Below are positions 1 through 64,000 of a stretch of DNA of 64,000 bases, piece after piece. How positions within the stretch are numbered: the first letter of the stretch is position 1; each line of letters starts with the position of its first letter. The notes beneath the pieces are model-generated. The model made no database searches, had not been told where the DNA came from, and was given only the letters and a program-made list of their open reading frames with translations. Both the position numbers and the translations under genes were made by a program. The stretch covers positions 2,388 to 66,387 of the forward strand of contig JAUSED010000002.1 in the NCBI GenBank assembly GCA_030650425.1, in the 5' to 3' direction. Origin of the DNA: Candidatus Omnitrophota bacterium. GTDB taxonomy: Bacteria > Omnitrophota > Gorgyraeia > Gygaellales > Profunditerraquicolaceae.

Positions 1-1
1 T

Positions 2-3000
2 TACAGCATAGGTACCGGTTGTGCCTAAGAAGACAGGATTTTTGATCCCGGAAATAACAATGCTTGGTGTAGCTGCGGCGCTAATCGCTGTGCCGGTTGT
101 AATGGTTAAGGTCTGATTAGAAGCTGCGACAGTTGAACCAGTGTTACCTGAGACATAAGCTAAGGAGCCGCTTAGATCGTAGTTGGCATTAAAGTCTACT
201 TCGATCTTGCCGCCGGAAGCAATAGGATTAGCCGTGGTAAAAGCAATCGTATGATTGGTAGTTGCTCCGGCTTTCAACGAGGCTGGGGTAATGCTGGGAG
301 TAATCAGCGCGCCGGCATTAACCACCACACTCCCTGATACGCCGGTCTTAGCGGCAGTATCTGTAGCGGTTAAAGTAATTGTTTCAGCGATGGTGTCTTT
401 GGCATAAACCGTCGCCACGCCTGTAGCTAAAGTATAGGTGGTAGTGGTGGTAGTATAGGTATTATCCGTATAGAATAAGGCCGAGCCGGAATTAGTCATC
501 GTCACTACGGTCGATGAATCTGTAGTAACGGTGTTATTAACGCTGTCTTTAGCTGTGGCTGTAGCTGACCAACCTGTGCCGGCAGTCTGCGGAGTCGCGC
601 TGGTTATCACATAAGAAGCAATGGCGCTGGGATTAACCACCACATTGCTGCTGGTACCGGTCTTGGTATTAGCATCGGTCGCGGTGATGGTAATCGTCTG
701 GCTAGTCGCGTCTCTGACATAGACCGTCGCCGTACCGCTGGCAAGAGTATAGGTAGTAGTGGTGGTATTGTAGTTGTTATCAGTGTAGAATAGCGCGGCG
801 CCGGAGTTAGTCATCGTTACCACTGTAGATGAGTCTGTGCTCACCGTGTTATTATAGGTATCCTTAGCTGTAACTGTCGCTGACCAGCCTGTGCCGGCGG
901 TTTGCGGAGTTGCGCTAGTTACCACATAAGAAGCGATGGTTGGGCTGGGGTTGACCACTACATTACTGCTTACCCCGGTCTTGATATTAGCATCGGTCGC
1001 GGTGATGGTAATCGTCTGGGCAGTAGTATTTTTAAGATAGATCGTTGCTGTGCCGCTGGCAAGAGTATAAGTAGTGGTGGTGGTAGTATAAGTGTTATCA
1101 GTGTAGAATAACGCCGCTCCGGAGTTAGTCATGGTTACCACTGTTGATGAATCTGAGCTAACTGTGTTATTCAGGCTGTCTTTGGCTGTAACCGTAGCTG
1201 ACCAGCCAGTGCCGGCGGTTTGGGGAGTCGCGCTGGAGACAGTATAGTGGTCAATCGCAGCCGCGCTCACTACTACATCCGTGCTGGTGGCTGAAGTATA
1301 ACCACTGTTAGGATAGGTTACGTTGATCAGGTCTAAGCTGGGGGTAGCGTTAGCATCTGTAGTTGCTAAACTGGCGGCAAAATCTAAGGTAGTGGTGGTA
1401 GTGGGAACAAAGCCTCCGCTGGATTGCCATTGGCTGCGGGTGATCCCTTCTAAGGTAGTTTTGGAGATGCCGTTGGTGGCGATATTACCCAGTGTGGAAG
1501 CTGTCCAGCTAGAACCATCCCAATATTTCCAAGTTGTCCGGCCGTCAAAGGAAACCAGATATTTGATGGAGGTATTCGCGGGCGTAGTCTGGGTCAGCGA
1601 AGCGCTGGATAAACCGGTCCAGCTGGAAGTATTGATCTGCGAGCCGGCGGCAGTAGTAACATAATAAGCTTGGGAAGTGGGGTAAGTAAGCGCGGGGAAT
1701 TCATAAATTTTTACCTCGGAAAGCGCGCGGCTAATCGAATCCCAGTTCGGGCCTCTTAAAACCATTTTCAAATAACGGGTGCTCACATTTAAACTTATAT
1801 TTATGTACTGGGCGCCCTGGGTTGCCAAAACATCATGGGTGATCACCAAAGTCCAGTTACTGCTGTCCGGAGAACTATAGACATCCACATATTTGGGAAG
1901 ATACCAATTTTGGACAGTATCATATCCCATCCAAGGAGTGATTTTACTCACCAGCTTGGTGGTCGTTAAATCAAAAACGTAAGACCAATCAAGCGTGGAG
2001 TTAGTGCTTGTGTTCGTCAAACAACACTGGCCAAAAGTAGCAATCCCGTCAGATAGGCAAGCAGGAGGCGTGGTGGTAAGCGTGCCGTTTTGATAATAAG
2101 TGGCTTCGGTAATCGTATAGCTTACCTGCTGTTCTCCTGAACCGGTTGACTTCAGAGCTACTGCTCCGCTGGCAAAGGCTGTGCCATTTGTCCCATCCTG
2201 TTGAGTATAATTACCCGCAGTAGTAAAATCCACACTGCTATCCGCGCTAGCTCTCTCAGCCTTAATGTTCATCGTTTCTGCCTTATTATAGGAAAGGCCG
2301 GAGAAGGTAGCTACGCCATCAACTACGGTAGCAGTTAAGTTGGCTCCTTGGAGTGTATCTGTGCCGGTTGCGCCGCGGGATAAGGTAATACTGGTTGAGT
2401 CGTCCGTGATGATCGTATTGCCTAAGCTATCCTGCACCGCTACCTTAGGCTGTTGAATAAAGGCTACGCCTGCTGTAGCTGTGCTGGAAGGCTGCTGGGT
2501 AAAACCGAGTTTACTGGCTGCGCCGGCATTAACTACCACATTGCTGCTAGTGCCGGTCTTGGTATTAGCATCAGTTGCGGTGATGGTGATGGTTTGAACG
2601 GTGTTATCCTTGACATAAATCGTCGCTGTGCCGCTGGCAAGGGTGTAGGTGGTGGTCGTAGTGGTATAAGTGTTATCAGTGTAGAATAGCGCGGCCCCGG
2701 AGTTAGTCATGGTTACCACTGTAGATGAGTCTGTGCTCACCGTGTTATTCCCGGCATCCTTAGCTGTAACTGTCGCTGACCAGCCAGTGCCGCTAGTCTG
2801 CGGAGTTGCGCTGGTGACAGTATAAGAGGCGATTGCCCCGGGATTAACCACCACATTACTGCTTACCCCGGTCTTGGAATTCGCATCGGTTGCGGTTAAG
2901 GTAATCGTCTGGGCAGTTGCGTCTTTGACATAGATAGTTACTGTGCCGCTGGCAAGGGTGTAGGTGGTGGTCGTTGTGGTATAAGTGTTATCAGTGTAGA

Positions 3001-6000
3001 ATAGCGCGGCCCCGGAGTTAGTCATGGTTACCACTGTAGATGAGTCTGTGCTCACTGTGTTATTCCCGGCATCCTTAGCTGTAACTGTCGCTGACCAGCC
3101 TGTGCCGGCGGTCTGCGGAGTTGCGCTGGTGACAGTATAAGAGGCGATGGCGCCGGCGCTAACCACCACATTATTACTGGTGGCTGAAGTATAGCTGGCA
3201 TGGTTTACGCTAATCAGGTCTAAGGTAGGAGTGGCGCCGGCATCTGTACTTGCTAAACTGGCGGCAAAATCTAAGGTCGTGGTGGTAGAAGGAACAAACC
3301 CTCCGGTAGATTGCCACTGGCCGCTCGTGATCCCTTCTAAGGTCGTTTTGGAGATGCCATCGGTAGCGATACTAGCGAGGGCAGAAGCTGCCCAGCTAGA
3401 GCCATTCCAATATTTCCAAGTTGTCCGGCCGTCAAAAGAAACCAGATACTTGATCGAGGTATTCGTCGGTGTGGTTTGGGTTACCGCGGCGCTGGATAAA
3501 CCGGTCCAGCTGGAAGTATTGATCTGTGAGCCGGCGGCAGTAGTTACATAATAGGCTTGAGAAGTAGGGTAACTAGAAATAGCATAGGCTGAAGTTGGAG
3601 GCGTAAAATTAGCTGTCCATCTGGCGATGCCTTTAGAGACGCGCAGTTCGTCCATATATCCTTTAAGATAACCGCTAAAATCCGCTTCAAGGCCGATACT
3701 TAAACCGCTGGCAAAATCAGGTATGGCATTGGTAATCGTATCGTTAGTTCCTCCTAATTTTTGGCCGTCAACGTAAAGGCTGAAAAGATTGCCATTCCTC
3801 ACCACCGCTACATGATACCAGGTATTGATTGACGGCGACCAGGTGCGGGTAATCCCGACCGCGGTCGGATACCAATCAAATCTCAAAAGTGAGTTGGAAC
3901 TGGTATAACAAAATCTCCAAAAAGTAGAACCATTGGCATACTGTTCAATGAAGCCGCAATTGCGTATTTCCGTAAAATAAACCCAAAAATCAATGGTGAA
4001 ATCTCCTGCGTCAAAGAACCAGTCCGCGCTATCCGCAGCACTTAGATAATTTCCTCCTCCTCCGTCTTGATAAGCGCTGTACCCGCCGAATTTACTTTGG
4101 GTGTTACTCCGGCTGTCTGTGCCGTTGATGGTTATGCTGTGCGGCGCGCTGCTGCTATCGGTCAGGCCCGTATCATCCATATGCATCAGTAATTGCGTGT
4201 TGGCATCGCTGGTTCCGTGCAAGATTACTGTGCCGCTAGAAAAATCCGTGCCAGAGGTCGCGTCCTGCTGGGTATAGTTGGCCTCTGTAGTAAAATTCAG
4301 GCTGCTGTCCGCGGAAGCTGCATCAGCCTTGATAGTCATCGTCTCAGCCTTGTTGTAGTACAGGCCGTTGAAAGTTGCCAAACCGCTTGAGGCAGTTGCA
4401 GTCAATGTGCCTTGCAGGGTATCTGTGCCGGTTGTGCCGCGGGATAAGGTAATACTGGTTGCGTTGTCTGAAGTAACGGTGTTGCCATAGGCATCCTGAA
4501 CAGCCACAATCGGCTGCGTACCAAAAGCCGTGCCTGCTGTAGCTGTGGCTGAAGGCTGTTGGGTAAAACCGAGTTGTGTGGCGGTTGAAGCGCCTATGCT
4601 TATGGTTCCTGTAGCATCACCCGTTAACGTTGCGTGGGTCGCGGTAACCGTCCCTGAACCTGTATTGTTTACGCCCGGCTGGAGAATAGTGGACGCGCCT
4701 GAAGCAGCGCTTAACCAAGCGCTGTTCAGGGTCCCGGTTACACCCCAAGTTACCGACTGATCTGCTACATAAGTATTGGTATTATCATATTCCGCGGCAT
4801 AGAGGGTTAAAGTATCCTGATTGGCAACCAATGACGCGGTAGTTACCTCGCTTCCCCCTCCTGACGCGGCATTTCTTATAGTGATATGATCCTTCGTCTT
4901 CCACGCCGCGTAACGGTATATGGTGTTGCTAGGGCTATTCACGCTCGTGCCGCTTCCGACGCTAAACCCGTCGCTAATACTATCTTTAATTCCAGTACCA
5001 CCGGTGATATTCGCGGTATTGGCAAAATATTGACAATTATCCGCTGCCAAGGAATCACTCCGCTGCACCGCGTTTACGGTATTATTTCCCTTAACCCAAA
5101 CCAAATCAGGCTGGAATCCTACTCCGGTAATATCTTTACTCGCCTGCGCGTCCGCAGTGTAAGAACCGACGCTAAAATTATCGTCGGCTTTAAAGGCAAA
5201 CCACCAATAGATAGCTTGGTCGGTATTAACATAACCACCGTAGCCTATCTGGAACCCGTCCGGCTCTAACGCCTGAATAATATTTGATGTTTCCGCTACG
5301 CTGCCAAATAAAGAGGATGAATCGCCCGTATGATTGGAAGTCCTCCAGACACCCCCATTCGCGGTAGAAGCCTTAATCACCACTAAATCCGGCTGAAAAC
5401 CTAGCCCGGTAATCGAACGGTTATCTAAAGCGTTACCCGCATAACTGCCTACTTGAAAATCAACCGCGCCTGTGCTTGGTATATCAAATGCCTCCCAGTA
5501 ATAAGTCCCGGCGCTGGTATTCACTGTAGCGTGCGTCCCCACAGTAAACCCGTCGCTGTCTAAAGAGGTGACCGCTCCGCTAAGATCAGCAGTCCCTGTA
5601 GATAGATAAGCTGACCTATCGCCATACATCGCCGAGCTTCTAAACACAGCGTAATCTGTGGTAATGCTTTTAATGATCACTAATTCCGGCTGAAAACCTA
5701 GCCCGCTGATCGACTGAGCAGAGCCGGTCCCGCTATATGAACCTTTGGCCAGATTAAAACTACCTGTGGCAGCAGCAGCTGCCTGTTCCGCGAAAGCGGC
5801 GTAATAATAAGTATAATTTACTGTATTAACATTTCCGCCAGTCCCAACCTGAAAGCCGTCGCCAGCCGGCTGCTCTAATGATTGGATTGCGTTTACCCCA
5901 TTACCCACAGCTGTAAAGTAACCGCTGGAATCGCCTTTTAAGGAAGAACAGCTAAACATCGCTGAGTCAGTAACGGTATCTTTCACAAAAACAAAACCCG

Positions 6001-9000
6001 GCTTAAAGCCTACGCCTGAAATATTCCGGTCATCTGTGCTGTCACCGGTATAGCTGCCGACTTTAATCGAACCCGCTGCCTGCTTAAAAGCCGCATACCA
6101 GTAATTTGTTGAGCCGGCATTCACCTGAGCATCTGTGCCCACAGTAAAACCATCGCTGACAAAAGCGGTAATCTGGTCCGCTCCCTGAGATTGGCCGTTA
6201 AAATAAAGTGAGTTGCTGCCGCTTACATCCGCGGTCCTCCAAACTCCTAAGTTAAGGCCTGAACTTTTAACCCAAACCAAATCCGGCTGGAAGCCTACGC
6301 CGGTAATATCATGGCCGGCGCCTGTGCCGCTATAGGTGCCGACTTTAAAATAACCGTTTCCTGAACCGCTAAAGGCAATCCACTGATAAGCTGTTCCCGC
6401 GTTATTTACCGCGGTATTCGTGCCTAAGGTAAATCCACCGCTATCTAAGGAAGTAATCCCGCCGCTAAAATCCGCGCTGGCAACTCCCAGATAAGCCGTC
6501 GTATCTCCGGTCATCGCTGAACTCCTAAAGACTAAGCCGGCTGTGCTGCTCGCTGATTTAACCATCACCAAATCCGGCTGGAACCCTACGCCGGTAATCG
6601 CGAGGCTCGCGCCGGTACCGATATAGGTTCCGGTTTTCAGGGTGGGAACGCCGGCAGTGGTATTTAAGGTAGTAAAATTCCAAGTGGTCGTATCGCTAAT
6701 CCCGGCATAGGCAAGGCCTGCCGTATCCTTGAAACAAGTACCGGCTATCTGAACATAATAACCTGTATTATAGTTAAAGTCGGACGTAGGATTAATGTTA
6801 ATTGTTTTTGTGCCGCTGCCGGTTACCTGACTGGAGGTAACCGCGATGGTTTCTACGGTAGAGTTATCCGAAGATTTTTTAATCACAATATTGCCGGTAT
6901 TGATATCTACCGGCTCAGCGAAGTTAATAATCAGGTTTACGCCTACTCCGGCAGATGTAGCGCCGTCAGCCGGAGAAAAACTGCTTACAGCGGGGTTAGT
7001 AACATCCGCGCTATATACCCGCCACGCCGCGTAACGGTATACGGTTGAGCTGGGGTTATTTACGGCTGTACTATTACCCACAGTAAAGCCGTCGCTAATA
7101 ATATTTTTAAGGTTAGTCGTAGCATTCGCTACATTAGAAAAATATTGGGAATTAGTATCCGTAAAAGAACTGCTCCGGTGCACTCCTTGATTGCCTGCCT
7201 TTGACTTAATCCAGACCAAATCCGGCTGGAACCCTACGCCGGTAATGTTTGTGTTATCTGTGTTATTGGCGCTGTAAGAGCCTACGCTAAAATTATTCCC
7301 GGCTTTAAAAGCAAACCACCAATAGGCCACTCCGACGCTGTTCACATAACTTGAGGCGCCTACTTTGAACCCGTCTGTTTCTAATGCCTTGATATTTCCC
7401 GCTTCTTCTGAAGTGGCGTCAAAAAAAGAACAGCGTTCACCCGAATGGCTGGAAGTCTTCCAAACCCCTATGTTTCCATTAGAGGCTTTAATCACCACCA
7501 AGTTAGGCTTAAAACCAACCCCTGTAATTGACCTGTTATCTGTAGAACTACCCAGATAACTGCCTACTTGAAAATCAACCGCGCCTGTGCTTGGTATATC
7601 AAATGCCTCCCAGTAATATGTGCCGCCATTGGTATTTACTGTGGAGTCGGATCCTACAGTAAACCCGTCGCTGTCTAAAGAGGTAACTCCTCCGCTAAGA
7701 TCGCCGGTAGAGGAGTTAGCTAAATAAGCTGACCTGTCGCCATACATCGCTGAGCTCCTAAATACAGCGTAATCTGTGGAAATGCTCTTAATGATCACTA
7801 ATTCCGGCCTAAAGCCTAAGCTTGAGATGGATTGGGTAGTGCCATTACCGCTATATGAGCCTTTGGCCATCGTAAAATTGCCCGCGGCAGCAGCAGCCGG
7901 CGGCCCGCTAAACGCGGCATAATAATAAGTAGAACTTACCGCGTTAACATAAGCATTAGTCCCCACTTGGAACCCGTCGCCGGCTGGCGTATCCAGTGAT
8001 TGAATAACATCTGAAACATTGGCAGCGGCTGTAAATAAAGGGGAATAATCGCCGATTATCGAGCGGCAGCTAAACGCGCCCAAGTTAGTAGTGGTATTTT
8101 TTATCAAGACAAAACCCGGGTTAAAGCCTACACCTGAAATATTTTTATTATCAGTTCCATCACCGGTATAAGTACCCACCTTCATTGAACCTGAAGCTTC
8201 TTTAAAGGCCACATAATAGTAAGCTACTGTGTCGGTATTTACCTCGGCATCTGTGCCTAAGCTAAATCCATCGCTGACAAAGCCGGTGATCCGGTTAGCT
8301 GCCTGGGCCGTGCCGGAAAAATAAAGAGAGTTGGTAGAACTCACATCCTTAGTTTTCCAAATCCCTAGATTAGCGCCTGAGCTTTTAACCCAGGCTAAGT
8401 CCGGCTGGAAACCAATGCCGGTAATATCTCTGCTAATGCCGTTGCCGGTGTAAGTGCCGACCTTGAAACAACCGTTTCCTGAACCGCCAAAGGCAATCCA
8501 CTGATAAGCTGTGGCTGTTACCGCGTAATTTACACTGGCGTCCGTGCCCACAGTAAACCCGTCGCTGTCTAAAGAAGCAATCCCGCCGCTGAAATTCGCG
8601 CTGGCAACTCCCAGATAAGCCGTGCTATCCGCGGCCATCGCCGAAGTTGTAAAAACCGCGGCGCCCGCGGTAGTAGCTGCTTTAATGATTACCAGATCCG
8701 GCTGGAAGCCCAAGCCGGTAATCGAGAGGCTCGCGCCGGTGCCGACATAAGTGCCGGTTTTCATTGCCGGCAGCCTTGTGGAATTAGTAAGTGTTCCGTC
8801 AGCCCCGCCTGTGCCGTTGGTGCCTTTGGTTACAGAGGGGCTTCCGCTAAAGGTACTTGTACTGCTATAAATCGCGATTCTTCCGCCGCCGCCTCCGCCG
8901 CCAGCCGAGGCTGTCGCGCCGCCATTGCCTCCGTTAGCCGTAATCGCGCCTGAACCGGCTAAGGCCGCGCAGTTAATCTGGATACTTCCGCCTGAACCGC

Positions 9001-9598
9001 CGCCGCCTGAACCTGCGGCTGCTGAGCCGGCAGTTCCATTAGCTGAAATCCCGCCGTTCACTGTAACCGTTCCGCTGACAGCTAATTTGATCGCTCCGCC
9101 GCCTGCGCCGCCTGCGGCTGCTGCTCCTCCGCCGCCGCCAGAACCTATGTTGCTAGGAGCAGTAGATGAGCCATAGGTTGTGCCGCCTGCGCCGCCGCTT
9201 GTTCCGCTAGCGCCTGCGCCGCCATAACCTCCGCCTCCGCCTCCGCCAGTAGCGCTTCCTACGCCTGCGCCTGTGCCTGTGCCGCTCGCGCCTGCCGCGC
9301 CGCCAGCATAACCTTGGCCATCCGCGGAAATGCTCGCGCCCAGATCAACCGTAACACTGGTGGCATTAATGATTACTCCGTTAGCGCCGCTAGACTGCAA
9401 GGTAAGAATAGCGTTATTTGAGATCGTCAGGTTACCGTAATTATAGGTTCCGCTAGCCCAACTGGTATTAGTAGTTATATTAAGGTCAACGCCGGCAGAA
9501 TCAACACTCTTCTGGTTAAGCAGTAGGAATAATACGCTTAGCGCGCTAAAGATAACCAGTAAACCTGTCTTCACTCTGCCTCTATTGATTTTACTCAT
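2..9598 (-). CDS. Giant secreted repeat protein, partial: the N-terminal ~3199 aa lie in the window and the C-terminus lies beyond position 1
   Basis: ATG at 9596-9598 sits 7 nt after a GAGGCGAG ribosome-binding site. The N-terminus MSKINRGRVKTGLLVIFSALSVLFLLLNQ reads as a signal peptide. I hand-translated the frame from 9598 down to about 4800 and met no stop. The ORF track lists no minus-strand ORF anywhere in 1-9600, which fits one frame left open at the window edge. The architecture runs from a Gly-rich GGxGGxG region (about 8750-9400), through at least 13 tandem ~98-aa modules with a GFQPDL(V/A)(I/W)IK…DGF(T/S)VG motif (about 4900-8750), to tandem ~104-aa Ig-like domains with a diverged internal duplication (about 170-4600). 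Confidence 0.7.
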   Translation of the reverse strand, partial: MSKINRGRVKTGLLVIFSALSVLFLLLNQKSVDSAGVDLNITTNTSWASGTYNYGNLTISNNAILTLQSSGANGVIINATSVTVDLGASISADGQGYAGGAAGASGTGTGAGVGSATGGGGGGGYGGAGASGTSGGAGGTTYGSSTAPSNIGSGGGGGAAAAGGAGGGAIKLAVSGTVTVNGGISANGTAGSAAAGSGGGGSGGSIQINCAALAGSGAITANGGNGGATASAGGGGGGGRIAIYSSTSTFSGSPSVTKGTNGTGGADGTLTNSTRLPAMKTGTYVGTGASLSITGLGFQPDLVIIKAATTAGAAVFTTSAMAADSTAYLGVASANFSGGIASLDSDGFTVGTDASVNYAVTATAYQWIAFGGSGNGCFKVGTYTGNGISRDITGIGFQPDLAWVKSSGANLGIWKTKDVSSTNSLYFSGTAQAANRITGFVSDGFSLGTDAEVNTDTVAYYYVAFKEASGSMKVGTYTGDGTDNKNISGVGFNPGFVLIKNTTTNLGAFSCRSIIGDYSPLFTAAANVSDVIQSLDTPAGDGFQVGTNAYVNAVSSTYYYAAFSGPPAAAAAGNFTMAKGSYSGNGTTQSISSLGFRPELVIIKSISTDYAVFRSSAMYGDRSAYLANSSTGDLSGGVTSLDSDGFTVGSDSTVNTNGGTYYWEAFDIPSTGAVDFQVGSYLGSSTDNRSITGVGFKPNLVVIKASNGNIGVWKTSSHSGERCSFFDATSEEAGNIKALETDGFKVGASSYVNSVGVAYWWFAFKAGNNFSVGSYSANNTDNTNITGVGFQPDLVWIKSKAGNQGVHRSSSFTDTNSQYFSNVANATTNLKNIISDGFTVGNSTAVNNPSSTVYRYAAWRVYSADVTNPAVSSFSPADGATSAGVGVNLIINFAEPVDINTGNIVIKKSSDNSTVETIAVTSSQVTGSGTKTININPTSDFNYNTGYYVQIAGTCFKDTAGLAYAGISDTTTWNFTTLNTTAGVPTLKTGTYIGTGASLAITGVGFQPDLVMVKSASSTAGLVFRSSAMTGDTTAYLGVASADFSGGITSLDSGGFTLGTNTAVNNAGTAYQWIAFSGSGNGYFKVGTYSGTGAGHDITGVGFQPDLVWVKSSGLNLGVWRTADVSGSNSLYFNGQSQGADQITAFVSDGFTVGTDAQVNAGSTNYWYAAFKQAAGSIKVGSYTGDSTDDRNISGVGFKPGFVFVKDTVTDSAMFSCSSLKGDSSGYFTAVGNGVNAIQSLEQPAGDGFQVGTGGNVNTVNYTYYYAAFAEQAAAAATGSFNLAKGSYSGTGSAQSISGLGFQPELVIIKSITTDYAVFRSSAMYGDRSAYLSTGTADLSGAVTSLDSDGFTVGTHATVNTSAGTYYWEAFDIPSTGAVDFQVGSYAGNALDNRSITGLGFQPDLVVIKASTANGGVWRTSNHTGDSSSLFGSVAETSNIIQALEPDGFQIGYGGYVNTDQAIYWWFAFKADDNFSVGSYTADAQASKDITGVGFQPDLVWVKGNNTVNAVQRSDSLAADNCQYFANTANITGGTGIKDSISDGFSVGSGTSVNSPSNTIYRYAAWKTKDHITIRNAASGGGSEVTTASLVANQDTLTLYAAEYDNTNTYVADQSVTWGVTGTLNSAWLSAASGASTILQPGVNNTGSGTVTATHATLTGDATGTISIGASTATQLGFTQQPSATATAGTAFGTQPIVAVQDAYGNTVTSDNATSITLSRGTTGTDTLQGTLTATASSGLATFNGLYYNKAETMTIKADAASADSSLNFTTEANYTQQDATSGTDFSSGTVILHGTSDANTQLLMHMDDTGLTDSSSAPHSITINGTDSRSNTQSKFGGYSAYQDGGGGNYLSAADSADWFFDAGDFTIDFWVYFTEIRNCGFIEQYANGSTFWRFCYTSSNSLLRFDWYPTAVGITRTWSPSINTWYHVAVVRNGNLFSLYVDGQKLGGTNDTITNAIPDFASGLSIGLEADFSGYLKGYMDELRVSKGIARWTANFTPPTSAYAISSYPTSQAYYVTTAAGSQINTSSWTGLSSAAVTQTTPTNTSIKYLVSFDGRTTWKYWNGSSWAASALASIATDGISKTTLEGITSGQWQSTGGFVPSTTTTLDFAASLASTDAGATPTLDLISVNHASYTSATSNNVVVSAGAIASYTVTSATPQTAGTGWSATVTAKDAGNNTVSTDSSTVVTMTNSGAALFYTDNTYTTTTTTYTLASGTVTIYVKDATAQTITLTATDANSKTGVSSNVVVNPGAIASYTVTSATPQTSGTGWSATVTAKDAGNNTVSTDSSTVVTMTNSGAALFYTDNTYTTTTTTYTLASGTATIYVKDNTVQTITITATDANTKTGTSSNVVVNAGAASKLGFTQQPSSTATAGVAFIQQPKVAVQDSLGNTIITDDSTSITLSRGATGTDTLQGANLTATVVDGVATFSGLSYNKAETMNIKAERASADSSVDFTTAGNYTQQDGTNGTAFASGAVALKSTGSGEQQVSYTITEATYYQNGTLTTTPPACLSDGIATFGQCCLTNTSTNSTLDWSYVFDLTTTKLVSKITPWMGYDTVQNWYLPKYVDVYSSPDSSNWTLVITHDVLATQGAQYINISLNVSTRYLKMVLRGPNWDSISRALSEVKIYEFPALTYPTSQAYYVTTAAGSQINTSSWTGLSSASLTQTTPANTSIKYLVSFDGRTTWKYWDGSSWTASTLGNIATNGISKTTLEGITRSQWQSSGGFVPTTTTTLDFAASLATTDANATPSLDLINVTYPNSGYTSATSTDVVVSAAAIDHYTVSSATPQTAGTGWSATVTAKDSLNNTVSSDSSTVVTMTNSGAALFYTDNTYTTTTTTYTLASGTATIYLKNTTAQTITITATDANIKTGVSSNVVVNPSPTIASYVVTSATPQTAGTGWSATVTAKDTYNNTVSTDSSTVVTMTNSGAALFYTDNNYNTTTTTYTLASGTATVYVRDATSQTITITATDANTKTGTSSNVVVNPSAIASYVITSATPQTAGTGWSATATAKDSVNNTVTTDSSTVVTMTNSGSALFYTDNTYTTTTTTYTLATGVATVYAKDTIAETITLTATDTAAKTGVSGSVVVNAGALITPSITPASLKAGATTNHTIAFTTANPIASGGKIEVDFNANYDLSGSLAYVSGNTGSTVAASNQTLTITTGTAISAAATPSIVISGIKNPVFLGTTGTYAV
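170..1310 (-). repeat. About 3.5 near-identical tandem copies of a ~312-bp coding repeat (Ig-like domain units) inside the giant gene
   Basis: Directly visible repetition, e.g. blocks 488-818 and 819-1131 share long identical runs (…ggtcttggtattagcatcggtcgcggtgatggtaatcgtctgg…gtgtagaatagcgcggcgccggagttagtcat). Confidence 0.8.
2460..3200 (-). repeat. Second cluster of the same ~312-bp Ig-like coding repeat (about 2.5 copies). It is part of a diverged internal duplication of roughly 2 kb, so that about 170-2450 matches about 2460-4580.
   Basis: 2711-3010 is nearly identical to 3011-3190 and to the 488-1131 copies. The flanking segments 1323-1690 and 3231-3590, and 2200-2520 and 4300-4580, are also clearly homologous. 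Confidence 0.75.
4900..8750 (-). repeat. At least 13 tandem, diverged repeats of about 295 bp (~98 aa) encoding the GFQPDLVIIK-type modules
   Basis: The motif ccggctggaa(a/g)cctacgccggtaat recurs at about 5100, 5395, 5695, 6000, 6290, 6580, 7215, 7500, 7805, 8110, 8400 and 8700. Confidence 0.7.
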
Positions 9599-9611
9599 CT
9601 TTCTCGCCTCA

Positions 9612-12587
9612 TTACCTAAACACTATCGACCCTGCCTTACCTTCAACATTTCCCTGTCCACCGTTCACATTGATTGTGCCGGATATCGCTCCGCCCCTGC
9701 CCACGACATCAATCCTTCCGCCCTCTCCGCCTTGGGATGAGCTGGAGCCGCCTTGCGCGTGGATCACCGCTCCTGCTCCGCCGAATTTATCCGCGGATAA
9801 ACTTATCTGCCCGGCGCCGGCGCCTGTTCCTTCTTTTCCGTCGGCAGTAATTGCGCTGTAAATATAAAAATTCCCTCTCGCGTTAAGCTTGATCAGGCCG
9901 CCCTTATTGTTATTTACTCCGTTTGCCTCAATCGAGGCCTTCGGTTCGATATTTATATTGCCCGCTGAAATATCTAATTTTGAGTTTGGCGTATGAGTCA
10001 ACACGCTGTTTGAGCCAACCGTAAGGTTACCGCTGATCGTAATTTGGCCTTCGCCATCCTGTATCAACCTGCCGCCTTTACGCACCACTATTTCCTGACA
10101 ACCCTTATTCACCCCTGCCTTCAGCACCAAGGTAGAGGTATTTTTCCCTGTCCCGTCGCCGATAGTCAGTTTGCGGAAAGAAATTGGTTCATCCGCGTAA
10201 ACCGTAGCCTTACCGGCGATCTTTACTTCCGTGTTTAATCCCGGGGCCTTTCCGCCTAACCAAGAAGCGGCATTACTCCATTTCCCCTCGCCGCTGGCAA
10301 TATAGTCGCTGGATTCTTCTGCCGCCCGCGAACCAAAAGTTTTATCCGAGGTATCAAAAATAGACGGGTCATTGGCGTCGGATATTTTAATCAACAGCTT
10401 TTCTCCGGCTGCCACAGGCTGCCAAAGGTATTCTCCGCTATTGGCTATCTGCCCGGCGATCAGCGTATAATTTTTACCGCCATCGGAAGAATAGGCGATA
10501 TCAAATGGATAAGACGATTCGTATTCTCCGGCCAGCCAAACAATATCTCCTTGGCTATCCGCGCTAAAAGTTTCTCCGCCGTTAGGAGAAACAAGATTAA
10601 TCTTTCCCGGACGGTAATCTAAGGAAAACATCGATAAGCCGTCATTGCGGGAGAAAAAGGGGACTGTCCCCGCAGGGGACTGTCCCCTTTTTCCCGAGAA
10701 ATCCAACCGCGCCTTCAGGCTTGTCCCCGGCTTAAAATCCTTCTTGGAGGCGTAATAAAATTTTTCATTTACGCAGTCTTTCTTAAAACTTACGCCGCTA
10801 TCCGCGGAAACGCTTACGGATAGATCCGCGTTATCCGAAGAAGACATCTTCCATGAAGGTACGAGGATACGTGTCGGCTGATTGCTCGCGGCCAGTTCGC
10901 TTGATAAATAATAACCGCTGGTGGCATCGTCTTTAAGCACAAGTTCTCCGCTGGCTGAAACTTTGGTCCCGCTAAAAACCGCAAGGCTCACGCCCTCCTC
11001 TTTCCCCGTGGCCTCGATCACCGGAAGGGCCTCCGCGAATTTACGCGCGCGGATGGTCCCAAAATACATAATGTTTTTTCCGTTTCCTTCGCCGCCGGAG
11101 CGTAAAGACAAATACCCAGCGCTCGGCGCCGGATCAAACTGATAGCTTGCGCTCGCCTGCGGTGCATCCGTCATCGGAAAAACAGGGACTGTCCCCGAAG
11201 GGGACTGTCCCGTTTTTCCCTCAAATCTTTCAAAAGTCATCTTACCGTTATAAAGGACTATCCTGTAATTATATTTTTCTCCGGTAACCGTTGGCTTGGC
11301 CGCGCTGTCATTCGCCTTCACGATTCCATTGGGAGCGATGCAATGCTCTGCCCCTTTATATATAGAGGAATAAGCAAGGTAAATAGGGCTGTCATAAGAG
11401 GCTTCATTTTTATTCAGGATATCTAAACTGTTTTCAAAACCGCTTGTAAGCTGACAGGAATATTCAATCACCCCTTCTTTGAATTGGAAATTTTTACTGA
11501 TGATTTTAGCCGCGTCCAATTTAATCCCTTCATCACTTATTTCCGCGCTTCCATTTTGCTCGGTGTGGGTTACCCATTTATCTTTGTCTAAGGTGGGGGA
11601 TTGCCCCGCATTCTGCGGGGTCCCGCTTGGGCGGGAAAAATCTTCATAAAAATCAAAGGTCGCGTTCGGATTGGAAAGGTCTTCAGCTTCGCTATTACCA
11701 TAATATAGGTAAAGGGTTACTCCTTCCTTAGGGATCTGCGGAATTTTTACCCAGAACGTGGCTGTGCGGCTGCCTTTTTCGCCTTCTATGCTCTCTCTGT
11801 AAAAGGAGAGTGCTGTTTGGCGGTCAGCCGCGGTAAAACGGATATCTTTAAAATCCGCCAGCGTGTGGCCGTTTACATCTAGATCAACGTCTTTAACCGC
11901 GTCGCTTTCTCCAATTTTTAATTTTAATTGGTAATTATATAAATCCTGAGTGGGGGATCTTTTTATAGTTATTTCTTTACGGTAGAGAAACCCGCTTAAA
12001 GTTGGTTCGCCAAAATCTCCGGCTACCCCTTGAGTGTCGGTATAATTAATATTTACGCGGGAGAGCTTTGCGTCAGCCTCTAAAGTTTGGGCGCGCCAGC
12101 GCAAGCGGTTGCCGTTTACAAAACCGCTTTTCATTGGAACGCCGTTAGTCACCGGATAATAATGCAGGCCGTTGTCCGCGCTTACTTCAAAATTAATTTT
12201 TCCGGTAGCGGTATAATTCGCGGTGATCGATTTTATTTGTCCATCCGTGGCGATGAAACTATCCATAGCATAAACCCCTTGTGAAATTTTCGGGAGGCCT
12301 AAGGTCTGCGCATTATCCGCGCTCCAGATCAACGCTTTCTTTAAAGTCACCACTTCCGCGCTGGCGCAATTCACGAATATCACAAATAAAAAGAGACCCA
12401 AAAAAAACAGAAACAGTTTCCGAGCCAATCGGGAAACTGTTTCCGAGCCAATCGGGAAACTGTTTCCGAGCCAATCGGGACAGTGGGCTTTCACTCCAGT
12501 TATCCTCATCTCTTCTCTTTTCATCTTTTGCCTCTTTTTTTCTGTATCTCTATGATAAATATACATTATTATAGAGTACAAAAACAA
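9612..12587 (-). CDS. Secreted protein with a DUF2341/LamG-like domain (about 960-990 aa). Its C-terminal Gly-rich region resembles the N-terminal region of the giant protein.
   Basis: It has a signal-peptide-like KLFLFFLGLFLFVIFVNCASA. The DUF2341 hallmark is present: …DIRFTAADRQTALSFYRESIEG…TFWVKIPQIPKEGVTLYLYYGNSEA. The C-terminal GGAGAVIHAQGGSSSSQGGEGGRIDVVGRGGAISG parallels the giant protein's N-region. The track's N-terminus (MFLYSIIMYIYH…PDWLGNSFPIGSETVSRLARK) is read straight through the palindromic-repeat array at 12410-12488. The real start is probably inside 12428-12509, for example the TTG at 12428-12426. Confidence 0.6.
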   Translation of the reverse strand: MFLYSIIMYIYHRDTEKKRQKMKREEMRITGVKAHCPDWLGNSFPIGSETVSRLARKLFLFFLGLFLFVIFVNCASAEVVTLKKALIWSADNAQTLGLPKISQGVYAMDSFIATDGQIKSITANYTATGKINFEVSADNGLHYYPVTNGVPMKSGFVNGNRLRWRAQTLEADAKLSRVNINYTDTQGVAGDFGEPTLSGFLYRKEITIKRSPTQDLYNYQLKLKIGESDAVKDVDLDVNGHTLADFKDIRFTAADRQTALSFYRESIEGEKGSRTATFWVKIPQIPKEGVTLYLYYGNSEAEDLSNPNATFDFYEDFSRPSGTPQNAGQSPTLDKDKWVTHTEQNGSAEISDEGIKLDAAKIISKNFQFKEGVIEYSCQLTSGFENSLDILNKNEASYDSPIYLAYSSIYKGAEHCIAPNGIVKANDSAAKPTVTGEKYNYRIVLYNGKMTFERFEGKTGQSPSGTVPVFPMTDAPQASASYQFDPAPSAGYLSLRSGGEGNGKNIMYFGTIRARKFAEALPVIEATGKEEGVSLAVFSGTKVSASGELVLKDDATSGYYLSSELAASNQPTRILVPSWKMSSSDNADLSVSVSADSGVSFKKDCVNEKFYYASKKDFKPGTSLKARLDFSGKRGQSPAGTVPFFSRNDGLSMFSLDYRPGKINLVSPNGGETFSADSQGDIVWLAGEYESSYPFDIAYSSDGGKNYTLIAGQIANSGEYLWQPVAAGEKLLIKISDANDPSIFDTSDKTFGSRAAEESSDYIASGEGKWSNAASWLGGKAPGLNTEVKIAGKATVYADEPISFRKLTIGDGTGKNTSTLVLKAGVNKGCQEIVVRKGGRLIQDGEGQITISGNLTVGSNSVLTHTPNSKLDISAGNINIEPKASIEANGVNNNKGGLIKLNARGNFYIYSAITADGKEGTGAGAGQISLSADKFGGAGAVIHAQGGSSSSQGGEGGRIDVVGRGGAISGTINVNGGQGNVEGKAGSIVFR
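12410..12488. repeat. BIME/REP-like array A: three copies of GGAAAC(T/A)GTTTCC with the 10-bp spacer gagccaatcg, plus a terminal gggacagtgggc
   Basis: cagaaacagtttccgagccaatcgggaaactgtttccgagccaatcgggaaactgtttccgagccaatcgggacagtgggc. Confidence 0.85.
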
Positions 12588-12636
12588 TCGTAAAACTACT
12601 CAATAAGCTTGCGCATATTACTCTACCCCTAAGACT

Positions 12637-12752
12637 GGAAACAGTTTCCAATCTGTGAAGGAAACTGTTTCCATCCCAAAGCGGAAACTGTTTCCGAACC
12701 AATCGGGACAGTGGGCTATCTTTCAGATTGGACATTTCAGATTGGACATTTC
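12637..12752. repeat. BIME/REP-like array B: three GGAAAC(A/T)GTTTCC copies with spacers aatctgtgaa, atcccaaagc and gaaccaatcg, plus gggacagtgggc, followed by a 15-bp direct repeat cagattggacatttc ×2
   Basis: ggaaacagtttccaatctgtgaaggaaactgtttccatcccaaagcggaaactgtttccgaaccaatcgggacagtgggc…cagattggacatttcagattggacatttc. Confidence 0.85.
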
Positions 12753-12764
12753 CCCTCATAAAAA

Positions 12765-14153
12765 TCATCTCACAACCTCCCAATGTCCACCTTTTGCAGG
12801 ACCAATTCGCTTTATTAAACCTTTCTTCTTTAACCGTCGTATATTCTTATCAATGGCCGTAGTGCTAATTCCTATGCTCTTTGAAAGTTCTTCCTTGGAA
12901 ATTACGGGATCCCTTTTTACAAGAACTAGGATTTTCTTCTGGCTTTCTACCAACCCTTCTACCAACCCTTCTACCCACCCTTCTTTACTTTCTTCCCGCA
13001 GGCTATATGATGGCCTACGGAATATAATTCTAAAGAAGGTGCCGCTTTTGATCACCGGATATGGAAGGCCGGATTTCTTCATTAAATCCCTCATCCGCCG
13101 GATACCCATCCCTATGCGCTCTACTTTACCCATCCGGGCAAAAAGATCGGCAATAAGTTCGTTGCGTCGGACCGAAAGATTAATAAGAGAGCGCGGAGTT
13201 AACCCTTCGGGTATTCCTCCCGGATTTCTTATTTCCACGCGGTCTTCATGCACCTCAACCATACTACTCGTTCCCCTCATACTGTAATCGCGATGAATAA
13301 TGGCATTAGCCACGGCTTCACGCAACGCCTCTATAGGCATCTCGTAAATATCTCTGCGATTTACTCCCTGTATTTCACTGCGAACATTAAGGTGCTTCTC
13401 GAGAAAAGTGATTGCCCTATTAAACTGGGTTAGAAGGTCATCCTGAACATCTTCCCGATCATAAATGTGGATTCTGTTTTTTCCTTTAAAAGCCGCTAGG
13501 ATCATTTCGCACTGCAAGATATGCCGCCGCGGCTTTTTTGCGAAGAAAAGCACGCCGGCATTTTTTATGTGCTCACCATCGCACAGATTAAGGCTTGAGA
13601 GAATTCTCTGCGTGTCTATCGAAGAAACATGAATATTTGCTTCTTTGAAAAATTCATTTATTTTTGATTCATCAATATCGCTAAAATTTGCTTCTGTATT
13701 TATTTGTTCTTCAAATGATGATTTAAAAGCTTGCTTGAATAAAAGTTCTATCTCCCTGCGGTTCATCTTTTGCGTCACTGCGTCCAACCGCCTAAAATAG
13801 CCATCACCGCAACTGTAGGGTTTATCCATTCCCTCTTCTATATCAATAACAATAATCGTCTCCACCTGTGCAATCCTTTTAATTGAAATTTGTGGTTCGC
13901 AATGACGGGCGATGTCGATAATTTCCGCTTTGAGTTTATTAGTTAATTTCTCGCCGGTAACCCTCCCGTCATCTGTAATGCCAAGAAGAATATAGCCGCC
14001 TTTTGTATTTGAAAAGGCGGTAATATCCCGGTTAATTCTGGAAGTATAATGTTCCTTAAATTCAACCGTCAATCCTTCGCCTTCAGATATTAGTAACCTT
14101 AGGTTTTCTGATTTCATATAATGCCCGTTACGCATCAATAATTTTGTTCTCAA
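12765..14153 (-). CDS. Putative ATP-binding transcriptional regulator: an AlbA_2 (Schlafen-like) DNA-binding domain, an HATPase_c_4 domain and a C-terminal winged HTH
   Basis: The N-terminus LLISEGEGLTVEFKEHYTS…ITAFSNTKGGYILLGITDDGRV is typical of AlbA_2 domains. The C-terminus …KEELSKSIGISTTAIDKNIRRLKKKGLIKRIG reads as a winged helix. The gene carries an in-frame 15-nt tandem repeat (ccaacccttctac ×3 at about 12935-12990) that encodes LVEGLVEGLVE. Confidence 0.55.
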   Translation of the reverse strand: MRTKLLMRNGHYMKSENLRLLISEGEGLTVEFKEHYTSRINRDITAFSNTKGGYILLGITDDGRVTGEKLTNKLKAEIIDIARHCEPQISIKRIAQVETIIVIDIEEGMDKPYSCGDGYFRRLDAVTQKMNRREIELLFKQAFKSSFEEQINTEANFSDIDESKINEFFKEANIHVSSIDTQRILSSLNLCDGEHIKNAGVLFFAKKPRRHILQCEMILAAFKGKNRIHIYDREDVQDDLLTQFNRAITFLEKHLNVRSEIQGVNRRDIYEMPIEALREAVANAIIHRDYSMRGTSSMVEVHEDRVEIRNPGGIPEGLTPRSLINLSVRRNELIADLFARMGKVERIGMGIRRMRDLMKKSGLPYPVIKSGTFFRIIFRRPSYSLREESKEGWVEGLVEGLVESQKKILVLVKRDPVISKEELSKSIGISTTAIDKNIRRLKKKGLIKRIGPAKGGHWEVVR

Positions 14154-14766
14154 AAGAGTATTTTATCAGGTCGCTTGTCCGGTGCAGATCCAGCTTCTTA
14201 AGTATGGCATTCTTATAGTTTTCTACTGTCCGGCGGCTTAAAAAGAGCACCTCGGCTATTTCTTTAGCCGTCTTACCTTCTGTAACCAAGCGTAAAATGT
14301 CCAATTCCCGTTCATTTAACAACTGTTCAATCGGCTGTTTTTTGGGCTCCTTGGCCGCTTGCGCTAAATATTCAGCCGTAGCTTGGCCTAAATAGGTTTT
14401 GCCGCTTGAGACGCGCGAGAGCGCCAAAATTAACTCTTCGGCAACATTATCCTTGTTTAGGTAGCCGCTCACCCCCTGCCGCAAGGCCTTTAAGACATAC
14501 GCTCCCAATTTATGCATCGTAACAATAATTATTTTGGTTGCCGGCGAAATCCTTTTTACCCGCGCGATAATATCCAGCCCTCCAAGCTTCGGCATTGAAA
14601 TATCCAGAAGCAAAATATCGGGCTTATAGTCTTGCGTTATTTTCAAAGCCTCTTCTCCATTGGAGGCCTCGGCGCAGATTTCATATTCAGTATGCTTGGC
14701 TAATACGCTCTTAATCCCCGCGCGGATTATACTATGGTCATCAACGATTGCGATCTTTATAGCCAT
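14128..14766 (-). CDS. Response regulator of the NarL/LuxR family (REC domain plus LuxR-type HTH)
   Basis: MAIKIAIVDDH…DILLLDISMPKLGG is a receiver domain. The C-terminal LSRRTVENYKNAILKKL is a LuxR-type HTH. Confidence 0.9.
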   Translation of the reverse strand: MAIKIAIVDDHSIIRAGIKSVLAKHTEYEICAEASNGEEALKITQDYKPDILLLDISMPKLGGLDIIARVKRISPATKIIIVTMHKLGAYVLKALRQGVSGYLNKDNVAEELILALSRVSSGKTYLGQATAEYLAQAAKEPKKQPIEQLLNERELDILRLVTEGKTAKEIAEVLFLSRRTVENYKNAILKKLDLHRTSDLIKYSFENKIIDA

Positions 14767-14769
14767 ATT

Positions 14770-16158
14770 TTAAATCGGGAGCACCACGTTAATCGTAGTT
14801 CCCTTTCCGAGTCCGGACTCGATATGCATTGAACCGTCTAAAACTTCCACCCTCTCTTTTAAACCTACAAGCCCTAAACGCAGCTTATCTTCCCTGCGCC
14901 TTAACAATCTCTGCGTGACTAACTGGTAATCGAAACCCCGGCCATTGTCATGATAAAATAATTCCAGGGAATTTTTATTCCTATTCAAACGCACCTCGAC
15001 ATTTTTAGCCTTAGCGTGCTTAGCCATATTCGTAAGCAGCTCCTGAATTATACGATAAATTAATAAACTGTACTCCGGGGGTAATTCAAAATTGTTATCT
15101 GCCTTCTGAAAAATATATTCCACTCCGGTAAGTTGTTTCGTCTCTATAAGCAGCGACTCAAGGCTCTCTAATAACCCTACCTCGTCTAAATCCGGCGGCC
15201 TAAGCAAAAAAGCTATATTGTGGCTTTTATCAATAAGCGTTGAAGCTATCTTTTTACATTCTTCAACCTTTGTAATTAAATCTTCCGGGGACACATTGCT
15301 TTTAAAGCAATGTGTCCCCGGAAACCCTGCTAACTCTTGTGAGATCAGCCCCAAGTAAATCTTCAGCGCGCTTAAATCCTGGCCCATTTCATCATGCACC
15401 GCTGTGGAAAGTTTTTTGCGTTCACTCTCCTCCATATTGATCAAGCGGTTAAAAAGCTGCTGGCGATAAGAGTGTTCTTTTATCCTGCGCCGGTATACTG
15501 AAACCGCGATCAGCGTCCCGATAAGCAGCGCGGCCATTAAACTAAGCCTCAAGAAAAGAACCGCCTGCTCCTTATCCGCATTAGCCAAAAACATCTGCCG
15601 CTCAACCTCTTGCAGATTAGCCTTACCCATAGAGCTATCCAGGAATTCGTCTATTTTATAAACGCGGTTTTCAAACGTCATCAGCAGATTATTCACAGTA
15701 TCGCTCGTTTTGTCGGATTGCCCCAGATCAACCAATTCCACTATTTTTGCGCCCAACGCCAGAAGCTCATTGAAAGACGCGGTTATCTGATTTGCCCAAT
15801 CTTTCTGCTGCGCCAGATAAGCGCTATCTTGGTAAATCTTAAGCTGTTTTTTAAATTTATCCCCGGCGCCTAAGATGCTATTTATGTTGACGGCCATAGG
15901 CAGGGCGCCCAGATAACGCGACGATTTCCAATATACATAGTTACGCACACCCATCGCGTAGATTGTATTGCTTATCCGCATTTCAAGTACCGCTCCTTCA
16001 AGCCTAAGGCTATGCTTTCCTAAATCTTCGATTTTTCGGCTAAGCCCGTTGATCTGAGAAATGGAGACCAAGCCGATTACCAACGTAAGCAGAATTAAAA
16101 ACGCGAAAGCAAAGAGAAGTTTTTTTTCCTTAAAATTTATCGGCTTTATATTTTCCAT
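14770..16158 (-). CDS. Sensor histidine kinase (HisKA_3/HATPase; NarX/UhpB-like) with N-terminal TM segments
   Basis: The H-box is AVHDEMGQDLSALK. The ATPase region reads NVEVRLNRN…FYHDNGRGFD…GLVGLKERVEVLDGSM. An in-frame palindromic insertion at 15285-15321 encodes GTHCFKSNVSP. Confidence 0.85.
   Translation of the reverse strand: MENIKPINFKEKKLLFAFAFLILLTLVIGLVSISQINGLSRKIEDLGKHSLRLEGAVLEMRISNTIYAMGVRNYVYWKSSRYLGALPMAVNINSILGAGDKFKKQLKIYQDSAYLAQQKDWANQITASFNELLALGAKIVELVDLGQSDKTSDTVNNLLMTFENRVYKIDEFLDSSMGKANLQEVERQMFLANADKEQAVLFLRLSLMAALLIGTLIAVSVYRRRIKEHSYRQQLFNRLINMEESERKKLSTAVHDEMGQDLSALKIYLGLISQELAGFPGTHCFKSNVSPEDLITKVEECKKIASTLIDKSHNIAFLLRPPDLDEVGLLESLESLLIETKQLTGVEYIFQKADNNFELPPEYSLLIYRIIQELLTNMAKHAKAKNVEVRLNRNKNSLELFYHDNGRGFDYQLVTQRLLRRREDKLRLGLVGLKERVEVLDGSMHIESGLGKGTTINVVLPI
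15285..15321. repeat. Inverted-repeat element GGGGACACATTGC-TTTTAAA-GCAATGTGTCCCC, in frame inside the histidine-kinase CDS
   Basis: Perfect 13-bp arms. It is related to the GGGGACACTTTCC…GGAAAGTGTCCCC family at 27154, 41334 and 42980. Confidence 0.8.
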
Positions 16159-16165
16159 TTATACT

Positions 16166-16270
16166 GGAAACTGTTTCCAATCTGTGAGGGAAACTGTTTC
16201 CGAGCCAATCGGGAAACTGTTTCCCGAACAACTCGGAAACTGTTTCCGCTTTGGGATGGAAACTGTTTCG
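16166..16270. repeat. BIME/REP-like array C: five GGAAACTGTTTC(C/G) copies with 10-bp spacers
   Basis: tggaaactgtttccaatctgtgagggaaactgtttccgagccaatcgggaaactgtttcccgaacaactcggaaactgtttccgctttgggatggaaactgtttcg. It fills the whole gap between the secretin stop (16272) and the kinase start (16158). Confidence 0.85.
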
Positions 16271-16271
16271 C

Positions 16272-18335
16272 CTACTTTTGACTTTTCTCTTCTTGCCATT
16301 TCTCGAACTCTTTGACACGCTGCAGCGCCTCTTTGGTCCAGTCATCGTCGGGATCACCGTAGGAAACACGCTTGCGCCAGTAATCCAGGGCCTTAGCGCT
16401 ATCCCCTTTCCCTTCGTTAAATAAAGCTAAGTTAGCATAGGCTGCCGCGTAATCCGGATTAACGGAAATTGCCTTAAGATACATCGCTTCGGCCTCTCTG
16501 GGCTTACCCTCCTGTTCATAAATAATCCCTAAATTATTGTAGGCCGGAGCTAATTTATTATCCAATTGAATGGCTTTAAGGAAAAATTCTTTAGCATCCT
16601 TAGGGTTAGCATCGGCTTGCGCGCGCAGCCCTTTTTGATAATAATCATTGGCATTATCCTGAAGCAAAAAGTGACTGTCACTTTTGTGACTGTCACTTTT
16701 TTTCTCTCCCGATGGTAAATCCATAGTTGCCTCTTCCAATGCCTCATCCCGAGCCACCTTTTTTTGCAGGTTTTCGGGAAGATACTCATTGGGAATAAAC
16801 TGCGTTATTTTCTTGCCTTTTAAATCCATATCCCCGCGGATGATATGCGGAGTAATAAAGATGATAACCTCGGTTTTGGTAATCGATTTATCGCGGTTGC
16901 TGAAAAGCGCGCCGAGAAACGGAATCTTGGAAATTATTGGCACCCCTACAATATCATCAGTCTCCTCAGTCTTAGTCATCCCGGCAAGCACAATCATCGT
17001 TCCGTCCTTAACCTTGACTGTCGTCTCTGACTGTGAAGTTTGAACAATCGGCACAAGGCTCCCCAACGCTGTGGTGAGCGTTTGTTTAACCGAGCTGACT
17101 TCGGGTTTAAGCTTCATCGTGATAAAACCGTCGGCACCGATCCGGGGGACGATTTTTAATTTCACGCCCACATCGACAAACTCTACCGACTCCGAAGTAA
17201 CTGTGGTCGAGGTTGCCTGGCTCTGCGTCTGAGTGATATAAGCGTCACGCTCGCCAACCATCAGGTTGGCTTCTTCATTGTTCACAATCGCGATCCTCGG
17301 CTGTGAAATGACATTGGTCTTGCCGTAAGTTTCCAGGAATTTTATTAAAATATGATTTCCGCTGGTCGTGGTATTCACGAGGATCTGCTGGTAGTTGGTC
17401 AAAGTAATAGGAAAGTAACCGGTAAAGGTAATTCCATTATTTACCGCGGCTTTCATGATCTCCTGCCAATCTATCCCTCTTTGAAACTCTTTGCTTAAGG
17501 TCAGCTCAATTACATCCGCTTCCACATAAACCTGCCGGGATTCCTCATCTAACTCTCTTACCAGCCTTTCTATTTTCTCCATCTTCTTCGGCAGGTCGCT
17601 GACGATCGCCTTTTGGCTTCTTTCGTCAATAATCACCTCGCCTGTCCCCGGGGTGATCGCCGCGTTCAATTGGGTTTTGGCGTCGGCGGCCTTAGCGTAA
17701 TTAAGGTTAAATACCGACGTACCCAGCGGCTGGTCCAGTTCAGTAATCGTTTCCTTCAATAATTTCAGCTTTTCCGGTGTATCGATAAGTATGACTGTGC
17801 CGCTTGTTTCATCGACGACGATTTTACCTACGTCGGATTTTAATTGCCCCAGCGCGTTAAAAATCGTCGCGGGCTTGGCATAAGTAAGCTTAACCATTTC
17901 TAAGTTTCTCTGGTCAATGTAATCTTTACCGTAAATTTTCTTGTATTCTGCCGCGGTCATCACATAATAAACGTTTCCCTTTTTGTACGAAGCAAGGTCC
18001 TGCGTAAGCAGAATGATATCCAAGACATCGTCAAATACAACATTACTCAAATAGATGGTAATGCGCCCGGATATGCCTTTACTGGGGACGATGGTCTTTC
18101 CGGTTTTAAGGGAGATGATCCGCAAAAGTTCGACAATTTCAACATTCTTCAGGTCGAGAGAGATTTTATCTTGCTCAAGCGCTCCCTTTTGACCCGCCTG
18201 TTTTACCTCGGCGGCGTAAGTCGAAAGCGGGGCAATCAAGAAAAAGGTGACAAAGGTGACAAATAGGGACAGCGCCAATTTTTTCAATAGCCTTTGGATT
18301 AGTAAAAAATGGTCGCTGTCCCTATTTATCCTCAT
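16272..18335 (-). CDS. Secretin (GspD/PilQ/MshL family) with a C-terminal TPR-repeat extension
   Basis: The secretin core reads …VISQPRIAIVNNEEANLMVGERDAYITQTQ…IPFLGALFSNRDKSITKTEVIIFITPHIIR. The C-terminal TPR units read YYQKGL…AYNNLGIIYEQEGKPREAEAMYLKAISVNPDYAAAYANLALF. An in-frame doublet palindrome at 16670-16697 encodes KSDSHKSDSH. Confidence 0.85.
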   Translation of the reverse strand: MRINRDSDHFLLIQRLLKKLALSLFVTFVTFFLIAPLSTYAAEVKQAGQKGALEQDKISLDLKNVEIVELLRIISLKTGKTIVPSKGISGRITIYLSNVVFDDVLDIILLTQDLASYKKGNVYYVMTAAEYKKIYGKDYIDQRNLEMVKLTYAKPATIFNALGQLKSDVGKIVVDETSGTVILIDTPEKLKLLKETITELDQPLGTSVFNLNYAKAADAKTQLNAAITPGTGEVIIDERSQKAIVSDLPKKMEKIERLVRELDEESRQVYVEADVIELTLSKEFQRGIDWQEIMKAAVNNGITFTGYFPITLTNYQQILVNTTTSGNHILIKFLETYGKTNVISQPRIAIVNNEEANLMVGERDAYITQTQSQATSTTVTSESVEFVDVGVKLKIVPRIGADGFITMKLKPEVSSVKQTLTTALGSLVPIVQTSQSETTVKVKDGTMIVLAGMTKTEETDDIVGVPIISKIPFLGALFSNRDKSITKTEVIIFITPHIIRGDMDLKGKKITQFIPNEYLPENLQKKVARDEALEEATMDLPSGEKKSDSHKSDSHFLLQDNANDYYQKGLRAQADANPKDAKEFFLKAIQLDNKLAPAYNNLGIIYEQEGKPREAEAMYLKAISVNPDYAAAYANLALFNEGKGDSAKALDYWRKRVSYGDPDDDWTKEALQRVKEFEKWQEEKSQK
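16670..16697. repeat. Doublet palindrome GTGACTGTCAC-tttt-GTGACTGTCAC inside the secretin CDS, in frame
   Basis: agtgactgtcacttttgtgactgtcactttttt. Confidence 0.85.
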
Positions 18336-19840
18336 ATTTTTCTTTCGCGGCCGGAATTGTCGGCTCCGGTAATTATCGTCGGGGTAATAAAGATAATCAA
18401 TTCTGTTTTTGTATTTTCCTTACTTCTGCTGCTAAACAACGGGCCAATTATAGGGGTCCGGGATAATCCGGGCAGGCCGTTTATGCTCCCGGTATCTTCA
18501 TTTTTCATCAGCCCGGTTATAATTAAGGTGGAGCCGTCTTTAACCTTGACCACTGTTTCTGATTGAGAAGTCTGAACTATGGGGACCTGCGAACCGGCAG
18601 CCGTAGTCAAGGTACTCGTTACGCTGCTAACCTCAGGCTTGATTTTCATCGTGATATACCCGTCGGCGCCGATAGTGGGAACAACGCTCAGTTTAACCCC
18701 TACGTCGATAAACTGAATACTCTCGGAAGTAATAGTGGTGGTTTCAGCCTGACTCTGGGATGCGGTTACGTAAGCTTGGCGGCTACCCACAAGAAGCTTT
18801 GCCTCTTCCTTGTTTACCACCACAATCCTCGGCCGGGTAAGCACCTTAGTCGTGCCGTATTGGTTAAGTAAATTCATCACCGCGTTAAAATTATCTCTGG
18901 TCAAGACGCCTAAATCTATCCTTCCGTAAGAAGATAGGGCTGGGCTCACCGCGAAATTACCCACCAAATCCAACTTTTGCCTTCCCGCGTCTTTAAAGAT
19001 TCCCTCCCACGATATGCCGCTTTGTAATTGATCATCGAGGGTAATCTCGATTATCTCTCCGCTAATCAACACCTGCCTGCTTTGTTCATCAAATTCTGCC
19101 ATTAGCTTTTTAATCCTGTTCACCCTTTGAGGCAGGTCAGTAACCATCACTTTAGCGCTCCTCTCGTCAACGATCACCTGTCCTACTCCCGGAGTAATCA
19201 AATCATTAATGTAGGTTTTGAGGTCGGCGAAACGCGCGTAGTTGATATCAAAGACCGCGGTCTCCAGCGGCTGATCCAGTTGTTTGATCGTATCCTCGAT
19301 TACGCGTACTGACTGCGGGGCATCGATGATGATAATCGTTCCGGTAGAATCATCGGAGATTATTTTGCCTACATCGGATTTTAAGTTTGAGATAACATTC
19401 ATCACATTCGCCGGCTTGGCATAGTTCAATTTGATCGTCTTGGTCTCCTTGCGCTCCCAGAATTTTTTGCCGTTGGCCTTTTCGTATTCGGCCCCGGTCA
19501 TTACTTTGACGATTTTACCTTTTATTTCATACGCTAAATCCTGCATCGTCGTAATCACATCCAAGGCGTCGGTAAAGGAAAGGTTATCCATAAAGACAGT
19601 AACCCTTCCTTTAACCTCGGGAGTGGTAATCACCGTCATCCCGCTTTTCTCCGAGAGCATTTTAAATAACTCATTAATTTCTACTCCTTTTAGATCCAGG
19701 GTAATCTTGCTCTCGCTTTTCTCTTCGCCTGTTTGCGGCTGAGCGGGCGCGCTATCCTGTTGAACATCTTCCGCGGATAAAGAACTAAGGCCCATCCAGA
19801 AAATAACCGTAAACGTAACCAATACAAATCCGGCTCTCAT
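18332..19840 (-). CDS. Secretin paralog (GspD/PilQ family), directly upstream of the TPR-secretin with a 4-bp overlap
   Basis: …VLTRPRIVVVNKEEAKLLVGSRQAYVTASQ…GLPGLSRTPIIGPLFSSRSKENTKTELIIFITPTII. The N-terminal domains are homologous to those of 16272-18335. Confidence 0.85.
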   Translation of the reverse strand: MRAGFVLVTFTVIFWMGLSSLSAEDVQQDSAPAQPQTGEEKSESKITLDLKGVEINELFKMLSEKSGMTVITTPEVKGRVTVFMDNLSFTDALDVITTMQDLAYEIKGKIVKVMTGAEYEKANGKKFWERKETKTIKLNYAKPANVMNVISNLKSDVGKIISDDSTGTIIIIDAPQSVRVIEDTIKQLDQPLETAVFDINYARFADLKTYINDLITPGVGQVIVDERSAKVMVTDLPQRVNRIKKLMAEFDEQSRQVLISGEIIEITLDDQLQSGISWEGIFKDAGRQKLDLVGNFAVSPALSSYGRIDLGVLTRDNFNAVMNLLNQYGTTKVLTRPRIVVVNKEEAKLLVGSRQAYVTASQSQAETTTITSESIQFIDVGVKLSVVPTIGADGYITMKIKPEVSSVTSTLTTAAGSQVPIVQTSQSETVVKVKDGSTLIITGLMKNEDTGSINGLPGLSRTPIIGPLFSSRSKENTKTELIIFITPTIITGADNSGRERKI

Positions 19841-20496
19841 CTTAATTCGTAGTCGCTTGTTTTTCCGCCGGAAGAAATCTCCAAGGTGGCTGAATTACGC
19901 GAAACCTCTTTAATCTTAAATTGTTCGTTTTCAAAAGAATCGCCTTTTTTTAAAACATAGGTCCGGGAGTTAGGATCCTTGCCGTACTCAATCATTACTT
20001 CAGGGTTAGCTGACCAAATGATCCCCACTAACTTTAAATCCTTAGTCAGTTCGGCCACTTTTGGGCCATCTGTTTCAACAGATTCAATGGGTTTAACCCC
20101 GGGCGGAAGGAAAATATCTCTTTTGATATCCTGAGGTAAAACATTTTTACGCAGGATACCCTGGTTTTCTCTCGAAGAAATCACTTTGGATATCGCCGCC
20201 GCGTCGGTAGAAGTAAAATAAGCGGCATTGGAGGCCGAAACAACCGGCCCGCTTAAAAGGCTGTAAATTAAAAAAAGGGTAACTACGGAGGCGGTTAAGA
20301 CCAAAACCTTATTGAGAAGGGGAAGGTTGAACTTAAATTCTTTAATATCTTTCAGGTTTAAGCCGAATTTATGTGTAGGTATAAGCTCGGATAATGATTT
20401 TTTCGGGCTTACGCCGATACTTGGCTTACGCTTGATTTCACCTGTGCCGCCTTCGATAATCTTTAGTAGTCTTTCGTCTGAAGTCCCCTTATCCAT
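19837..20496 (-). CDS. PilP/GspC-like secretin-associated protein. A short cytoplasmic N-terminus and one TM precede a periplasmic β-domain.
   Basis: The TM segment is VLVLTASVVTLFLIYSLL. The C-terminal region reads GIIWSANPEVMIEYGKDPNSRTYVLKKGDSFENEQFKIKEVSRNSATLEI. It sits directly upstream of the secretins. The track start METVSKGK is a translation of a GAAACAGTTTC repeat, so the start is moved to the ATG at 20496-20494 (MDKGTSDE…). Confidence 0.5.
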   Translation of the reverse strand: MDKGTSDERLLKIIEGGTGEIKRKPSIGVSPKKSLSELIPTHKFGLNLKDIKEFKFNLPLLNKVLVLTASVVTLFLIYSLLSGPVVSASNAAYFTSTDAAAISKVISSRENQGILRKNVLPQDIKRDIFLPPGVKPIESVETDGPKVAELTKDLKLVGIIWSANPEVMIEYGKDPNSRTYVLKKGDSFENEQFKIKEVSRNSATLEISSGGKTSDYELR

Positions 20497-20505
20497 TTTT
20501 CCTTT

Positions 20506-20564
20506 CGAAACTGTTTCCATCCCAATCGGGAAACTGTTTCCGAGCCAATCGGGACAGTGTCCCC
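20506..20564. repeat. BIME/REP-like array D: GAAACTGTTTCC, GGAAACTGTTTCC, and the hybrid GGGACAGTGTCCCC
   Basis: cgaaactgtttccatcccaatcgggaaactgtttccgagccaatcgggacagtgtcccc. Confidence 0.85.
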
Positions 20565-20570
20565 TCTCCG

Positions 20571-21395
20571 CTATACCGCATTCCTGGCAATTAAATCCCG
20601 CACTAAGGTCGCGTCGATCACCGTCTTATTACTGGTAATCAAGCTCCTGAGCGCGTTATGACAAACTAAATTTATCCTGCGCGGATATCCCTGGCTATAA
20701 CGATGAATCTCGCTAATTGCCTCATCTGTAAAGAGTTTCAGCTCAGAATTAAACCCCGAGGCCCGCAACCGGTAATTGATCATATCCCTTGTCTCTTTTT
20801 CATCCAGGGGATTGATTACATATTTAAGGACGATGCGGTCAAAAAAGTTCTTGATCTCTTTGATCCGCGGGAGGAGCTCCATCTGGGAAAAAAGGACCAG
20901 CTGTAATAATTTATATTCGTTGGTTTCATAATTTAACAAGACGCGCAATACTTCTAAGGAAGCCGGATTAAGTTTTTGCGCTTCATCCACCACAAAAACA
21001 ATCGTTTTATTTTCTTCCACGCCTTTTTGAAAAAGAAACTTCTTGATCGCCTCTTTATAATCCAACACATTGGGAGAAGATTTAATTTCATCCTGAATGC
21101 CGAAGGTGCGTACTAGCGACTCCATAAAAAGTTCTTCACTCTGGGGGGTAGGATCCATAATCATATAAAAAAGAATATCTGGCCGCTCCTTTAACATCTG
21201 AAAAAGCTTACGCGATAGAGTAGTCTTACCCACCCCCACATCTCCTAAGATGACGCTTAATCCACGGCGCAAACGTATCTCGACCAAGACTCGAAGCAGG
21301 CAGGCCTTATGTTCGATAGATTCATAGAAGAAAGCCGGATCCGGGCTGCTGGAGAAAGGTTCTTTTTCTAAACCTAATACGGTATAATAGCTCAT
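20571..21395 (-). CDS. AAA ATPase of the ExeA/GspA/MshM family
   Basis: The Walker A motif is GDVGVGKTTL and the Walker B motif is TIVFVVDEAQKL. The family is usually encoded next to secretins. Confidence 0.7.
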   Translation of the reverse strand: MSYYTVLGLEKEPFSSSPDPAFFYESIEHKACLLRVLVEIRLRRGLSVILGDVGVGKTTLSRKLFQMLKERPDILFYMIMDPTPQSEELFMESLVRTFGIQDEIKSSPNVLDYKEAIKKFLFQKGVEENKTIVFVVDEAQKLNPASLEVLRVLLNYETNEYKLLQLVLFSQMELLPRIKEIKNFFDRIVLKYVINPLDEKETRDMINYRLRASGFNSELKLFTDEAISEIHRYSQGYPRRINLVCHNALRSLITSNKTVIDATLVRDLIARNAV

Positions 21396-21622
21396 TGTCC
21401 TTTTAACAAAATCCCCCGGATAAGATGCAGCGAATATCCCTGGCTCTTAAGCTTGCTTATTCTGGCTAACCCGGAGCGAACCTCCCGGATACTATATAAA
21501 CGGTTATTCCCCTCCCTCCTGCGTACTTTTAATAAACCCAAGTTCGTATAATAATTGATTGTCTGATAAGAAAGATTGTATTTCTTGCTGATTTCAATAG
21601 GTGAGATTAAAGTTTTTGCCAT
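21392..21622 (-). CDS. Small MerR-family helix-turn-helix DNA-binding protein
   Basis: ISPIEISKKYNLSYQTINYYTNLGLL is a MerR-type HTH. A strong AAGGAGG ribosome-binding site lies 6 nt before the ATG. Confidence 0.55.
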   Translation of the reverse strand: MAKTLISPIEISKKYNLSYQTINYYTNLGLLKVRRREGNNRLYSIREVRSGLARISKLKSQGYSLHLIRGILLKGQ

Positions 21623-21649
21623 CGCGCTCCTCCTTAAGGTGCTTAGAAC

Positions 21650-21705
21650 AATAAATATAGTAAGTTATAGTAGATGCTATAACACCATGACAAATGCTAT
21701 AACAT
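21650..21705 (-). promoter_or_regulatory. Putative sigma70-like promoter with an 11-bp direct repeat (TGTTATAGCAT ×2, 20 bp apart) overlapping the -35 box and the spacer
   Basis: On the minus strand: TATAATatgTTATAGCATtTGTCAtggtgTTATAGCATctacTATAACtta… This reads as TTGTCA-N18-TATAAC and lies upstream of the MerR-like/MshM/PilP/secretin gene string. Confidence 0.35.
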
Positions 21706-21894
21706 ATTATACATTTTGTCAAGTAAAATCTTCAATTTTACCGTCGGAGAGGTAAATTTTGGCGATTTTTTAAATTTTTTTATAAAAAGATTGCTTTTAC
21801 AACTTTTAAACCATCCGCTTTCATTAGATAGTGATTTTTTACGTATCTTGAGTATTTACACAGTCTTTTACTCCAGCAAAAAAATAGATACAGC

Positions 21895-21924
21895 CCCTAA
21901 TAGAGATTTCAATCTCTATTAGGG
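21895..21924. repeat. Perfect 13-bp-stem hairpin CCCTAATAGAGAT-ttca-ATCTCTATTAGGG
   Basis: Read directly from the sequence. It is intergenic, in the 450-bp AT-rich region upstream of the secretin operon. Confidence 0.8.
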
Positions 21925-22034
21925 CTATCTAAAATTGCATTAAATCATCCTGAAGAAAAAATCTGGGGAAAGCAATTATTTTTGTAAAAAAAGGGGGACG
22001 GTTATATTTTTCGGGTTTTCTGATGCCAAAAAAA

Positions 22035-22073
22035 GGTGACGGTCACGAAATGCGTGACTGTCACCTTTTTTTT
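22035..22073 (-). terminator. Rho-independent terminator built from paired GTGAC(N)GTCAC palindromes and a T8/A8 run; bidirectional
   Basis: aaaaaaaGGTGACGGTCACGaaatGCGTGACTGTCACCtttttttt, immediately 3' of the lipoprotein gene stop at 22081. Confidence 0.75.
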
Positions 22074-22080
22074 ATAAATC

Positions 22081-23073
22081 TTATTTGGTAATAACTTCGA
22101 TCTCGGTAGAGGTAACTGCGGATACTCCTTTATTGTCTTTTACTGTAAGCGTAGCGGTATATTTACGTGAACCGTAGGTTGAACTCCAGTAAGTATTGGT
22201 GGGATTCCTCTTCGTAGAGGTGTCTCCGTCGCCAAATTCCCAAGAATAAGAGACGATCTTACCATTGGGAGACGAAGATTGTGACCCGTTGAATTGCACA
22301 AATAACGGAGATGGGCCTTTTTGTGGCTTAGTAATGATTACTGCAATCGGCGCCTTAGTCGAAGCTTGGGACTTAATAACGATCTTTTCTTTTACCGAGA
22401 CAGGAGCTGATGCCTGAACGGCCGGATGAGAATTATCCTTACTAGCCGCGGGCGAAACAAGCTGCTCCTTAGGAGGAACTGTTTCAACCGCCTCTTTCTT
22501 AACCGGCTCTTTAGTTTCCGGCGGTAGCGTAACTTTTTCCGTAACTGTAGCCGGCGCTTGGGGTTTTTCTTCTGTTGAAGCTTGAACACCCTCTTTCTTT
22601 AAGTCTTCTTGAATGTAGGCATTTAACCGGTCTTTTAAAGCTTTGATTCGCTCTTTTTCAACTTTATACTCGGCATCCTCCAGCTTATCAATACGCTCTT
22701 TATACTTGGGATCATGATTATATTGATAATCACTAATCATGATCGCGGGCAAACGGAATACGCCTATAACTGACCTAACAATAAATACCGGTGGATCAAT
22801 GAAGTTCTGCTTAAAGCGGTTCTCGATATAACCCATCTTCTTATAGTAATTTTCAACTTCTTTTCTGCGGCGCTGGAAGCGCTGGCGAGCGACCTGTTCG
22901 TCTATGGGGATAGAATTATCCTTCCCCAGAGTATATTCCGGAATGACTCTGTCATATCTGGTAACGATGAAACCTTTATTATAAGGAGAGTACTCACCTT
23001 TTTTAAGACTATAGGTGGCACAGCCGGAAAGGAATAATAACGCGGAAATAACCAAAAGTAATTTTATTTTCAT
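22081..23073 (-). CDS. Lipoprotein with a C-terminal PKD domain
   Basis: MKIKLLLVISALLFLSGC has a lipobox. The C-terminal IVSYSWEFGDGDTSTKRNPTNTY…TATLTVKDNKGV is a PKD signature. The track's upstream extension (MTVTKKMGTVPKRRGTVP…) is a translation of the GGGGACTGTCCCC doublet, so the start is set at the ATG at 23073-23071. Confidence 0.7.
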   Translation of the reverse strand: MKIKLLLVISALLFLSGCATYSLKKGEYSPYNKGFIVTRYDRVIPEYTLGKDNSIPIDEQVARQRFQRRRKEVENYYKKMGYIENRFKQNFIDPPVFIVRSVIGVFRLPAIMISDYQYNHDPKYKERIDKLEDAEYKVEKERIKALKDRLNAYIQEDLKKEGVQASTEEKPQAPATVTEKVTLPPETKEPVKKEAVETVPPKEQLVSPAASKDNSHPAVQASAPVSVKEKIVIKSQASTKAPIAVIITKPQKGPSPLFVQFNGSQSSSPNGKIVSYSWEFGDGDTSTKRNPTNTYWSSTYGSRKYTATLTVKDNKGVSAVTSTEIEVITK

Positions 23074-23118
23074 TTGAGATATAATACTACTTTGGCCAGG
23101 TTGTGTCAACCGGAAAAT

Positions 23119-23180
23119 GGGGACTGTCCCCCGCCTTTTGGGGACTGTCCCCATTTTCTTCGTGACTGTCACCTTTTTTT
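23119..23180. repeat. Doublet GGGGACTGTCCCC-cgcctttt-GGGGACTGTCCCC, then GTGACTGTCAC and a T7 run. It looks like a terminator for the PilZ gene.
   Basis: ggggactgtcccccgccttttggggactgtccccattttcttcgtgactgtcaccttttttt. Confidence 0.8.
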
Positions 23181-23520
23181 ACAACTTGGAATAGATTGTC
23201 CTTAAAACTAATGGAATGGGTTTAATCGGGCGGCTCTTTAATTTGAGGCCATACCTGTATTTGAAATCATCTACCTGCTTTGACCAGACTACTTCCGCTT
23301 CAAGAGTAATCTCTTCGCCGTTATCCGGGACCTTAAGACATATAATCAGGGGAGTGTTTATTGGCAATTCCTCGTCACTGATTAAACCAAGGCCCTGACC
23401 GCTGATATTCTGCGTACAGGTTGCATTGATACTCTTTAGATTAGAGCTAACGTACTTTAAAGGAATAGCGACGAGAAAACGGACTAGCTTCCTTCTTTCC
23501 TGCCGACAGCCATCAGACAT
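23179..23520 (-). CDS. PilZ-domain protein (putative c-di-GMP receptor)
   Basis: RQERRKLVR matches the RxxxR motif and NISGQGLGL matches the (D/N)xSxxG motif. Confidence 0.6.
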   Translation of the reverse strand: MSDGCRQERRKLVRFLVAIPLKYVSSNLKSINATCTQNISGQGLGLISDEELPINTPLIICLKVPDNGEEITLEAEVVWSKQVDDFKYRYGLKLKSRPIKPIPLVLRTIYSKL

Positions 23521-23640
23521 AGGTTGACCCCTTCCCTATTGTCATGCGCATAAAGGTTTGCTGTATTAGACATAACTAGTATGCCTTATGTTTGCCATCC
23601 ATTTCAAGGCTATCTTAAGTATTTTAGAAAGCGCTTTCTT

Positions 23641-24000
23641 TTAGGCTTTCCGCTCGGCAAAATCACCGGCAAACGGCAGTTTGAAATATTCCCCCTTATA
23701 GGCCTTGATCATCAGGATGATCCAGAGGATTATCTCTACTATGCCCAATAGCATAATCAAGCTAAAGCCTATAAACGGCAGGATCCTTAAGATAATGCCT
23801 AAAACAAAAAAGAAAGCAAAGACTATAATTGACTGCAGCGCGTGAAAACGCACAAATTTATTTTCTTTCTCGAGGGCGTAAAAGATGACTCCGGAAATAA
23901 AACCTAAAAAATAGCTTAAAAGTGCTACAATATTGGCTTCTATCCCAAGGCTTGATTTCCCCTGACTAATGTGTTCCATAATCAACCTCCTTGCCGTCAT
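23641..24000 (-). CDS. Small integral membrane protein (DUF4870-like, 2-3 TM)
   Basis: The hydrophobic segments are LLSYFLGFISGVIFYAL and IIVFAFFFVLGIILRILPFIGFSLIMLLGIVEIILWIILMI. The start may be the internal Met of MEHISQ. Confidence 0.4.
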   Translation of the reverse strand: MTARRLIMEHISQGKSSLGIEANIVALLSYFLGFISGVIFYALEKENKFVRFHALQSIIVFAFFFVLGIILRILPFIGFSLIMLLGIVEIILWIILMIKAYKGEYFKLPFAGDFAERKA

Positions 24001-24010
24001 TGCGGGAAAA

Positions 24011-24047
24011 GGTGACAGTCACGCACTTCGTGGACTGTCACCTTTTC
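24011..24047 (-). terminator. Paired-palindrome terminator after folE
   Basis: GGTGACAGTCACGCacttCGTGGACTGTCACCttttc. Confidence 0.6.
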
Positions 24048-24059
24048 TTTCACCTTTTC

Positions 24060-24617
24060 TTAAGATTTAATCAACGCCAGCGCCTCTGAACGGGTTTTTT
24101 CATTCTCTTTGAATATCCCGCGCACGGCAGAAGTAACCGTAAGCGTCCCGGGTTTTTTTACGCCCCTGAAAGACATACACATATGTTCTGCTTCAATAAT
24201 CACCATACAACCCAATGGGTTAAGCTTCTTCATAATGATATCCGCCACCTGCGTAGTCAAACGTTCCTGCACCTGCGGCCTGCGTGATAAGATATCCACT
24301 ACCCGAGCTAATTTGCTTAAGCCGGTTACCCTTCCGGATTTAGGGATATAGGCGATATGCGCTTTGCCAAAGAATGGCAAAAGATGATGTTCACAGATCG
24401 AGTACATAGGTATTCCTTTCAGCAGGATAATCTCATGATGCTTCTGATCCAGGATAACTTCCAACTCTTTTTCAGGATCAAGCTTAATCCCTGCGAATAT
24501 CTCTTCATACATTTCGGCCACGCGCTTAGGGGTCTCAAGCAGGTCTTTCCTCTTAGCGTCCTCGCCAATCGCCTCCAAGATATCAGTTATCGCCTTCTCA
24601 ATCTTTTTCTTATTCAT
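24060..24617 (-). CDS. folE: GTP cyclohydrolase I
   Basis: …[23 protein letters not shown]…[11 protein letters not shown]… is the canonical FolE core. Confidence 0.9.
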
Positions 24618-24626
24618 GTTTCTCCT

Positions 24627-26009
24627 TCATTTACCTATACAAAACTCCGCGAAAATCTTATCTAAAAGGTCTTCGGAAAATTTCTTCCCCAAGATCTCAT
24701 CTAAACACCCTAAGGCCTCTTTTATCCCTTGGGCAATGAACTCCGGAGGTAACTTATTATCTAACGATTCGCGCGCTTCCGCAATAATAATCTTTGCCTT
24801 CTGGATCATCTTTATATACCTTAAATTGGCGACCATCAGTGATTCAGCTCCCGCGATATGGCCGCCATAGACTAAATCAGCGATAGCCTGCTCCAAAATT
24901 CCGATATTAGTCATTTTTTTTGCCGAGATATCGATAATTACCTTAAATAATCCCTGCAACTTACTCCGCTCGATCTTTTGCTTAAGATCAATTTTATTGA
25001 TCAAGGCGATTGCTTTCTTTTTCTTGAGTTTATGAATAAGAAAGAGGTCCTCTTTAGCTAACTTCCTGCTCCCATCAAATAAAATAAGCGCTACATCTGC
25101 CAAATCAATCTGACTGCTTGCGCGCTGGATTGCTTTTTTCTCCACCAAGTCGCGTGGCTCTAAAATTCCGGCAGTATCCACAATCCTTACCGGTATCCCC
25201 TTGATATCGATTACTTCTTCTATGGTATCACGGGTTGTCCCGGCAACCGGAGTGACGATGGAGCGCTCTTCTTTGAGCAGCGCGTTTAATAACGATGATT
25301 TACCGACATTAGGCTTACCACAGATCACTACATGTATTCCTTCGCGCAATATCCGGGCTAATTTCGAATCCTTAACCAGCTTTTCCAACTCTTGCTCAAC
25401 TTCTCCCACTTTTCCAGAGAGCATTTTTAAATCTAGCCGCGAAATTTCCTCTTCAGGGAAATCAATACTCGCCTCTAATTCCGTAAGAATATTTAATAAT
25501 GATCCCCTCTCTTTGTTTATTTGCCTGGATAGAGCGCCCTTTAATTGTTCCATCCCTATTTTTAAGGCAGCGTCGGTCTTAGCCCGGATGATATCCAAGA
25601 CTGCCTCTGCCTGCGTCAAATCAATCCTGCCGGATATAAAAGCGCGCTTGGTAAATTCACCCGGCTCGGCAAGGCGGGCGCCATTCTCTAAAACCAGATT
25701 AAGCGTATCGCGCAAAGCAATTATCCCGCCATGACAATTTATTTCCACGACATCCTCTCTAGTGTAAGATTTAGGGCCGCGCATAATGGTGAGAATAACC
25801 TCATCAATCATTTTACCGTTCTTGACAATTGTTCCGTAATGCGTAGTATAGGTTTTAAAAGATGAGGCCTTCTTACCTGAAGGAGAAACAAATACCCTAT
25901 CGGAGATCTTCAACGCTTCTTTACCGCTTAAGCGGACAATCCCGATTCCACCCTCTCCTATAGAAGTTGATATGGCTGCAATGGTATCAGTCAAGCTTAA
26001 ATCTCTCAT
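24627..26009 (-). CDS. mnmE: tRNA uridine-5-carboxymethylaminomethyl modification GTPase
   Basis: The N-terminal THF-binding domain reads DTIAAISTSIGEGGIGIVRLSG. The G domain has CGKPNVGKSSLLNAL and DTAG. The C-terminus ends …FCIGK. Confidence 0.9.
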   Translation of the reverse strand: MRDLSLTDTIAAISTSIGEGGIGIVRLSGKEALKISDRVFVSPSGKKASSFKTYTTHYGTIVKNGKMIDEVILTIMRGPKSYTREDVVEINCHGGIIALRDTLNLVLENGARLAEPGEFTKRAFISGRIDLTQAEAVLDIIRAKTDAALKIGMEQLKGALSRQINKERGSLLNILTELEASIDFPEEEISRLDLKMLSGKVGEVEQELEKLVKDSKLARILREGIHVVICGKPNVGKSSLLNALLKEERSIVTPVAGTTRDTIEEVIDIKGIPVRIVDTAGILEPRDLVEKKAIQRASSQIDLADVALILFDGSRKLAKEDLFLIHKLKKKKAIALINKIDLKQKIERSKLQGLFKVIIDISAKKMTNIGILEQAIADLVYGGHIAGAESLMVANLRYIKMIQKAKIIIAEARESLDNKLPPEFIAQGIKEALGCLDEILGKKFSEDLLDKIFAEFCIGK

Positions 26010-26050
26010 TTTATAGACAGTTAAACGCGTCCCACTTTCCCGATTACCTC

Positions 26051-26133
26051 GGAAACAGTTTCCCTCACAAGTTGGAAACAGTTTCCATTCTAAAGGGGAA
26101 ACTGTTTCCGAGGTAAGGCGGAAACTGTCCCCC
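26051..26133. repeat. BIME/REP-like array E: four copies (GGAAACAGTTTCC ×2, GGAAACTGTTTCC, and the hybrid GGAAACTGTCCCC). It overlaps the last 14 codons and the stop codon of folC.
   Basis: ggaaacagtttccctcacaagttggaaacagtttccattctaaaggggaaactgtttccgaggtaaggcggaaactgtccccc. Confidence 0.85.
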
Positions 26134-27529
26134 GGGCTTCTCCTACTACATATAATGAACCGGTAACTAAAATTAAGTCTTGTTTTTCGGTAAGCATTAA
26201 AGCTAGATCTTTTGCCTCTTTGACGCTATTTGTAATATGCGTTTCTTTACCTTTGAAGTATTTTTTAAGAACCTCTGGCTCGGTTGCGCGCGGGTTATTG
26301 GATTTAGTCAATATAATCTTATCGGCTAAAGCATAAAGTTCTTGCGCTACCCCTTTTATGTCCTTATCACCTGAGATACCTAACACCAGAATCAAATTCC
26401 GGTAATAAAATCTTGTTTGAATCGCCTTTTTTAAAATCGCGGCGGAAGCGGCATTTTGCGCGCCGTCTAAAACAATAACCGGCTGCTTAGCTACCAATTC
26501 GCAGCGGCCCGGCCATAAAGTATTATAAAGCCCTCTCCTCAGAGAATCAACCTCGACTTTAATTGCGTGGCCTCGCAAAGAGCCGATTGCGGCTAAGGCA
26601 GTTACGGCATTCATCACTTGATGCGCTCCAATTAATTTTATCTTTAGATTTTTATAATTTCCATAAGGACCGCTGATTCTAAAATTATCTTCATTCCCGC
26701 TATATTCTATATCTTTTCCTACTACCAATAATCTTGCTCTTTCTTTTTTACATTTACGCCTGATAACCTCCAATGCCTCTTTTTTTTGCGGAGCGGAAAT
26801 TACAGTAGAATTATATTTAATTATTCCGGATTTTTCCGAAGCTATCTTCTTTAGCGTATGGCCTAATTTATCCATATGTTCATAACTTATCGGAGTAATC
26901 ACGCTTACTAAAGGATTAACCACATTCGTCGCGTCTAATCTTCCGCCTAAGCCGGTCTCTAAGACCGCTAAATCAACTTTTTTTTCTTGAAAATATAAAA
27001 AGGCTAAAGCTGTGCAGGCTTCAAAAAAGGTAAGTCGGCCGTAAATCGAACTACGGTTATATTTTTCTATCGCGGGTTTTAATCTTTTCACTAAACTGGT
27101 GAGCTTAGGCTTAGAAATCATCCCTTCAAAGTCGGCCAGGGACAACGCATTGACAGGGGACACTTTCCTTTGGGCAGCAGGAGACACTTTCCTGCAGGAG
27201 TTTACGACTTGCTGGAAAGTGTCCCCTGCCAGTGGAACCAAAATCCTTATTCGTTCGCGAAAATCGATTAGATGCGGAGAGGTGTAAAGCCCGACCCGGA
27301 AACCAGCTTCCCTTAATATATAGGTAATAAAAGCAGCTGTGGAACCTTTACCTTTTGATCCGGCTACGTGGATACATTTAAGGAAGCGCTCAGGGTTATT
27401 AATTGAACTCAGGAATCCTCGGAAGCGCTTTAAATCCAGCGCTTCTTTATAGGGATAGCTGGAAAGCTTTTCGTAGTTAACCAAAGATTCCAGGTAGCGG
27501 ATTGCTTCTTGGTAGGACATACTAAACAA
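26090..27529 (-). CDS. folC: Bifunctional folylpolyglutamate synthase/dihydrofolate synthase, carrying an in-frame inverted-repeat insertion
   Basis: The Mur-ligase/FolC motifs are VAGSKGKGSTAAF and …LETGLGGRLDATNV… The insertion at 27154-27228 encodes …LAGDTFQQVVNSCRKVSPAAQRKVSPV… The C-terminal tail …ALPRKQFPL comes from the repeat array. Confidence 0.85.
   Translation of the reverse strand: MFSMSYQEAIRYLESLVNYEKLSSYPYKEALDLKRFRGFLSSINNPERFLKCIHVAGSKGKGSTAAFITYILREAGFRVGLYTSPHLIDFRERIRILVPLAGDTFQQVVNSCRKVSPAAQRKVSPVNALSLADFEGMISKPKLTSLVKRLKPAIEKYNRSSIYGRLTFFEACTALAFLYFQEKKVDLAVLETGLGGRLDATNVVNPLVSVITPISYEHMDKLGHTLKKIASEKSGIIKYNSTVISAPQKKEALEVIRRKCKKERARLLVVGKDIEYSGNEDNFRISGPYGNYKNLKIKLIGAHQVMNAVTALAAIGSLRGHAIKVEVDSLRRGLYNTLWPGRCELVAKQPVIVLDGAQNAASAAILKKAIQTRFYYRNLILVLGISGDKDIKGVAQELYALADKIILTKSNNPRATEPEVLKKYFKGKETHITNSVKEAKDLALMLTEKQDLILVTGSLYVVGEARGTVSALPRKQFPL
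27154..27228. repeat. Inverted-repeat element (GGGGACACTTTCC … a degenerate GGAGACACTTTCC copy … GGAAAGTGTCCCC), in frame in folC
   Basis: tgacaggggacactttcctttgggcagcaggagacactttcctgcaggagtttacgacttgctggaaagtgtcccctgcc. Confidence 0.85.
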
Positions 27530-29095
27530 TCAGTGCCGGAAGTGGCGGATACCGGTGGTGACCATAGCTATTTTGTATTTATCGCAGGTTTTGATTATCT
27601 CTTCGTCGGCAATCGAACCACCGGGCTGGATAATCGCCCTGGCGCCGGCTTTATGCGCCCAGAGGATAGCATCCGGCTTAGGAAAGAAGGCATCGGAGGC
27701 CAAACAAGAATTAACGCTTAACTTTCCTGATTTTTTCTTGGCAATCATCACTGAATCAACCCGGGACATTTGCCCAGCGCCGATACCGACAGTCTTTGTT
27801 CCTTTAGTTAAAACAATGGCATTGGATTTAACATGCTTAGCCACTTTCCAACCGAAAATTAAACTCTCCATCTCTTGTTTGATAGGTTTTCTTTTAGTGA
27901 CTACTTTCAGGTTATTTAAATCCAGGGTAGCCAGATCTTTATCTTGCAGCAACAGTCCGCCGCTTACTCTTTTTAAATCCGGCTCATTGATCGGGCTTAG
28001 GTCGCTAAATTCAAGAATACGTAAGTTCTTCTTTTCTTTAAATAAGGCTAAAGCCTGAGGATCAAAACCCGGAGCAATAATACACTCTAAGAACCCGCTT
28101 TTTACGACGACCTTCGCGGTATTTAGGTCCATCCTCCGATTTAAAGCCACGATGCCCCCAAACGCCGAGAGGGTATCGCAAATCCAAGCGGATAAAAACG
28201 CCTTCTCTAAAGTTTTGTCTTCCGCTGCCCCACAGGGATTATTGTGTTTAACAATTACTGCCGCGGGATTCGTAAATTCGCGGACTAATTCAAAAGCGGA
28301 ATTTAAATCCAGAATATTATTAAATGAGAGTTCCTTGCCTTGTAATTGCCTTAGATTAATTAGGCCGGCGCTCTTACCTTTTTCTTTGTAAAAAGCCGCT
28401 TGTTGATGCGGGTTCTCTCCATAACGTAAATCCTGAATCTTCTCGAAAGAGAGAGTGAGTGTGCTCGGAAAACCCCCTGCTTGCGCGCAAGCGCCGCTAT
28501 TCCATCTGTTCAGGTATTCGAAGATCGCCGCGTCATATTTGGATGTACGGTTAAAAACTTCAATTCCTAAATCGCGCATCAGGCTATCCGGCAAAGCGCC
28601 TTTATTTTTCTTAAGCTCCTCAATCACTTGGGAATAACGGCTAGGATTGCAGATTACCGCTACTGAGCGGTGGTTTTTGGCGGCAGAGCGCAGCATAGAC
28701 GGGCCACCGATATCAATATTCTCAATCACTTCTTCAATGGAAACTCCGGGTTTTTGCGTCGTTTTTTCGAATGGATAAAGATTGACCACCACCATATCAA
28801 TCAGGCCGATATCATGCGCTTGGAGTGTTTGCATATGCTCCTCATTATCTCTTAAAGCCAGCAGCCCGCCGTGTATCTTAGGATGCAGGGTCTTCACCCG
28901 TCCATCGAGCATTTCAGGAAACCCGGTATATTCGGAGACTTCTTTAACCGGAATATTATTTTCGCGGAATAATTTTGCCGTACCTCCTGTCGAGAGGATC
29001 TCTACTCCGAATTTTTCTAATTCTTTTGCCAAATCCAATATCCCTGTCTTATCCGATACACTGATTAACGCACGCTTAATCTTAACCATGATCAT
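27530..29095 (-). CDS. purH: Bifunctional AICAR formyltransferase/IMP cyclohydrolase
   Basis: The MGS-like N-terminus reads ALISVSDKTGI…LSTGGTAK…GRVKTLHPKIHGGLL. The AICARFT C-domain is full length. Confidence 0.9.
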   Translation of the reverse strand: MIMVKIKRALISVSDKTGILDLAKELEKFGVEILSTGGTAKLFRENNIPVKEVSEYTGFPEMLDGRVKTLHPKIHGGLLALRDNEEHMQTLQAHDIGLIDMVVVNLYPFEKTTQKPGVSIEEVIENIDIGGPSMLRSAAKNHRSVAVICNPSRYSQVIEELKKNKGALPDSLMRDLGIEVFNRTSKYDAAIFEYLNRWNSGACAQAGGFPSTLTLSFEKIQDLRYGENPHQQAAFYKEKGKSAGLINLRQLQGKELSFNNILDLNSAFELVREFTNPAAVIVKHNNPCGAAEDKTLEKAFLSAWICDTLSAFGGIVALNRRMDLNTAKVVVKSGFLECIIAPGFDPQALALFKEKKNLRILEFSDLSPINEPDLKRVSGGLLLQDKDLATLDLNNLKVVTKRKPIKQEMESLIFGWKVAKHVKSNAIVLTKGTKTVGIGAGQMSRVDSVMIAKKKSGKLSVNSCLASDAFFPKPDAILWAHKAGARAIIQPGGSIADEEIIKTCDKYKIAMVTTGIRHFRH

Positions 29096-29107
29096 TTCTC
29101 CTAAAAG

Positions 29108-29809
29108 TTATTTATTAAACCTGAAGTTCGCCAGATCGCAGTCCTGCATGATATAATCTTTCTGCTCCAGGCGCATCTTACCTGCCTGCTTGGCTTGATT
29201 CTCTCCGCCGCATTCCATAAAATCCTTAAAGCTGATGATTTCAGCTCGAATAAATCCCTGCTGGATATCCGAATGTATCGCCCCGGAGGCCTCCCAGGCA
29301 TTTTCTCCGTTTTTGATTAACCAGGCCCGGGTATCTTTTTCACCGGTGGTAAAGAAACTAATGAATCCGCTTTCTTTTAATACCTTGGCTAATAAAGTAT
29401 TCTTATCTTCTAAATCCGCTTGAGCCGCAACAATTACCGGCTTAGCCGTAAACAGCCCGTATTTAACTAATACCTGCTTCTCTTCGCTAGTTAACTCGGC
29501 AGAATAAATAAACTGTTCTTTTTCCAAAAAGTTTTTCAATTTATTTAATAAAGCTTTCTCCGCTTCCTCGCTTGAACGCGAAAGCCGCGTCTCGACGAAC
29601 TCCAAGTCTTTGAGGATAAGGTCGCTCGCCGAATCCTTAGCTACCAGAATCGCGCCCGCGTCAATAGCCGCATCCTCTCCGACAACTTCAACTTGAATAT
29701 AGGTTTTTTTCTTGGCCTTGGTGATGCTATCCACCTGATCCAGGCGGGGATCCTTAATATTATGTTTCCCGGGGGTAATCTCCGGTAATCCGATTACGCT
29801 GATTTTCAT
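29108..29809 (-). CDS. YchF-like protein that keeps the coiled-coil and C-terminal TGS domain but lacks the P-loop and G motifs
   Basis: The C-terminus …TGEKDTRAWLIKNGENAWEASGAIHSDIQQGFIRAEIISFKDF…AKQAGKMRLEQKDYIMQDCDLANFRFN aligns with the YchF TGS domain. The N-terminus MKISVIGLPEITPGKHNIKDPRLDQ goes from the GLP of the G1 region straight to the PDPRLDQ segment with no GxxxxGKS/T motif. The G3 DxxG equivalent reads EVVGED. Confidence 0.55.
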   Translation of the reverse strand: MKISVIGLPEITPGKHNIKDPRLDQVDSITKAKKKTYIQVEVVGEDAAIDAGAILVAKDSASDLILKDLEFVETRLSRSSEEAEKALLNKLKNFLEKEQFIYSAELTSEEKQVLVKYGLFTAKPVIVAAQADLEDKNTLLAKVLKESGFISFFTTGEKDTRAWLIKNGENAWEASGAIHSDIQQGFIRAEIISFKDFMECGGENQAKQAGKMRLEQKDYIMQDCDLANFRFNK

Positions 29810-29817
29810 AGAAATGA

Positions 29818-31773
29818 TTACTGCTCTTCCTGTTTTTTGGTAGCTTGATATTGAGTAATGATAGGAGCGCTCACCTTACGCGGCACTTCTTCGTAGTGTG
29901 AAAAACGCATGGTATATTGCCCCCGGCCTCCGGTGATCGAACGCAGGTCATTGGCGTATTTAAACATCTCGGAGAGCGGCGCCTGCACTTTGACCATCTG
30001 TTGTTTTCCTTTTACCTCCATCCCGATAACCCTCCCCCGCCGGGAATTTATATCTCCGGAGATAGCGCCGAGGCATTCTTCCGGTATGTTTATATCCACA
30101 TCCATGATCGGCTCTAATAATACCGGGCCAGCCTCCATTACTGCCTTGCGTAAAGCCATTGCCCCGGCAATCTGAAAAGCCATATCCGAAGAATCAACTT
30201 CGTGGTATGAACCGTCAACCAGAGTAACCCGGATATCTTCGATTGGGTACCCGGCGACAGCTCCTTCCAAGACTGCCTGGCGCACCCCTTTCTCGACGGA
30301 AGGAATAAAATTACGCGGGATAGCGCCTCCGAATATCTTATCGACAAACTCCAGGCCTTTGCCTCTTGCCAATGGACTAACCTCAAGCCAACAATCGCCG
30401 TATTGTCCGCGGCCTCCTGACTGGCGCTTAAATTTACCCTGGACCTTAATAGTTTTGGTAATCGTTTCTTTATAAGAAACTTTCGGCGTCCCTAATTCCA
30501 CTGCGACATTAAATCTCTTTTTCATCCGGCCGACCATCACTGCCAGATGCAGGTCGCCTAAGCCGGAAACAATCAGTTCTTTAGTCTGCGGGTCGTGCCT
30601 AACCCCGAAGGTGTGGTCTTCTGCCGCCAGTTTATGCAAGGCATCGGAAATTTTTTCTTCATCCTCGCGGGATTTTGGTTTAACCGAAGCAGAGATCGCG
30701 GCTTCGGGGAAGGCTATCGGCTCAAACAAGAATTGCTCTTTATCCGCCGAGAGCGAATCCGAGACGCCCGTCTCTTTCAACTTGGCAATGGCAACAATAT
30801 CCCCGCAAGTAGCAGCCTCAATCTGTCTCTCCTCTTTACCCTGCAAAAGATAAATCGGGCCGATTCTTTCTTTTAAGTTTTTGTTCACGTTATAAAAACC
30901 CGCGTTCGCTAAAAGCTTCCCGGAAAAAACGCGTAATAATGTAAGTTGGCCTACAAACGGATCCGAAATATTTTTAAAAACAAAAGCTGAGAACGGAGCA
31001 TCTTCTTTAAGAGAAAGCTCTTTTTGCTCATCGGGCTTAGTAGAATTAAATACCTTTACAGGATTCCTTTCGGCTGGATCAGGCAGGTATTGCAAAATGT
31101 CCTCTAAAAGATCTTTAATCCCTTGATCGCTCAGCGCTGAACCAGCCAGAACCGGAAAAATCTTGCGCTTACTCACCGCCCGGGCTAACCCAACCTTAAT
31201 CTCCTCCATCGAGAGCCGAAGGGTGGAAAGGTATTTTTCCAATAAGCTATCATCACTTTCAGCGATTGCTTCTACTAAAAGCGGGTCTTCCAAAGATTGA
31301 ATGATCACGCAATTTTTAGAAAGATTGGATTTTAAATCTGCCAGGACTTTATTGATATCCGCGCCTTCTTTGTCCATCTTATTGATAAAGATCATAGATG
31401 GTAAATTAGCTTCCTGGGCCATCTCCCAGGCGCGCGTAGTCCCTACCTGTACGCCGCTTAGCGCATCCACCACAATCAGCGCGCTGTCTACCGCGCGCAG
31501 GCCAGAGATAACCTCTCCGAAAAAATCCGCGTACCCGGGCGTATCGACGATCTGTATACGATTTCCCTGATAATCACAAAAGAGCAGGCTTAAATTTATC
31601 GAGTTTTTCTTTTCTATTTCATCAAAACTGTAGTCGCTGACCGTTGTCCCGTCTTCAACCTTACCTTTGCGGGTCGTAGCTTTAGTGAAATAAAGTATGC
31701 TTTCAGCGAGGGTCGTTTTACCGGACTGGGCATGGCCTAAAAGGATGAGATTGCGTTTATTTTTCACATCCAT
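29818..31773 (-). CDS. Elongation factor G-family translational GTPase paralog with divergent G motifs
   Basis: G1 reads GHAQSGKTT, G3 reads DTPGYADF (Tyr where the catalytic His of DTPGH is expected) and G4 reads NKMD. The EF-G domains II-V follow, e.g. GRGQYGDCWLEVSP and RGQYTMRFSHYEEVP. Confidence 0.7.
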   Translation of the reverse strand: MDVKNKRNLILLGHAQSGKTTLAESILYFTKATTRKGKVEDGTTVSDYSFDEIEKKNSINLSLLFCDYQGNRIQIVDTPGYADFFGEVISGLRAVDSALIVVDALSGVQVGTTRAWEMAQEANLPSMIFINKMDKEGADINKVLADLKSNLSKNCVIIQSLEDPLLVEAIAESDDSLLEKYLSTLRLSMEEIKVGLARAVSKRKIFPVLAGSALSDQGIKDLLEDILQYLPDPAERNPVKVFNSTKPDEQKELSLKEDAPFSAFVFKNISDPFVGQLTLLRVFSGKLLANAGFYNVNKNLKERIGPIYLLQGKEERQIEAATCGDIVAIAKLKETGVSDSLSADKEQFLFEPIAFPEAAISASVKPKSREDEEKISDALHKLAAEDHTFGVRHDPQTKELIVSGLGDLHLAVMVGRMKKRFNVAVELGTPKVSYKETITKTIKVQGKFKRQSGGRGQYGDCWLEVSPLARGKGLEFVDKIFGGAIPRNFIPSVEKGVRQAVLEGAVAGYPIEDIRVTLVDGSYHEVDSSDMAFQIAGAMALRKAVMEAGPVLLEPIMDVDINIPEECLGAISGDINSRRGRVIGMEVKGKQQMVKVQAPLSEMFKYANDLRSITGGRGQYTMRFSHYEEVPRKVSAPIITQYQATKKQEEQ

Positions 31774-31795
31774 GGCAGTATTTCCTTAAAGCAGG

Positions 31796-31824
31796 CCCAT
31801 GTACACCTACGCGGTATACATGGG
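31796..31824. repeat. Hairpin CCCATGTACACC-tacgcg-GTATACATGGG, related to the 45121 palindrome (shared core ATGTACACCT…GGTGTACAT)
   Basis: Read directly from the sequence. It lies between the KamA stop and the EF-G-like start. Confidence 0.6.
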
Positions 31825-31832
31825 TTAATCAA

Positions 31833-33020
31833 CTATTCCAGGTAGGTATAAATCTTGCCTTTATAATTGCGCAGGACGTATTTCCCCTTTGCCTGCGAAA
31901 GGATGTAATTCGGGCCCACGGGGATCTTGCCTCCTCCCCCCGGTCCGTCAATAACATAGGTAGGGACAGCGTATCCGGAAGTATGGCCGCGTAATTTTTC
32001 CATAATGTTGATCCCGGCGGCAACCGGGGTCCTGAAATGCTGCGTGCCCCGAACCGGGTCGCACTGATAGATATAGTAAGGCCTAACCCTGACCTGCAAT
32101 AATTCATGCACCAGCTTTTTCATGATATAGGGACGGTCATTAACACCTTTTAAAAGCACAGTCTGGCTGCCCAAAGGAATTCCGGCATCCGCTAACATAT
32201 CGCAGGCAATTTTGCAACGCTTGGTTATTTCTTTCGGGTGATTAAAATGTATGCTCATCCAAATTGGCGAATATTTTTTAAGCATATTCGCCAATTTTTC
32301 CGTAATCCGCTGAGGGAGGGTCACCGGAACGCGCGTGCCCAGCCTTAAAAATTCCACATGCGATATAGAACGGATCCTTTCAAGCAGATTCTCTAATTCC
32401 TCATCTTCTAAAATTAACGGGTCTCCTCCGGATATAAGCACATCCCTTATTTTACGGTTAGCCTTGATATATTCTATAGCCCCGTCAAACCTGTTGGCGG
32501 ACGCGGGATTTTTCTCTTCGTGGTCGCCGACTAAACGCCTGCGCGTGCAATGGCGGCAGTACATCGCGCAATGATCGGTAGCTAATAATAAAACCCTGTC
32601 CGGATAACGGTGCACCAAGTGAGGCGCGGGAGAATCCCTGTCCTCCGCGCAAGGATCAGTCATTTCATGGGGAGTGATCATTGATTCCTGGATCACAGGG
32701 ACAGCCTGACGCCTAATCGGGCAATTGGGATCATCAGGATCTAATAACGTCCCCCAGTAAGGAGTGATCGCCATGGATAACCGTCCTTTGGCCTTATCTA
32801 TCCCCTTCTCTTCGTCGGGAGTTAAGGTAATAATCTGCGACAGGATATCCTTGACGCAGATTCTGTTTTTTATCTGCCAATGCCAATCTTCCCAATCTAA
32901 CGGGTTAACGTCTTTATAAATGCCGATCTGCTGGTAATCGCGCGGCTTCTTGGAAGTGCGGGGTAGCGGAGCGCTCTCCTGCTGCAATTTTTGATTTTCA
33001 ATTGCCTGAAGGCTCGTCAA
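31833..33020 (-). CDS. KamA-family radical SAM aminomutase (lysine 2,3-aminomutase-like)
   Basis: CAMYCRHCTRRR fits the CxxxCxxC motif, inside the conserved KamA core …GGDPLIL…. Confidence 0.8.
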   Translation of the reverse strand: MTSLQAIENQKLQQESAPLPRTSKKPRDYQQIGIYKDVNPLDWEDWHWQIKNRICVKDILSQIITLTPDEEKGIDKAKGRLSMAITPYWGTLLDPDDPNCPIRRQAVPVIQESMITPHEMTDPCAEDRDSPAPHLVHRYPDRVLLLATDHCAMYCRHCTRRRLVGDHEEKNPASANRFDGAIEYIKANRKIRDVLISGGDPLILEDEELENLLERIRSISHVEFLRLGTRVPVTLPQRITEKLANMLKKYSPIWMSIHFNHPKEITKRCKIACDMLADAGIPLGSQTVLLKGVNDRPYIMKKLVHELLQVRVRPYYIYQCDPVRGTQHFRTPVAAGINIMEKLRGHTSGYAVPTYVIDGPGGGGKIPVGPNYILSQAKGKYVLRNYKGKIYTYLE

Positions 33021-34018
33021 TTTAACCCTTTCCTTTCTGAGGCGCTCAAGATGATTGCCTCAATCAGATCTTCGTATTTCATCCCGGCGGCGTAAGCCAT
33101 AATCGGAAAATTCGATTCTTGAGGATCCAATCCCGGTAATGGATTTATCTCCAATACATATGGCACATTAAATTTATCCAAACGTATATCGGTACGCGAA
33201 ATATCCAGGCATCCTACCGCGCGGTGCGTCTTAAGCGCGACTTCTTTTACCCTTGCCTCAACATCCTTATCCAGGCGCGCCGGGCAATGAAAAACAGGCA
33301 CTAGCCCAAGCTCCCTGTTCCCCTGATACTCTTTCATCTTCCAGGAATAAAAATATTCTCCGCTATTTTTGCACTCCGAAAAATCTATCTCCAGAATCGG
33401 CAGGACCCGGGTCTTCCCGTTCTCTAATATCCCGACGGTAAGTTCTTTACCTTCGATAAATTCTTCGGCTAAGGCTTCCTGATGATAGGAACTCAGTGTC
33501 TCTTTCACTCTCTTAAAGAGATCATCGGCGTTATCCACGACATTCGCCTTGCTGATCCCTTTGGCCGAACCTTCGCAATTGGGTTTTACGATTAACGGAA
33601 ATTTTAACGCCGGATCTAATTCTTCGCTGCCTTTGGTAAAGAGCTGGAAATTCGGAGTGGGGATATTTTCCGCTTTTAAGATTTTTTTGGTAATGGTTTT
33701 ATTTAAGGCCAAGGCCAATGAAAAAGTATCCGAGCCTGTGTAGGGAATATTCAGGTAATCCAATATTGCCGGCACCTCTGACTCGCGGAATTTACCGGAT
33801 TGCCCTTCGGCAATATTAAAAACCATATCCACGGAATTTTTTCTGAAATAAGAGAAGAGTTTGGGATATTCCACGTCGATAGCTTCGACATGATGGCCTT
33901 TGGCCTTAATAGCGCTTACAATGGCGTTAATCGTCTCTTCGGAATCGTATTCCGAGAAATAATCCGCGGGCTTAGTTTCGTCTTTTTTCTTTAAATTGTA
34001 GGTTAATGCGATTTTCAT
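33017..34018 (-). CDS. ATP-grasp ligase of the D-alanine--D-alanine ligase family, paralog 1
   Basis: LIVKPNCEGSAKGISK, EFIEGKELTVGIL and YVLEINPLPGL align with the Ddl ATP-grasp core. The N-terminal domain is divergent. Confidence 0.7.
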   Translation of the reverse strand: MKIALTYNLKKKDETKPADYFSEYDSEETINAIVSAIKAKGHHVEAIDVEYPKLFSYFRKNSVDMVFNIAEGQSGKFRESEVPAILDYLNIPYTGSDTFSLALALNKTITKKILKAENIPTPNFQLFTKGSEELDPALKFPLIVKPNCEGSAKGISKANVVDNADDLFKRVKETLSSYHQEALAEEFIEGKELTVGILENGKTRVLPILEIDFSECKNSGEYFYSWKMKEYQGNRELGLVPVFHCPARLDKDVEARVKEVALKTHRAVGCLDISRTDIRLDKFNVPYVLEINPLPGLDPQESNFPIMAYAAGMKYEDLIEAIILSASERKGLN

Positions 34019-34024
34019 TCTATG

Positions 34025-35014
34025 TTAATTTAAATTATGCCTTTTAATCGCGCTATTCAATATTTTTCCGATCATCTGTTCGTAGGTAATCCCGGTATGC
34101 TCCGCTACCAGCTTGAAGACGTCTTCCGTAGAGAGCGAAGGCAAAGGATTAATCTCTAAAACATAAGGTTTCCCTTCACTATCTACGCGAAAATCAACCC
34201 GGCCAAAATCGCAGCAATCCACCGACTTATAAGTCCTTAAAGCGAGCTCGTCGATCTTTTTCTTTAAGTCTTGGGAAATTTTCGCGGGGCAGATGTATTC
34301 CAGCCTATCCGAAGTAATCCGGGCAAAGGTGTAAAATTTATCATTCAGTTTTAATTTTCCGTCGATCTTGATCTGGACAGCCGGCAACACTTCTACCGGG
34401 TCATTTCCGGCGAGCGCCACGGTGAATTCCTGTCCGGAGATAAATTCTTCGACCAATGCCGGTTGTTTATAGGCTGTGACGATATACTCAACCTGTTTAG
34501 CCAATTCTTCTCTGGTCTCTACCCGGGAACTTTCACTCAGGCCTTTGGATGAACCCTCGAAGCGCGGTTTGACGATAAGCGGAAATTTGTGATGATTAAT
34601 ATTGGCTAATTCGGATACGGAACTGACTTCAAAAAATTTCGGGGTGGGGATTTTTTCGGCGATAAAAATCTTTTTGGCCATTACCTTATCGAGGGTAAGG
34701 CCCAGGGTAAGCGCGTCTGATCCGACGAAAGGGATTCCGGCCATCTCAAGCAATATAGGAACCTGGGATTCACGATTCCTTCCAGTGAGGCCTTCGGAGA
34801 TATTGAAAACGATGTCCACTTTTAAAGAGGATAATTTTTCCAGAAGGTTACCGGCATTGCCAATTCTTTCCACCTTAAAACCATTTGATTCAATCGCGGA
34901 AGCTATAACATCAATAGTCGAAGGATGGTCAAATTCCGCGTTGGCATCCGCGGGATCTCCCTCCTTAAACTGATAATCTGACTTTAAATCGTAAGTTAAT
35001 CCTACTATTTTCAT
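34025..35014 (-). CDS. ATP-grasp ligase of the D-alanine--D-alanine ligase family, paralog 2
   Basis: LIVKPRFEGSSKGLSE, EFISGQEFTVALAGN and YVLEINPLPSL. It is paralogous to 33017-34018. Confidence 0.7.
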   Translation of the reverse strand: MKIVGLTYDLKSDYQFKEGDPADANAEFDHPSTIDVIASAIESNGFKVERIGNAGNLLEKLSSLKVDIVFNISEGLTGRNRESQVPILLEMAGIPFVGSDALTLGLTLDKVMAKKIFIAEKIPTPKFFEVSSVSELANINHHKFPLIVKPRFEGSSKGLSESSRVETREELAKQVEYIVTAYKQPALVEEFISGQEFTVALAGNDPVEVLPAVQIKIDGKLKLNDKFYTFARITSDRLEYICPAKISQDLKKKIDELALRTYKSVDCCDFGRVDFRVDSEGKPYVLEINPLPSLSTEDVFKLVAEHTGITYEQMIGKILNSAIKRHNLN

Positions 35015-35033
35015 AAAGTTTTAGCTCCGCTTA

Positions 35034-35066
35034 CAAAAAAAGGCTCTTATTGTCCTAAAGAGCCCT
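35034..35066 (-). terminator. Rho-independent terminator (7-bp GC-rich stem plus U7) lying 20 nt upstream of the ATG of the Ddl-like gene
   Basis: The minus-strand RNA reads GGCUCUUUAGGACAAUAAGAGCC-UUUUUUU-GUAAGCGGAGCUAAAACUUU-AUG. A TTGACA-containing AT-rich promoter-like region lies further upstream at about 35120-35176. Confidence 0.6.
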
Positions 35067-35176
35067 TATCCACCTGCCTGATTTTTCCAATTTATCTTTC
35101 CTGCCTCCGAAAAATTTATCTAAGTGTTGTATTTATGATATTTTTTACCACAATATGTTATAGTTGTCAAGAAATT

Positions 35177-35914
35177 TCAACGAACAAACTCAACTTTTCC
35201 CCAGGTAATCAAATTATTTTTTAAAATAATCACTACCCCTAAAATGCCCTTAATTGAACGGGCGAAGTCCAGCGCCCGCTGCAGGTCCTCCTTGGAATTG
35301 ATCCGGTTGGCTGTCGCGGTAGCTACGCTATCGGCAAGGCTGGTGCTTTTAGAGAGGATAACCACGCTGTCCGCGCAGCCGAAACTTAAAGAATGGCCTA
35401 TTGTCCCTGAAGAAGTGCAGATGCCTAACGGCATATCTTTAGGCCTGATCTCTAATTGAAGTTTATTCCACAATTTAGAGCGTCCTACATATACGCCAAT
35501 CCTGCGGATCTTACGCGACTTTAAGAATATATCCCCGCCGTTTTCGACAATTACGTCTTTGTACCCGGCCTTAAGTAAATCCCTCCCCAGAAATTCGGCG
35601 ATTGCTCCGGCAACCGTGCTCATTGGCCCGACGTTAGCCCGCCCAGATTGTTCAGCCATCTCTTTCACGATAGGATCGGCATTCAATTCAATGGGAATAG
35701 GTTTTAACGCGGTAAGAAAACGATGATCCTTATTGATATAATTTTCAATTTCCCAGCGATAAGCGCGTATCCTCTCTTCGACAAATCCCGCTTTTAAAGG
35801 TTTATTAGTAAAAATCCGCAGGTCTGTTTCTTTAGCGGCTACGTGGGTAGAATAAAGGTCTTTGGCTCTAGCCCAATCACGGTAAAAACATTTCATGTAT
35901 CTGGATGATTTCAT
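35177..35914 (-). CDS. UPF0280-family protein (ApbE-like fold)
   Basis: The similarity covers the full length (…GPMSTVAGAIAEFLGRDLLKAGYKDVIVENGGDIFL…). The start is probably at MKCFYRDW. Confidence 0.45.
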   Translation of the reverse strand: MKSSRYMKCFYRDWARAKDLYSTHVAAKETDLRIFTNKPLKAGFVEERIRAYRWEIENYINKDHRFLTALKPIPIELNADPIVKEMAEQSGRANVGPMSTVAGAIAEFLGRDLLKAGYKDVIVENGGDIFLKSRKIRRIGVYVGRSKLWNKLQLEIRPKDMPLGICTSSGTIGHSLSFGCADSVVILSKSTSLADSVATATANRINSKEDLQRALDFARSIKGILGVVIILKNNLITWGKVEFVR

Positions 35915-35915
35915 C

Positions 35916-36995
35916 TTAACAAATCCTCGGCAGTGGTTCAGAAGTCAACATATCCAAAATGCGTTCAGTATTAAAAACAGTGCGTAAGATTACCCGGCCC
36001 GCGGGCTTTTTAACCACCGTCCCGATAATTTCTGCGTTTTTTCCCAAAGGATGCCTTCTGAGCAAACGAATAACTTTATCCGCTTCTTCAGGAACAACCA
36101 CTAACAAAGCCTTTCCCTCATTGGCAACATATAACGAGTCTATGCCTAGCAATTCAGAGACAGCCTTAATTTTTTTTGATACCGGTATATTCTTCTCGTC
36201 AATGAATATACCTAAATTAGAGGCTTCCGCTATTTCATTTAAGGTTGTCGCTATTCCTCCCCGCGTCGGGTCGCGCATAAATTTTATTCCTGTAGTTTTT
36301 TCCAGGAGCGGAAGGATTAAGCCGTTTAGGCTGGCGCAATCGCTTTTAATATTCAGCTTTAAATCCAATTCTTTTCTTTTCGCTAAAACGCTAAAGCCGT
36401 GTTCAGCAATATTACCGGTGATAATAATCTTGTCTTGGCAAGATATATTCTTTACCGAAAGTTTTCTGGATGTAAGCAACCTGCCTATGCCTGAGGTATT
36501 AATAAATAATTTATCCGCGGCCAGCTTCTCCACGACCTTGGTGTCTCCGGTGACCACCTTGACCGCTGCTGCTTTAGCGTAACTAGATATGGAATCGATT
36601 ATTTTTTCCAAAATACTAATCTCCAAGCCTTCCTCGATAATCAAAGCCAGAGAAATATATTCGGGAAGAGCGCCCAGCATAACCAAATCATTAATCGTTC
36701 CGGTTACGGCTAGTTTACCAATATCTCCTCCGGGGAAAAATAGCGGGCTGACCACGAAAGAATCGGTAGTAAAAGCTATTTTTTCTTGATAGTCGATAAC
36801 CGCGCTATCCGCGAGCTCACTTAGAATAGGGTTATCAAATTTCTTAAGCAGCGTGCTTTGAATAAAGTTATGGGTCAGCCTTCCGCCGCTGCCATGGCCA
36901 AGTAATATTTTAGTTGTTTTTTCCACCGGTCTTTTTGAAGAGGTCCAAGAACCTGTCTTCGTATTCCTTATAGACGTTCCACTTATCCAATTCAA
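35916..36995 (-). CDS. hypE: Hydrogenase maturation factor HypE (PurM-like carbamoyl dehydratase)
   Basis: The N-terminus …ILLGHGSGGRLTHNFIQSTLL… matches the HypE N-terminus. The C-terminus ends …SEPLPRIC, matching the HypE PRIC motif. The true start is probably downstream of the track start, because that start overlaps the PAC2 gene by 85 nt. Confidence 0.8.
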   Translation of the reverse strand: MNWISGTSIRNTKTGSWTSSKRPVEKTTKILLGHGSGGRLTHNFIQSTLLKKFDNPILSELADSAVIDYQEKIAFTTDSFVVSPLFFPGGDIGKLAVTGTINDLVMLGALPEYISLALIIEEGLEISILEKIIDSISSYAKAAAVKVVTGDTKVVEKLAADKLFINTSGIGRLLTSRKLSVKNISCQDKIIITGNIAEHGFSVLAKRKELDLKLNIKSDCASLNGLILPLLEKTTGIKFMRDPTRGGIATTLNEIAEASNLGIFIDEKNIPVSKKIKAVSELLGIDSLYVANEGKALLVVVPEEADKVIRLLRRHPLGKNAEIIGTVVKKPAGRVILRTVFNTERILDMLTSEPLPRIC

Positions 36996-37899
36996 CCTTT
37001 AACTCGCGGGCTTTCGATATATCCGTTTTTGCCTGAGTGAAAAACTGCTCGATCCTATCCTTAACCGAAACAGGGAGTTTAGTAAGTTGGTTCAAAGATT
37101 TTTTTATTTTCTCTATATCGTCTTCTCCAATCGGCCCGGCGCTAGCCCCCCCAAGCTTCAGATAATCCAGAAGCTTATTAATCTCTTCTTCCATCGTGTG
37201 CGCTTGAGTGTCGAGGCCGGATAAATCGATTTTAATCCCGGTAATCATAGCTAAGGCATTTAAAACAGCGGCGGAGGCTTTAGGATTTTCAATCTGGATG
37301 GTATAAAGCGGTATCTCACCTAAAAGGCAAAGTCCGCTCAATCCTTCTCTTTTGGCTATCCCCAAGAAAAGGCCGTTCATCCCGCTGATCTGGCCGTCAT
37401 TTAAACTATTGAGCTTTAATTTCTTAAGGTTATTACTGAGCTCTTCGGAAGTAGCAGCGAACCAAATTCCGGAATTCTGCGTGTGGTCAATGGTCTGAGG
37501 CATAGAAGCAAAACTGATCACCTTATCCGCCTTGAAACTCTTGGCAACTTGAATAATGATTTTGGAGTAACTTTCAGCCCGCGCTAAATCCGGTTGGGCG
37601 TTGCTGAGAAAGATAATCAGGTCATTCTTACCTTCTTTGTTCTTCCAGAAATAAAATTTACTCTCTGGAAGTTCTGAAGTACTCAATAATCCTTTTTTGA
37701 CCACACTCCCGGATAAGTAGAAGAACCCTTCGGGCTGTATGGAAGCAAATTCTTGGGCATTTAACTTCTCGACCAGATAAGAGGCGGCTTTAAAAGCTAC
37801 CTCCCCCATTCCCGGCCAGGCAACAACTAGATACGGTTTTTTTAAACGCGGACTTTTAGTAATTTTAATCCCTTCCATGATCATTGCTCCTTTATGCAA
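36910..37899 (-). CDS. PAC2-family protein (COG1938; ATP-grasp-related, 'proteasome assembly chaperone 2'-like)
   Basis: …KKPYLVVAWPGMGEVAFKAASYLVEKL… is a PAC2-like N-terminus. The similarity covers the full length. Confidence 0.5.
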   Translation of the reverse strand: MHKGAMIMEGIKITKSPRLKKPYLVVAWPGMGEVAFKAASYLVEKLNAQEFASIQPEGFFYLSGSVVKKGLLSTSELPESKFYFWKNKEGKNDLIIFLSNAQPDLARAESYSKIIIQVAKSFKADKVISFASMPQTIDHTQNSGIWFAATSEELSNNLKKLKLNSLNDGQISGMNGLFLGIAKREGLSGLCLLGEIPLYTIQIENPKASAAVLNALAMITGIKIDLSGLDTQAHTMEEEINKLLDYLKLGGASAGPIGEDDIEKIKKSLNQLTKLPVSVKDRIEQFFTQAKTDISKARELKVELDKWNVYKEYEDRFLDLFKKTGGKNN

Positions 37900-37906
37900 A
37901 AGATTG

Positions 37907-39031
37907 TTAAAATTGATAATTTACCAGAAAATTCTCCAAAACTTGAGCGCCTTTATACAAATTATCGATCTCTGCATACTCGTCGGAAATATGCGCGCAG
38001 CCGCTTGAGCCAAATCCTGAGGCAATCGCCGGAATATGCTTATCTTGAAAAAACGTAATCACGGTCGCGCCTTCCGAACCACACACGCGCGGCCTTACTC
38101 CGAAAACCCGCATTGCTTTTTTTAAAGAGCTGACTAAAGGGTGTTTTTCAGAGATGGTGTAAGCCTGCTGAATCCCCTGGATCTCTATTTTATACTTTTT
38201 GGCGCGTTTATTTAGGGCCGTTTTAAGCGCCTTCAACACATCTCCGGGTTTTGTCCCGGGTAAAAAACGAAAATCCAGTTCAAATTCGCACCAATCAGCC
38301 ACCACATTTACCTTATCCCCTCCTTTGATCGTTCCAACATTGACCGTAGGAGGTTTAAGATATTTATTTTGAGAGTAGGGAAATTTATATTCCTTGATCT
38401 CTTTGATCACTGACGAAGCCAGCTCAATGGCATTCACACCCAGATAAGGATAAGCGCCATGCGCTCGCTTACCCGCGATCTTAACCTTAAGATGTATAAG
38501 CCCCTTCTGTGTTACAACAATCTGGAAATCGTCGGCGTCTAAAACCAAGGCTGCGTCCGGTTTGATTATCTTTTTATCCAAGAGCGGAATTAAACCTAAA
38601 TCCGAACCGCACTCTTCATCCGCGGTGGCAGCAAGAATAAGGTTATAGCCCAAGTACTTTTTATCTTCGATGAGGCTGTTGACTGCCTCTATGGCGCAGG
38701 CGAGATTACCTTTGCAATCCGTCGCGCCTAAACCATAAATTTTATTCCCGCTAATTTTTGCCGCGAAAGGGCTAACCTTCCAGTTCTTCCCGGCGCAGAC
38801 AGTATCCAAATGCGGAGTAATCAATAATGAGCGTTGATTACCCGGCCTTTCTAAATAAGCGATCAGATTAGAACGCTTCTTTCTGAATTCATAGATACTT
38901 ACCCGCAGCCCTAATTTCTGAAGATATCCTCGCGCAAAATTAGCCAAGGCTGATTCATCGCCAGGCGGATTTTCGGAATTTATCTGGATTAGCTTACGGG
39001 TAAGCTTGATAAGGCGGACTTTATTAATCAT
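37907..39031 (-). CDS. M20-family metallopeptidase/deacylase (ArgE/DapE-like)
   Basis: …GLGATDCKGNLA…DEECGS…HGAYPYLGVNAI… carries the M20 metal-binding signatures. Confidence 0.75.
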   Translation of the reverse strand: MINKVRLIKLTRKLIQINSENPPGDESALANFARGYLQKLGLRVSIYEFRKKRSNLIAYLERPGNQRSLLITPHLDTVCAGKNWKVSPFAAKISGNKIYGLGATDCKGNLACAIEAVNSLIEDKKYLGYNLILAATADEECGSDLGLIPLLDKKIIKPDAALVLDADDFQIVVTQKGLIHLKVKIAGKRAHGAYPYLGVNAIELASSVIKEIKEYKFPYSQNKYLKPPTVNVGTIKGGDKVNVVADWCEFELDFRFLPGTKPGDVLKALKTALNKRAKKYKIEIQGIQQAYTISEKHPLVSSLKKAMRVFGVRPRVCGSEGATVITFFQDKHIPAIASGFGSSGCAHISDEYAEIDNLYKGAQVLENFLVNYQF

Positions 39032-39063
39032 CTCAATTTACTTGCCTATATTATAGCAGAATC

Positions 39064-39702
39064 TCAGGAAAAATCCAGCGGACAGCTGGAACATTTGGGT
39101 TTTGACTTAAGGCAAAAATTTTTTCCTAATGCCACTAAGAGCGCGTGGTATTCGTTAAATAGTTTCGCGTCATTTTCTAAATTAAGCATGAATAATGCTT
39201 GGGCTTGGCCATAAGCAGCGTCATTGCTTAACAGCTTGTGCCGCGAGAATATTCTTTTAGTATAGGCGTCGATCACAAAAACAGGCTTGTTTAAGGCGTA
39301 AAGCAATATCGAATCGGCTGTTTCCGGCCCGATCCCTTTTACCAAAAGGAGCTCTTGGCGTAAAGTATTCAATTTAGGTTTGGAAAATTTTTTTACATTT
39401 CCTTCATAATTATGAATAAAGAACCTGAGAAATGCTTTTAAGCGCTTAGTTTTGATATTGTAGTAACCGGACGGACGAATAAGCCGGGCAAGCAAAGCAT
39501 CCGGCAAATTATAAAGTTTACGCGGCTCTAATACTTTATGCTTTTTTAAATTAGCTATCGCCTTTTCGACATTTTGCCAATTGGTGCTTTGAGTAAGTAT
39601 CGCTCCGACCATCACCTCAAAAGCTGAATCAGCCGGCCACCAAGCTTGCGCGCCGAAATGAGCATATAGCTTACGGTAGATTGCGTTTAATCTTTTTCTC
39701 AC
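39064..39702 (-). CDS. HhH-GPD DNA glycosylase related to endonuclease III (MagIII/COG2231-like)
   Basis: The helix-hairpin-helix reads LLLVKGIGPETADSILLYAL, followed by an Asp in VIDAYTKRIF. The C-terminal cysteine cluster reads CLKSKPKCSSCPL. Confidence 0.65.
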   Translation of the reverse strand: MRKRLNAIYRKLYAHFGAQAWWPADSAFEVMVGAILTQSTNWQNVEKAIANLKKHKVLEPRKLYNLPDALLARLIRPSGYYNIKTKRLKAFLRFFIHNYEGNVKKFSKPKLNTLRQELLLVKGIGPETADSILLYALNKPVFVIDAYTKRIFSRHKLLSNDAAYGQAQALFMLNLENDAKLFNEYHALLVALGKNFCLKSKPKCSSCPLDFS

Positions 39703-40794
39703 TTAGCGCCGGAATTTATAATACACATTACAGGATCCTTCAGTAGTAACCATACATGGCCCGACAGGATTATCCGGCTGGCAGGCTTTAGCAAATAAGG
39801 GGCAATCCGATGGAAGAATCAGCCCTTTTAAAACATCGCCGCAGCGGCATTGTTTTATTGGTTTTATTACGACCTTATTACTACGAAGAGCAAAAACCCG
39901 GTTAGTATCGAATCTTGAATATGTATCTTTTAACTTCAGCCCGCTATCCGGTATAATCCCAAACCCGCGCCAATCTGAGTCCGTTCTCTCAAATACCCGG
40001 CTTATGGCTCTCTTTGCCCGCGGATTTCCCCCCGGAGTAACGATGCGCGTATACTGGTTAGCAACATAAGGTTTATTTAAGCTGATCTGTTCGAGGATAA
40101 TGCATATCCCTTCCAGAATATCTACAGGTTCAAATCCCGCGACGCAACAAGCTGTTTTATATTTTTTAGGGATAAACGCGTAATCTTTGGTTCCGATAAT
40201 CGCCGAGACATGCCCCGGGCAAAGAAACCCGTCGATTTTAAGCCTTTTATCCGCTAAGAGATATTTCATTGCCGGCGGGATTAATTTAAGCGCGGAAAAA
40301 AAAGAGAGGTTCTTTAACCTTTCTTTTTGACCGGCAAGTATACTTAAGGCAATCGTAGGAGCAGTGGTTTCAAAACCCACCGCTAAAAAAATTACTTTTT
40401 TATCCGGATTGGCGAGGGCGATAGTTACGGAATCTAAAGGAGAATAGATTACCCGTATATTGCCGAACTTAGTTTTCTCTTTTTCCAAAGATGAGAAGGT
40501 TCCGGGTATGCGCAGCATATCGCCGAAAGTAACGATAAGCGCGTCTTTATCCTTAGCCAATTCAATGGCGCTATCAATGTACCCTTGAGAGCTCACGCAT
40601 ACCGGGCAGCCCGGCCCGGAGATCAACCTTATATTTTTGGGAAGCAGCTCCTTAAGCCCAAAGCGGCAAAAGTTTTGCGTGTGCGTGCCGCAGACCTCCA
40701 TTATATTGATATTATTTCCGGGGTTTAAATCCATAATCTTAGCGCTGATTTTTTCAACCAGCTTAGGATTACGGAATTCGTCAATGTATTTCAT
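39703..40794 (-). CDS. hypD: Hydrogenase maturation factor HypD
   Basis: The conserved motifs are CGTHTQ, GPGCPVC, GFETTAP and CPGHVSAI. Confidence 0.85.
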   Translation of the reverse strand: MKYIDEFRNPKLVEKISAKIMDLNPGNNINIMEVCGTHTQNFCRFGLKELLPKNIRLISGPGCPVCVSSQGYIDSAIELAKDKDALIVTFGDMLRIPGTFSSLEKEKTKFGNIRVIYSPLDSVTIALANPDKKVIFLAVGFETTAPTIALSILAGQKERLKNLSFFSALKLIPPAMKYLLADKRLKIDGFLCPGHVSAIIGTKDYAFIPKKYKTACCVAGFEPVDILEGICIILEQISLNKPYVANQYTRIVTPGGNPRAKRAISRVFERTDSDWRGFGIIPDSGLKLKDTYSRFDTNRVFALRSNKVVIKPIKQCRCGDVLKGLILPSDCPLFAKACQPDNPVGPCMVTTEGSCNVYYKFRR

Positions 40795-40993
40795 TGGCTA
40801 TCTTTAAGGTTTCTTTGGCTCTCTGCGGATCAACTTTTTCAATAGCAAAACCCGCATGAACCAATACATAATCCCCGATTTTTAGGTCGGGAAGCATCTG
40901 AATGTTGATCTTGCGTAAAAGCCTTCCGCACTCAACTTCGGCAAAATCATCGTTAATCTTTTTGACTTTCATCGGTATACCTAAACACATCAT
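40781..40993 (-). CDS. hypC: Hydrogenase maturation factor HypC (HupF/HypC family)
   Basis: The N-terminus MMCLGIPMKV matches the MC(L/I)(G/A)(I/V)P signature. The length is about 70 aa. It overlaps hypD by 14 nt. Confidence 0.85.
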   Translation of the reverse strand: MMCLGIPMKVKKINDDFAEVECGRLLRKINIQMLPDLKIGDYVLVHAGFAIEKVDPQRAKETLKIANEIH

Positions 40994-42099
40994 TAACCTC
41001 CATACCCCGCGATTACAGCCTGGCCTAAAGAAATACCCGCGTCATTGCAAGGCAAATATTGATGCGTAAAAACCTGAAAACCTTCTTTGTTTAATAAACC
41101 CGAGCTCATCTTGAGTAAAACTTTATTCTGAAAAACTCCTCCGGATAAAGCGATTTTATTTGTCCTATGTTCTTTTCTTAAAATCAGCGCTATTTTCACC
41201 ATCATTTCAGCTACGCCTTGATGGAAACGCCAAGCAATCTTTTCCCGAGATATCTTTAACTTTAAATCTTTGATAATTTGTTTAAGAATATTAGTCGGAT
41301 CTAAAATATACCCGCCTTTATCCTTCCTTATCACAGCAGGGGACACTTTCCTACGCGCGTTTACTATTTGTTGGAAAGTGTCCCCTGCTGTTGACGCCTC
41401 GGCTAATTTTTCCAGCTCAATTGCCAGCTCTGCTTCAAACGCCGCTTTCCTTTTACCCAAAACAAGGCTTCCTGCCGCGTCAAAAAGCCTGCCCATACTA
41501 CTGGCTAAAGGAGAATTGATCCCTGATTTATATATTTTATTTAAAATCTGTTTTTTATCTACGCTCTGATCAAAATTAAGCCAAGCTGCCAGCGTTCTCC
41601 ACGGTTCGAATATCGCCCGCTCTCCTCCAACCAGAGGAATTTCTTTTAAATGCGCTAAGCGCGAGAATTTTTGATAATCACAGAGCAAAACCTCTGCTCC
41701 CCAAATAGTATTATCCGTTCCTAAACCAGTCCCGTCAAAAGCCAAGCCGATTATTTTTTGGTTTTCCAGCCCATTTTCCGCCATGCAAGAAGCGATATGC
41801 GCATGGTGATGTTGAACATGTAGTATATAGTACTTAACAGGCAGGGATTCGCTAAATTTAGTTGACTGATACTCAGGGTGTAAATCGCAGGCGATAATCT
41901 TAGGATGTTTTTTAAGGAAATGTTTTGCGTCTTTCTCAAAAGCCGCTAAATCCTTAGGCCTGCTTAGGTCCGCATGCAGCGGGCTAAGATAAGCGCCATC
42001 CCCTCGCGCGAAACAAATAGTATTCTTGGCCTGGCCGCCTAAGGCCAAAACCGTATTCTTTAATTTAAAAGGCAGCCTAACTTCTAGTGTTTTCATCAA
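40993..42099 (-). CDS. HypF-like carbamoyltransferase consisting only of the C-terminal Kae1/YgjD-like domain. The acylphosphatase, Zn-finger and YrdC domains are absent.
   Basis: The C-terminus KIALSGGVFQNKVLLK…PCNDAGISLGQAVIAG and the HHHAHI motif match the HypF C-terminal domain. The ORF is only 368 aa. An in-frame inverted-repeat insertion at 41334-41390 encodes STAGDTFQQIVNARRKVSPAV. Confidence 0.7.
   Translation of the reverse strand: MMKTLEVRLPFKLKNTVLALGGQAKNTICFARGDGAYLSPLHADLSRPKDLAAFEKDAKHFLKKHPKIIACDLHPEYQSTKFSESLPVKYYILHVQHHHAHIASCMAENGLENQKIIGLAFDGTGLGTDNTIWGAEVLLCDYQKFSRLAHLKEIPLVGGERAIFEPWRTLAAWLNFDQSVDKKQILNKIYKSGINSPLASSMGRLFDAAGSLVLGKRKAAFEAELAIELEKLAEASTAGDTFQQIVNARRKVSPAVIRKDKGGYILDPTNILKQIIKDLKLKISREKIAWRFHQGVAEMMVKIALILRKEHRTNKIALSGGVFQNKVLLKMSSGLLNKEGFQVFTHQYLPCNDAGISLGQAVIAGYGG
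41334..41390. repeat. Inverted-repeat element CAGCAGGGGACACTTTCC…GGAAAGTGTCCCCTGCTG, in frame in the hypF-like gene
   Basis: cagcaggggacactttcctacgcgcgtttactatttgttggaaagtgtcccctgctg. Confidence 0.85.
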
Positions 42100-42916
42100 T
42101 CAGCTCGATATGCAGGATATTGTCGACTCTAAACGAACGTTCTTGGCGCTTCAGGCAGCAGTAGCCGATTAAATAATCACGGCTATTCTCCCGCTTAATT
42201 TCCTTTGGAACAACCTGACGCTTAGTGACCTGCGCGCTGGAAGCGGAAATATATTCTATTTTGAGCTGGCCCTTTAAATTCATCGCCTCCTGAATCTGGG
42301 CAATCTTTTGGTTATTGATGTTTTCCAAAAGAACCGGATCAATACTGAATAAACCGACAAATTTATGGAAGTCGGATATGCCTTTAGCTTTAAGCATATC
42401 CTTTAACTTATAAAATACGGCTAAAGTAAGCTCAACATCCGAAAATGCGCGGTGTTGCTGTTGAATGGTTATCCCCAGCGCATCCGCCACAAACCAAAGC
42501 GCGTAGCGTCCTAATCCCGGCATCAGGCGCTTAGCCATCTTCAGCGCGTCGATAATTAAAATGTCTTTTAACGCGGGAAGCCCCAAAATTTTAAATTCAT
42601 TATTCAAGAATTCCAAATCAAAACCCGCGTTGTAGGAACAAAGGCAGCTTCCTTGAATAAAATCGATAAATTTAGGGATTACCTCTTCAGGCAGAGCCGC
42701 ATCTTTAAGCATTTCCGCGCTGATTTTATTCACCGCAAAGGCTGCTTCGGATACAGGCCTGCCCGGATTTACCAGCGCCTGAAACTCGGATATCTTTTCC
42801 AAACCTTTAAATTTTAAAGCCGCAAGCTCAACGATCCTGTCTCCCGAAGAAGGGTCAAGGCCGGTAGTTTCGGTGTCAAAAATTACAAATTCTATATCAT
42901 CGATATTTCTGTTCAT
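42077..42916 (-). CDS. DnaQ-like 3'-5' exonuclease (DEDDh; DNA polymerase III epsilon family) with a C-terminal extension
   Basis: Exo I reads FVIFDTETTGLD, Exo II reads YNAGFDLEFL and Exo III reads HRAFSDVELT. Confidence 0.75.
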   Translation of the reverse strand: MNRNIDDIEFVIFDTETTGLDPSSGDRIVELAALKFKGLEKISEFQALVNPGRPVSEAAFAVNKISAEMLKDAALPEEVIPKFIDFIQGSCLCSYNAGFDLEFLNNEFKILGLPALKDILIIDALKMAKRLMPGLGRYALWFVADALGITIQQQHRAFSDVELTLAVFYKLKDMLKAKGISDFHKFVGLFSIDPVLLENINNQKIAQIQEAMNLKGQLKIEYISASSAQVTKRQVVPKEIKRENSRDYLIGYCCLKRQERSFRVDNILHIELIDENTRS

Positions 42917-42979
42917 ATTCTACATTCTCTGTAGGGACAGAACATTGTTCTGTCCCTACACCATTTGGTGTATCCATGG

Positions 42980-43044
42980 GCAGTAGGGGACACTTTCCGT
43001 CAGGGCTATCAGGAACCTCTTGAAAGGAAAGTGTCCCCTACTGC
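42980..43044. repeat. Inverted-repeat element GCAGTAGGGGACACTTTCC…GGAAAGTGTCCCCTACTGC (19-bp arms). Its right half supplies the last 13 codons and the stop of the DUF2156-like gene.
   Basis: gcagtaggggacactttccgtcagggctatcaggaacctcttgaaaggaaagtgtcccctactgc. Confidence 0.85.
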
Positions 43045-43950
43045 GGATACCTCAGCCACTCTTCTTCGCGCAATATACGCCGGTACTAATCTCACCGGAT
43101 GATATGATAATTTTACTTTTTTTAAGTTTTCTAATCCGGAATCATCCATAATATTTATAAATTTGTAATTTTTGAGTTCTTGGGTAAAAGAGCGAAAGAT
43201 AAATTGCGCCAAGCCCTTGATCGATAAATCCGTGATTTCGTACAAAATACAAAATGTCTCCGGGTTCAGAGCGAAACCAAAGGTAAAACCTTTTATTTCT
43301 TTATTGATCCTGACTACTCCGCCCTGAAAGCCTAAAGTCGAATAATTTTCCAACGCTTCATTCAAAGAGATCCTGCTATCATCCAACATCCCCTGATAGA
43401 GATGATCAGGGCTTGCGGATTGGCGCTGGCCCTGCCAGAGATCATAGAGCTTAAGACAATCACCCTGATCACTTAAAGTAAACTTCGCATATCTAAAATC
43501 ATAATGCTTGATAAAATAATTGTAACTTGAGCGCTTGGATTTAAATTTGCTTCCTTTAAGCCGCGCTAAATCCGCGCGGCTACAAAGATAATCATAGGAT
43601 TTTAACTCGCAGCTAAGCCCTAAACCTTTATAAAAACTTAAGTCCTGCTCCTCAATATTTTCGATGTGGGCGAATTCCGGGTTTTTATTCAATCGATCCA
43701 GGATACTCAAGGCTTCACAAGCAACTTGCGGATTATTCGCCTTACTTAATGGAGAAAGATACAAGAAAGAACCAATTTTATCTTGAAAAAATACACAGAG
43801 GCTCTTTTCTATCTCCAGCCAACGGATATCGAAAAACTTTCTCCAGATGTAAATATTCGCGAAAGCATAAACCGATAATTCGTGCTTTTCTAGAGATAAA
43901 TATTTATCAAATAACTTTTTATCGCTGAGCTTTAATTTATTCAGGCGCAT
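43009..43950 (-). CDS. DUF2156-like protein (related to the C-terminal domain of lysyl-phosphatidylglycerol synthase; FemABX/GNAT-like fold)
   Basis: …ELSVYAFANIYIWRKFF… plus the similarity covering the full length. The C-terminal …VSAVGDTFLSRGS* is contributed by the inverted-repeat element. Confidence 0.4.
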   Translation of the reverse strand: MRLNKLKLSDKKLFDKYLSLEKHELSVYAFANIYIWRKFFDIRWLEIEKSLCVFFQDKIGSFLYLSPLSKANNPQVACEALSILDRLNKNPEFAHIENIEEQDLSFYKGLGLSCELKSYDYLCSRADLARLKGSKFKSKRSSYNYFIKHYDFRYAKFTLSDQGDCLKLYDLWQGQRQSASPDHLYQGMLDDSRISLNEALENYSTLGFQGGVVRINKEIKGFTFGFALNPETFCILYEITDLSIKGLAQFIFRSFTQELKNYKFINIMDDSGLENLKKVKLSYHPVRLVPAYIARRRVAEVSAVGDTFLSRGS

Positions 43951-44443
43951 CAGGAAGCTTAAGCTCGATCAGATCCAAAACATCTTCATAAGCTTGGATG
44001 ATTTGGGGATTATCCTTTAACATCTCCAGCTGTTTAGGAGAATTAAGATAGGCGGACAAATAATCAGCGTATTCCTTAAATTCTTTTTTGCGCATATTCT
44101 CTTTCACATAAGGACAATTTAAGTCAACAGTAAGCACCACTTTCTTATCGCGCAGATTGATCAGGAACGGATATAGCTGGCATTCAAATGGCCGCGTCTG
44201 GTAAATTTTACATTTATTGCTTCCGCACTCAAAAAAAGCGCAAACAAAGCCTTCACCTTTAGGGCTAGGAACAGGACGAATCTTTCTCTGCATATTGATA
44301 TACGCCGGAGGGATATCCTTGTCGATTAAATCCTGAACCTCTTCCTCCAATAAGCATGGCGTCCAAACCGAATCCATATCTTTGAACCTGCAGCAACCTT
44401 GGCATTGAAGACAGGCTTCCTGTGGAACAAATTGCTTGATCAT
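43937..44443 (-). CDS. YkgJ-family cysteine-cluster protein (UPF0153; CxxCxxCC Zn/Fe-chelating domain)
   Basis: CLQCQGCCRF…C…CAFF…C…C. Confidence 0.7.
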   Translation of the reverse strand: MIKQFVPQEACLQCQGCCRFKDMDSVWTPCLLEEEVQDLIDKDIPPAYINMQRKIRPVPSPKGEGFVCAFFECGSNKCKIYQTRPFECQLYPFLINLRDKKVVLTVDLNCPYVKENMRKKEFKEYADYLSAYLNSPKQLEMLKDNPQIIQAYEDVLDLIELKLPDAPE

Positions 44444-44760
44444 TTAACAATACTCCCTAATTTTAAGGGCCTTTCCGGGCTAATGATCACTATCCCGGAT
44501 TCATCAGAACCGGCTAAAACCATTCCCTGACTTTCCACGCCTCTTAAAAGCGCCGGATCCAGATTATCCACTACCACTACATATTTCCCCAAAAGCGCTT
44601 CGCGGGTATAAAAACTCTTGATCCCGGCAACTACCTGCTTGGTTTTATCCCCCAAATCCAAGGTCAAAACCAGAAGCTTATCCGCGTTCGGATGTTCGCT
44701 AACTTCTTTAATTTGAGCAACTTTTAGTTCTAATTTCCTGAAATCTTCAATCGTAGCCAT
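44440..44760 (-). CDS. tRNA-binding protein (CsaA/Trbp111/EMAP-type OB fold)
   Basis: LKVAQIKEVSEHPNADKLLVLTLDLGDKTKQVVAGI…VVVVDNL…GVESQGMVLA. Confidence 0.8.
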   Translation of the reverse strand: MATIEDFRKLELKVAQIKEVSEHPNADKLLVLTLDLGDKTKQVVAGIKSFYTREALLGKYVVVVDNLDPALLRGVESQGMVLAGSDESGIVIISPERPLKLGSIVK

Positions 44761-44823
44761 CTATCCTCCTAAAGTTTTATAATTATATTAATTATACCAC
44801 AAAATTGGGTAAAAGAACTAAAT

Positions 44824-44854
44824 AAAAACGCCGTAGTTGGATTTACGGCGTTTT
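44824..44854 (-). terminator. Rho-independent terminator after the tRNA-Val/tRNA-Asp pair; bidirectional
   Basis: aaaaaCGCCGTAgttggattTACGGCGtttt. Confidence 0.75.
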
Positions 44855-44863
44855 ATTCATTAA

Positions 44864-44939
44864 CGGGGTCGACGAGATTCGGACTCGCGATCTCCTCCGT
44901 GACAGGGAGGCGCTTTAAGCCAGGCTAAGCTACGACCCC
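44864..44939 (-). tRNA. tRNA-Asp (anticodon GTC)
   Basis: On the minus strand: GGGGTCG-TA-GCTT-AGCCTGGCTTA-AAGC-G-CCTCC-CTGTCAC-GGAGG-AGATC-GCGAG-TCCGAAT-CTCGT-CGACCCC-G. The anticodon loop CUGUCAC and the G73 discriminator are as in bacterial tRNA-Asp. The T-loop reads TCCGAAT, which is unusual at position 55. Confidence 0.75.
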
Positions 44940-45008
44940 ACAAGCATAAGGATGTAAATTTTAGCTTAAAAACAGCTAACTTGCAACAGGTTTTTCTGTA
45001 AATTTATA

Positions 45009-45082
45009 TGGGCGGTAGAGGAGTTGAACCCCTGACTTCGTGAATGTAAATCACGCGTTCTAACCAACTGAACTAACCGCCC
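45009..45082 (-). tRNA. tRNA-Val (anticodon TAC)
   Basis: On the minus strand: GGGCGGT-TA-GTTC-AGTTGGTTA-GAAC-G-CGTGA-TTTACAT-TCACG-AAGTC-AGGGG-TTCAACT-CCTCT-ACCGCCC-A. This folds as a clean cloverleaf. Confidence 0.85.
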
Positions 45083-45120
45083 AATTCATTATTCTATTTT
45101 AACTTAAATATTCAACTTTT

Positions 45121-45159
45121 GCAACCTTATGTACACCTCGTAGGTGTACATAAGGTTGC
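45121..45159. repeat. Perfect 17-bp-stem palindrome GCAACCTTATGTACACC-tcgta-GGTGTACATAAGGTTGC
   Basis: Read directly from the sequence. There is no clean U-run in either orientation. Confidence 0.8.
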
Positions 45160-45166
45160 AAGAAGA

Positions 45167-45568
45167 CTATAGGCGCTCGGTAATGCCTTTTAGGATTCGA
45201 TCCCCTGCTTCCTTATTACTTATAAGCGTACCTACGTGTACTTCAATACGCGACCGGTTTTCAGTAATCTTGTGGATATCGATACGAATTCTTTCCCCGG
45301 AAGCCTCCCTGCCCCTGATTTGAACCACGCTATGCCCGGAAGCAATCGTTTCTTTGCTCACTATTGTTAAATTACGGAACTGCAGATAGTCTTTAGCCGC
45401 TTTTGTCGTTTGCTCAAGCGGATGATTTACATATTGAACCAGCTTGCCTGAAAGCCAAACCGCTGTCCCGGCTCCTCCGGCAACACCACCTACGATTAAC
45501 GCGGCGCAGCCGCAAATATTTACCAGTAAGAAAACGGAAAAAATAGAGACGGCTATTTTTTTAAACAC
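45167..45568 (-). CDS. Small exported or membrane-anchored protein of unknown function
   Basis: The N-terminal hydrophobic segment is IAVSIFSVFLLVNICGCAALIVGGVAG. Confidence 0.35.
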   Translation of the reverse strand: MFKKIAVSIFSVFLLVNICGCAALIVGGVAGGAGTAVWLSGKLVQYVNHPLEQTTKAAKDYLQFRNLTIVSKETIASGHSVVQIRGREASGERIRIDIHKITENRSRIEVHVGTLISNKEAGDRILKGITERL

Positions 45569-45571
45569 GCG

Positions 45572-46246
45572 TTAACTCCTTGCCTCTTGTTTCAGAGATT
45601 GAATAACCTTAAGCGGCTCTTTTGCTTCCAATATTGGCCGGCCAATCACTAAAAAATTACTTCCCGCCTTAAGCGCTTCACCTACTGTAGCAGTCCTCTT
45701 CTGATCATTCTTCTTTACTCCTTCAGGCCTGATCCCGGGAGTAATAATCACAAATTTTTTCTTTATCCTGCTCCTTAATAATTCTGCTTCTTGCGCCGAG
45801 CAAACCACTCCGCCTAACCCCGCATCAATTCCGATTTTAGCCAATTTCAGCACAGCTTGCGGACGTGATTTTTGACTGGTTAGAACCGTAACTCCGATTA
45901 ATAAAGGTTTCTTTAGTTTAAGTTTTCTGGCTTCATCCTTGGCAGCTTCTACCGCGGCCTCAAGCATTCCTTTTCCTCCGGAGATATGCAAGGTAAGCAT
46001 TTTTACTTTGTGCCGCGTGGCCGCGCGCACTGCCTGCGCCACAGTATTAGGGATATCCAAAAATTTTAAGTCGAGAAAAACCTCTCCCCCTTTTTGCTGA
46101 ATCATTTGGATGATCTTTGGCCCGCAAACAGTAAAAAGTTGCATACCTACCTTGAAGGTTTTTATTTTAGGATAGAGCCTATCTACAAAATGCTTCGCTT
46201 TCTTAAAACTATGCACATCCAAAGCTAAAATCATCTCTGATTTCAT
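45572..46246 (-). CDS. pyrF: Orotidine 5'-phosphate decarboxylase
   Basis: ILALDVHS…KVGMQLF…FLDLKFLDIPNTV. Confidence 0.9.
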   Translation of the reverse strand: MKSEMILALDVHSFKKAKHFVDRLYPKIKTFKVGMQLFTVCGPKIIQMIQQKGGEVFLDLKFLDIPNTVAQAVRAATRHKVKMLTLHISGGKGMLEAAVEAAKDEARKLKLKKPLLIGVTVLTSQKSRPQAVLKLAKIGIDAGLGGVVCSAQEAELLRSRIKKKFVIITPGIRPEGVKKNDQKRTATVGEALKAGSNFLVIGRPILEAKEPLKVIQSLKQEARS

Positions 46247-47160
46247 ATTTTTACGCTTCCGACAAGCTCATTGACATCGCCGATTTTATTTTCAATTAAA
46301 TACTTTTTTAACCCAGAGATTATTTCCAGGCTAATTTTTGGATTAATAAAATTCGCCGTGCCGATGCTTACGGCGGTGGCTCCGGCAAGAATAAATTCCA
46401 AGGCGCTTGCTGTATCAATTATCCCGCCCATCCCGATTATCGGAATCTTCACTTTATTAAAAACCTCCCAAACCATTTTTACGGCTATTGGCCGGATGGC
46501 CGGTCCGCTTAAACCCGCAATTCCAACGGAAATTTTAGGTTTTCTCTGCTTGATATCTATACTCATTCCGGCTAAGGTATTAATCAAGGAGACCGCGTCA
46601 CTTCCCGCGTCTTCGGCGGATTGGGCAATATCAGCAATAGAAGTAACATTAGGAGAAAGTTTGGTGATCAGCGTTTTATTGGTAATCTTGCGCACTTCTT
46701 GGACGATTTTATAAGTAGCTTCGGGATCCTGCGCGATCAGGCTTGCTTTTTCCCGCACATTCGGACAGGAAATATTCAGTTCGATTGCCGCTACTGCTTC
46801 GATGATATCCAACCGCGCCACTAATTCCAGAAATTCTTCAGGCTCTTCTTCGGAAGCAACGCTCATAATGATCGGAACGCCGAGTTTTTTGAGAAAAGGG
46901 AGCTTTTCTTGGATAAAAACTTCTATCCCCGGATTCTCTAAACCGATAGAATTAAGCATCCCCGCGCTAGTCTCACAAGTACGCGGCGCGGGATTGCCTC
47001 TACGCGGCTTCAAAGTGATAGTTTTAGTAACAATCGCCCCGAGCTTACTTAAATCTATAAAGTCCTTAAACTCCTCGGCATAGCCAAAGGTTCCAGATGA
47101 CACCATCACCGGGTTCTTTAATTTGAGCTTGCCAATTTCTACAGAGAGATTCGTTTTCAT
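46243..47160 (-). CDS. pyrD: Dihydroorotate dehydrogenase catalytic subunit (class 1B)
   Basis: NPVMVSSGTFGY…TKTITLKPRRGNP…NSIGLENPG…. Confidence 0.9.
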   Translation of the reverse strand: MKTNLSVEIGKLKLKNPVMVSSGTFGYAEEFKDFIDLSKLGAIVTKTITLKPRRGNPAPRTCETSAGMLNSIGLENPGIEVFIQEKLPFLKKLGVPIIMSVASEEEPEEFLELVARLDIIEAVAAIELNISCPNVREKASLIAQDPEATYKIVQEVRKITNKTLITKLSPNVTSIADIAQSAEDAGSDAVSLINTLAGMSIDIKQRKPKISVGIAGLSGPAIRPIAVKMVWEVFNKVKIPIIGMGGIIDTASALEFILAGATAVSIGTANFINPKISLEIISGLKKYLIENKIGDVNELVGSVKI

Positions 47161-47162
47161 TT

Positions 47163-47972
47163 TTACCAGACTAAATCCCGGCTATTAAAAACCGGTCCTT
47201 CTTTACAAACCCGCTTAAATCCTGCTTGGGTTTTAACGACGCAGCCTAAACACGCTCCGATACCGCAGCTCATGTGCTCTTCTAAAGATAACTGCGCTGG
47301 GAAGCCGCGTTGATTAGAGATATCTGCGACTGCCTGAAGCATGGGTTTTGGGCCGCAGGCGTAAATAGCAGAAGGCAGAGAACGGAAGTCAGAAGACAGA
47401 TTATGTAGTAAATCGGTAACTTTACCATGAAACCCTTGGCTGCCGTCATCAGTAGCGATTTTTACAATACAACCTAATTTTTTAAAATCATCGGCACAAA
47501 GCAATTGTTTTTTGGTTTTTGCCCCAATCAAAACCGTAATTCTGTTTTCTGCCCTCTGTTTTCTGCCCTCTGTTAATTTCTCCGCGAGAAACATTAAAGG
47601 AGCAACTCCCATTCCACCTGCCACTAACATCTGTTTACTGTTTACTGTTTTCTGTTTTCCGAGAGCGAATCCGCTCCCTAACGGCCCAATGATATCCAGA
47701 TATTCTCCGGTTCTTTTCCGCGCTAAAATTTCCGTGGCCTTACCTACTACCGCGTAAAAAATTTTTATCTTTGCCCTGCTTACTCCATGGATACTAATCG
47801 GCCTTCTTAGAAGCGGTTCGCACAGATCGTTTACCCGAATATCAATAAATTGTCCCGGCAAAGCTATTTTAGCGATTTGAGGGGCGCTGAATTCGCAATG
47901 CCAGTAATTATCCTTGATTCTGACTTGCGCTGATATTTTTAATTTAAGTTGACAGGCTTTCATCTTTTCCAA
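47163..47972 (-). CDS. pyrK: Dihydroorotate dehydrogenase electron-transfer subunit (FAD/NAD-binding, 2Fe-2S)
   Basis: The C-terminal SCGIGACLGCVV is the 2Fe-2S cluster motif. The gene carries two short in-frame low-complexity inserts, one from (A)AACAG-type repeats (GKQKTVNSKQ) and one from the direct repeat ttctgccctctg ×2 (TEGRKQRAENR), at about 47530-47660. Confidence 0.85.
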   Translation of the reverse strand: MEKMKACQLKLKISAQVRIKDNYWHCEFSAPQIAKIALPGQFIDIRVNDLCEPLLRRPISIHGVSRAKIKIFYAVVGKATEILARKRTGEYLDIIGPLGSGFALGKQKTVNSKQMLVAGGMGVAPLMFLAEKLTEGRKQRAENRITVLIGAKTKKQLLCADDFKKLGCIVKIATDDGSQGFHGKVTDLLHNLSSDFRSLPSAIYACGPKPMLQAVADISNQRGFPAQLSLEEHMSCGIGACLGCVVKTQAGFKRVCKEGPVFNSRDLVW

Positions 47973-48556
47973 AGAAAAAACAATAAAATCAGCACCAAAA
48001 GGGCGACTATCGAATTTATCTCTTTCTTAAACCAAGCCGGTTTGATTGGCAGGTATTCCTTAACCCGAATTTTTACAAGACTGGACAACCACGGGATTAT
48101 CCGGGGAACCCGGCGGCAGTAAACTTCATAAGTTCCGGGAAACATACTCCGTAATTTCTTTTCTTCTGTAAATATAAGAGGAAGGTAACGGCTGAGAAAA
48201 ACAAAAAGAAAGAGAAATGCCACCCACCAATTAAAAAGCATGAGCACTACACCTAAGCCGATTAGCAGTATCCCCAGATACATAGGATTACGCACAATTT
48301 GATAAGGCCCGCCCTCGATTAAGGCGTGGCTATTTTTAGAATATTCTGATTTATAGCCTCTGGCGGATACGCGGATAACTTGGCCTAAGAGTAGAGAAAC
48401 TAATCCGATGATCCTTAAAACATTTTCCTGCCAGCCTAGGGCAGCTGCGCGGAAAAATAACCTATGGAAAACTACAACTAGAATAAAAGCCAACGCTATA
48501 ATCATGCCATTAATCTTAACGCGTTTTTTCATTGCTATCTTTGGCACTTGGGACAA
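47960..48556 (-). CDS. Membrane methyltransferase of the ICMT/PEMT-like family
   Basis: The signature …GPYQIVRNPMYLGILLIGLGVVLML… sits inside a multi-TM protein. Confidence 0.65.
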   Translation of the reverse strand: MSQVPKIAMKKRVKINGMIIALAFILVVVFHRLFFRAAALGWQENVLRIIGLVSLLLGQVIRVSARGYKSEYSKNSHALIEGGPYQIVRNPMYLGILLIGLGVVLMLFNWWVAFLFLFVFLSRYLPLIFTEEKKLRSMFPGTYEVYCRRVPRIIPWLSSLVKIRVKEYLPIKPAWFKKEINSIVALLVLILLFFLWKR

Positions 48557-49335
48557 AAATACGTGCCTCTTCCTCCCTGACTAATCCTCTTAATCATCGT
48601 TTTACATACCAGACAAGGCTTACCTTGGCGATCATAGACCTTGTGATACTTGACATACCCGCCTTTACCCCCGGAGACCCGCACATAATCATCAACGGAA
48701 GAACCCGCGTGCAGGATTGCCGCTTTCAAAATATCATTAATCGCCAGAAAGAGCAATTCCTTTTCTTTATTCGTCAGTTCGTTTGCCCGGCGTAAAGGAT
48801 TAATTTTTGCCTGAAATAAAATCTCCGCGGCATAGAGATTTCCAATACCGGAGATAAATGTTTGATCCAATAACAGCGGTTTAATCGCGGTTTTCTTTTT
48901 GCTGAGCATTACTTTAAATTGCGCTAAATCAAGTTCCGCCGGCTCCGGCCCCAGTCTTTGGATAAACTTTAGGGAATGCCAATCATCTAAAAGCCTGAGC
49001 TCCGCAAAGAGCCGTTGATCGTTAAAATCTAAAATCTTACCGCCGGATAAATGAAAGGCTACGCGGCTATTCTTAGCGCCCCCGGGATAAACTAACTGTC
49101 CGGTCATTTTAAGATGTATAGTTAAAGATTTTCCATTAGATAGCTCTAAAATTAAGAGCTTGGCCCGGCGTAAAATATTTTTGATCCTCGCGCCCTGAAG
49201 GCCTCTTTTAAAGCCCGCCACCGCTGGTTCACGGATGACTTTAGGATTATGCACGCAAACTTCGGTAATCTTTTTACCTAAGACTGCTTTCTCTAGATCG
49301 CGTTTGATGGTTTCGACTTCCGGAAGTTCCGGCAT
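48535..49335 (-). CDS. mutM: Formamidopyrimidine-DNA glycosylase
   Basis: The N-terminus is MPELPEVETIKR. The C-terminal zinc finger reads CLVCKTMIKRISQGGRGTYFCPKCQ. Confidence 0.9.
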   Translation of the reverse strand: MPELPEVETIKRDLEKAVLGKKITEVCVHNPKVIREPAVAGFKRGLQGARIKNILRRAKLLILELSNGKSLTIHLKMTGQLVYPGGAKNSRVAFHLSGGKILDFNDQRLFAELRLLDDWHSLKFIQRLGPEPAELDLAQFKVMLSKKKTAIKPLLLDQTFISGIGNLYAAEILFQAKINPLRRANELTNKEKELLFLAINDILKAAILHAGSSVDDYVRVSGGKGGYVKYHKVYDRQGKPCLVCKTMIKRISQGGRGTYFCPKCQR

Positions 49336-49337
49336 AA

Positions 49338-50915
49338 TTACCTTTTATGATATTCCTGCAAAGACTTAACTGATAACTTATGTTTTGTCAAGGATTCAAG
49401 CCCATTCACTGTCGCCTCGGCGCCTGAAATAGTTGTGGTGTAAGGGATATTGTATAAAATTACATGCGAGCGTATCTTCACCTCATCCTGACGGGGTATT
49501 CTTCCGGAAGGGGTATTAATGACCATCTGGATTTTCCCGCTCTTCATTAAGTCCAGAATATTGGGCGTGCCTTCGGCAATCTTAGGTAAAACTTTAACTT
49601 TAATTTTACCTTGCGCCAAGACCGCCGCTGTACCGGAAGTCGCGTAAATATGAAAACCTAACTTTTCCAATTTCTTAGCTATGGAGAGGATATTTTTCTT
49701 GTCGTTATCGCGTACCGAAATAAAAACGTTCCCTTTGGCCGGAAGTTTTTGCCCGGCAGCCAATTGGCTTTTGATGTAAGCCAAACCAAAATCCTTGTCA
49801 ATACCCATCACCTCGCCGGTAGATTTCATCTCCGGCCCCAGAATTACATCTACACCGGAAAAACGGTTAAAGGGAAGAACCGATTCTTTGACCGATATAT
49901 GTTTAGGGATTATTTCCCGAGTCAGGCCGAGGTTCTTTAATTTCTTACCCAACATGACCTTAGTCGCAAACTTGGCTAGCGGCACTCCTATAGCCTTAGA
50001 AACAAAAGGTACGGTCCGCGACGCCCGAGGGTTAACTTCCAAAACATAAACCTTATCCTCTTGTATAGCATACTGCACATTCATCAGGCCGACGATATGC
50101 AACTCTTTGGCCATCTTATAGCTAGCTTCCCTTACCTTATCTAATAAATCTTTAGAGAGGCTATAGGCAGGGATGGACATAGCTGAGTCGCCGGAATGGA
50201 TCCCTGCCTCTTCGATATGCTCCATAATCCCGCCGATAACAAAATCTTTTCCGTCGCCGATAAGGTCGACATCTACTTCGGTCGCGTCCTCCAAAAACTT
50301 ATCGATTAAGACCGGATGCTCACCGGATACTTCCGCTGCTTCTTTAATAAATTTCTCTAAAACTTTCTCTTCATAGACAATTTCCATCGCCCTGCCGCCT
50401 AAAACATAAGAAGGCCTGACTAAAACCGGATAACCTATCCTTCGGGCTACCTCTTCGGCTTCTTTGAAATTAAAGGCTGTGCCATTCTCCGGTTGTAAAA
50501 GATTTAATTTATGGAGCATCTGCTTAAAACGTTTTCTGTCCTCGGCAATATCAATACTATCCGCCGAAGTCCCTAAAAGATTTACTCCGGCTTTCAATAA
50601 AGGAACGGCCAAGTTAAGAGGCGTCTGGCCGCCGAATTGCACGATTACACCGAATGGCTTTTCCAGTTCAATAATGTTCATAATATCTTCGAAGGTAAGC
50701 GGCTCAAAATAAAGCCTGTCAGAGGTATCGTAATCCGTAGAAACTGTTTCAGGATTGCAATTGACCATGATGCTCTCAATTCTTTCTTCCTTTAAGGCGT
50801 AGGAGGCATGACAACAGCAATAATCAAATTCAATCCCCTGCCCAATGCGATTCGGGCCTCCGCCTAAAATAATCACTTTCTTATTTTTACTAGGTTTTAC
50901 TTCATTAATTTCCAT
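49338..50915 (-). CDS. carB: Carbamoyl-phosphate synthase large subunit, C-terminal half only (second ATP-grasp plus MGS-like domain), as a split carB
   Basis: …[26 protein letters not shown]… aligns with the second half of CarB. The MGS-like C-terminus reads …[13 protein letters not shown]…[11 protein letters not shown]… The ORF is 525 aa against about 1070 aa for a full CarB. Confidence 0.8.
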
Positions 50916-50925
50916 TCTTTACTCC

Positions 50926-51393
50926 CTATCGATCATTAGCACAAGCTTTTAATAATTCTTTCACCTTCGCCACCACTTCTTCAACCGTATTTAACTTGAT
51001 CACCCCGGGAATATCCCAAGAACCAAGAGTGATCACCGGAATCCCAAACTGAATGCAATAGGCGATTTCCGAAAGTGTACCCGCTCTCCCGGGCAAGGCA
51101 ACCACCACATCCGCAGACTTAACTACCAAGACGTTTCTGGCTAAACCCATTCCAGTAGGTATAGCGATATCCACAAATTTATTAGCATCGGTTTTGTTGT
51201 AACTCGGGATAATACCTATAGTTAGGCCACCTTCAGCCTGAAAACCAGAACAAACCGCCTCCATTACTCCACAAAGCCCACCTGAAACGAGTATATCAGC
51301 CACTTTAGCGAGTTTTCTGCCCAAATTTTTAGCAACCTGCTCCACTTCTGGCGTACAGGTTCGGCCACCGATTACACTAACGATTTTTTTCAT
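50926..51393 (-). CDS. TIGR00725-family protein (LOG/SLOG-like Rossmann fold)
   Basis: IVSVIGGRTCTPE…GGLCGVMEAVCSGFQAEGGLTIGIIP…VALPGRAGTLSEIAY…. Confidence 0.55.
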   Translation of the reverse strand: MKKIVSVIGGRTCTPEVEQVAKNLGRKLAKVADILVSGGLCGVMEAVCSGFQAEGGLTIGIIPSYNKTDANKFVDIAIPTGMGLARNVLVVKSADVVVALPGRAGTLSEIAYCIQFGIPVITLGSWDIPGVIKLNTVEEVVAKVKELLKACANDR

Positions 51394-51422
51394 TTACGCT
51401 ATCCCACTTTCCCGATTAGCTC

Positions 51423-51458
51423 GGAAACAGTTTCCGCTTTGAGATGGAAACAGTTTCC
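51423..51458. repeat. BIME/REP-like array F: GGAAACAGTTTCC ×2 with the spacer gctttgagat
   Basis: tcggaaacagtttccgctttgagatggaaacagtttcc. Confidence 0.85.
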
Positions 51459-51466
51459 AAGGTTTT

Positions 51467-51541
51467 TGGTGCGCCTGGCGGGAATTGAACCTGCACATCC
51501 AGCTCCGGAGGCTGGCGCCCTATCCATTGGGCCACAGGCGC
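51467..51541 (-). tRNA. tRNA-Arg (anticodon CCG) with the 3' CCA encoded
   Basis: On the minus strand: GCGCCTG-TG-GCCC-AATGGATA-GGGC-G-CCAGC-CTCCGGA-GCTGG-ATGT-GCAGG-TTCAATT-CCCGC-CAGGCGC-A-CCA. Confidence 0.85.
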
Positions 51542-51542
51542 A

Positions 51543-52781
51543 TTAAAACAAACTTAATTGTTGCTCGTTCTTTTCTCCGGATCCTTCATTGCCAAAGATG
51601 GAGATAATTCCATACTCACCATCATATCCGGCCTTAATCGCTACTTTTCCTTCGCGTACCCTTAAAACCCCTTCGGCGACTTTAGGAGGCAGGCCTTTAA
51701 TCAGATCCTGCTTTGGCGCGCGCAGTAAAATTTCAAACTCTGTACCGAATTTACTCAAACAGCTGCGGTAATCTCTTTCTACCGCTACGCTGGTTTTACC
51801 TACGCCTTTGGCATCAGCGATGATTTCATCTAAGGGTATTAAATTTTTGAAAGGTATGGAGTTCTCCGGCTTAAAGCCTTCGGCTCGATCGGCCAATTTT
51901 TCTACACGGTTTACCACGCCCACTGTAACTGGTTTGCCGCATTTCGAACATTTACCGTTATGCTCCCGGGTCTCTTTGGGCGACCAGCGGATGCCGCAAA
52001 GACGATGGCCATCAAAGTGGTACTTACCCTCTTCAGGGAAAAACTCTACTGTATATAAAAACCGTTTTTTATCTTTGGTTTTAAGGACCTCTCTTATGGT
52101 TTTATAGTCCAGCTCGCAATCAAATACATTTGCTTCGCGGCCAAGTTTCTGCGGGCTGTGGCTGTCAGAATTACTGATCAGCGTAAATTTATCCAACGCG
52201 CTCAGCCGCCAATTCATTGCCGGATCGCTAGACAAACCGGTTTCCAGCGCAAATATCTTCGGCGTCTGCTCTTCAAAACAATCCTCGATTCTATCAAACC
52301 CGGACATTGAACCAAATAAGCTAAACCATGGAGTCCAAATATGACCGGGGACAATCATACAATTTTCATCAATATCAAAGATAATGCGCGCTAATTCCGC
52401 CACATCCAATCCTAAAATCGGCCTGCCGTCGCTGGCCAAGTTTCCTAACCTGCCTAATTTTTCATTAATTTTATCCACACTCTTAAAAGAGGGGGCAATA
52501 ATCACAGTGTGCACGCGGTAAGTTTTGCCTTTTTTAGAATAAATACTGCTTACCTCGGCAGTGAGGACAAAATATATGCCATTATAATTATATAACCCAT
52601 TTCCGCAATCTTCTAAAGTAGATTTAAGCTCTTCCAGCCATAAATGATGGGTAAAATCCCCGGTGCCGATAAGGGTTATGCCTTTTAATTTTGCCCACTC
52701 GCTTAGATTCTTGACGTCCATATTCCGGCTGGTCGCCCGAGAATACTTTGAATGAATATGAAAATCCGCTATAAATTCCAT
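51543..52781 (-). CDS. PHP-domain protein of the endonuclease Q (TIGR00375) family
   Basis: The N-terminus MEFIADFHIHSKYSRATS is a PHP motif. The C-terminal Zn-finger-like segment reads HRLCGIRW…HNGKCSKCGKPV. The length is 412 aa. Confidence 0.5.
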   Translation of the reverse strand: MEFIADFHIHSKYSRATSRNMDVKNLSEWAKLKGITLIGTGDFTHHLWLEELKSTLEDCGNGLYNYNGIYFVLTAEVSSIYSKKGKTYRVHTVIIAPSFKSVDKINEKLGRLGNLASDGRPILGLDVAELARIIFDIDENCMIVPGHIWTPWFSLFGSMSGFDRIEDCFEEQTPKIFALETGLSSDPAMNWRLSALDKFTLISNSDSHSPQKLGREANVFDCELDYKTIREVLKTKDKKRFLYTVEFFPEEGKYHFDGHRLCGIRWSPKETREHNGKCSKCGKPVTVGVVNRVEKLADRAEGFKPENSIPFKNLIPLDEIIADAKGVGKTSVAVERDYRSCLSKFGTEFEILLRAPKQDLIKGLPPKVAEGVLRVREGKVAIKAGYDGEYGIISIFGNEGSGEKNEQQLSLF

Positions 52782-54046
52782 TTATGAGCCTTTCCTTGGC
52801 AAAGAGTGTACTCCACAAAGCCCTTTAACCTGCGGCCGATAAACGGTGAATTTTTGGATTTGGATAATAAATTTTCTTTTTTTACTACCCATTCCTTAAC
52901 CGGATCCACCACGATAATATCCGCATCCGCTCCTACGCTTAAGGTTCCTTTGTTAATACTTAAAATCCGACTGGGATTAAGCGACATCTTGGTAACTAAT
53001 TTTCCCCAATCTAATAAATGATTTTCAATCAGCTCGTTGATCGCTGCGGCCAGCTCTGTTTCTAAACCAATTACTCCAAACTCCGCCCTTTCAAACTCAA
53101 TATCCTTTTCATTCTCGGTATGCGGGGCATGATCCGAGGCAATTACGTCTATTGTTCCGTCGGATAAACCTTGACGGATAGCCAACATATCTTCCCTCGC
53201 GCGTAGCGGCGGGTTCATCTTAAAATTAGCATCATAACCTAACACCGCCTCTTCAGCGAAACTAAAATAATGTGGAGCAGTTTCGCAGGTAACCTTGATC
53301 CCTTTTTTCTTAGCCTTGGCAATCATCTCTACCGATTCCTTACAGCTCAGATGAGCAATATGAATACTGGCGCCGGCTTTCTCTGCCAGTTCAATATCGC
53401 GCTCGATTCTTTTATATTCGGATGCGACGGATACTCCACGCAGCCCCAAGCGCGTCGAGGTAAAACCTAAATTTACCTGCCCGCAGCAGGAAAGTTTCTT
53501 ATCTTCGGAGTGAACAATCACCAAAAGGCCTTCTCTTTTGGCTAGCCTTAGCGCCTCTAACATCAGCGTATCGTTCTCTACCGACGCGCCATCGTCAGAA
53601 ATAGCGATTGCCCCGGATTTCTTCAGGCCGGGGATATCGCTTAAGACTTCTCCGGCTCGCTCCTTGGTAATCGCGGCACAAATGAAGACATTGGCCTGCG
53701 CGCTTTTTTGAATCGCTTCTTTCAGCATCTTAATATGCGCGGCAGAATCTATTGCCGGCTCGGTATTCGGCATAGCTAAAACGCTAGTTACTCCGCCAGC
53801 TAGGGCGGCTTTGGTGCCGCTCTCGATTGTTTCTTTGTCTTCCCTACCCGGTTCCCTTAAATGTACATGCATATCGACGATACCCGGCATAACCAGCTTA
53901 TCCCCTGCCTCAATTATTTTATCCGCATCCGCCTTAATATTCTTAGCTACTTTAGCTATCTTACTATCTTCTATCAGCATATCCATTACCGCGTCAATAT
54001 TATTCGCCGGGTCAATTACCCTGCCGGACCTAATCAGTATTTTCAT
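52769..54046 (-). CDS. pyrC: Dihydroorotase
   Basis: PGIVDMHVHLREPG…, …DHAPH…. Confidence 0.9.
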   Translation of the reverse strand: MKILIRSGRVIDPANNIDAVMDMLIEDSKIAKVAKNIKADADKIIEAGDKLVMPGIVDMHVHLREPGREDKETIESGTKAALAGGVTSVLAMPNTEPAIDSAAHIKMLKEAIQKSAQANVFICAAITKERAGEVLSDIPGLKKSGAIAISDDGASVENDTLMLEALRLAKREGLLVIVHSEDKKLSCCGQVNLGFTSTRLGLRGVSVASEYKRIERDIELAEKAGASIHIAHLSCKESVEMIAKAKKKGIKVTCETAPHYFSFAEEAVLGYDANFKMNPPLRAREDMLAIRQGLSDGTIDVIASDHAPHTENEKDIEFERAEFGVIGLETELAAAINELIENHLLDWGKLVTKMSLNPSRILSINKGTLSVGADADIIVVDPVKEWVVKKENLLSKSKNSPFIGRRLKGFVEYTLCQGKAHKWNL

Positions 54047-54977
54047 TTTTTATCTTTTCATTGGCTTGGGCTACCAAAAACAAGACTGCCATTCTTACGG
54101 CGATCCCGTTAGTAACCTGCTCCAATATAACCGAATTCTCTCCATCTGCCACTCCGCTAGACATTTCAATTCCGCGGTTAACCGGGCCGGGATGCATAAC
54201 AATAATATCTTTTTTGGCTTGCTTAAGCCTCTCTTTGGTAATCCCGAATTCCTTAAAATATTCCAGCTGCTTCGGAAAAGCAGTTTCGCCATCGCGTTCA
54301 AACTGCATCCTTAACACATTCACTGCATCCGCGTTCTTCAGGGCTTCATCTATATCATTGGTTAGATTAACACCCATCTTCTCTATCCCCGGCGGGATAA
54401 GCATTTTCGGCGCGCAAACAGTTAGCTTCGCGCCTAATTTAGTTAAACCCCAAATATTGGAGCGGGCCACGCGCGAATGCGCGATATCTCCAACTATGCT
54501 CACCTGCAAACCTTCAATCTTACCCAGCTTTTCTTTGAGGGTAAAAATATCCAAGAGCGCCTGAGTAGGATGTTCATGCCAGCCGTCTCCGGCATTGACC
54601 ACACTCACATTAACGTGACGGGCAAGCATAATTGCCGCGCCGCTAAAATTATGACGGATGACAATAATATCGGCTTTTAAGGCTTCGATATTCCTGCCGG
54701 TGTCAATCAGGGTTTCGCCTTTTTTTACGCTGGATGTCTCTGTGGCAATATTAATCACATCGGCGGATAATCTCTTAGCGGCCACCTCAAAAGACACGCG
54801 GGTGCGTGTGGAAGGTTCATAAAATAGATTCACCACGGTCTTTCCGCGCAGCGCCGGAACTTTTTTAATTTCGCGGGTAGAAACTTCTTTAAAAGATTCG
54901 GCGGTGGACAGAATTAGCTCTAATTCCTCTTTACTTAGTTCTTCCAATCCCAGAAGGTCCTTACGCACCCAGTTCAT
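54030..54977 (-). CDS. pyrB: Aspartate carbamoyltransferase catalytic subunit
   Basis: FYEPSTRTRVSFE, HPTQALLD, HPGPVNRG. Confidence 0.9.
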   Translation of the reverse strand: MNWVRKDLLGLEELSKEELELILSTAESFKEVSTREIKKVPALRGKTVVNLFYEPSTRTRVSFEVAAKRLSADVINIATETSSVKKGETLIDTGRNIEALKADIIVIRHNFSGAAIMLARHVNVSVVNAGDGWHEHPTQALLDIFTLKEKLGKIEGLQVSIVGDIAHSRVARSNIWGLTKLGAKLTVCAPKMLIPPGIEKMGVNLTNDIDEALKNADAVNVLRMQFERDGETAFPKQLEYFKEFGITKERLKQAKKDIIVMHPGPVNRGIEMSSGVADGENSVILEQVTNGIAVRMAVLFLVAQANEKIKNENTD

Positions 54978-54978
54978 T

Positions 54979-55518
54979 TTAATTTTTCTCGATAATCACC
55001 ACTTCATCCACGCCTTCAGTCTCCTGTAAGCGCACTTCTACCGCCTCATCTTGAGAAGTGGGGATATTTTTACCGGCGTAATCCGCCCGGATCGGTAACT
55101 CGCGGTGGCCGCGGTCAATCAAAACCGCCAGCTGTATTGATTTTGGCCGGCCAAAATCGATTAGCGCATCTAATGCGGCCCTAATCGTCCTGCCGGTATA
55201 AAGCACGTCATCAACTAAGACTAAATTTTTGTCATTAATATCAAAATCTATCTCGGTTTTACGCACCACGGGTACGCCTGAAGCCAGGGCTAAATCATCC
55301 CTGTATAAAGTTATATCCAAAGCACCGGTAACAACTTCTGTGCCTTCGATATTCTTAATGCAGCTGGCTAACCGCTGAGCCAGATAAACCCCCCGGTTCC
55401 TTATGCCGACTAGACATAATCCTTGCGTGCCTTTATTTTTTTCCACTATCTCGTGGGCAATGCGGGTTATTGCTCTGGCAATTCCATCTTTGTCTAATAT
55501 TTTGGCTTTTTCTTTCAT
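54979..55518 (-). CDS. pyrR: Bifunctional pyrimidine operon regulator/uracil phosphoribosyltransferase
   Basis: …[21 protein letters not shown]… is the PRTase motif. The length is 179 aa. Confidence 0.85.
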
Positions 55519-55675
55519 TGGTTAGCGGCTAAAAAAATACCCCTGGCTTTTTTGCCAAGGGTTCATATTTTCTGATACGCTCTTTTTCATTTTTATTACC
55601 TTGCCAGCTTCTCAAGAGCCGGCTTAAAGGTCCTTATTGTCTTTAAGTATACCATAACCTTAGCCTTTGTCAAGG

Positions 55676-56329
55676 TTAAATAATCACCACAAATTCACCG
55701 CGGGGTTTTTGACTGGAAAAATGCTCTAAAAGTTCTTTGGCGCTGCCGCGCTTGACCTCTTCGAACTTTTTGGTAAGTTCCCTGCAGAGAACGACTTTAC
55801 GCTCTGCAAAAACTTCCGCGATATCTTGAAGAGTTTTAAGGATGCGGTGGCTGGATTCATAAAAAATTACAGTCAGCTCGAGTTTTTTTAATTCCTTAAG
55901 CCTGTTTTTTCTGGCAACGGCTTTAGCCGATAAAAAACCTTCAAAAATAAACGCATGCGCCGGCTTTCCGGAAAGCACTAGCGCGTTAACCAAAGCCACC
56001 GCGCCCGGAATAACCGTTAAAGGAATATTATGTTCTATCGCCAGATTAATCAGGTTATATCCGGGATCAAGGATGCCGGGAGTACCGGCATCGGAAACCA
56101 GCGCGATATTTTTACCTGCTTTTAAAAGCCCAAGCAGGTATTCTCCTTTGGTAAACCTATTGTGCTGGTAAAAACTAGTGGTGGGTTTATTAATACCATA
56201 GTGATCAAGCAGGATTTTGCTATGCCGCGTGTCTTCACAAGCAATCAAATCCACGCTCTTTAAAACCTCGATTGCCCGCAGAGTTATATCTTTTAAATTA
56301 CCGATAGGTGTAGCGACAATATAAAGCAT
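55676..56329 (-). CDS. rsmI: 16S rRNA (cytidine1402-2'-O)-methyltransferase
   Basis: MLYIVATPIGNLKDITLRAIEVL…ACEDTRHS… It is shorter than typical RsmI. Confidence 0.75.
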   Translation of the reverse strand: MLYIVATPIGNLKDITLRAIEVLKSVDLIACEDTRHSKILLDHYGINKPTTSFYQHNRFTKGEYLLGLLKAGKNIALVSDAGTPGILDPGYNLINLAIEHNIPLTVIPGAVALVNALVLSGKPAHAFIFEGFLSAKAVARKNRLKELKKLELTVIFYESSHRILKTLQDIAEVFAERKVVLCRELTKKFEEVKRGSAKELLEHFSSQKPRGEFVVII

Positions 56330-58167
56330 TATTCAACGGTTACGGATTTGGCGAGATTTCTCGGCTGATCCACGTCGCAGCCGCGCTTGACGGCAATGTG
56401 ATAGGCGATTAATTGCAGAGGAAAAGCCACTAAAAGAGGAGAAAACAGCTCATCTACTTTAGGGATATAAATAACTTCACGGGTCAGCTCTGAAACTTCT
56501 TTGTCTCCTAAGGTGGCGATAGCGATAATTTTTCCGTGCCGGGAGCGGATCTCCTGAATATTCGAAACCATTTTTTCATAGATCTTAGAGGCTGGGGCAA
56601 TGCAAACTACCGCGCGGTATTCATCAATCAAGGCAATCGGACCATGTTTCATCTCTCCGGCAGCATAACCCTCCGCGGGAATATAAGAAATTTCTTTTAG
56701 TTTCAGCGCGCCTTCCAGGGCTGAAGGGTAATTAATGTTTCTCCCCAGATATAAAAATGAACCGAGGTGCGCATGCTTACGGGCGAGCTTAGCGATACTC
56801 TTTTGATCTTTAAGTATCAGCTCCTGCTGTTTAGGTATTTTGCGCAACTCATTCAGGTATTTGCTGATTTTGGTTTCCGGCAGAATATTTCTTATTTCAG
56901 CCAGATAAAAAGCAAATAAATACAGGGCGGTTAACTGCGCGGTATAAGCCTTAGTTGAAGCAACCCCGATTTCCGGCCCGGCGTGCGTATAAATCACGCC
57001 GTCGGATTCACGGGTTAAGGTTGAACCTAAAACATTACAAATAGAGACTACGGTTGAACCGCGTTTCTTGGCCTCCCTGACACCAGCTAAGGTATCCGCG
57101 GTTTCGCCTGACTGGCTGATCGCTATCACCAGAGTTTCCGGGCCGATCAAAAGGTCACGGTATCTAAATTCGCTGGAGACATCTACCTGTGTAGGAATGG
57201 CGCAGATTGAGTCTAAAATATATTTTCCAATTAACCCTGCGTGATAGGCCGTGCCGCAGGCAACGATAAAAATACTCTCTATCCCCTTAAGCTTATCCAC
57301 CGGGATATTCTGCTCTTCAAAGGTTATTTTATTGGTTTGCTTATCTATCCTTGAGTTGATTAAGCTCTCCAAAATTTTTGGCTGTTCGTTAATTTCTTTC
57401 AGCATAAAATGCTCGAAGCCGTTTTTCTGCGCTTGAGTAATATCCCAATTAATATGCGTAGGTTTTTTAAAGATAACCTTGCCGTCTAGGTCAGTAACCT
57501 TAAAACTATCTTTGGCTAAAACAACTATTTCATTCTCATCCAAAAAAATAATGTCTTTAGTCGATTCTAATACGGCCGGGGCGTCCGAGGCGAGAAAATT
57601 CTCTCCGTTACCCACGCCTAAGATCAAAGGGCTGCCGGAACGCGCACCCACCAGTTTCCCCGGCTCTTTTGCGGAAATCACTCCAATAGCAAAAGAACCG
57701 GTTAATAGCTGAATGGCTTGACGCACGGCTTCTTCCAATGGAATATTTTGATAAAATTTTTCGATGAGATGCACGATGACCTCGGTATCGGTCTGGCTGC
57801 GAAAGGTATGGCCTTCTTTAATCAGCTGATTTTTGAGTACCTCGAAATTTTCGATAATGCCGTTATGTGCCAAAGCAAGCTCTCCCTGACAATCTTCGTG
57901 GGGATGGGCGTTGGCTTGATTGGGCTCTCCATGAGTTGCCCAACGGGTGTGGGCGATGCCGATATTGCCCGAAAGAGGCTTGGCTTTAATTATTTTTTCT
58001 AACGCGCTGATTTTCCCCGGAGACTTTCTGATGGATATACCGTTTTTCTTAGGCAGGATGATAGCTATGCCGCTGGAATCGTAACCGCGGTATTCTAGCC
58101 GCTTGAGCCCGGAGAGTAAAATAGGCTGGGCCTCTCTTTCTCCGACATATCCAACTATGCCACACAT
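56329..58167 (-). CDS. glmS: Glutamine--fructose-6-phosphate aminotransferase
   Basis: The N-terminus MCGIVGYVG, two SIS domains, and the C-terminus …KSVTVE. Confidence 0.95.
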   Translation of the reverse strand: MCGIVGYVGEREAQPILLSGLKRLEYRGYDSSGIAIILPKKNGISIRKSPGKISALEKIIKAKPLSGNIGIAHTRWATHGEPNQANAHPHEDCQGELALAHNGIIENFEVLKNQLIKEGHTFRSQTDTEVIVHLIEKFYQNIPLEEAVRQAIQLLTGSFAIGVISAKEPGKLVGARSGSPLILGVGNGENFLASDAPAVLESTKDIIFLDENEIVVLAKDSFKVTDLDGKVIFKKPTHINWDITQAQKNGFEHFMLKEINEQPKILESLINSRIDKQTNKITFEEQNIPVDKLKGIESIFIVACGTAYHAGLIGKYILDSICAIPTQVDVSSEFRYRDLLIGPETLVIAISQSGETADTLAGVREAKKRGSTVVSICNVLGSTLTRESDGVIYTHAGPEIGVASTKAYTAQLTALYLFAFYLAEIRNILPETKISKYLNELRKIPKQQELILKDQKSIAKLARKHAHLGSFLYLGRNINYPSALEGALKLKEISYIPAEGYAAGEMKHGPIALIDEYRAVVCIAPASKIYEKMVSNIQEIRSRHGKIIAIATLGDKEVSELTREVIYIPKVDELFSPLLVAFPLQLIAYHIAVKRGCDVDQPRNLAKSVTVE

Positions 58168-58182
58168 TGAGCACCTATTTAG

Positions 58183-58257
58183 TGACCCCGACGGGATTTG
58201 AACCCGTGTCGAGAGCTTGAAAAGCTCTTGTCCTAGACCAGGCTAGACGACGGGGTC
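58183..58257 (-). tRNA. tRNA-Glu (anticodon TTC)
   Basis: On the minus strand: GACCCCG-TCGTCTAGCCTGGTCTAGGACA-AGAGC-TTTTCAA-GCTCT-CGAC-ACGGG-TTCAAAT-CCCGT-CGGGGTC-A. The D-arm TCGTCTAG…CCAGGACA is typical of tRNA-Glu. Confidence 0.8.
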
Positions 58258-58262
58258 GAGCC

Positions 58263-60695
58263 TTATTCTTCCTCTTCAGCAATTACCGGAGCCACGCAGG
58301 AAACCCGGTCTTTATCCTGTAATTTGATCAGGCGGACACCCTGAGAAGAGCGCCCGGTTTCACGGATATCCTTGATCGCGCAACGTAAAAATATACCATT
58401 CTGGGTAATCACCATTAATTCGTCATTATCGCTGACCGTCTTAAGCGTTACCGCCTCGCCGTTTTTATCCGTAACCTTTATATTAATCACTCCCTTACCG
58501 CCGCGCGAGGTAAGCCTATATTCATCGACCGTAGTGCGCTTGGCAAACCCCAATGAAGTAACGGTTAAGATGGCGGAGCCTTTCTGGGGAATAACTAAAT
58601 CAATAACCTCGTCTTTTTTGGCCAAAGATATGGCCTTTACTCCCCGCGCGCCTCTGCCCATATCGCGTACTTTTGCCTCGGGGAACCTGATAGCCTTACC
58701 TTGGCGCGTGCCAATTAATAACTCCTGCTTACCATCAGTAAGCTCAACACCGATTAACGCGTCATCCTTATCTAAGGTAATTCCGAGAATCCCGCCTTTT
58801 CTGGGATTGCCATACGCCTCGAGCTTGGTCTTTTTGATTGAGCCAAGTTTAGTCACCATCACCAGATATTTATCGGCGGAAAATTCTTTAACCGGTATGG
58901 TTGAGCTGATTTTATAGCCCGCGGGCACATCTACTAAATTTATGATAGCCTTGCCTTTAGATGTACGGCTGGCTTGCGGAATCTCATAAACCTTCAGCCA
59001 ATGCACCTGTCCTTTATCGGTAAAAATCAAAAGATAGTCTTTGGTGGAAGCGACAAAGAGGTGTTCAATAAAATCTTCCTCCTTAACTTCGGCTCCCATC
59101 GCGCCTTTACCCCCGCGCTTTTGCTTACGGTAAGCGCTGACCGGCAGGCGCTTAATATAACCGCCGTGGCTGATAGTTACTACCACGTCTTCTTCGGCGA
59201 TTAAGTCTTCTACCTCCAGCTCTTCCACGTCACCGACGATATCTGTGCGGCGCTCATCACCGTATTTCTTCTTCAGCTCCCCTAATTCAGCCTTAATAAT
59301 TTCTTCAATCTTTTTCTCCGAACCCAAAATAGCCCTGCATATCTCAATTTTCTTTAAGAGTTCGGCGTATTCGGCATCCAATTTATCGCGTTCGAGCGCG
59401 GTCAAGCGCTGTAATTGCATCTCCAAGATTGCCTGAGATTGAATTTCCGAAAGTTCGAATTCTTTCATTAAATTTATCTTGGCCGCCTCAACAGACTTCG
59501 AGGTTTTAATAACCTTAATGATCCGGTCGATAAATTTGAGCGCGATCTTTAAGCCTTCCAAAATATGCGCCCGCTTTAATGCCTTATCTAATTCGAATTG
59601 CGTCCTGCGCCGGATAATCACTTTCCGGTGCTCGATGTAACAATCAAGTATCTGCTTTAAATTTAAAACCCGCGGCCTGTTTTCAACCAAGGCGAGCATA
59701 ATGATGCCAAAGGTAGTCTTTAACTGCGTATGTTTGAAAAGCTGATTCAGGATAATCTGCGGCTCGGTATCACGCTTTAATTCCACCACTATTCGCATAC
59801 CGTCTTTATCCGATTCATCGCGGATATCGGAAATACCCTCGATCTTTTTATCATCTACCAAGCCGGCAATTACCTCAATCAGTGTTGATTTCTGCACCTG
59901 ATAGGGAATTTCAGTAAAGACAATTAAGTCTTTACCATTCTTCTGGTGCTCAATCGTTGACCGGGCGCGCACAATAAGTTTGCCGCGTCCTGTATTGTAG
60001 GCCTCTTTAATCCCGCCTTTCCCACAGATGATGCCGCCCGTCGGAAAATCCGGGCCCTTAATATAACGTGTCAGATCCTTAATCTCGGCTGAGGGATTAT
60101 CCAAAAGATAAATAAGCGCATCCGCCACCTCATTTAGATTATGCGGCGGAATATTGGTGGCCATGCCCACGGCAATACCGCTTGAGCCATTGACCAAAAG
60201 ATTAGGTAAGGCTGCGGGTAACAAAAGCGGCTCTTTGAGCGAGGCGTCGAAGTTCGGCCCGAAATTGACTGTATCTTTTTCAATGTCGCCTAGCATATCG
60301 TCGCTAATCGCAGCCATCCTTGCCTCGGTGTAGCGCATAGCTGCAGCAGCATCTCCGTCGACCGATCCGAAGTTTCCTTGACCGTCAACCAACGGATAAC
60401 GCAAGGAAAAATCCTGCGCCATTCTCACTAAAGTATCATACACCGCCACGTCACCGTGCGGATGATATTTCCCGAGGACTTCGCCGACGATACGAGCGCA
60501 TTTCTTGTAGGGCTTGGAGTGATCCAGATTCAGATCCTGCATAGCGTAAAGAATCCTTCTATGCACGGGCTTGAGACCGTCGCGCACATCCGGAAGCGCG
60601 CGGCCGACGATTACGCTCATCGCGTAATTCAAATATGAATCCTTAACCTCTTCTTCGATATAGACTGAAATAATTTTTTCGTTGCGCGTATACAT
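58263..60695 (-). CDS. gyrA: DNA gyrase subunit A
   Basis: [28 protein letters not shown], the active-site region, and the C-terminal β-pinwheel. Confidence 0.95.
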
Positions 60696-60698
60696 AGA

Positions 60699-63961
<3,263 letters not shown>

Positions 63962-64000
63962 TAAATCCCTGATGACAACTTCGATTGTATCCTTAATTTT

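What the first reader, a model, noticed from the sequence alone, without database searches (positions are those of the whole stretch)
2..21622. About 20-kb co-directional locus in which a secretin operon precedes two giant secreted repeat proteins
All genes here are on the minus strand. Transcription order is MerR-like regulator → MshM/ExeA-like ATPase → PilP/GspC-like protein → secretin → secretin with C-terminal TPR fusion → histidine kinase → NarL-type response regulator → AlbA_2/HATPase regulator → 991-aa DUF2341 secreted protein → giant protein of more than 3190 aa with a signal peptide. No type II or type IV pilus core genes (pseudopilins, GspE/PilB ATPase, platform protein) are present in the window. 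Two tandem secretin paralogs are unusual, and so is a secretin fused to TPR repeats (which resembles a fusion of MshL and MshN). The giant protein's N-terminal Gly-rich domain resembles the C-terminal domain of the upstream 991-aa protein. This suggests a dedicated outer-membrane export route for giant adhesin-like proteins.
Basis: partly seen in the sequence, partly recalled or inferred. Interest (0 to 1): 0.65.

Follow-up and report, generated by a model that had tools for sequence, protein, structure and literature searches.

The report
Twin-secretin cassette linked to giant adhesins
In the uncultured phylum Omnitrophota, two outer-membrane pore (secretin) genes and their anchoring proteins always sit beside a sensor/regulator pair, a lectin-like protein and a huge variable surface protein, with no pilus motor nearby, which suggests but does not prove a private export gate for the giant protein.

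Summary
All genes at 2-21622 are on the minus strand with the stated domains, and no T2SS or T4P engine gene occurs anywhere in the 64-kb window. The organism is a Candidatus Omnitrophota MAG.

The order MerR, GspA-like ATPase, GspB/C-like HR protein, secretin, secretin-TPR, histidine kinase, response regulator, DUF2341 protein, then a very large secreted protein recurs in about 34 non-redundant loci. It persists down to 52-56% secretin identity, with different flanks and after rearrangements.

The two secretins form two ancient clades defined by position. The 227-aa protein has a PilP/GspC HR fold. The DUF2341 protein's C-terminus is homologous to the giant's N-terminal Gly-rich domain (hhalign E 8e-13). 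The AlbA_2 gene is accessory and sits in a variable slot.

Single-secretin relatives of the ATPase/HR-protein/secretin triad lie inside complete T2SS/T4P-like clusters, so this cassette is a derived version without an engine.

Export of the giant protein through the secretins is inferred, not shown, and the sequence beyond the giant gene could not be retrieved. Giant genes next to T2SS-like loci are already published for Omnitrophota, but with a different gene set.

Verdict: new variant of a known kind, moderately interesting.

The parts
21392..21622 (-). MerR-type HTH protein (76 aa), first gene of the cassette. Its stop overlaps the start of the next gene (ATGA).
   Evidence: Pfam MerR_1 at 1.4e-9. 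The overlap is shown. Orthologs hold the same position in nearly all loci.
20571..21395 (-). Cytoplasmic GspA/ExeA/MshM-like AAA+ ATPase (274 aa). It has Walker A GDVGVGKTT and a DEAQ motif, and no transmembrane segment.
   Evidence: Pfam AAA_22 at 7.8e-18. TIGR03015 scores 173 bits, below its cutoff of 324. The maximum hydropathy is 1.27. It is 75-92% identical across the twin-secretin cassette loci and 69% in the L048-L050 variants.
19837..20520 (-). GspB/GspC/PilP-like bitopic protein. It has a conserved cytoplasmic N-terminal motif (SDERLLKxIEG), one transmembrane helix (about aa 66-89) and a periplasmic HR domain (aa 160-227, window 19840-20043).
   Evidence: A profile search of the PDB hits only the GspC HR domain (3oss_C, E 8e-4) and PilP (3jc8). 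In the AF2 model the HR domain has pLDDT 89-95. The top 8 Foldseek hits in the PDB are all PilP, GspC or PulC. JGI names homologs 'PulC', and distant homologs carry PF11356.
18332..19840 (-). Secretin paralog 1 (502 aa): signal peptide, N0-like region, two Secretin_N domains and the secretin core.
   Evidence: Pfam Secretin at 4.8e-44. All NCBIfam subfamily models score below their cutoffs. It falls in the 'position 1' clade of the NJ tree.
16272..18335 (-). Secretin paralog 2 (687 aa) with a C-terminal TPR module (about aa 555-665, window 16341-16673).
   Evidence: Pfam Secretin at 2.5e-45 plus TPR families. More than 100 homolog clusters, nearly all from Omnitrophota, have the same fusion. 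It falls in the 'position 2' clade. The TPR part is a separate gene in L042 and L049. The closest solved secretins are PilQ, then GspD.
16159..16271 (.). Intergenic gap filled by 5 copies of the palindrome GGAAACNGTTTCC at 23-bp spacing.
   Evidence: The same palindrome sits in the same gap in L005, L014, L022, L024 and L026.
14770..16158 (-). Membrane sensor histidine kinase (4HB_MCP periplasmic sensor, HisKA_3, HATPase_c). It carries an 11-aa in-frame insertion from a 43-nt palindrome at 15282-15324.
   Evidence: Pfam, the alignment to orthologs and the palindrome scan.
14128..14766 (-). NarL/GerE-type response regulator (212 aa).
   Evidence: Pfam Response_reg at 1.9e-27 and GerE at 5.8e-16. 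It is conserved in the cassette.
12765..14153 (-). AlbA_2 / HATPase_c_4 / wHTH protein. It is an accessory gene in a variable slot.
   Evidence: Pfam. In relatives the slot holds ParE, MNT/HepT, DUF6036, an AlbA_2 homolog or nothing.
12429..12764 (.). Intergenic region upstream of the DUF2341/giant gene pair, with two clusters of the 23-bp-period palindromes.
9612..12428 (-). Secreted multidomain all-beta DUF2341 protein (938 aa from TTG 12428; the ORF is open to 12587). It contains a ConA-like lectin/CBM-type domain. Its C-terminal Gly-rich beta-helix-like domain (about window 9612-10391) is homologous to the giant's N-terminus.
   Evidence: Pfam DUF2341 at 1.3e-19. The AF2 model has pLDDT 88. 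Foldseek matches CBM66, legume lectin, VIP36 and GH16 folds. hhalign gives E 8e-13. Orthologs in the loci and homologs retrieved by protein search support the family.
2..9598 (-). Giant secreted repeat protein, at least 3199 aa and truncated by the window edge. In order: N-terminal signal peptide or anchor, Gly-rich domain (about 8729-9496), two blocks of 6 DUF7483 repeats, then Ig-like and LamG-like modules.
   Evidence: The frame is open from ATG 9598 to the window edge. Pfam finds 12 DUF7483 repeats. Positional counterparts in relatives were called at 3581, 5207 and 6162 aa.

Best explanation
This is one copy of a conserved, Omnitrophota-wide gene cassette. It couples an outer-membrane secretin module that lacks its own engine to a pair of Sec-exported surface proteins.

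Shown:
- The cassette encodes two anciently duplicated secretins, co-translated through ATGA overlaps. The second carries a C-terminal TPR module that is a separate gene in some lineages.
- It encodes a cytoplasmic GspA/ExeA-type AAA+ ATPase and a single-pass inner-membrane protein whose periplasmic domain has the GspC/GspB/PilP HR fold. In studied systems that fold binds the secretin N0 domain.
- It then encodes a membrane sensor kinase and a NarL-type regulator.
- Last come a lectin-like DUF2341 protein and a very large, lineage-variable repeat protein. Both have N-terminal signal sequences, and in this lineage they share a matched Gly-rich domain.
- No pseudopilin, GspE/PilB or GspF/PilC gene lies within 10 kb in any of the twin-secretin loci examined.

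Inferred:
- The ATPase and HR protein anchor and help assemble the secretin ring(s), as GspA/GspB do.
- The fused TPR acts as a built-in pilotin or tether.
- The two-component system controls expression.
- After Sec export, the DUF2341 protein and the giant adhesin are passed domain by domain through the secretin channel to the cell surface. There they would mediate attachment to host or prey cells.

The energy source for outer-membrane passage is unknown. It could be the GspA-like ATPase acting through the HR protein, or a T4P/T2SS engine encoded elsewhere.
For: - Domain content.
- Organism and breadth of the secretin-TPR fusion.
- Synteny: four of four long contigs have the same order with different upstream flanks. 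There are 34 non-redundant twin-secretin loci. Of the 14 with at least 6 kb downstream, 12 carry HK, RR and DUF2341; the other two (L038, L049) still end in a large ORF.
- Linkage survives rearrangement in L042 and L058.
- HR domain.
- GspB biology: an HR domain that binds secretin N0, pairing with the GspA ATPase, GspA forms without a periplasmic part, and GspAB fusions, all from PMC9239104. A fused ATPase-HR ORF occurs in L044.
- Ancient duplication: the NJ tree gives two clades defined by position.
- The TPR module is a separate gene in L042 and L049.
- ATGA overlaps.
- Shared domain. The long DUF2341 form and giants with a Gly-rich N-terminus occur together in the window, L022, L030 and L052, and only in part in L002. 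Neither is present in L005, L006 and L039.
- Lectin-like fold of the DUF2341 protein.
- Engine genes are absent from the twin-secretin loci, but the same scan finds them in single-secretin outgroup loci.
Against: - No experiment or co-expression data exist.
- Secretins are not known to act without a pilus, pseudopilus, needle or phage assembly machine.
- The region beyond the giant gene is unseen in the window and in every relative, because all the giant ORFs run off the fetched DNA. Engine genes could lie there.
- Omnitrophota commonly encode T4aP elsewhere in the genome (PMC10066038), so an engine acting in trans is plausible.
- The two secretins reach no curated subfamily cutoff.
- The signal peptides and the TPR-as-pilotin role are read from sequence and not tested.
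- Gly-rich composition may inflate the hhalign score.
- Conserved gene order within one phylum can partly reflect vertical inheritance.
Confidence: 0.5

Rival explanations
1. Split T2SS/T4P. The twin secretins with their GspA/GspB-like partners are the outer-membrane half of a type II secretion or type IV pilus machine. Its pseudopilins, ATPase and platform are encoded elsewhere in the genome. The neighbouring large proteins are simply its main substrates or are co-regulated with it.
For: - Single-secretin relatives of the ATPase/HR-protein/secretin triad sit inside full clusters with a GPTGSGKTT ATPase, a GspF-like gene and prepilin-motif genes (L057, L061, L064, L065).
- T4aP genes are reported in most Omnitrophota genomes (PMC10066038).
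- The closest solved secretins are PilQ.
Against: - Those canonical clusters carry their own secretin.
- None of the 34 twin-secretin loci has an engine gene within 10 kb.
- The two secretin clades are distinct from the single-secretin group.
Confidence: 0.25
2. Fibre-tip adhesin model. The secretins let a pilus-like fibre through, and the DUF2341 protein and the giant protein are adhesins mounted on it, by analogy with PilY1-type tip proteins. They would not be free or self-standing secreted cargo.
For: - DUF2341 proteins in archaeal T4P loci were proposed as tip adhesins by analogy with PilY (PMC4858521).
- The DUF2341 protein has lectin-like folds.
- The DUF2341 protein's C-terminus and the giant's N-terminus share a matched domain that could dock the two proteins to each other.
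Against: - No pilin or prepilin-motif gene lies in the window or in the cassette loci.
- Both proteins have Sec-type N-termini, not class III signals.
- The PilY analogy comes from a paper's hypothesis and is not tested.
Confidence: 0.12
3. No functional coupling. The secretin operon, the two-component system and the DUF2341/giant pair are neighbours through shared ancestry within the phylum. The giant protein reaches the surface by another route, or stays in the envelope.
For: - The cassette has separate transcription units, with gaps of 113 and 336 bp.
- The cargo genes vary widely. TA-type genes insert between the units.
Against: - Linkage is kept where flanks differ (L005, L006).
- It is also kept after inversion or translocation of the cargo pair (L042, L058).
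- It holds in variants without the two-component system (L038, L049).
Confidence: 0.1

Closest known systems
GspA/GspB (ExeA/ExeB, OutB) secretin assembly and anchoring factors of type II secretion
   Same: - An AAA+ P-loop ATPase is encoded next to a single-pass membrane protein whose periplasmic HR domain binds secretin N0.
- Some GspA forms also lack the periplasmic part, and GspAB fusions exist (PMC9239104).
- Here the same pair sits directly upstream of the secretins, the HR fold is confirmed, and one fused ORF occurs in L044.
   Different: - There is no peptidoglycan-binding domain.
- No rest of a T2SS lies nearby.
- The organisms are Omnitrophota, not Proteobacteria.
- The ATPase reaches no curated family cutoff.
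T4aP outer-membrane subcomplex: PilQ secretin, PilP, and the TPR pilotin PilF/PilW/Tgl
   Same: - The secretin core is closest to solved PilQ structures.
- The HR protein matches the PilP fold.
- The TPR module gives weak matches to PilW, Tgl and GltE.
   Different: - No AMIN domains, no PilMNO, and no PilB/T/C or pilins.
- The TPR is fused to the secretin's C-terminus instead of being a separate lipoprotein.
- There are two secretins instead of one.
- PilQ model TIGR02515 scores 226 and 218 bits against a cutoff of 284.
MSHA pilus genes mshL (secretin), mshM (ATPase) and mshN (TPR)
   Same: The same three kinds of protein are adjacent.
   Different: - MshL model TIGR02519 scores 175-177 bits against a cutoff of 250.
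- There are no msh pilins and no MshE or MshG.
- The gene order differs.
T2SS-like locus upstream of Omnitrophota giant genes (West-Roberts et al. 2023, bioRxiv 10.1101/2023.11.21.568195; restated in 10.64898/2026.06.07.730766)
   Same: The phylum is the same, and so is the general pattern: secretion-type genes next to very large, variable, adhesin-like genes.
   Different: - The published locus has more than 10 subunits, including gspD, gspE, gspF, rcpC and a PPIase. It precedes giants of more than 30,000 aa with SecA-like domains and many transmembrane helices.
- The present cassette has no gspE, gspF, rcpC or PPIase. It has twin secretins, a GspA/B-like pair, a two-component system and a DUF2341 partner.
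- Its cargo is 3,000-6,000 aa with a single N-terminal hydrophobic segment.
- The word 'secretin' does not occur in either paper.
Filamentous-phage export: secretin pIV with the inner-membrane ATPase pI
   Same: This comparison rests on my own knowledge. It is a secretin working with an inner-membrane P-loop protein and no pseudopilus, passing a long thin object. pIV appears among the solved relatives (7ofh).
   Different: The ATPase family is different, the cargo is a phage filament, and there is no sign of phage genes here.

Membership tests
Type II secretion system (T2SS) | Outer-membrane secretin GspD | tested here: inconclusive
   The Secretin and Secretin_N domains are strong. However, TIGR02517 scores 218 bits against a cutoff of 351 for both paralogs.
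Type II secretion system (T2SS) | GspC-type HR-domain protein that contacts the secretin N0 domain | tested here: met
   Profile hit to the GspC HR domain 3oss_C at E 8e-4. The top fold matches are GspC, PulC and PilP.
Type II secretion system (T2SS) | GspE assembly ATPase and GspF platform protein in the locus | tested here: not met
   Pfam finds no T2SSE or T2SSF hit among the window ORFs. No GPTGSGK[ST]T motif occurs in the window or in any twin-secretin locus, while outgroup loci score positive. The region beyond the giant gene was not seen.
Type II secretion system (T2SS) | Pseudopilins with a class III (prepilin) signal, and a prepilin peptidase | tested here: not met
   No true prepilin motif occurs in the window or the cassette loci. 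The scan's only hit there (L002/L027) is a spurious minus-strand ORF. L064 serves as the positive control. The whole genome was not available.
Type IVa pilus machine | PilQ secretin with AMIN domains, plus PilMNOP, PilB/T/C and pilins | tested here: not met
   TIGR02515 scores 226 and 218 bits against a cutoff of 284. Pfam finds no AMIN domain and no PilM, PilN, PilO, PilB or PilC. Only a PilP-like fold is present.
MSHA pilus (MshL/M/N) | MshL equivalog secretin | tested here: not met
   TIGR02519 scores 175.5 and 177.4 bits against a cutoff of 250.2.
GspA/GspB secretin scaffold pair | AAA+ ATPase with Walker A and a DEAQ-type motif, adjacent to a single-pass protein with a periplasmic HR domain | tested here: met
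   AAA_22 hit, with GDVGVGKTT and VDEAQ visible in the sequence. The partner has one transmembrane helix and an HR fold. The family definition is from PMC9239104.
GspA/GspB secretin scaffold pair | Direct binding to secretin N0, and a role in secretin assembly | not testable with these tools
   This needs pull-down, cross-linking or multimer modelling.
XrtA/PEP-CTERM exosortase-associated locus | TIGR03015 ATPase at equivalog score, an exosortase, and PEP-CTERM cargo | tested here: not met
   TIGR03015 scores 173 bits against a cutoff of 324. PrsK and PrsT give only weak hits. No exosortase is in the window. The DUF2341 protein ends ...GKAGSIVFR, with no PEP-CTERM motif. The giant's C-terminus was not seen.
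Published Omnitrophota giant-gene secretion locus (West-Roberts 2023) | gspD together with gspE, gspF, rcpC and a Rotamase_2 PPIase upstream of a giant of more than 30,000 aa with a SecA-like domain | tested here: not met
   Only secretins are present. The giant's visible 3199 aa have no SecA hit and one hydrophobic segment. Counterparts in relatives are 3581-6162 aa.

The most novel reading that the evidence does not exclude
The two secretin paralogs form one hetero-oligomeric or stacked channel with a built-in TPR pilotin. With only the GspA-like ATPase and the HR-domain protein, and no pseudopilus at all, that channel translocates folded giant adhesins of 3,000-6,000 aa bead by bead. This would be a previously unrecognised secretin-based secretion system specific to Omnitrophota. 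The matched Gly-rich domains of the DUF2341 protein and the giant would act as the docking or priming element.
Probability: 0.15. Interest if true: 0.85.

Novelty: new variant of a known kind. Interest (0 to 1): 0.55.

Why it matters
Omnitrophota are ultra-small, largely uncultured bacteria thought to attach to or prey on other cells. Their giant surface proteins are a defining and unexplained trait.

- A compact, phylum-wide cassette that ties a specific pore module and a sensor system to a swappable large adhesin gene gives a concrete, testable handle on two questions: how such proteins reach the surface, and how that is regulated.
- If the module works without a pseudopilus engine, or if the two secretins co-assemble, it would extend what secretins are known to do.
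- If it is only the detached outer half of a T4P or T2SS, it is still a useful genomic marker for finding cargo adhesins in these genomes.

Tried and rejected
- Window extension failed. Looking up the secretin-TPR and the response regulator by exact sequence returned only 3-4 kb Logan contigs from SRR13727527.
- A genome-contig scan with the last 400 aa of the giant found only distant Ig-repeat relatives, in Acidobacteriota, Saccharibacteria and Bathyarchaeia. The source genome is therefore not among the GTDB representatives.
- BLASTP between the DUF2341 protein and the giant found nothing. Profiles were needed.
- The PEP-CTERM/exosortase reading, suggested by the best NCBIfam hit of the ATPase, was rejected. 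All its scores are far below cutoff and no exosortase is present.
- The MSHA reading was rejected on model scores.
- I considered the palindrome arrays as cassette-specific operators. They also occur at 26051 and 51423, outside the cassette, so in this genome they behave as a dispersed repeat family. A conserved copy in the secretin-to-kinase gap of five other lineages keeps the operator idea open.
- The promoter and terminator scans did not exceed the shuffled controls, and Rfam found only tRNAs.
- The ATPase has no detectable solved relative by sequence.
- A literature search for tandem or heteromeric secretins found nothing relevant.
Full report
**What is in the window.** The 64-kb window is transcribed almost entirely on the minus strand. 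Positions 2-21622 hold ten genes in a row. Pfam and NCBIfam scans give, in transcription order:
- a 76-aa MerR-type HTH protein (21392-21622);
- a 274-aa AAA_22 P-loop ATPase (20571-21395);
- a 227-aa protein with no Pfam hit (19837-20520);
- a 502-aa secretin (18332-19840);
- a 687-aa secretin with C-terminal TPR repeats (16272-18335);
- a 4HB_MCP/HisKA_3 sensor kinase (14770-16158);
- a Response_reg/GerE regulator (14128-14766);
- an AlbA_2/HATPase_c_4/HTH protein (12765-14153);
- a DUF2341 protein (9612-12587);
- an open frame of 3199 aa that starts at ATG 9598 and runs off the window, with 12 DUF7483 repeats.

The rest of the window, 22-64 kb, is housekeeping: folE, mnmE, folC, purH, an EF-G-like gene, hyp genes, pyr genes, gyrA and gyrB. 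It holds no GspE/PilB, GspF/PilC or prepilin gene, and a motif scan confirms this.

Two details need correcting:
- The DUF2341 gene most likely starts at TTG 12428, which gives MARKLFLFF..., a typical signal peptide. The 53 codons upstream are built from palindromic repeats.
- MerR/ATPase, 227-aa/secretin 1 and secretin 1/secretin 2 overlap by ATGA, so they are translationally coupled. There are gaps of 113 bp before the kinase and 336 bp before the DUF2341 gene.

**Organism and breadth.** The secretin-TPR protein is 100% identical to an NCBI protein of a Candidatus Omnitrophota MAG, on an 89,156-bp contig. More than 100 homolog clusters at 46-81% identity have the same secretin-plus-TPR architecture and are labelled almost exclusively Omnitrophota. 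The neighbouring 227-aa protein carries locus tag Q7K98_00355.

Four long contigs carrying homologs at 75, 74, 60 and 56% identity all show the same order: MerR, AAA_22, a protein of about 217 aa, secretin, secretin-TPR, HisKA_3 kinase, GerE regulator, DUF2341, then a very large gene. The large gene was called at 3581, 5207 and 6162 aa. In the fourth contig (L003) the DNA ends just after DUF2341. In the two more distant contigs the upstream flanks are unrelated to those of the window.

A metagenome scan with a secretin-TPR alignment gave 58 more loci. I mapped them by BLASTP with the window proteins.
- There are 34 non-redundant loci with two adjacent secretins.
- Of the 14 with at least 6 kb downstream, 12 carry kinase, regulator and DUF2341.
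- The other two (L038, L049) lack the two-component system but still end in a large open-ended ORF.
- The association survives rearrangement. In L042 the DUF2341 and giant genes lie divergently upstream of MerR. In L058 a DUF2341 gene precedes the ATPase.

The cargo is highly variable between lineages: LamG, Big_1, Kelch propellers, Fib_succ_major.

The slot around the regulator is a hot spot for small accessory genes: ParE, MNT/HepT, DUF6036 and a 23S_rRNA_IVP protein. The window's AlbA_2 gene sits in this slot. AlbA_2 homologs recur in some loci (L002, L019, L020), but the gene is not a fixed member of the cassette.

**The 227-aa protein and the ATPase.** A profile of 30 orthologs of the 227-aa protein hits only two PDB sequences: the GspC HR domain (3oss_C, E 8e-4) and M. 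xanthus PilP.

An AlphaFold model built from 48 homologs has:
- a short conserved N-terminal helix;
- one transmembrane helix (aa 66-89);
- a C-terminal beta domain with pLDDT 89-95.

Its eight best Foldseek matches in the PDB are all PilP, GspC or PulC HR domains. JGI names several homologs 'PulC', and distant ones carry PF11356.

According to PMC9239104:
- GspB proteins are single-pass proteins whose HR domain binds the secretin N0 domain and anchors the pore;
- they usually pair with the AAA+ ATPase GspA;
- some GspA forms lack the periplasmic part;
- GspAB fusions exist.

The window pair fits that description. The ATPase has no transmembrane segment. One locus, L044, has a fused 490-aa ATPase-HR ORF. 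It is a single case and could be an assembly error.

**The two secretins.** They are 49% identical to each other. No curated subfamily model reaches its cutoff:
- PilQ: 226 and 218 bits against 284;
- GspD: 218 and 218 bits against 351;
- MshL: 175 and 177 bits against 250.

By sequence the closest solved structures are PilQ proteins, followed by GspD.

A neighbour-joining tree of 84 secretins from the loci puts almost all first-position secretins in one clade and all TPR-fused second-position secretins in another. Secretins from single-secretin loci fall outside both. The duplication is therefore old and both copies have been kept, which argues for non-redundant roles. It does not show hetero-oligomerisation.

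In L042 and L049 the TPR part is a separate gene placed after the secretins. The fusion is thus a Rosetta-stone indication of a TPR-secretin partnership. The TPR gives weak matches to the PilW/Tgl pilotins. A pilotin-like or tethering role is my inference.

**Where did the cassette come from?** The same motif scan that finds nothing in the twin-secretin loci does find engine genes in single-secretin loci. L057, L061, L064 and L065 contain a GPTGSGKTT ATPase, GspF-like N-termini and GFTLIE-type prepilin motifs. In L057, L061 and L065 the ATPase/HR-protein/secretin triad is part of that cluster. The triad therefore belongs ancestrally to complete T2SS/T4P-like machines. The Omnitrophota cassette is a derived form in which the engine genes are absent and a two-component system plus cargo genes follow instead.

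**The two large proteins.** BLASTP sees no similarity between them, and Smith-Waterman scores only modestly above shuffles. Profile-profile comparison of the DUF2341 protein's C-terminus (7 sequences) with the giant's N-terminus (5 sequences) gives probability 97.8% and E 8e-13 over 133 columns. The shared motifs are not only glycine runs.

Long DUF2341 forms with this C-terminal domain sit next to giants that begin with the same domain in the window, L022, L030 and L052. L002 keeps only its first part. Short DUF2341 forms (about 445-480 aa) sit next to giants without it (L005, L006, L039). That pattern suggests a matched pair.

The AlphaFold model of the DUF2341 protein is confident (pLDDT 88) and all-beta. 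One of its domains matches CBM66, legume lectins, VIP36 and GH16 glucanases. This indicates a carbohydrate-binding surface protein rather than a machine part. Both proteins and their orthologs start with Sec-type signal sequences, not class III signals.

**Comparison with the literature.** West-Roberts et al. (bioRxiv 10.1101/2023.11.21.568195) and a 2026 preprint report that Omnitrophota giant genes are flanked by T2SS/T4P-like genes.
- Their locus has more than 10 subunits, including gspD, gspE, gspF, rcpC and a PPIase.
- It precedes giants of more than 30,000 aa with SecA-like domains and many transmembrane helices.

The cassette here shares the theme but not the parts. Neither paper mentions secretins by that word. 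Seymour et al. report T4aP genes in most Omnitrophota, so an engine acting in trans cannot be excluded.

**Verdict.** The functional reading, a dedicated export route, remains an inference. I rate it about 0.5. The main rival is a split T2SS/T4P whose engine lies elsewhere (0.25).

The decisive missing data are the sequence beyond the giant gene and whole-genome inventories. I could obtain neither.

The feature is best filed as a new variant of secretin-based export systems. It works like the outer-membrane half of a T2SS or T4P with a GspA/GspB scaffold, but it fails the membership tests for T2SS, T4aP, MSHA and the published Omnitrophota locus.

Noticed in passing
window 12409-12695, 16166-16270, 20506-20541, 26051-26109, 51423-51458; also L005, L014, L022, L024, L026 between secretin-TPR and kinase: The palindrome GGAAACNGTTTCC occurs in arrays with a 23-bp period: 18 copies against 0.14 expected by chance. 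It fills three intergenic gaps of the cassette and two gaps elsewhere in the window. The same palindrome, with at most one mismatch, sits in the same secretin-to-kinase gap in five other lineages. It may be a conserved operator that has expanded as a dispersed repeat in this genome.
   Followed up: partly
window 10659-10687, 11184-11212 (DUF2341 gene); 15282-15324 (kinase gene); 23119-23152: Short palindromic elements are inserted in frame inside coding genes. Pairs of GGGGACTGTCCCC encode the loops GQSPSGTVPVFP and GQSPAGTVPFFS, which the other aligned homologs lack apart from P0252, and which have low confidence in the model. A perfect 43-nt palindrome adds 11 residues to the histidine kinase. 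This recalls the Rickettsia palindromic elements.
   Followed up: partly
window 60699-63770: The gyrB gene (1023 aa) contains an intein (Intein_splicing, 2e-19) just before the Toprim domain.
   Followed up: no
window 12765-14153; L002-L006, L019-L021, L046, L053: The stretch between kinase, regulator and DUF2341 gene is a hot spot for small accessory genes: ParE, MNT/HepT, DUF6036, a 23S_rRNA_IVP protein and AlbA_2 homologs. The contents differ from locus to locus.
   Followed up: partly
L044:2139-3608: A single 490-aa ORF fuses the GspA-like ATPase (81% identical) to the HR-domain protein (49% identical). It parallels the known GspAB fusions, but an assembly error is not excluded.
   Followed up: partly
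L019, L028, L029, L038 downstream of DUF2341 or secretin-TPR: A conserved trio lies between the cassette and the large ORF in one sublineage: a cupredoxin-like protein of about 180 aa, a protein of about 350-396 aa with no Pfam hit, and a protein of about 486 aa with a thioredoxin/AhpC-like C-terminus.
   Followed up: partly
L057:6770-10490: In this single-secretin locus, two ORFs of 492 and 487 aa lie between the secretin and the PilB-like ATPase. Their N-termini look like F-type ATPase alpha and beta subunits. That would match the T4aP loci co-located with F-type ATPases reported by Seymour et al. I read this by eye only.
   Followed up: no
P0049, P0092; P0288: Close homologs of the secretin-TPR and DUF2341 proteins are labelled Candidatus Methanoperedens and Parcubacteria in NCBI. 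These are probably Omnitrophota contigs placed in the wrong bins, possibly reflecting physical association with hosts.
   Followed up: no
window 22081-23520; L002, L003, L013: A PKD-domain lipoprotein-like gene and a small PilZ gene lie directly upstream of MerR in the window and its close relatives. A PKD protein also lies further upstream in L005, L023, L034 and L041.
   Followed up: no
window 9612-12428: The window's own DUF2341 protein is absent from the protein collection, where the best hit is only 64% identical. Its neighbours are present at 100% identity. It may be annotated as a pseudogene, or with another start, in the source record.
   Followed up: no

Follow-up and report, generated by a model that had tools for sequence, protein, structure and literature searches.

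Palindromic repeats of an Omnitrophota chromosome

The window is a 64,000-nt stretch of a Candidatus Omnitrophota chromosome (assembly GCA_030650425.1, contig JAUSED010000002.1, positions 2,388-66,387 of the forward strand). Within and between its genes, which include those for a DUF2341 protein, a secretin-TPR protein, a histidine kinase, a Mur ligase and MnmE, lie short palindromes of three variants, and all the sites that an earlier note on this DNA had given for them exist (Table 1). The sequence GGAAACWGTTTCC, of the class GGAAAC-W-GTTTCC, is present in 15 exact copies against 0.00 expected from 100 dinucleotide-preserving shuffles of the window, and GGNNACWGTNNCC has 20 matches against 0.18 expected. 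The GGAAAC copies form six arrays with a period of 23 bp, which Tandem Repeats Finder also reports at 12410, 16152/16188, 20507 and 26051. Sequences of the form GGGAC-N-GTCCC and GTGAC-N-GTCAC occur six times each with approximately none expected, mostly as doublets in which a hairpin lies between an A-run and a T-run; GTGACNGTCAC has 6 matches in the window against 0.00 expected and GGGACNGTCCC has 6 against 0.01, including those at 11185 and 11201, which had not been listed before.

Table 1. Coordinates of the palindromic features in the window, and the RAYT loci of related genomes
Feature	Position	Strand	Description
Exact copies of GGAAACWGTTTCC	12432, 12455, 12637, 12660, 12683, 16166, 16189, 16212, 16235, 20529, 26051, 26074, 26097, 51423, 51446
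Degenerate end copies of the GGAAAC unit	12409, 16258, 20506
REP-like array A1	12409..12488	+	three 23-bp units and head GGACAGTGGGC
REP-like array A2	12637..12716	+	three units and head GGACAGTGGGC; spacers aatctgtgaa, atcccaaagc, gaaccaatcg
REP-like array A3	16166..16270	.	five units, no head; two-armed palindrome centred on third unit
REP-like array A4	20506..20564	+	two units and palindromic head GGGACAGTGTCCCC
REP-like array A5	26031..26132	-	four units; head GGAAAGTGGGA (minus strand)
REP-like array A6	51403..51458	-	two units and head GGAAAGTGGGA
D1, GGGGACTGTCCCC doublet	10644..10702	.	A-run and T-run flanks; in frame within DUF2341 protein gene
D2, GGGACTGTCCC doublet	11178..11218	.	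in frame, same DUF2341 gene as D1; not listed in the earlier note
D3, GTGACTGTCAC doublet	16666..16701	.	in frame; encodes KSDSHKSDSHF
D4, GTGAC doublet	22028..22072	.	20-bp-arm hairpin, A/T-run flanks; z = -7.0
D5, mixed array	23113..23178	.	two GGGGACTGTCCCC and one GTGACTGTCACC, spacings 21-22 bp
D6, GTGAC doublet	24006..24047	.	between folE and DUF4870 gene
Three inverted copies of head motif GGAAAGTGTCCCC	27156..27229	.	in frame within Mur-ligase gene
Inverted head-motif doublet, GCAGCAGGGGACACTTTCC ... GGAAAGTGTCCCCTGCTG	41333..41391	.	inside ORF 40993-42099
Inverted head-motif doublet	42980..43044	.	gene junction
Perfect 20-bp-arm hairpin, GGGGACAC/GTGTCCCC	15283..15323	.	in frame in histidine-kinase gene
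RAYT loci with bracketing units	L026, L037/L003, L070, L071/L072, L073/L074, L076		related genomes

Architecture of the GGAAAC unit and its arrays

The 13-mer (P) is a perfect palindrome of odd length, two 6-bp arms around a central W. The AC(T/A)GT core had been taken for a fixed loop of defined size, but the palindrome is continuous through it, so that the core belongs to the stem. By itself P can form at most a 5-bp stem with a 3-nt loop, and single units fold weakly as DNA (-4 to -6 kcal/mol). The unit is oriented, P(13)-N5-AATCG, and terminates in a conserved head module, either GGA(C/A)A-NNG-GGG or the palindromic GGGACA(G/C)TGTCCCC. The consensus of 67 head-bearing units is GGAAAC-t-GTTTCC-aanccaa-TCG-GGA(c/a)A-gtG-gg, with T at the centre of the head strand in 53 and A in 14. 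Stop codons are absent from every module in all six frames, such that insertions with a length that is a multiple of three survive inside open reading frames.

As had been noted, more than one array contains the spacers gagccaatcg, aatctgtga(a/g) and atcccaaagc/gctttgggat; the alternation of orientation described with them is not strict, the layout being tandem at 12409, 20506 and 51423 and two-armed at 16166 and 26051. Both of the sequences proposed as hybrids between variants are present. While GGAAACTGTCCCC at 26120, the outermost unit of A5, is a hybrid, GGGACAGTGTCCCC at 20551 is the conserved terminal head module.

A1, in which a first unit of AGAAACAGTTTCC is followed by two of GGAAACTGTTTCC, each with gagccaatcg after it, lies in frame within the signal-peptide n-region of the minus-strand DUF2341 gene, as judged from the reading frame and the N-termini of the orthologs. 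A2 has a conserved 14-bp direct repeat (12721-12752) on one side and the DUF2341 gene's promoter-like region on the other. The whole of the 113-nt gap between the stop codon of the secretin-TPR gene (16272) and the start codon of the histidine kinase (16158) is taken up by A3, which has a fold z-score of -7.8, and A4 lies between the stop codon of the AAA_22 gene and the start of the next gene. The final ~14 codons of the Mur-ligase gene, together with the stop, fall within A5, whose head faces the start codon of mnmE. A6 is located between tRNA-Arg(CCG) and a SLOG-family gene, leaving 8 nt after the 3′ end of the tRNA and 9 nt before the ATG.

Doublets and in-frame inserts

The doublets at 22035, 23119 and 24011, proposed to be hairpins followed by T-runs, do fold into long hairpins with A/T-run flanks (z-scores -5.6 to -7.0). 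D4 is found 9 nt after the stop codon of the PKD gene, in a terminator-like position at the end of the transcription unit, and D5 directly follows the PilZ gene and, in the gene direction, directly precedes a sequence that agrees with the sigma-70 consensus at 11 of 12 positions (TTGACA-17-TATTAT, 23109-23081). Their structure and position suggest that these hairpins may act as terminators. The closest relative (L067) shares the doublet D6, loop included, at the orthologous junction. Of 53 GTGAC and GGGAC copies, 44 have A as the middle base on the coding strand, indicating strand polarity.

Alignments with orthologs verified the in-frame insertions, which the earlier note had also proposed. 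D1 encodes GKRGQSPAGTVPFF, with ~9 residues inserted relative to all orthologs, and D2 encodes GKTGQSPSGTVPVF, with 14-16 inserted; D3 falls in the hypervariable linker that joins the secretin and TPR domains. The 20-bp-arm hairpin in the histidine-kinase gene adds 11 residues, FPGTHCFKSNV, which are missing from most orthologs. The three head motifs in the Mur-ligase gene are likewise an insertion relative to its orthologs, with other inserts at the same site in L067 and L068, and the peptide that they encode (AGDTFQQxVN..RKVSPA) is also that of the doublet at 41333-41391. Adjoining the doublet at 42980-43044 is a 15-bp-arm palindrome, TGTAGGGACAGAACA, at 42930-42960. The hairpins at 15283, 27156-27226, 41333-41391 and 42980-43044 are related to the other palindromes and add to the sites given in the earlier note.

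Distribution amongst related genomes

Arrays with the same 13-mer and 10-nt spacers are found at 41 loci in at least 12 Omnitrophota genomes, bearing out the claim of a dispersed REP/BIME-type family as opposed to a local duplication. The GGAAAC unit is present in at least 12 species with GC contents from 36 to 64%; such exact conservation of the 13-mer over this range is stronger than selfish REPs usually show, and a site with a host function would fit it as well. Among the intergenic arrays classified, 31 of 36 lie between co-directional genes, and the heads show no strong bias in orientation relative to the genes (26 against 16).

Orthologous junctions differ in their content. That between the secretin-TPR and histidine-kinase genes, filled by A3 in the window, is empty (10-30 nt) in ~11 relatives, carries P-head-loop-head-P in L054, L055, L059 and L061 and has unrelated palindromes in L047, L050, L052 and L058. 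The junction that holds A4 is only 5-6 nt long in nine relatives and contains three GTGAC doublets in L047. The Mur-ligase and mnmE genes overlap in L068 with no element, are separated by a GTGAC doublet in L067 and by a GGAAAC array in the window. In L067 doublets occupy 7 of 10 junctions of a string of housekeeping genes that is tightly packed in the window. That equivalent junctions may be empty, filled or filled by another palindrome family indicates that the elements insert, although the comparison with L067 did not give precise insertion boundaries or a target site, since this closest relative is just 84% identical at the protein level.

Counting paired against single-arm variants, the test that the earlier note had set for covariation of the arms, did not refute it: over ~0.7 Mb, 123 of 129 GGNNACWGTNNCC sites are palindromic and 6 are not. 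The arms are paired as had been claimed, but they fall into just three discrete, internally uniform classes (AA/TT 117, GG/CC 4, TG/CA 2; 154/7/46 in a shorter frame), which reflect common descent and not many independent compensatory events. The GGGG and GTGA classes are plentiful in L047 and L067 and missing from most array loci; the 13.5 kb of L067 has 14 GTGAC copies and no GGAAAC.

A RAYT gene bracketed by GGAAAC units

No RAYT gene is present within the 64-kb window, in agreement with the earlier note, which had predicted such a partner elsewhere. In seven related genomes the gene for a 160-residue HUH/Y1 protein has P-spacer-head units within 3-45 nt on either side, inverted so that their heads face inward. 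One of these loci (L070) is in the same assembly as L067. The protein matches Pfam Y1_Tnp (E = 3e-14), and four homologs score 81-92 bits in the NCBIfam REP_Tyr_transpos equivalog, for which the cut-off is 80; the NCBIfam IS200 model gives the protein 16.5 bits, short of its cut-off of 55. The best match in the PDB, though weak (E = 0.014), is to 4ER8, E. coli TnpA_REP, with an alignment spanning the HUH, WQxR and YxxxNP motifs, none of which varies among 120 homologs. The gene is directly downstream of comM in six of the seven genomes, the constancy of place that would be expected of a single-copy RAYT inherited vertically.

Of the three classes only GGAAAC flanks RAYT, GTGAC/GGGGAC doublets doing so in 0 of 7 loci examined. 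That all three variants make up one family, as proposed, is therefore unsupported for the GGGG and GTGA classes, whose architecture (A/T-run doublets) and distribution are different.

Origin of the elements

The palindromes are real, dispersed and insertion-polymorphic mini-elements of an uncultured Omnitrophota bacterium. The GGAAAC arrays are probably REP/REPIN-type non-autonomous elements, in BIME-like clusters, of an Omnitrophota RAYT system. The functional unit is oriented, with P, five variable bases, AATCG and the head in that order, and in related genomes two such units, inverted, stand on either side of the single RAYT gene; the dispersed REPIN-like form has the same layout, but with a loop of 6-45 nt in place of the gene. 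On the model of E. coli TnpA_REP and IS200/IS605, the HUH/Y1 enzyme may recognise the folded unit on single-stranded DNA and cut and rejoin adjacent to it, so that single units, or blocks of several, are copied into short gaps between genes and into permissive, loop-coding stretches within them. Copy number could then change through slippage or recombination between the 23-bp units. Such cleavage and transposition and the growth of the arrays are inferred, as would be any effect on the host. The GGGGAC and GTGAC doublets would be sister hairpin elements, insertion-polymorphic, stop-free and strand-polarised like the GGAAAC arrays, with A/T runs by which they mimic bidirectional terminators.

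It seems unlikely that the hairpins evolved in place as RNA elements of the host (intrinsic terminators, attenuators or 3′-end stabilisers) and resemble one another through convergent selection for stable stems and not mobility. The strong folding of the doublets with A/T-run flanks (z -5 to -7), the positions of D4 at a transcription-unit end and of D5 before a near-consensus promoter, and the preference for A at the coding-strand centre, expected if the RNA strand matters, would all suit such a role. However, convergence does not explain identical stems at unrelated loci and in different species, several copies are inside reading frames that require read-through, and the doublets of L067 occupy most junctions of a run of genes that the window has tightly packed. 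A simple terminator scan found no excess of sites (25 compared with 20.6 ± 5.7 in shuffled sequence), and a terminator role may in any case follow from insertion without explaining where the elements came from.

The 13-mer is a perfect dyad, exact in at least 12 species that span 36-64% GC, many heads precede a start codon by 2-45 nt, and A2 has a conserved direct repeat on one side and a promoter-like region on the other; these features would be consistent with operator- or enhancer-like sites to which a dimeric protein binds, for instance a global regulator or a nucleoid protein, in arrays that are regulatory and conserved for the host. We regard this as quite improbable given the variable occupancy of orthologous junctions, the mixed head orientation, arrays that adjoin unrelated housekeeping and tRNA genes or lie in frame inside genes, the lack of any recurring regulator gene adjoining the arrays and the bracketing of a transposase gene in seven genomes. 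Accumulation of DNA-uptake signals, like the Neisseria DUS or Pasteurellaceae USS, by biased uptake through a type IV pilus/secretin system encoded in the window is hardly credible. Short exact words that are strongly over-represented, variants resembling dialects, inverted pairs that mimic terminators, in-frame copies, secretin genes in the window and comM beside RAYT all recall it, but uptake sequences are non-palindromic where known and spread by point mutation and recombination, not as arrays phased at 23 bp in which spacers and heads are conserved, or by insertion of whole elements into otherwise empty junctions, and the association with RAYT supplies a dedicated mechanism.

Comparison with known systems

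The GGAAAC family is previously undescribed and of the known REP/RAYT kind, with RPE-like in-frame insertions, rather than a new kind of system. As with E. coli REP/BIME, its short palindromes cluster where co-directional or convergent genes leave short gaps, and its RAYT, like that of E. coli (TnpA_REP, YafM; PDB 4ER8), is an HUH/Y1 protein flanked by inverted units. The core, however, is a perfect 13-bp palindrome and not the imperfect ~35-nt stem of E. coli REP, the GTAG tag is absent, and the 23-bp phasing, semi-conserved 10-nt spacer and separate terminal head have no counterpart there. BIME classes of E. coli are defined by the binding of IHF or gyrase.

REPIN-RAYT systems have reportedly been described by Bertels and Rainey in Pseudomonas and other bacteria. 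The Omnitrophota system shares with them a single-copy, vertically inherited RAYT with conserved synteny (comM), inverted doublets (P-head-loop-head-P) and a highly uniform master sequence. It differs in its host, a candidate phylum for which no coverage was found in the literature searched, in its many tandem arrays in place of doublets, in the frequent in-frame insertions and in a 13-mer that stays the same between species whose GC contents lie far apart. REPIN-RAYT systems are also the subject of the RAREFAN preprint (10.1101/2022.05.22.493013). The REP super-families in the survey PMC3733652 are marked by a GTAG or CGTC tag, and the Omnitrophota units have neither. The same paper, in its background section, describes in-frame insertion of Rickettsia palindromic elements (RPE) into genes that stay open, and the Omnitrophota palindromes similarly add short peptides in permissive loops. 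RPE are 100-150 bp long and CGTC-tagged, in contrast to the 36-80 bp of the Omnitrophota elements. To our knowledge RPE have no dedicated transposase, whereas the main Omnitrophota family has RAYT.

Neisseria dRS3, ATTCCC-N8-GGGAAT, is a site at which IS110-type elements and phages integrate and is not known to be linked to a RAYT; dRS3/NIME arrays resemble those of Omnitrophota in being intergenic and built from a short, conserved inverted-repeat word with semi-variable spacers. With IS200/IS605 (TnpA Y1 HUH) the system shares the enzyme superfamily, subterminal hairpins beside the gene, strand-polarised elements and, as far as comparison with a closest relative of 84% protein identity allows, no target-site duplication. 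Unlike IS200/IS605, the Omnitrophota RAYT is not multi-copy but single-copy and syntenic, and the non-autonomous units far outnumber the gene.

Copy number and anatomy of the repeat unit

A census of all odd palindromes in the window found three over-represented types only, GGAAAC, GGGAC and GTGAC. GGAAACWGTTTCC has 15 exact copies against 0 expected, in six arrays (A1-A6) spread over 39 kb; GGNNACWGTNNCC has 20 copies against 0.18 expected, and GTGACNGTCAC and GGGACNGTCCC have six each against approximately none. The coordinates reported in the earlier note are all correct and its listed sites were recovered, although two GGGAC copies and several related hairpins had been overlooked. The ACTGT that it described as a fixed loop is in fact part of the stem, since the 13-mer is a perfect palindrome about its central W.

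The anatomy of the unit was read from the window arrays and from 41 loci retrieved with the pattern P-N10-P, where P is the palindrome GGAAAC-W-GTTTCC. The unit is oriented, with P followed by five variable bases and then AATCG (or TTCG; AAAGC less often), and its 23-bp period is reported by Tandem Repeats Finder. Arrays end in a conserved head, either GGA(C/A)A-NNG-GGG or the palindromic GGGACA(G/C)TGTCCCC, and the consensus of 67 head-bearing units is GGAAAC-t-GTTTCC-aanccaa-TCG-GGA(c/a)A-gtG-gg. On the head strand the centre base of P is T in 53 of these units and A in 14, so that the element is polar despite its dyad. Covariation of this base with head position 29 was rejected, centre T being seen with both G and C heads. 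Degeneracy of the outermost units is confined to the outer base (AGAAAC, CGAAAC, GTTTCG). Judged from the spacers, the arrays are part tandem and part inverted. Heads often face one another over 6-45 nt, giving the form P-head-loop-head-P; others point outward around one or two P units, and the lone head word GGAAAGTGTCCCC forms inverted doublets. Direct reading of the sequence found no stop codon in any module in any of the six frames.

At one related locus, L038, two adjacent reciprocal hybrid units, GGACCCTGTTTCC and GGAAACAGGGTCC, are each non-palindromic and are exact reverse complements of one another, which, going by the sequences, looks like a compensatory change between neighbouring units.

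Positions of the features discussed, in window coordinates unless a related locus (L) is named
Feature	Position	Strand	Observation
Two GGGAC copies	11185, 11201		overlooked earlier
Mixed GGGGAC and GTGAC array	23113-23178		21-22 bp spacing
Array	26033-26127		47-nt arms
Inverted doublets of lone GGAAAGTGTCCCC	27156-27226, 41339-41385, 42986-43038
Perfect hairpin in histidine kinase (HK)	15283-15323		+11 aa
Head doublet in Mur ligase	27156-27229		insert
ORF sharing the Mur-ligase insert peptide	40993-42099
Doublet in hypervariable linker	16666-16701
True ATG of DUF2341 gene	near 12521
HK ATG	16158		7 nt beyond last unit
ORF with first ATG inside array	19837-20520		likely start near 20499
Fragment gccgtcattgcggga(g)aaaa	about 10640 and 23990		precedes two hairpin doublets
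14-bp direct repeat TTTCAGATTGGACA	12721-12752		2.3 copies
Schlafen/AlbA_2 gene	12765-14153	-
ORF of >3,190 aa	2-9598	-	runs off left window edge
Tandem repeats in ORF 2-9598	431-1236, 2519-3288		315-318 bp, 81-88% identity
Hairpin TTGCAACCTTATGTACACCT/AGGTGTACATAAGGTTGCAA	45119-45161		perfect, 20-bp arms
GGTGTACATGGG hairpin	near 31800		rSAM/EF-G gap
gyrB with intein	60699-63770	-
Reciprocal hybrid units	L038, 2061-2096
Head-P-head elements	L004, 1983, 3099, 4242; L011; L022		inside giant ORFs
RAYT bracketed by units	L026, L037/L003, L070, L071/L072, L073/L074, L076		inverted orientation

Distribution and insertion at operon junctions

In a collection of species-representative genomes P-N10-P was found at 41 loci from at least 12 genomes, nearly all of them Candidatus Omnitrophota MAGs that come from different sites; the window's own genome is not included in these loci, and the GC content of the array loci is 36-64%. 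The GGAAAC family is therefore lineage-wide, a dispersed family as the earlier note proposed rather than a local duplication.

Orthologous loci were compared, 25 for the HK region (61-74% protein identity) and two that are syntenic with the mnmE region (84% and 76%), and gene order is conserved across them. The secretinTPR/HK junction is filled completely by five units in the window, is empty (10-30 nt) in approximately 11 relatives, and holds P-head-loop-head-P in L054, L055, L059 and L061 and unrelated palindromes in L047, L050, L052 and L058. The AAA22/hyp junction, 5-6 nt long in nine relatives, carries an array in the window and three GTGAC doublets in L047. At Mur/MnmE the genes overlap in L068, with a GTGAC doublet in L067, the closest relative of the window, and a GGAAAC array in the window itself. 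GTGAC doublets occupy seven of ten junctions in L067, and those junctions are mostly 0-12 nt in the window; the folE/DUF4870 doublet, loop included, is common to both. Since junctions that are empty in some relatives are filled in others, both kinds of element insert, and short operon junctions are recurrent insertion targets.

Of 36 intergenic arrays with both neighbours known, 31 lie between co-directional genes, two between convergent and one between divergent genes. The heads point with the genes in 16 cases and against them in 26, and this speaks against the arrays acting as promoters or terminators in an orientation-dependent way. The mixed orientation, together with the presence of arrays inside ORFs, also led to the dropping of a reading of GGAAAC-N15-CGG as an ECF-sigma or other promoter.

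The kinase/regulator (HK/RR) junction is 5-7 nt in most relatives and has small inserted genes elsewhere (L062, L064, L047 and L045), including a GIY-YIG-like ORF with its own flanking palindromes (L064), a 430-aa AAA ATPase (L047) and a 1.5-kb insert (L045); it is a hot spot for selfish genes. Another palindromic family, GTCATTGCGAG...CGAAGCAATC...GATTGCTTCG...CTCGCAATGAC, lies in frame just after the secretin-TPR start codon in L045, L052, L055 and L056, and in other relatives in intergenic gaps (secretinTPR/HK of L050, L052 and L058). The fragment gccgtcattgcggga(g)aaaa is found in the window.

Insertion within coding sequences

In-frame inserts, as proposed in the earlier note, are confirmed by ortholog alignments for the DUF2341 protein, the HK and the Mur ligase. 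In the DUF2341 protein each of the two GGGGAC doublets adds 9-16 aa relative to the orthologs. The perfect hairpin in the HK has a different element at the same site in L044 and L045, and the Mur-ligase site of the head doublet has the GTGAC-derived 'KRKSDSHF' in L067 and yet another insert in L068; the peptide of the window insert recurs in a second ORF. The HK loop, the Mur-ligase loop and the secretin signal peptide have been hit independently by different families in different species. Array A1 occupies the n-region of the DUF2341 signal peptide, where its 78 nt preserve the reading frame, and the true ATG was placed from the conserved promoter-like region and the position of the start codon in relatives. 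In other species arrays lie inside ORFs of more than 8 kb, and giant ORFs carrying elements were seen in L004, L011, L022, L023, L029 and L036.

Inside giant ORFs a 17-18-bp direct repeat, CACCGCCGAGGAGGCAC, coding for GASSAV or ASSPV, stands on either side of the head-P-head elements; it could have arisen as a duplication upon insertion, or could be a linker motif that recurs in the giant protein. The HK start codon lies close to the last unit and has no Shine-Dalgarno sequence, and for the ORF whose first ATG is inside an array the true start is likely to be the ATG that follows aaaggaaaa. ORF callers will mis-set the start codons at 16158 and 20499.

A RAYT partner in related genomes

All-against-all clustering of 1077 ORFs from the array loci gave no recurrent neighbour gene. 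One protein, encoded in array locus L026, matches Y1_Tnp (E = 3e-14). After removal of upstream read-through it has 160 aa, with the motifs HIH, GHVWQSRY and YVEQNP, and together with three homologs it passes NCBIfam NF047646 'REP-associated tyrosine transposase' (RAYT) at 81-92 bits (cut-off 80); the Omnitrophota proteins fail the IS200 equivalog NF033573 (16.5 bits, cut-off 55). The best solved structure is E. coli TnpA_REP (4ER8), a weak match (E = 0.014) aligned through the catalytic motifs. Members of the family at E <= 1e-10 number at least 269, those with a name being all from Omnitrophota and one of them called RayT by JGI, and the HUH, WQxR and YxxxNP motifs are invariant in 120 members. 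Most of the protein clusters are on one to three contigs.

In seven related genomes the RAYT gene is bracketed by inward-headed P-spacer-head units, 3-45 nt from the start and stop codons, so that a partner of the kind the earlier note proposed to look for outside the window does exist. In six of the seven it lies directly downstream of comM, and one of the bracketed loci, L070, is from the same assembly as L067. Such inverted units around a RAYT constitute the defining REP-RAYT arrangement, and the dispersed P-head-loop-head-P form is a REPIN, a leftover with the loop in place of the RAYT gene. The RAYT of L075 is divergent (56% identity), with rearranged and degenerate flanks. The 64-kb window has no RAYT homolog, and a search with a profile of 120 homologs, which covered every ORF of 50 aa or more in all loci and the window, found known RAYT genes only. 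The kinase-regulator insert of L047, considered as a possible transposase, was rejected as it is the AAA ATPase.

Relationship between the three palindrome classes

The earlier note had placed the three arm variants in a single family with co-varying arms. The pairing of the arms stands, for the classes share the frame GG-NN-AC-W-GT-NN-CC and 123 of 129 such sites in approximately 0.7 Mb are palindromic; the single co-varying family is only partly supported, as only three discrete classes are seen. There are several links between them. GGGGAC and GTGAC copies lie together in one array, array A5 ends in a hybrid, the head contains GTGTCCCC and that of L075 has GTGTCAC, and an element in L068 has another core but retains the spacers of the arrays (aagccaatc, gctttgagtt) along with a GGGGACAC head. 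The GTGAC and GGGAC copies are moreover strand-polarised, A being the centre base in 44 of 53 when the coding strand is read. On the other side, the RAYT is flanked by the GGAAAC class only, the architecture of the doublets differs from that of the GGAAAC arrays, and doublet copies number 27 in L047 and 14 in L067 with none in most array loci. A second RAYT serving the doublets was also considered and rejected, the profile search having found known RAYT genes only. A shared origin of the three classes is plausible, while a shared enzyme is unproven. It is rather unlikely that GGAAAC, GGGGAC, GTGAC, the GGAAAGTGTCCCC head doublets and the GGGACGGTTCTC type form one modular system of a comM-linked RAYT, with stop-free cassettes written routinely into coding sequence at recurrent hot spots. 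Were that the case, the system would generate variation in protein linkers and signal peptides throughout the lineage, and possibly also ORF fusions contributing to the giant Omnitrophota genes.

The 21-kb locus L047 has 27 copies of GTGACNGTCAC and 23 of GGGACGGTTCT, an extreme local density of hairpins. The loop of its doublets is always 7 nt long, and on the coding strand 24 of 27 copies have A at the centre.

Folding and possible roles

As RNA, neighbouring units are predicted to pair into long hairpins (z -2.6 to -7.8), and the stems of the doublets are 13-20 bp long and include pairing of the A run with the T run. A lone unit folds weakly as single-stranded DNA, whereas folding of the REPIN form is strong; P-head-loop-head-P of L055 folds at -21.5 kcal/mol (z = -6.3), and the same form occurs at L054, L059, L061, L008, L014, L015 and L021. 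Pairing of adjacent units as a selected structure was rejected, because neighbouring centre bases are not preferentially complementary. Terminator-like structure is present at D1-D6, the GGGGAC and GTGAC doublets with A-run and T-run flanks. D4 comes after the last gene of its unit, D5 comes before a sequence that matches the sigma-70 consensus at 11 of 12 positions, and three doublets are inside ORFs. Terminator-like matches were not enriched over shuffled sequence in a scan of the window. Judging from structure and position, a role as terminator or RNA stabiliser is possible for some copies.

Gene content of the window

Nearly all ORFs of the window are on the minus strand and the GC skew is negative throughout. 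The genes are chromosomal, among them two secretins, an HK and LuxR-type regulator pair, mnmE, folE, a Mur ligase, purH, EF-G and carB, together with an intein-bearing gyrB and four tRNAs. The scattered tRNAs and the arrays had suggested a phage origin, which is ruled out by the chromosomal gene content and by the lack of a phage match, megablast of positions 12000-17000 against 50,697 phage records giving none. An Rfam gathering scan returned the four tRNAs only and no known RNA family for the repeats.

Several other features were observed. The gyrB intein (Pfam Intein_splicing, E = 2e-19) lies between the GyrB and Toprim domains, and the ORF at the left edge, with its tandem repeats, is probably part of a very large surface protein typical of Omnitrophota. 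The Schlafen/AlbA_2 protein also has HATPase_c_4 and winged-HTH domains; its gene follows the response regulator in the window, lies between kinase and regulator in L056/L057 and is present as fragments in L042 and L043, so that it changes position among relatives. The TTTCAGATTGGACA direct repeat is kept in L046, L054 and L061, directly 3' of the LuxR-type response-regulator gene, and is followed by a conserved promoter-like stretch, ttgagtagttttac...tataat, before the DUF2341 gene. The repeat is a putative operator of the neighbouring two-component regulator. The TTGCAACCTTATGTACACCT/AGGTGTACATAAGGTTGCAA hairpin, between tRNA-Val and the next gene, is related to the GGTGTACATGGG hairpin, and the two may represent another small repeat family or terminators.

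Implications for Omnitrophota genomes

REP/RAYT systems have been characterised mainly in Proteobacteria, and are documented here in the uncultured phylum Omnitrophota, whose bacteria are ultra-small and possibly predatory. The anatomy is unusual, with a perfect 13-bp palindrome, 23-bp phasing, a separate head and no GTAG/CGTC tag, and the 13-mer word is identical across species of 36-64% GC. The main added value lies in the pervasive in-frame insertion and its consequences for genome annotation. As the arrays and doublets are free of stops in six frames, predicted ORFs become longer or are fused, spurious start codons arise and real proteins gain extra peptides; in MAG annotation the DUF2341 signal peptide, the Mur-ligase C-terminus, the HK and the giant ORFs are examples. 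The recurrent hits on the same protein loops by different families provide a natural map of permissive sites, and the recurrent insertions could serve as a strain-typing marker in metagenomes.

Comparison with known systems

The REP/BIME interpretation of the earlier note is supported for the GGAAAC family, the missing RAYT having been found in relatives. The system has the defining features of REP/REPIN-RAYT systems, with the RAYT seen in relatives only: an over-represented, dispersed palindrome mainly outside genes, a RAYT flanked by inverted repeats (here in seven related genomes) and, as in REPINs, inverted doublets forming a long hairpin. E. coli BIMEs are marked by Y and Z REPs of alternating orientation, joined by defined linkers, and by binding of IHF or gyrase; the orientation of units in the Omnitrophota arrays is part tandem and part inverted. 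IS200/IS605 elements match the IS200 equivalog and are multi-copy, whereas the Omnitrophota gene fails the equivalog and has conserved synteny. The inserts resemble the Rickettsia RPE, which likewise lie within intact ORFs as insertions relative to orthologs. A literature search gave no relevant paper on the 13-mer, the other palindromes or palindromic, RAYT or REPIN elements of Omnitrophota, and the preprint on Omnitrophota giant genes does not mention palindromes, hairpins or transposases. In the REP super-families of Di Nocera et al. 2013 (PMC3733652), one end of the stem-loop bears a defining tetranucleotide, GTAG or CGTC. This tag is absent here, with no GTAG, CTAC, CGTC or GACG in the 37-nt consensus of the 67 units. 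In the terms of PMC3733652, the Omnitrophota system resembles the RAYTs that are flanked by their own terminal inverted repeats.

Follow-up and report, generated by a model that had tools for sequence, protein, structure and literature searches.

Among the described palindromic repeats of bacteria, REPs and REPINs, together with the RAYT transposases linked to them (Bertels & Rainey 2011, PMC3116915; PMC3337134), are close to the elements considered here. REPs are imperfect palindromes of about 20-40 bp that recur many times per genome, mainly outside genes near their 3' ends, with a GTAG at the hairpin foot; two of them in inverted orientation make a REPIN, and inverted REPs flank the cognate RAYT gene. 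GTAG/CGTC-tagged REPs lying wholly within ORFs of several species, often as dimers or groups, sometimes twice per gene and often N-terminally, were described by Di Nocera et al. (2013; PMC3733652); such intragenic copies, including dimers that code for 20-30 aa, are known from Opitutus terrae, Rickettsia conorii and other species, with replication and repair genes as common hosts. CGTC-tagged REPs carry an unpaired terminal CGTC (or TGTC/CCTC) at one end, an 8-9 bp stem starting with A-T pairs, a 4-5 nt loop and a short CCA tail (PMC3733652).

The window analysed here, a 64-kb stretch of DNA from a Candidatus Omnitrophota bacterium, contains families of 11-13 nt palindromes of the form N4-AC-W-GT-N4' with the variants GGGGAC, GTGAC and GGAAAC. 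Palindromes of the type N>=3-AC-W-GT-N' amount to 30 units against 0.9 expected and fall into 13 arrays or doublets, but their distribution is uneven for a repeat that spreads genome-wide, with 27 of the 30 located within 10-26 kb. The doublets measure 29-47 bp including flanks, with stems of 13-24 bp and loops of 3-10 nt, and every doublet is predicted to fold into one long hairpin. Units recur every 20-23 bp; in the GGAAAC family up to 5-6 of them follow one another at 23-bp intervals, and the F3 arrays are for the most part intergenic. The central base is the only asymmetric one in a unit and therefore marks its orientation. Most pairs are direct (T..T), resulting in a mismatch at the hairpin centre, and inverted pairs (A..T) were found at 24012/24033, 12410/12432, 12636/12660 and 26073/26097. 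A flanking 11-mer, CCGTCATTGCG, is shared in three exact copies; it adjoins the doublets at 10639 and 23994, has a degenerate version at 11170 and is found at either end of the gyrB palindrome. It is missing at 16670, 22030 and 23120, and three of the six GGGGAC/GTGAC copies have a CGTC-type flank. No GTAG tetranucleotide was found beside the units.

The likeness to REP/REPIN elements lies in short units that are mostly paired into a larger hairpin, in many copies, a number of them just downstream of genes, and in the same units bracketing a single RAYT-matching gene in other genomes. On the other hand, the present units are only 11-13 nt long and lack the GTAG head of classical RAYT-linked REPs, their pairs are often direct by the central base whereas REPIN pairs are inverted, the GGAAAC arrays are long, the intragenic fraction is unusually large and the window holds no RAYT. 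Like the intragenic REPs, the present elements occur as in-frame doublets; a single gene hosts four inserts, some copies are N-terminal, gyrB has a copy, and a CGTCATTGCG flank recalls the CGTC tag. However, their stems and loops are longer than those of the CGTC class at 13-24 bp and 3-10 nt, no CCA tail is present, and the CGTC motif is found at some copies only, apart from the stem. Rickettsia palindromic elements (RPEs), attributed to Ogata et al. in 2000 and 2002 and cited in PMC3733652, are reportedly repeats inserted in frame into numerous protein-coding genes of no common kinship, where they are translated and occupy fold-compatible positions. RPEs are about 100-150 bp long and restricted to Rickettsia; no transposase is known to be assigned to them. 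The present palindromes are likewise in frame at fold-compatible positions, but size and host set them apart: they measure 27-96 nt, form several families with a RAYT link and reside in Omnitrophota. With intrinsic terminators they share a predicted GC-rich hairpin followed by a U-tract, an A-tract upstream that would make them bidirectional, and intergenic positions 4-13 nt past stop codons. Intrinsic terminators, however, do not form families of repeated sequence and are normally not situated within translated ORFs, whereas the present elements are repeat families of which some copies lie inside such ORFs. As in MITEs, inverted termini are present (ACCCACTTTCCCGA.../...TCGGGAAAGTGGGT), but no target-site duplication was seen at any insert, the flanks being inverted complements.

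The original prediction had named three intragenic doublets, and re-reading the sequence agrees with it to within one base (palindrome coordinates are given without strand). The first F1 doublet, at 10654-10692, reads A5-GGGGACTGTCCCC-gca-GGGGACTGTCCCC-T5, with CTCCCGCAATGACGG next on the sense strand. The second, at 11178-11217 (core 11185-11217), reads GGGACTGTCCCC-gaa-GGGGACTGTCCC with A5 and T5 on its flanks, the GGGGACTGTCCC arm running into gttttt. The F2 doublet at 16666-16702 reads A5-GTGACTGTCAC-tttt-GTGACTGTCAC-T6 and lies in the TPR-secretin gene. The minus-strand ORFs 9612-12587 and 16272-18335 are stop-free across all three, as had been claimed, and the translated products read RGQSPAGTVPFF and TGQSPSGTVPVF in the DUF2341 ORF and KSDSHKSDSH in the secretin ORF. 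These sequences are far from random: GGGACTGTCCC has 12 strand-matches at six sites versus 0.40 expected, GTGACTGTCAC 12 matches versus 0.06, and doublets with a GACTGTC core were observed five times versus 0.00 in 100 shuffles. Predicted folding energies are -35.6 kcal/mol (z -5.4, sense RNA) at 10654-10692, -31.6 kcal/mol at 11178-11217 and -22 kcal/mol at 16666-16702.

The first two doublets lie in the gene of a secreted, DUF2341/LamG-like surface protein (9612-12524, minus strand; Pfam DUF2341, E 1.3e-19). The gene stands as predicted, but not its length of 991 aa: the ORF reaches a TTG at 12587, whereas the probable start is the ATG at 12524 (970 aa), which is preceded at 6 nt by an AAGAGG Shine-Dalgarno sequence; the orthologues, too, start with MKREE/MKRKE. 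The protein has 100 Omnitrophota homologues with a top identity of 64%, and an alignment with 15 orthologues revealed four segments unique to it. The segment from 10654-10692 encodes RGQSPAGTVPFFS (aa 613-625) and corresponds to a 9-aa gap in 15 of 15 orthologues. That from 11178-11217 encodes KTGQSPSGTVPVFPMTD (aa 437-453), located between two strands of a LamG-like sandwich; 14 of 15 orthologues have a 14-aa gap in its place, the remaining one (P0001) carrying another palindrome at the site. The suspicion that the GQSPxGTVPxF peptides are lineage-specific inserts is thus borne out. A third, degenerate related hairpin at 11590-11635 (GGGAC-CCCGCA-gaa-TGCGGGG-CAATCCCC; predicted fold -21.9 kcal/mol) encodes the 11-aa PSGTPQNAGQS (aa 299-309) in the linker of the DUF2341 and LamG-like domains and is missing in 15 of 15 orthologues. 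The fourth consists of three GGAAAC-W-GTTTCC units with CGATTGGCTC spacers at 12410-12467, preceded by the terminus CCCACTGTCCC. It lies in frame in the signal-peptide n-region (aa 13-33), where the orthologues share the MKREE start but miss about 17-20 aa. In an AF2 model all four inserts have pLDDT below 50 and no secondary structure, forming coil between strands. An intergenic three-unit GGAAAC array lies upstream of the promoter of this gene (12636-12696).

The TPR-secretin gene (16272-18335, minus strand) encodes a Secretin domain (Pfam, aa 334-500) followed by TPR (aa 575-664), a fusion kept in orthologues of 659-741 aa. KSDSHKSDSH lies in the linker separating the two domains, which is hypervariable: its length varies between about 20 and 85 aa, and no peptide in it is conserved; for the secretin, then, the orthologue comparison supports the prediction as far as placing the peptide in a non-conserved linker. 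The same gene carries a second in-frame palindrome at its N-terminus (18258-18330; 27-nt arms, ATAGGGACAGCGACCATTTTTT...), homologous to positions 4923-4984 of a syntenic relative (L001). Both proteins have the extra N-terminal residues, whereas two other relatives (L161, L162) are without them. A five-unit GGAAAC array (16165-16269) occupies the gap from the secretin stop to the start of a histidine kinase gene, a gap of 10-97 bp in relatives. The kinase gene itself (14770-16158) contains a perfect 20-bp hairpin at 15283-15323 (TTCCGGGGACACATTGCTTT-t-AAAGCAATGTGTCCCCGGAA), giving the in-frame 11-aa insert FPGTHCFKSNV that is missing in three orthologues.

Further genes are affected. An F5 palindrome at 27148-27234 (CAGGGGACACTTTCC ... 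GGAAAGTGTCCCCTG) lies in frame in a FolC-like gene (26090-27529), where aa 97-136 correspond to three residues in T. maritima FPGS (PDB 1o5z), about 37 residues being extra. A second (TAGDTFQQIVNARRKVSPA, 41333-41391) is in frame in a HypF-C/Kae1-like gene (40993-42099), whose protein has about 12-14 residues more than PDB 3vth. A third, with perfect 19-nt arms (42980-43044), covers the 3' end of an LPG_synthase_C gene and runs past its stop codon (43009-43011). Finally, a palindrome at 61933-62028 (ACGTCATTGCGAGG ... CCTCGCAATGACGT) is in frame within a GyrB mini-intein. In total, the window holds 10 in-frame palindrome segments spread over seven genes, which sit in loops, linkers and n-regions; eight of the 10 are without counterpart in the compared homologues, the GyrB intein copy standing outside this comparison. 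The proposed tie to secreted proteins is therefore incidental, because palindromes are found also in the cytoplasmic histidine kinase, in FolC, in the HypF-like protein and in the GyrB mini-intein.

The six GGGGAC/GTGAC copies are divided equally between genes (three) and positions 4-13 nt past stop codons (three). The intergenic F2 doublet at 22028-22072 (A7-GGTGACGGTCAC-gaaatgc-GTGACTGTCACC-T8) is terminator-like and follows the stop codon of the PKD gene at a distance of 9 nt (predicted fold -26.4 kcal/mol, z -7.0). A triple of two GGGGAC units and one GTGAC unit at 23113-23175 is immediately 3' of the PilZ stop codon (predicted -36.2 kcal/mol), and another F2 doublet at 24006-24047, with CCCGCAATGACGG next on the sense strand, comes 13 nt after the stop codon of folE (predicted -29.7 kcal/mol). 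The intragenic inserts are indeed the same elements as these terminator-like copies. A GGAAAC doublet at 20507-20541, with CACTGTCCCGATTGGCTC as its terminus, directly precedes the start of the PilP-like gene. Two further GGAAAC copies have GGGAAAGTGGGA as terminus: an array at 26033-26128, between the genes for the FolC-like protein and MnmE, and a doublet at 51422-51459, flanked by tRNA-Arg and a SLOG-family gene. The spurious long-ORF N-termini noticed earlier are real for both the PKD lipoprotein, with a GTG at 23172 and a 363-aa ORF versus 271 aa in the L001 orthologue, and the PilP-like ORF.

A mobilising enzyme was suggested by other genomes. Among ORFs beside metagenomic GGAAAC arrays (n = 103), Y1_Tnp was the top Pfam family with five members, and these proteins score 76-83 bits against the NCBIfam model 'REP-associated tyrosine transposase', the gene product being about 160 aa. 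In three genomes (L215, L228, L179), inverted GGAAAC arrays bracket the RAYT gene with the conserved terminus towards it, the RAYT-proximal motif being GGGA(C/A)AGTGGG, and GGGGAC units or doublets bracket homologous RAYT genes in a planctomycetote (L093) and in L121. A Pfam search of real-looking ORFs of at least 100 aa found no RAYT or other transposase gene in the 64-kb window; the putative RAYT link of the GGGGAC/GTGAC families is drawn from other phyla and from the common unit design rather than from this genome. The syntenic relative (64-73% aa identity) has other in-frame palindromes at the secretin N-terminus, at the DUF2341 N-terminus and in the same LamG loop. At some sites shared with the window, the palindromes of relatives are unrelated. 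Two further genomes (L109, L210) have doublets or arrays deep within giant ORFs.

Taken together, the same inserts in cytoplasmic genes, the unrelated palindromes of relatives and the flanking of RAYT genes elsewhere argue for tolerated REP-type insertion. We consider it likely that the doublets are copies of REP/REPIN-type repeats that spread within the genome and are tolerated in frame. That is a known type of selfish DNA, and a dedicated control device is not the favoured reading. Some copies have been inserted inside genes. Short palindromic units, mostly paired or arrayed, would fold as a single long hairpin. RAYTs are Y1/HUH enzymes acting on single-stranded hairpins, and spread of the repeats would presumably need one; copying of flanking bases via the hairpin template may contribute. 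The majority of copies would end up right behind stop codons, resembling bidirectional intrinsic terminators or RNA-stabilising hairpins. Intragenic copies persist for four reasons. All six frames of the GGGGAC and GGAAAC units are free of stop codons, and the inserts have a net length divisible by three; the peptides that result contain much Gly, Pro, Ser and Thr, and insertion has occurred in loops, linkers and n-regions of signal peptides. All that the protein gains is thus a loop of 9-30 residues.

Palindromes could also grow de novo without a transposase, by hairpin-templated strand switching in replication. In such a route, quasi-palindrome correction or fold-back priming would copy neighbouring native bases inverted. 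Consistent with this, one side of the stem ends in native codons that are common to orthologues (TCC CCG GAA, SPE, in the kinase; GGA AAA, GK, at 11185; TCG GGA, SG, at 10660), with the other arm as their inverted complement, and the three F5 copies differ in their outer flanks (CAGCA, GCAGTA, GGCA), each palindromic within its own copy. Yet the inner cores are near-identical across distant sites and across phyla, so copying between loci is needed, and the RAYT association supplies an enzyme for it. Complementary flanks of 5-9 bases could also be due to chance or to a preference for certain targets. De novo growth is thus an unlikely explanation for the elements, although it may supplement transposition.

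The hairpins could also have been selected as attenuators in long surface-protein genes, terminating or pausing transcription when translation lags or serving as RNase processing sites, and thereby tuning expression of the pilus/secretin operon and of the downstream giant gene. The sense-strand intragenic copies are predicted to fold with -22 to -36 kcal/mol (z -4.6 to -5.4) directly before U5. Intergenic and intragenic copies alike combine a GC-rich hairpin with an immediate U-tract and are flagged by a terminator scan, and identical elements stand at true gene 3' ends. Premature termination at an intragenic hairpin with U5 is therefore plausible from the predicted folds. Moreover, two genomes have kept the secretin N-terminal palindrome, although identity between their proteins is down to 73%. 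However, 14-15 orthologues with the same operon have no inserts, inserts of the same type occur in unrelated housekeeping genes (FolC, HypF-like, kinase, GyrB intein), and intra-ORF termination would yield non-stop transcripts with no evident benefit. Selection for attenuation is accordingly rather improbable; if the elements are tolerated REP-type insertions, partial, translation-sensitive termination could possibly arise as a side effect of the intragenic copies.

Palindromic units of 13 nt spaced about 23 bp apart, with arrays flanking the DUF2341 promoter and most units in one locus, might bind a dimeric protein, for which the locus offers a LuxR-type response regulator and a MerR protein, and control the pilus/secretin genes. 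This operator function is very improbable, since arrays also lie beside tRNA-Arg, FolC and MnmE, the metagenomic arrays flank 150 Pfam families with RAYT as the sole enrichment, and the operon is kept in L001 without any N4-AC-W-GT-N4' unit. In addition, the stem variants are compensatory (GGGG/CCCC, GTG/CAC, GGAA/TTCC), suggesting that structure rather than base-specific recognition matters. DNA uptake sequences consist of one motif that recurs evenly, about once per kb of genome, and they often come as inverted pairs that double as terminators. The secretin and pilus-like genes at the locus, together with paired, terminator-like motifs tolerated in coding frames, would suit such sequences for a type IV pilus or competence machinery, but the several unrelated unit types in place of one motif, the strong clustering instead of an even spread, and the internal spacers, conserved termini and RAYT association leave this scarcely credible. 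That the long ORFs are two or three genes split by terminators, or mis-assemblies at palindromic repeats that can confuse assemblers, has next to nothing in its favour beyond the look of intergenic terminators and is refuted by single orthologous proteins that align continuously past every insert, with no in-frame stop codon and with the 11185 insert dividing one beta-sandwich domain.

The phenomenon is broader than first reported, extending to more genes and not just to those of secreted proteins. GGGGAC-W-GTCCCC would be a REP family without a GTAG tag, present in many phyla, and no description of it was found in the literature searched. It is a doubtful idea that palindromes linked to RAYTs are more than passengers and systematically make loops and install intragenic terminators in Omnitrophota and perhaps in further lineages that have giant surface proteins. 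If so, loops would arise by insertion and then be extended through inverted copying of neighbouring codons, translation-sensitive terminators would be placed within long genes, and one repeat system would shape the cell-surface machinery in both sequence and expression.

The original prediction placed terminator-like doublet palindromes in frame inside two long genes, and the doublet sequences were borne out at all three sites to within one base. Two F1 doublets (units GGGGAC-W-GTCCCC) lie in the minus-strand ORF 9612..12587, namely aaaaa-GGGGACTGTCCCC-gca-GGGGACTGTCCCC-ttttt at 10654-10692 and GGGACTGTCCCC-gaa-GGGGACTGTCCC-gttttt at 11185-11217. An F2 doublet (units GTGAC-W-GTCAC), aaaaa-GTGACTGTCAC-tttt-GTGACTGTCAC-tttttt at 16666-16702, lies in the minus-strand TPR-secretin ORF 16272..18335. 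Both ORFs are stop-free across the doublets, which encode the peptides RGQSPAGTVPFF, TGQSPSGTVPVF, and KSDSHKSDSH as claimed. Chance is no explanation for them: GGGACTGTCCC has 12 strand-matches in the window versus 0.40 expected, GTGACTGTCAC has 12 versus 0.06, and doublets with a GACTGTC core occur five times versus none in 100 shuffles. Intergenic twins, also part of the prediction, were found at 22028-22072, 23113-23175, and 24006-24047, each 4-13 nt past a stop codon, and the remark that the PKD and PilP-like ORFs carry false N-terminal extensions made from such elements was correct. The observation of translated in-frame doublets is thus confirmed, and the interpretation originally attached to it is partly supported.

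The source organism belongs to the Omnitrophota, and the 991-aa ORF encodes a DUF2341 protein, whose best homologue out of 100 is 64% identical. Its locus is syntenic in relatives, in the order AAA_22, a ~218-aa protein, secretin, TPR-secretin, kinase, LuxR-type regulator, DUF2341, and a giant protein. When the window protein was aligned with 15 DUF2341 orthologues, four segments were unique to it, every one palindrome-encoded: residues 13-33 (three GGAAAC units, in the signal-peptide n-region), residues 299-309 with the sequence PSGTPQNAGQS (a degenerate GGGAC...TCCCC hairpin at 11590-11635), residues 437-453 (the 11185 doublet), and residues 613-625 (the 10660 doublet). The doublet peptides, for which lineage specificity had been raised as a possibility, are therefore found only in the window protein within this set. 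Because the alignment is continuous on both flanks of the inserts, the ORF represents a single gene and not several. In an AlphaFold (AF2) model based on the same alignment, of moderate quality (mean pLDDT 62.6, pTM 0.35) and used only for loop location, all four inserts are predicted to occupy regions that lack secondary structure and have pLDDT <50 (residues 1-35, 277-309, 438-452, and 611-645), and the 11185 insert would sit between two LamG-like sandwich strands.

The secretin doublet is located in the linker from the Secretin domain (to aa 500) to the TPR region (from aa 575), which comprises about 20 to 85 residues with no conserved sequence in the four orthologues aligned. The peptide KSDSHKSDSH lacks conservation, yet it cannot be scored as a clean insertion, because the closest relative has a linker of equal length and the other orthologues have hypervariable ones. 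A second palindrome, in the n-region of the TPR-secretin, is common to the window and the syntenic closest relative (L001) and absent from two other loci, L161 and L162.

L001 contains no AC-W-GT units. It does carry in-frame palindromes of other kinds at the secretin N terminus, the DUF2341 N terminus, and the LamG loop, the last at the identical site to that of the window (ASPAEGGLAMT, ending CTCGCAATGACGG). At L001 9869-10000 the deposited call of the DUF2341 orthologue (P0001) begins at an internal ATG and skips an in-frame ATG further upstream, which has the conserved MKRKE start and would add 44 residues, all palindrome-encoded; this is an example of palindromic elements disturbing start-site annotation. 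Several further features of the locus were noted. Directly downstream of the DUF2341 gene, a giant ORF of >3,207 codons (2-9622, minus strand) with DUF7483 repeats, Laminin_G_3, Big_5, and DUF7361 runs off the window start; none of the window's palindrome families was seen within it, and its position is occupied in relatives by a protein of 2,680 aa or of 913+1,381 aa. A gene with AlbA_2/Schlafen, HATPase_c_4, and winged-helix domains (12765-14153, minus strand) lies between the response regulator and DUF2341 and is missing at that position in L001, L161, L162, and one further contig (that of P0004), and L001 has a ParE toxin pair between kinase and regulator (8364-8830); such positions of the operon appear open to cargo. 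L162 carries a diversity-generating retroelement (19872-22730; FGE-sulfatase target, bAvd, and reverse transcriptase) downstream of its giant genes. A palindrome ATAG(T/C)AGTTACTATAACT(A/G)CTAT is conserved in three genomes (window 21664-21690, L162 2380-2402, L161 2096-2118) just downstream of a sigma-70-like promoter and upstream of a small MerR-family gene, and is probably that regulator's own operator.

The inserts are not confined to secreted-protein genes, since a kinase, a FolC-like protein, a HypF-C/Kae1-like protein, and a GyrB intein are also hosts. The histidine kinase has an 11-aa insert, FPGTHCFKSNV, encoded by a perfect 20-bp hairpin (15283-15323) and missing in three orthologues. 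A separate family of longer palindromes, F5, with arms CAGGGGACACTTTCC, occurs at 27148-27234, 41333-41391, and 42980-43044. The FolC-like protein has ~37 extra residues compared with three in Thermotoga maritima FPGS, among them the F5-encoded AGDTFQQVVNSCRKVSPAAQRKVSPV, and the same element encodes TAGDTFQQIVNARRKVSPA in the HypF-C/Kae1-like protein, which has ~12-14 extra residues relative to PDB 3vth. The GyrB gene (60699-63770, minus strand) contains a mini-intein of ~190 aa (insert aa 464-653, about 61812-62381) with the boundaries GDSAGG|C...VFVHN|S, a TPDH block, and no homing-endonuclease domain; a CGTCATTGCGAGG palindrome lies in frame within its linker. In total, ten in-frame palindrome segments occur in seven genes of the window (64 kb, roughly 55 genes). 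Nine were compared with homologues, of which eight are missing there and one is the copy in the hypervariable secretin linker; the tenth is the intein copy. With about ten translated palindromes per 64 kb, protein-coding REP inserts would be very dense here, a value that comes from one window and is unsafe to extrapolate.

Palindromes of the form N>=3-AC-W-GT-N' number 30 in the window versus 0.9 expected and come in three variants, F1, F2, and the most frequent, F3 (GGAAAC-W-GTTTCC). Between variants both arms change in pairs (GGGG/CCCC, GTG/CAC, GGAA/TTCC) around an invariant AC-W-GT. F3 units are arranged in arrays of 2-5, with 10-nt spacers and a period of 23 bp, and the arrays often end in a conserved CCCACTGTCCCGATTGGCTC or its complement. 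Judged from sequence, the GGGGAC and GGAAAC units are free of stop codons in all six frames, giving the peptides GDCP/GTVP/GLSP/GDSP/GQSP and GNCF/ETVS/KLF/GNSF/KQF, respectively; the GTGAC unit has TGA in one frame per strand. Further palindromes are one with 27-nt arms at 18258-18330 and ACGTCATTGCGAGG...CCTCGCAATGACGT at 61933-62028. The string CCGTCATTGCG occurs exactly three times in the window, twice abutting F1/F2 doublets.

Other regularities were seen among the repeats. In 24 of the 30 units the central base is T and not A on the plus strand, so the sense strand, probably the leading one, reads A there; such a bias would suit a strand-specific single-strand mechanism. The strings CGTCATTGCG(A/G)G and the complement CTCGCAATGACG recur as palindrome ends (window 10639, 13898, and 23994; L001 9888-9998 and 11150-11195); no paper among those searched by string contains them, and their translations (SHCEE..., ...ARNDx, ...AMT) presumably occur in many "hypothetical proteins" of uncultured bacteria. 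Two intergenic hairpins (45117-45163 and 31796-31824) have the core ATGTACACCT in common and may be another small palindrome family; one, TTGCAACCTTATGTACACCT..., has a 20-22-bp stem and adjoins a tRNA-Val, and the other is CCCATGTACACCT.... A perfect 15-bp palindrome, TGTAGGGACAGAACA-a-TGTTCTGTCCCTACA (42930-42960), adjoins the F5 copy 42980-43044, the two hairpins being stacked between an RNase_T/WYL gene and an LPG_synthase_C gene.

A metagenome scan for GGAAAC doublets yielded 81 stretches on contigs of 37-69% GC that have inverted termini in common, (A)CCCACT(T/G)TCCCGA... / ...TCGGGA(A/C)AGTGGGT. On one contig, L210 (also L186 and L191), two GGAAAC doublets (6513-6548 and 11803-11836) lie deep within a 4,460-codon ORF (138-13520), preceded by ATCCCGTGA repeats, so that a further giant gene holds embedded arrays. 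The 103 ORFs adjoining ~70 distinct GGAAAC arrays were scanned against Pfam and proved very diverse (150 families). The top family was PF01797, the IS200-like Y1 transposases, whose five members of ~160 aa match NCBIfam NF047646, "REP-associated tyrosine transposase" (RAYT), with 76-83 bits (cut-off 80). In three loci (L215, L228, and L179) the RAYT-like gene is bracketed by inverted GGAAAC arrays with the conserved terminus toward the gene, a layout that is the signature of RAYT genes with their REPs. When these proteins were used as tblastn queries, homologues turned up in loci that had been retrieved by the F1 doublet. The homologue in a Planctomycetota locus (L093) lies between GGGGAC doublets (10 units within 8 kb), that in an IMG/VR contig (L121) lies between a GGGAC unit and a doublet (15 units within 4 kb), and further homologues are present in L032, L118, and L029. 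No transposase gene was found within the 64-kb window. Because RAYT genes adjoin GGAAAC and GGGGAC units in other genomes, we infer that the doublets of this genome are REP/REPIN-type elements of RAYT-associated families.

The GGGAC-W-GTCCC doublet occurs in genome contigs of very many phyla among the matches listed. Breadth alone is not special, because control palindromes give comparable counts in viral contigs (13 stretches for the doublet versus 2 for GGGCAWTGCCC and 26 for GGGTCWGACCC), which rules out a special motif shared by all bacteria; part of the breadth is accounted for by RAYT adjacency. Other Omnitrophota also carry the GGGGAC doublet, one copy (L109) lying deep in a 2,666-codon ORF. 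A stop-free-span test on 118 genome loci among the matches listed was too noisy in high-GC genomes to give an intragenic fraction, and only low-GC cases such as L109, L045, L023, L066, and L104 are suggestive. Literature searches with GGGACTGTCCC, GGGACAGTCCC, GTCATTGCGAG, and variants of GTCATTGCGAG returned unrelated primer matches only, and a plasmid BLAST with a 39-mer gave one uninformative full-length match (82.5% identity).

The doublets thus appear to be REP/REPIN-type palindromic repeats inserted in frame. The elements are repeated, the DUF2341 inserts are lineage-specific, every copy is in frame, and the examined sites tolerate their copies. A RAYT would mobilise the elements as single-stranded hairpins, and selection would then remove intragenic copies that break frame or fold. 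A codon comparison of three inserts showed that the outermost stem bases of one side are native codons common to orthologues (SPE in the kinase, GK at 11185, SG at 10660), the opposite arm being their inverted complement, and the three F5 copies differ in their outer flanks, each palindromic inside its own copy. Both patterns fit an extension of the palindrome by hairpin-templated copying of flanking bases, and fit equally a target preference in which sites complementary to the element end are favoured. The functional idea of the original prediction, that the inserts are selected intragenic attenuators, has a low probability. The sense-strand folds of the three intragenic copies (-35.6, -31.6, and -22.0 kcal/mol; z -4.6 to -5.4), each followed by U5, are indistinguishable from those of intergenic copies (-26 to -36 kcal/mol), so that premature termination under lagging ribosomes is physically plausible. 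However, the inserts are missing from orthologues that retain the same operon, unrelated housekeeping genes hold the same kind of insert, and non-stop transcripts would have no obvious benefit. Other identities are rejected: an operator or regulon by the diversity of genes flanking arrays, a DNA uptake sequence by the several motifs and their clustered distribution, separate or fused genes by orthologues that align across every insert (DUF2341, secretin, and kinase alignments), and a known RNA family by an Rfam scan of the window at gathering thresholds, which reports four tRNAs and nothing else.

In-frame insertion of REP-type elements is already a known phenomenon, to which the window adds a further member. 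REPINs are REP pairs mobilised by RAYTs (PMC3116915, PMC3337134), and Di Nocera et al. distinguished two REP superfamilies, GTAG- and CGTC-tagged, and documented REPs wholly within ORFs, frequently as dimers that encode 20-30 aa, in some cases two per gene, and commonly in genes of replication or repair; most cases came from Opitutus terrae and from Rickettsia conorii, where they are the Rickettsia palindromic elements (PMC3733652). The window elements closely match these intragenic REPs in behaviour. Unlike them, they have units of 11-13 nt, no GTAG tag and an only partial CGTC-like flank, F3 arrays with a 23-bp period, several palindrome families side by side, and a host in another phylum. 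The notable features are how densely coding inserts occur, that a tag-less unit is linked to RAYTs, and that clean orthologue pairs are available. The REP/RAYT association now extends to a phylum of uncultured bacteria and to units that lack the GTAG tag. For annotation, the elements produce false N-terminal extensions and lead gene callers to miss upstream starts, as for P0001 in L001, and the added loops of 9-40 residues are a possible source of error when domains and structures are predicted for Omnitrophota genomes. Orthologue pairs with and without an insert provide clean before/after material for studying how a selfish hairpin becomes a protein loop, and should transcription indeed end at intragenic copies, these would offer a natural test of the tightness of transcription-translation coupling in these bacteria.
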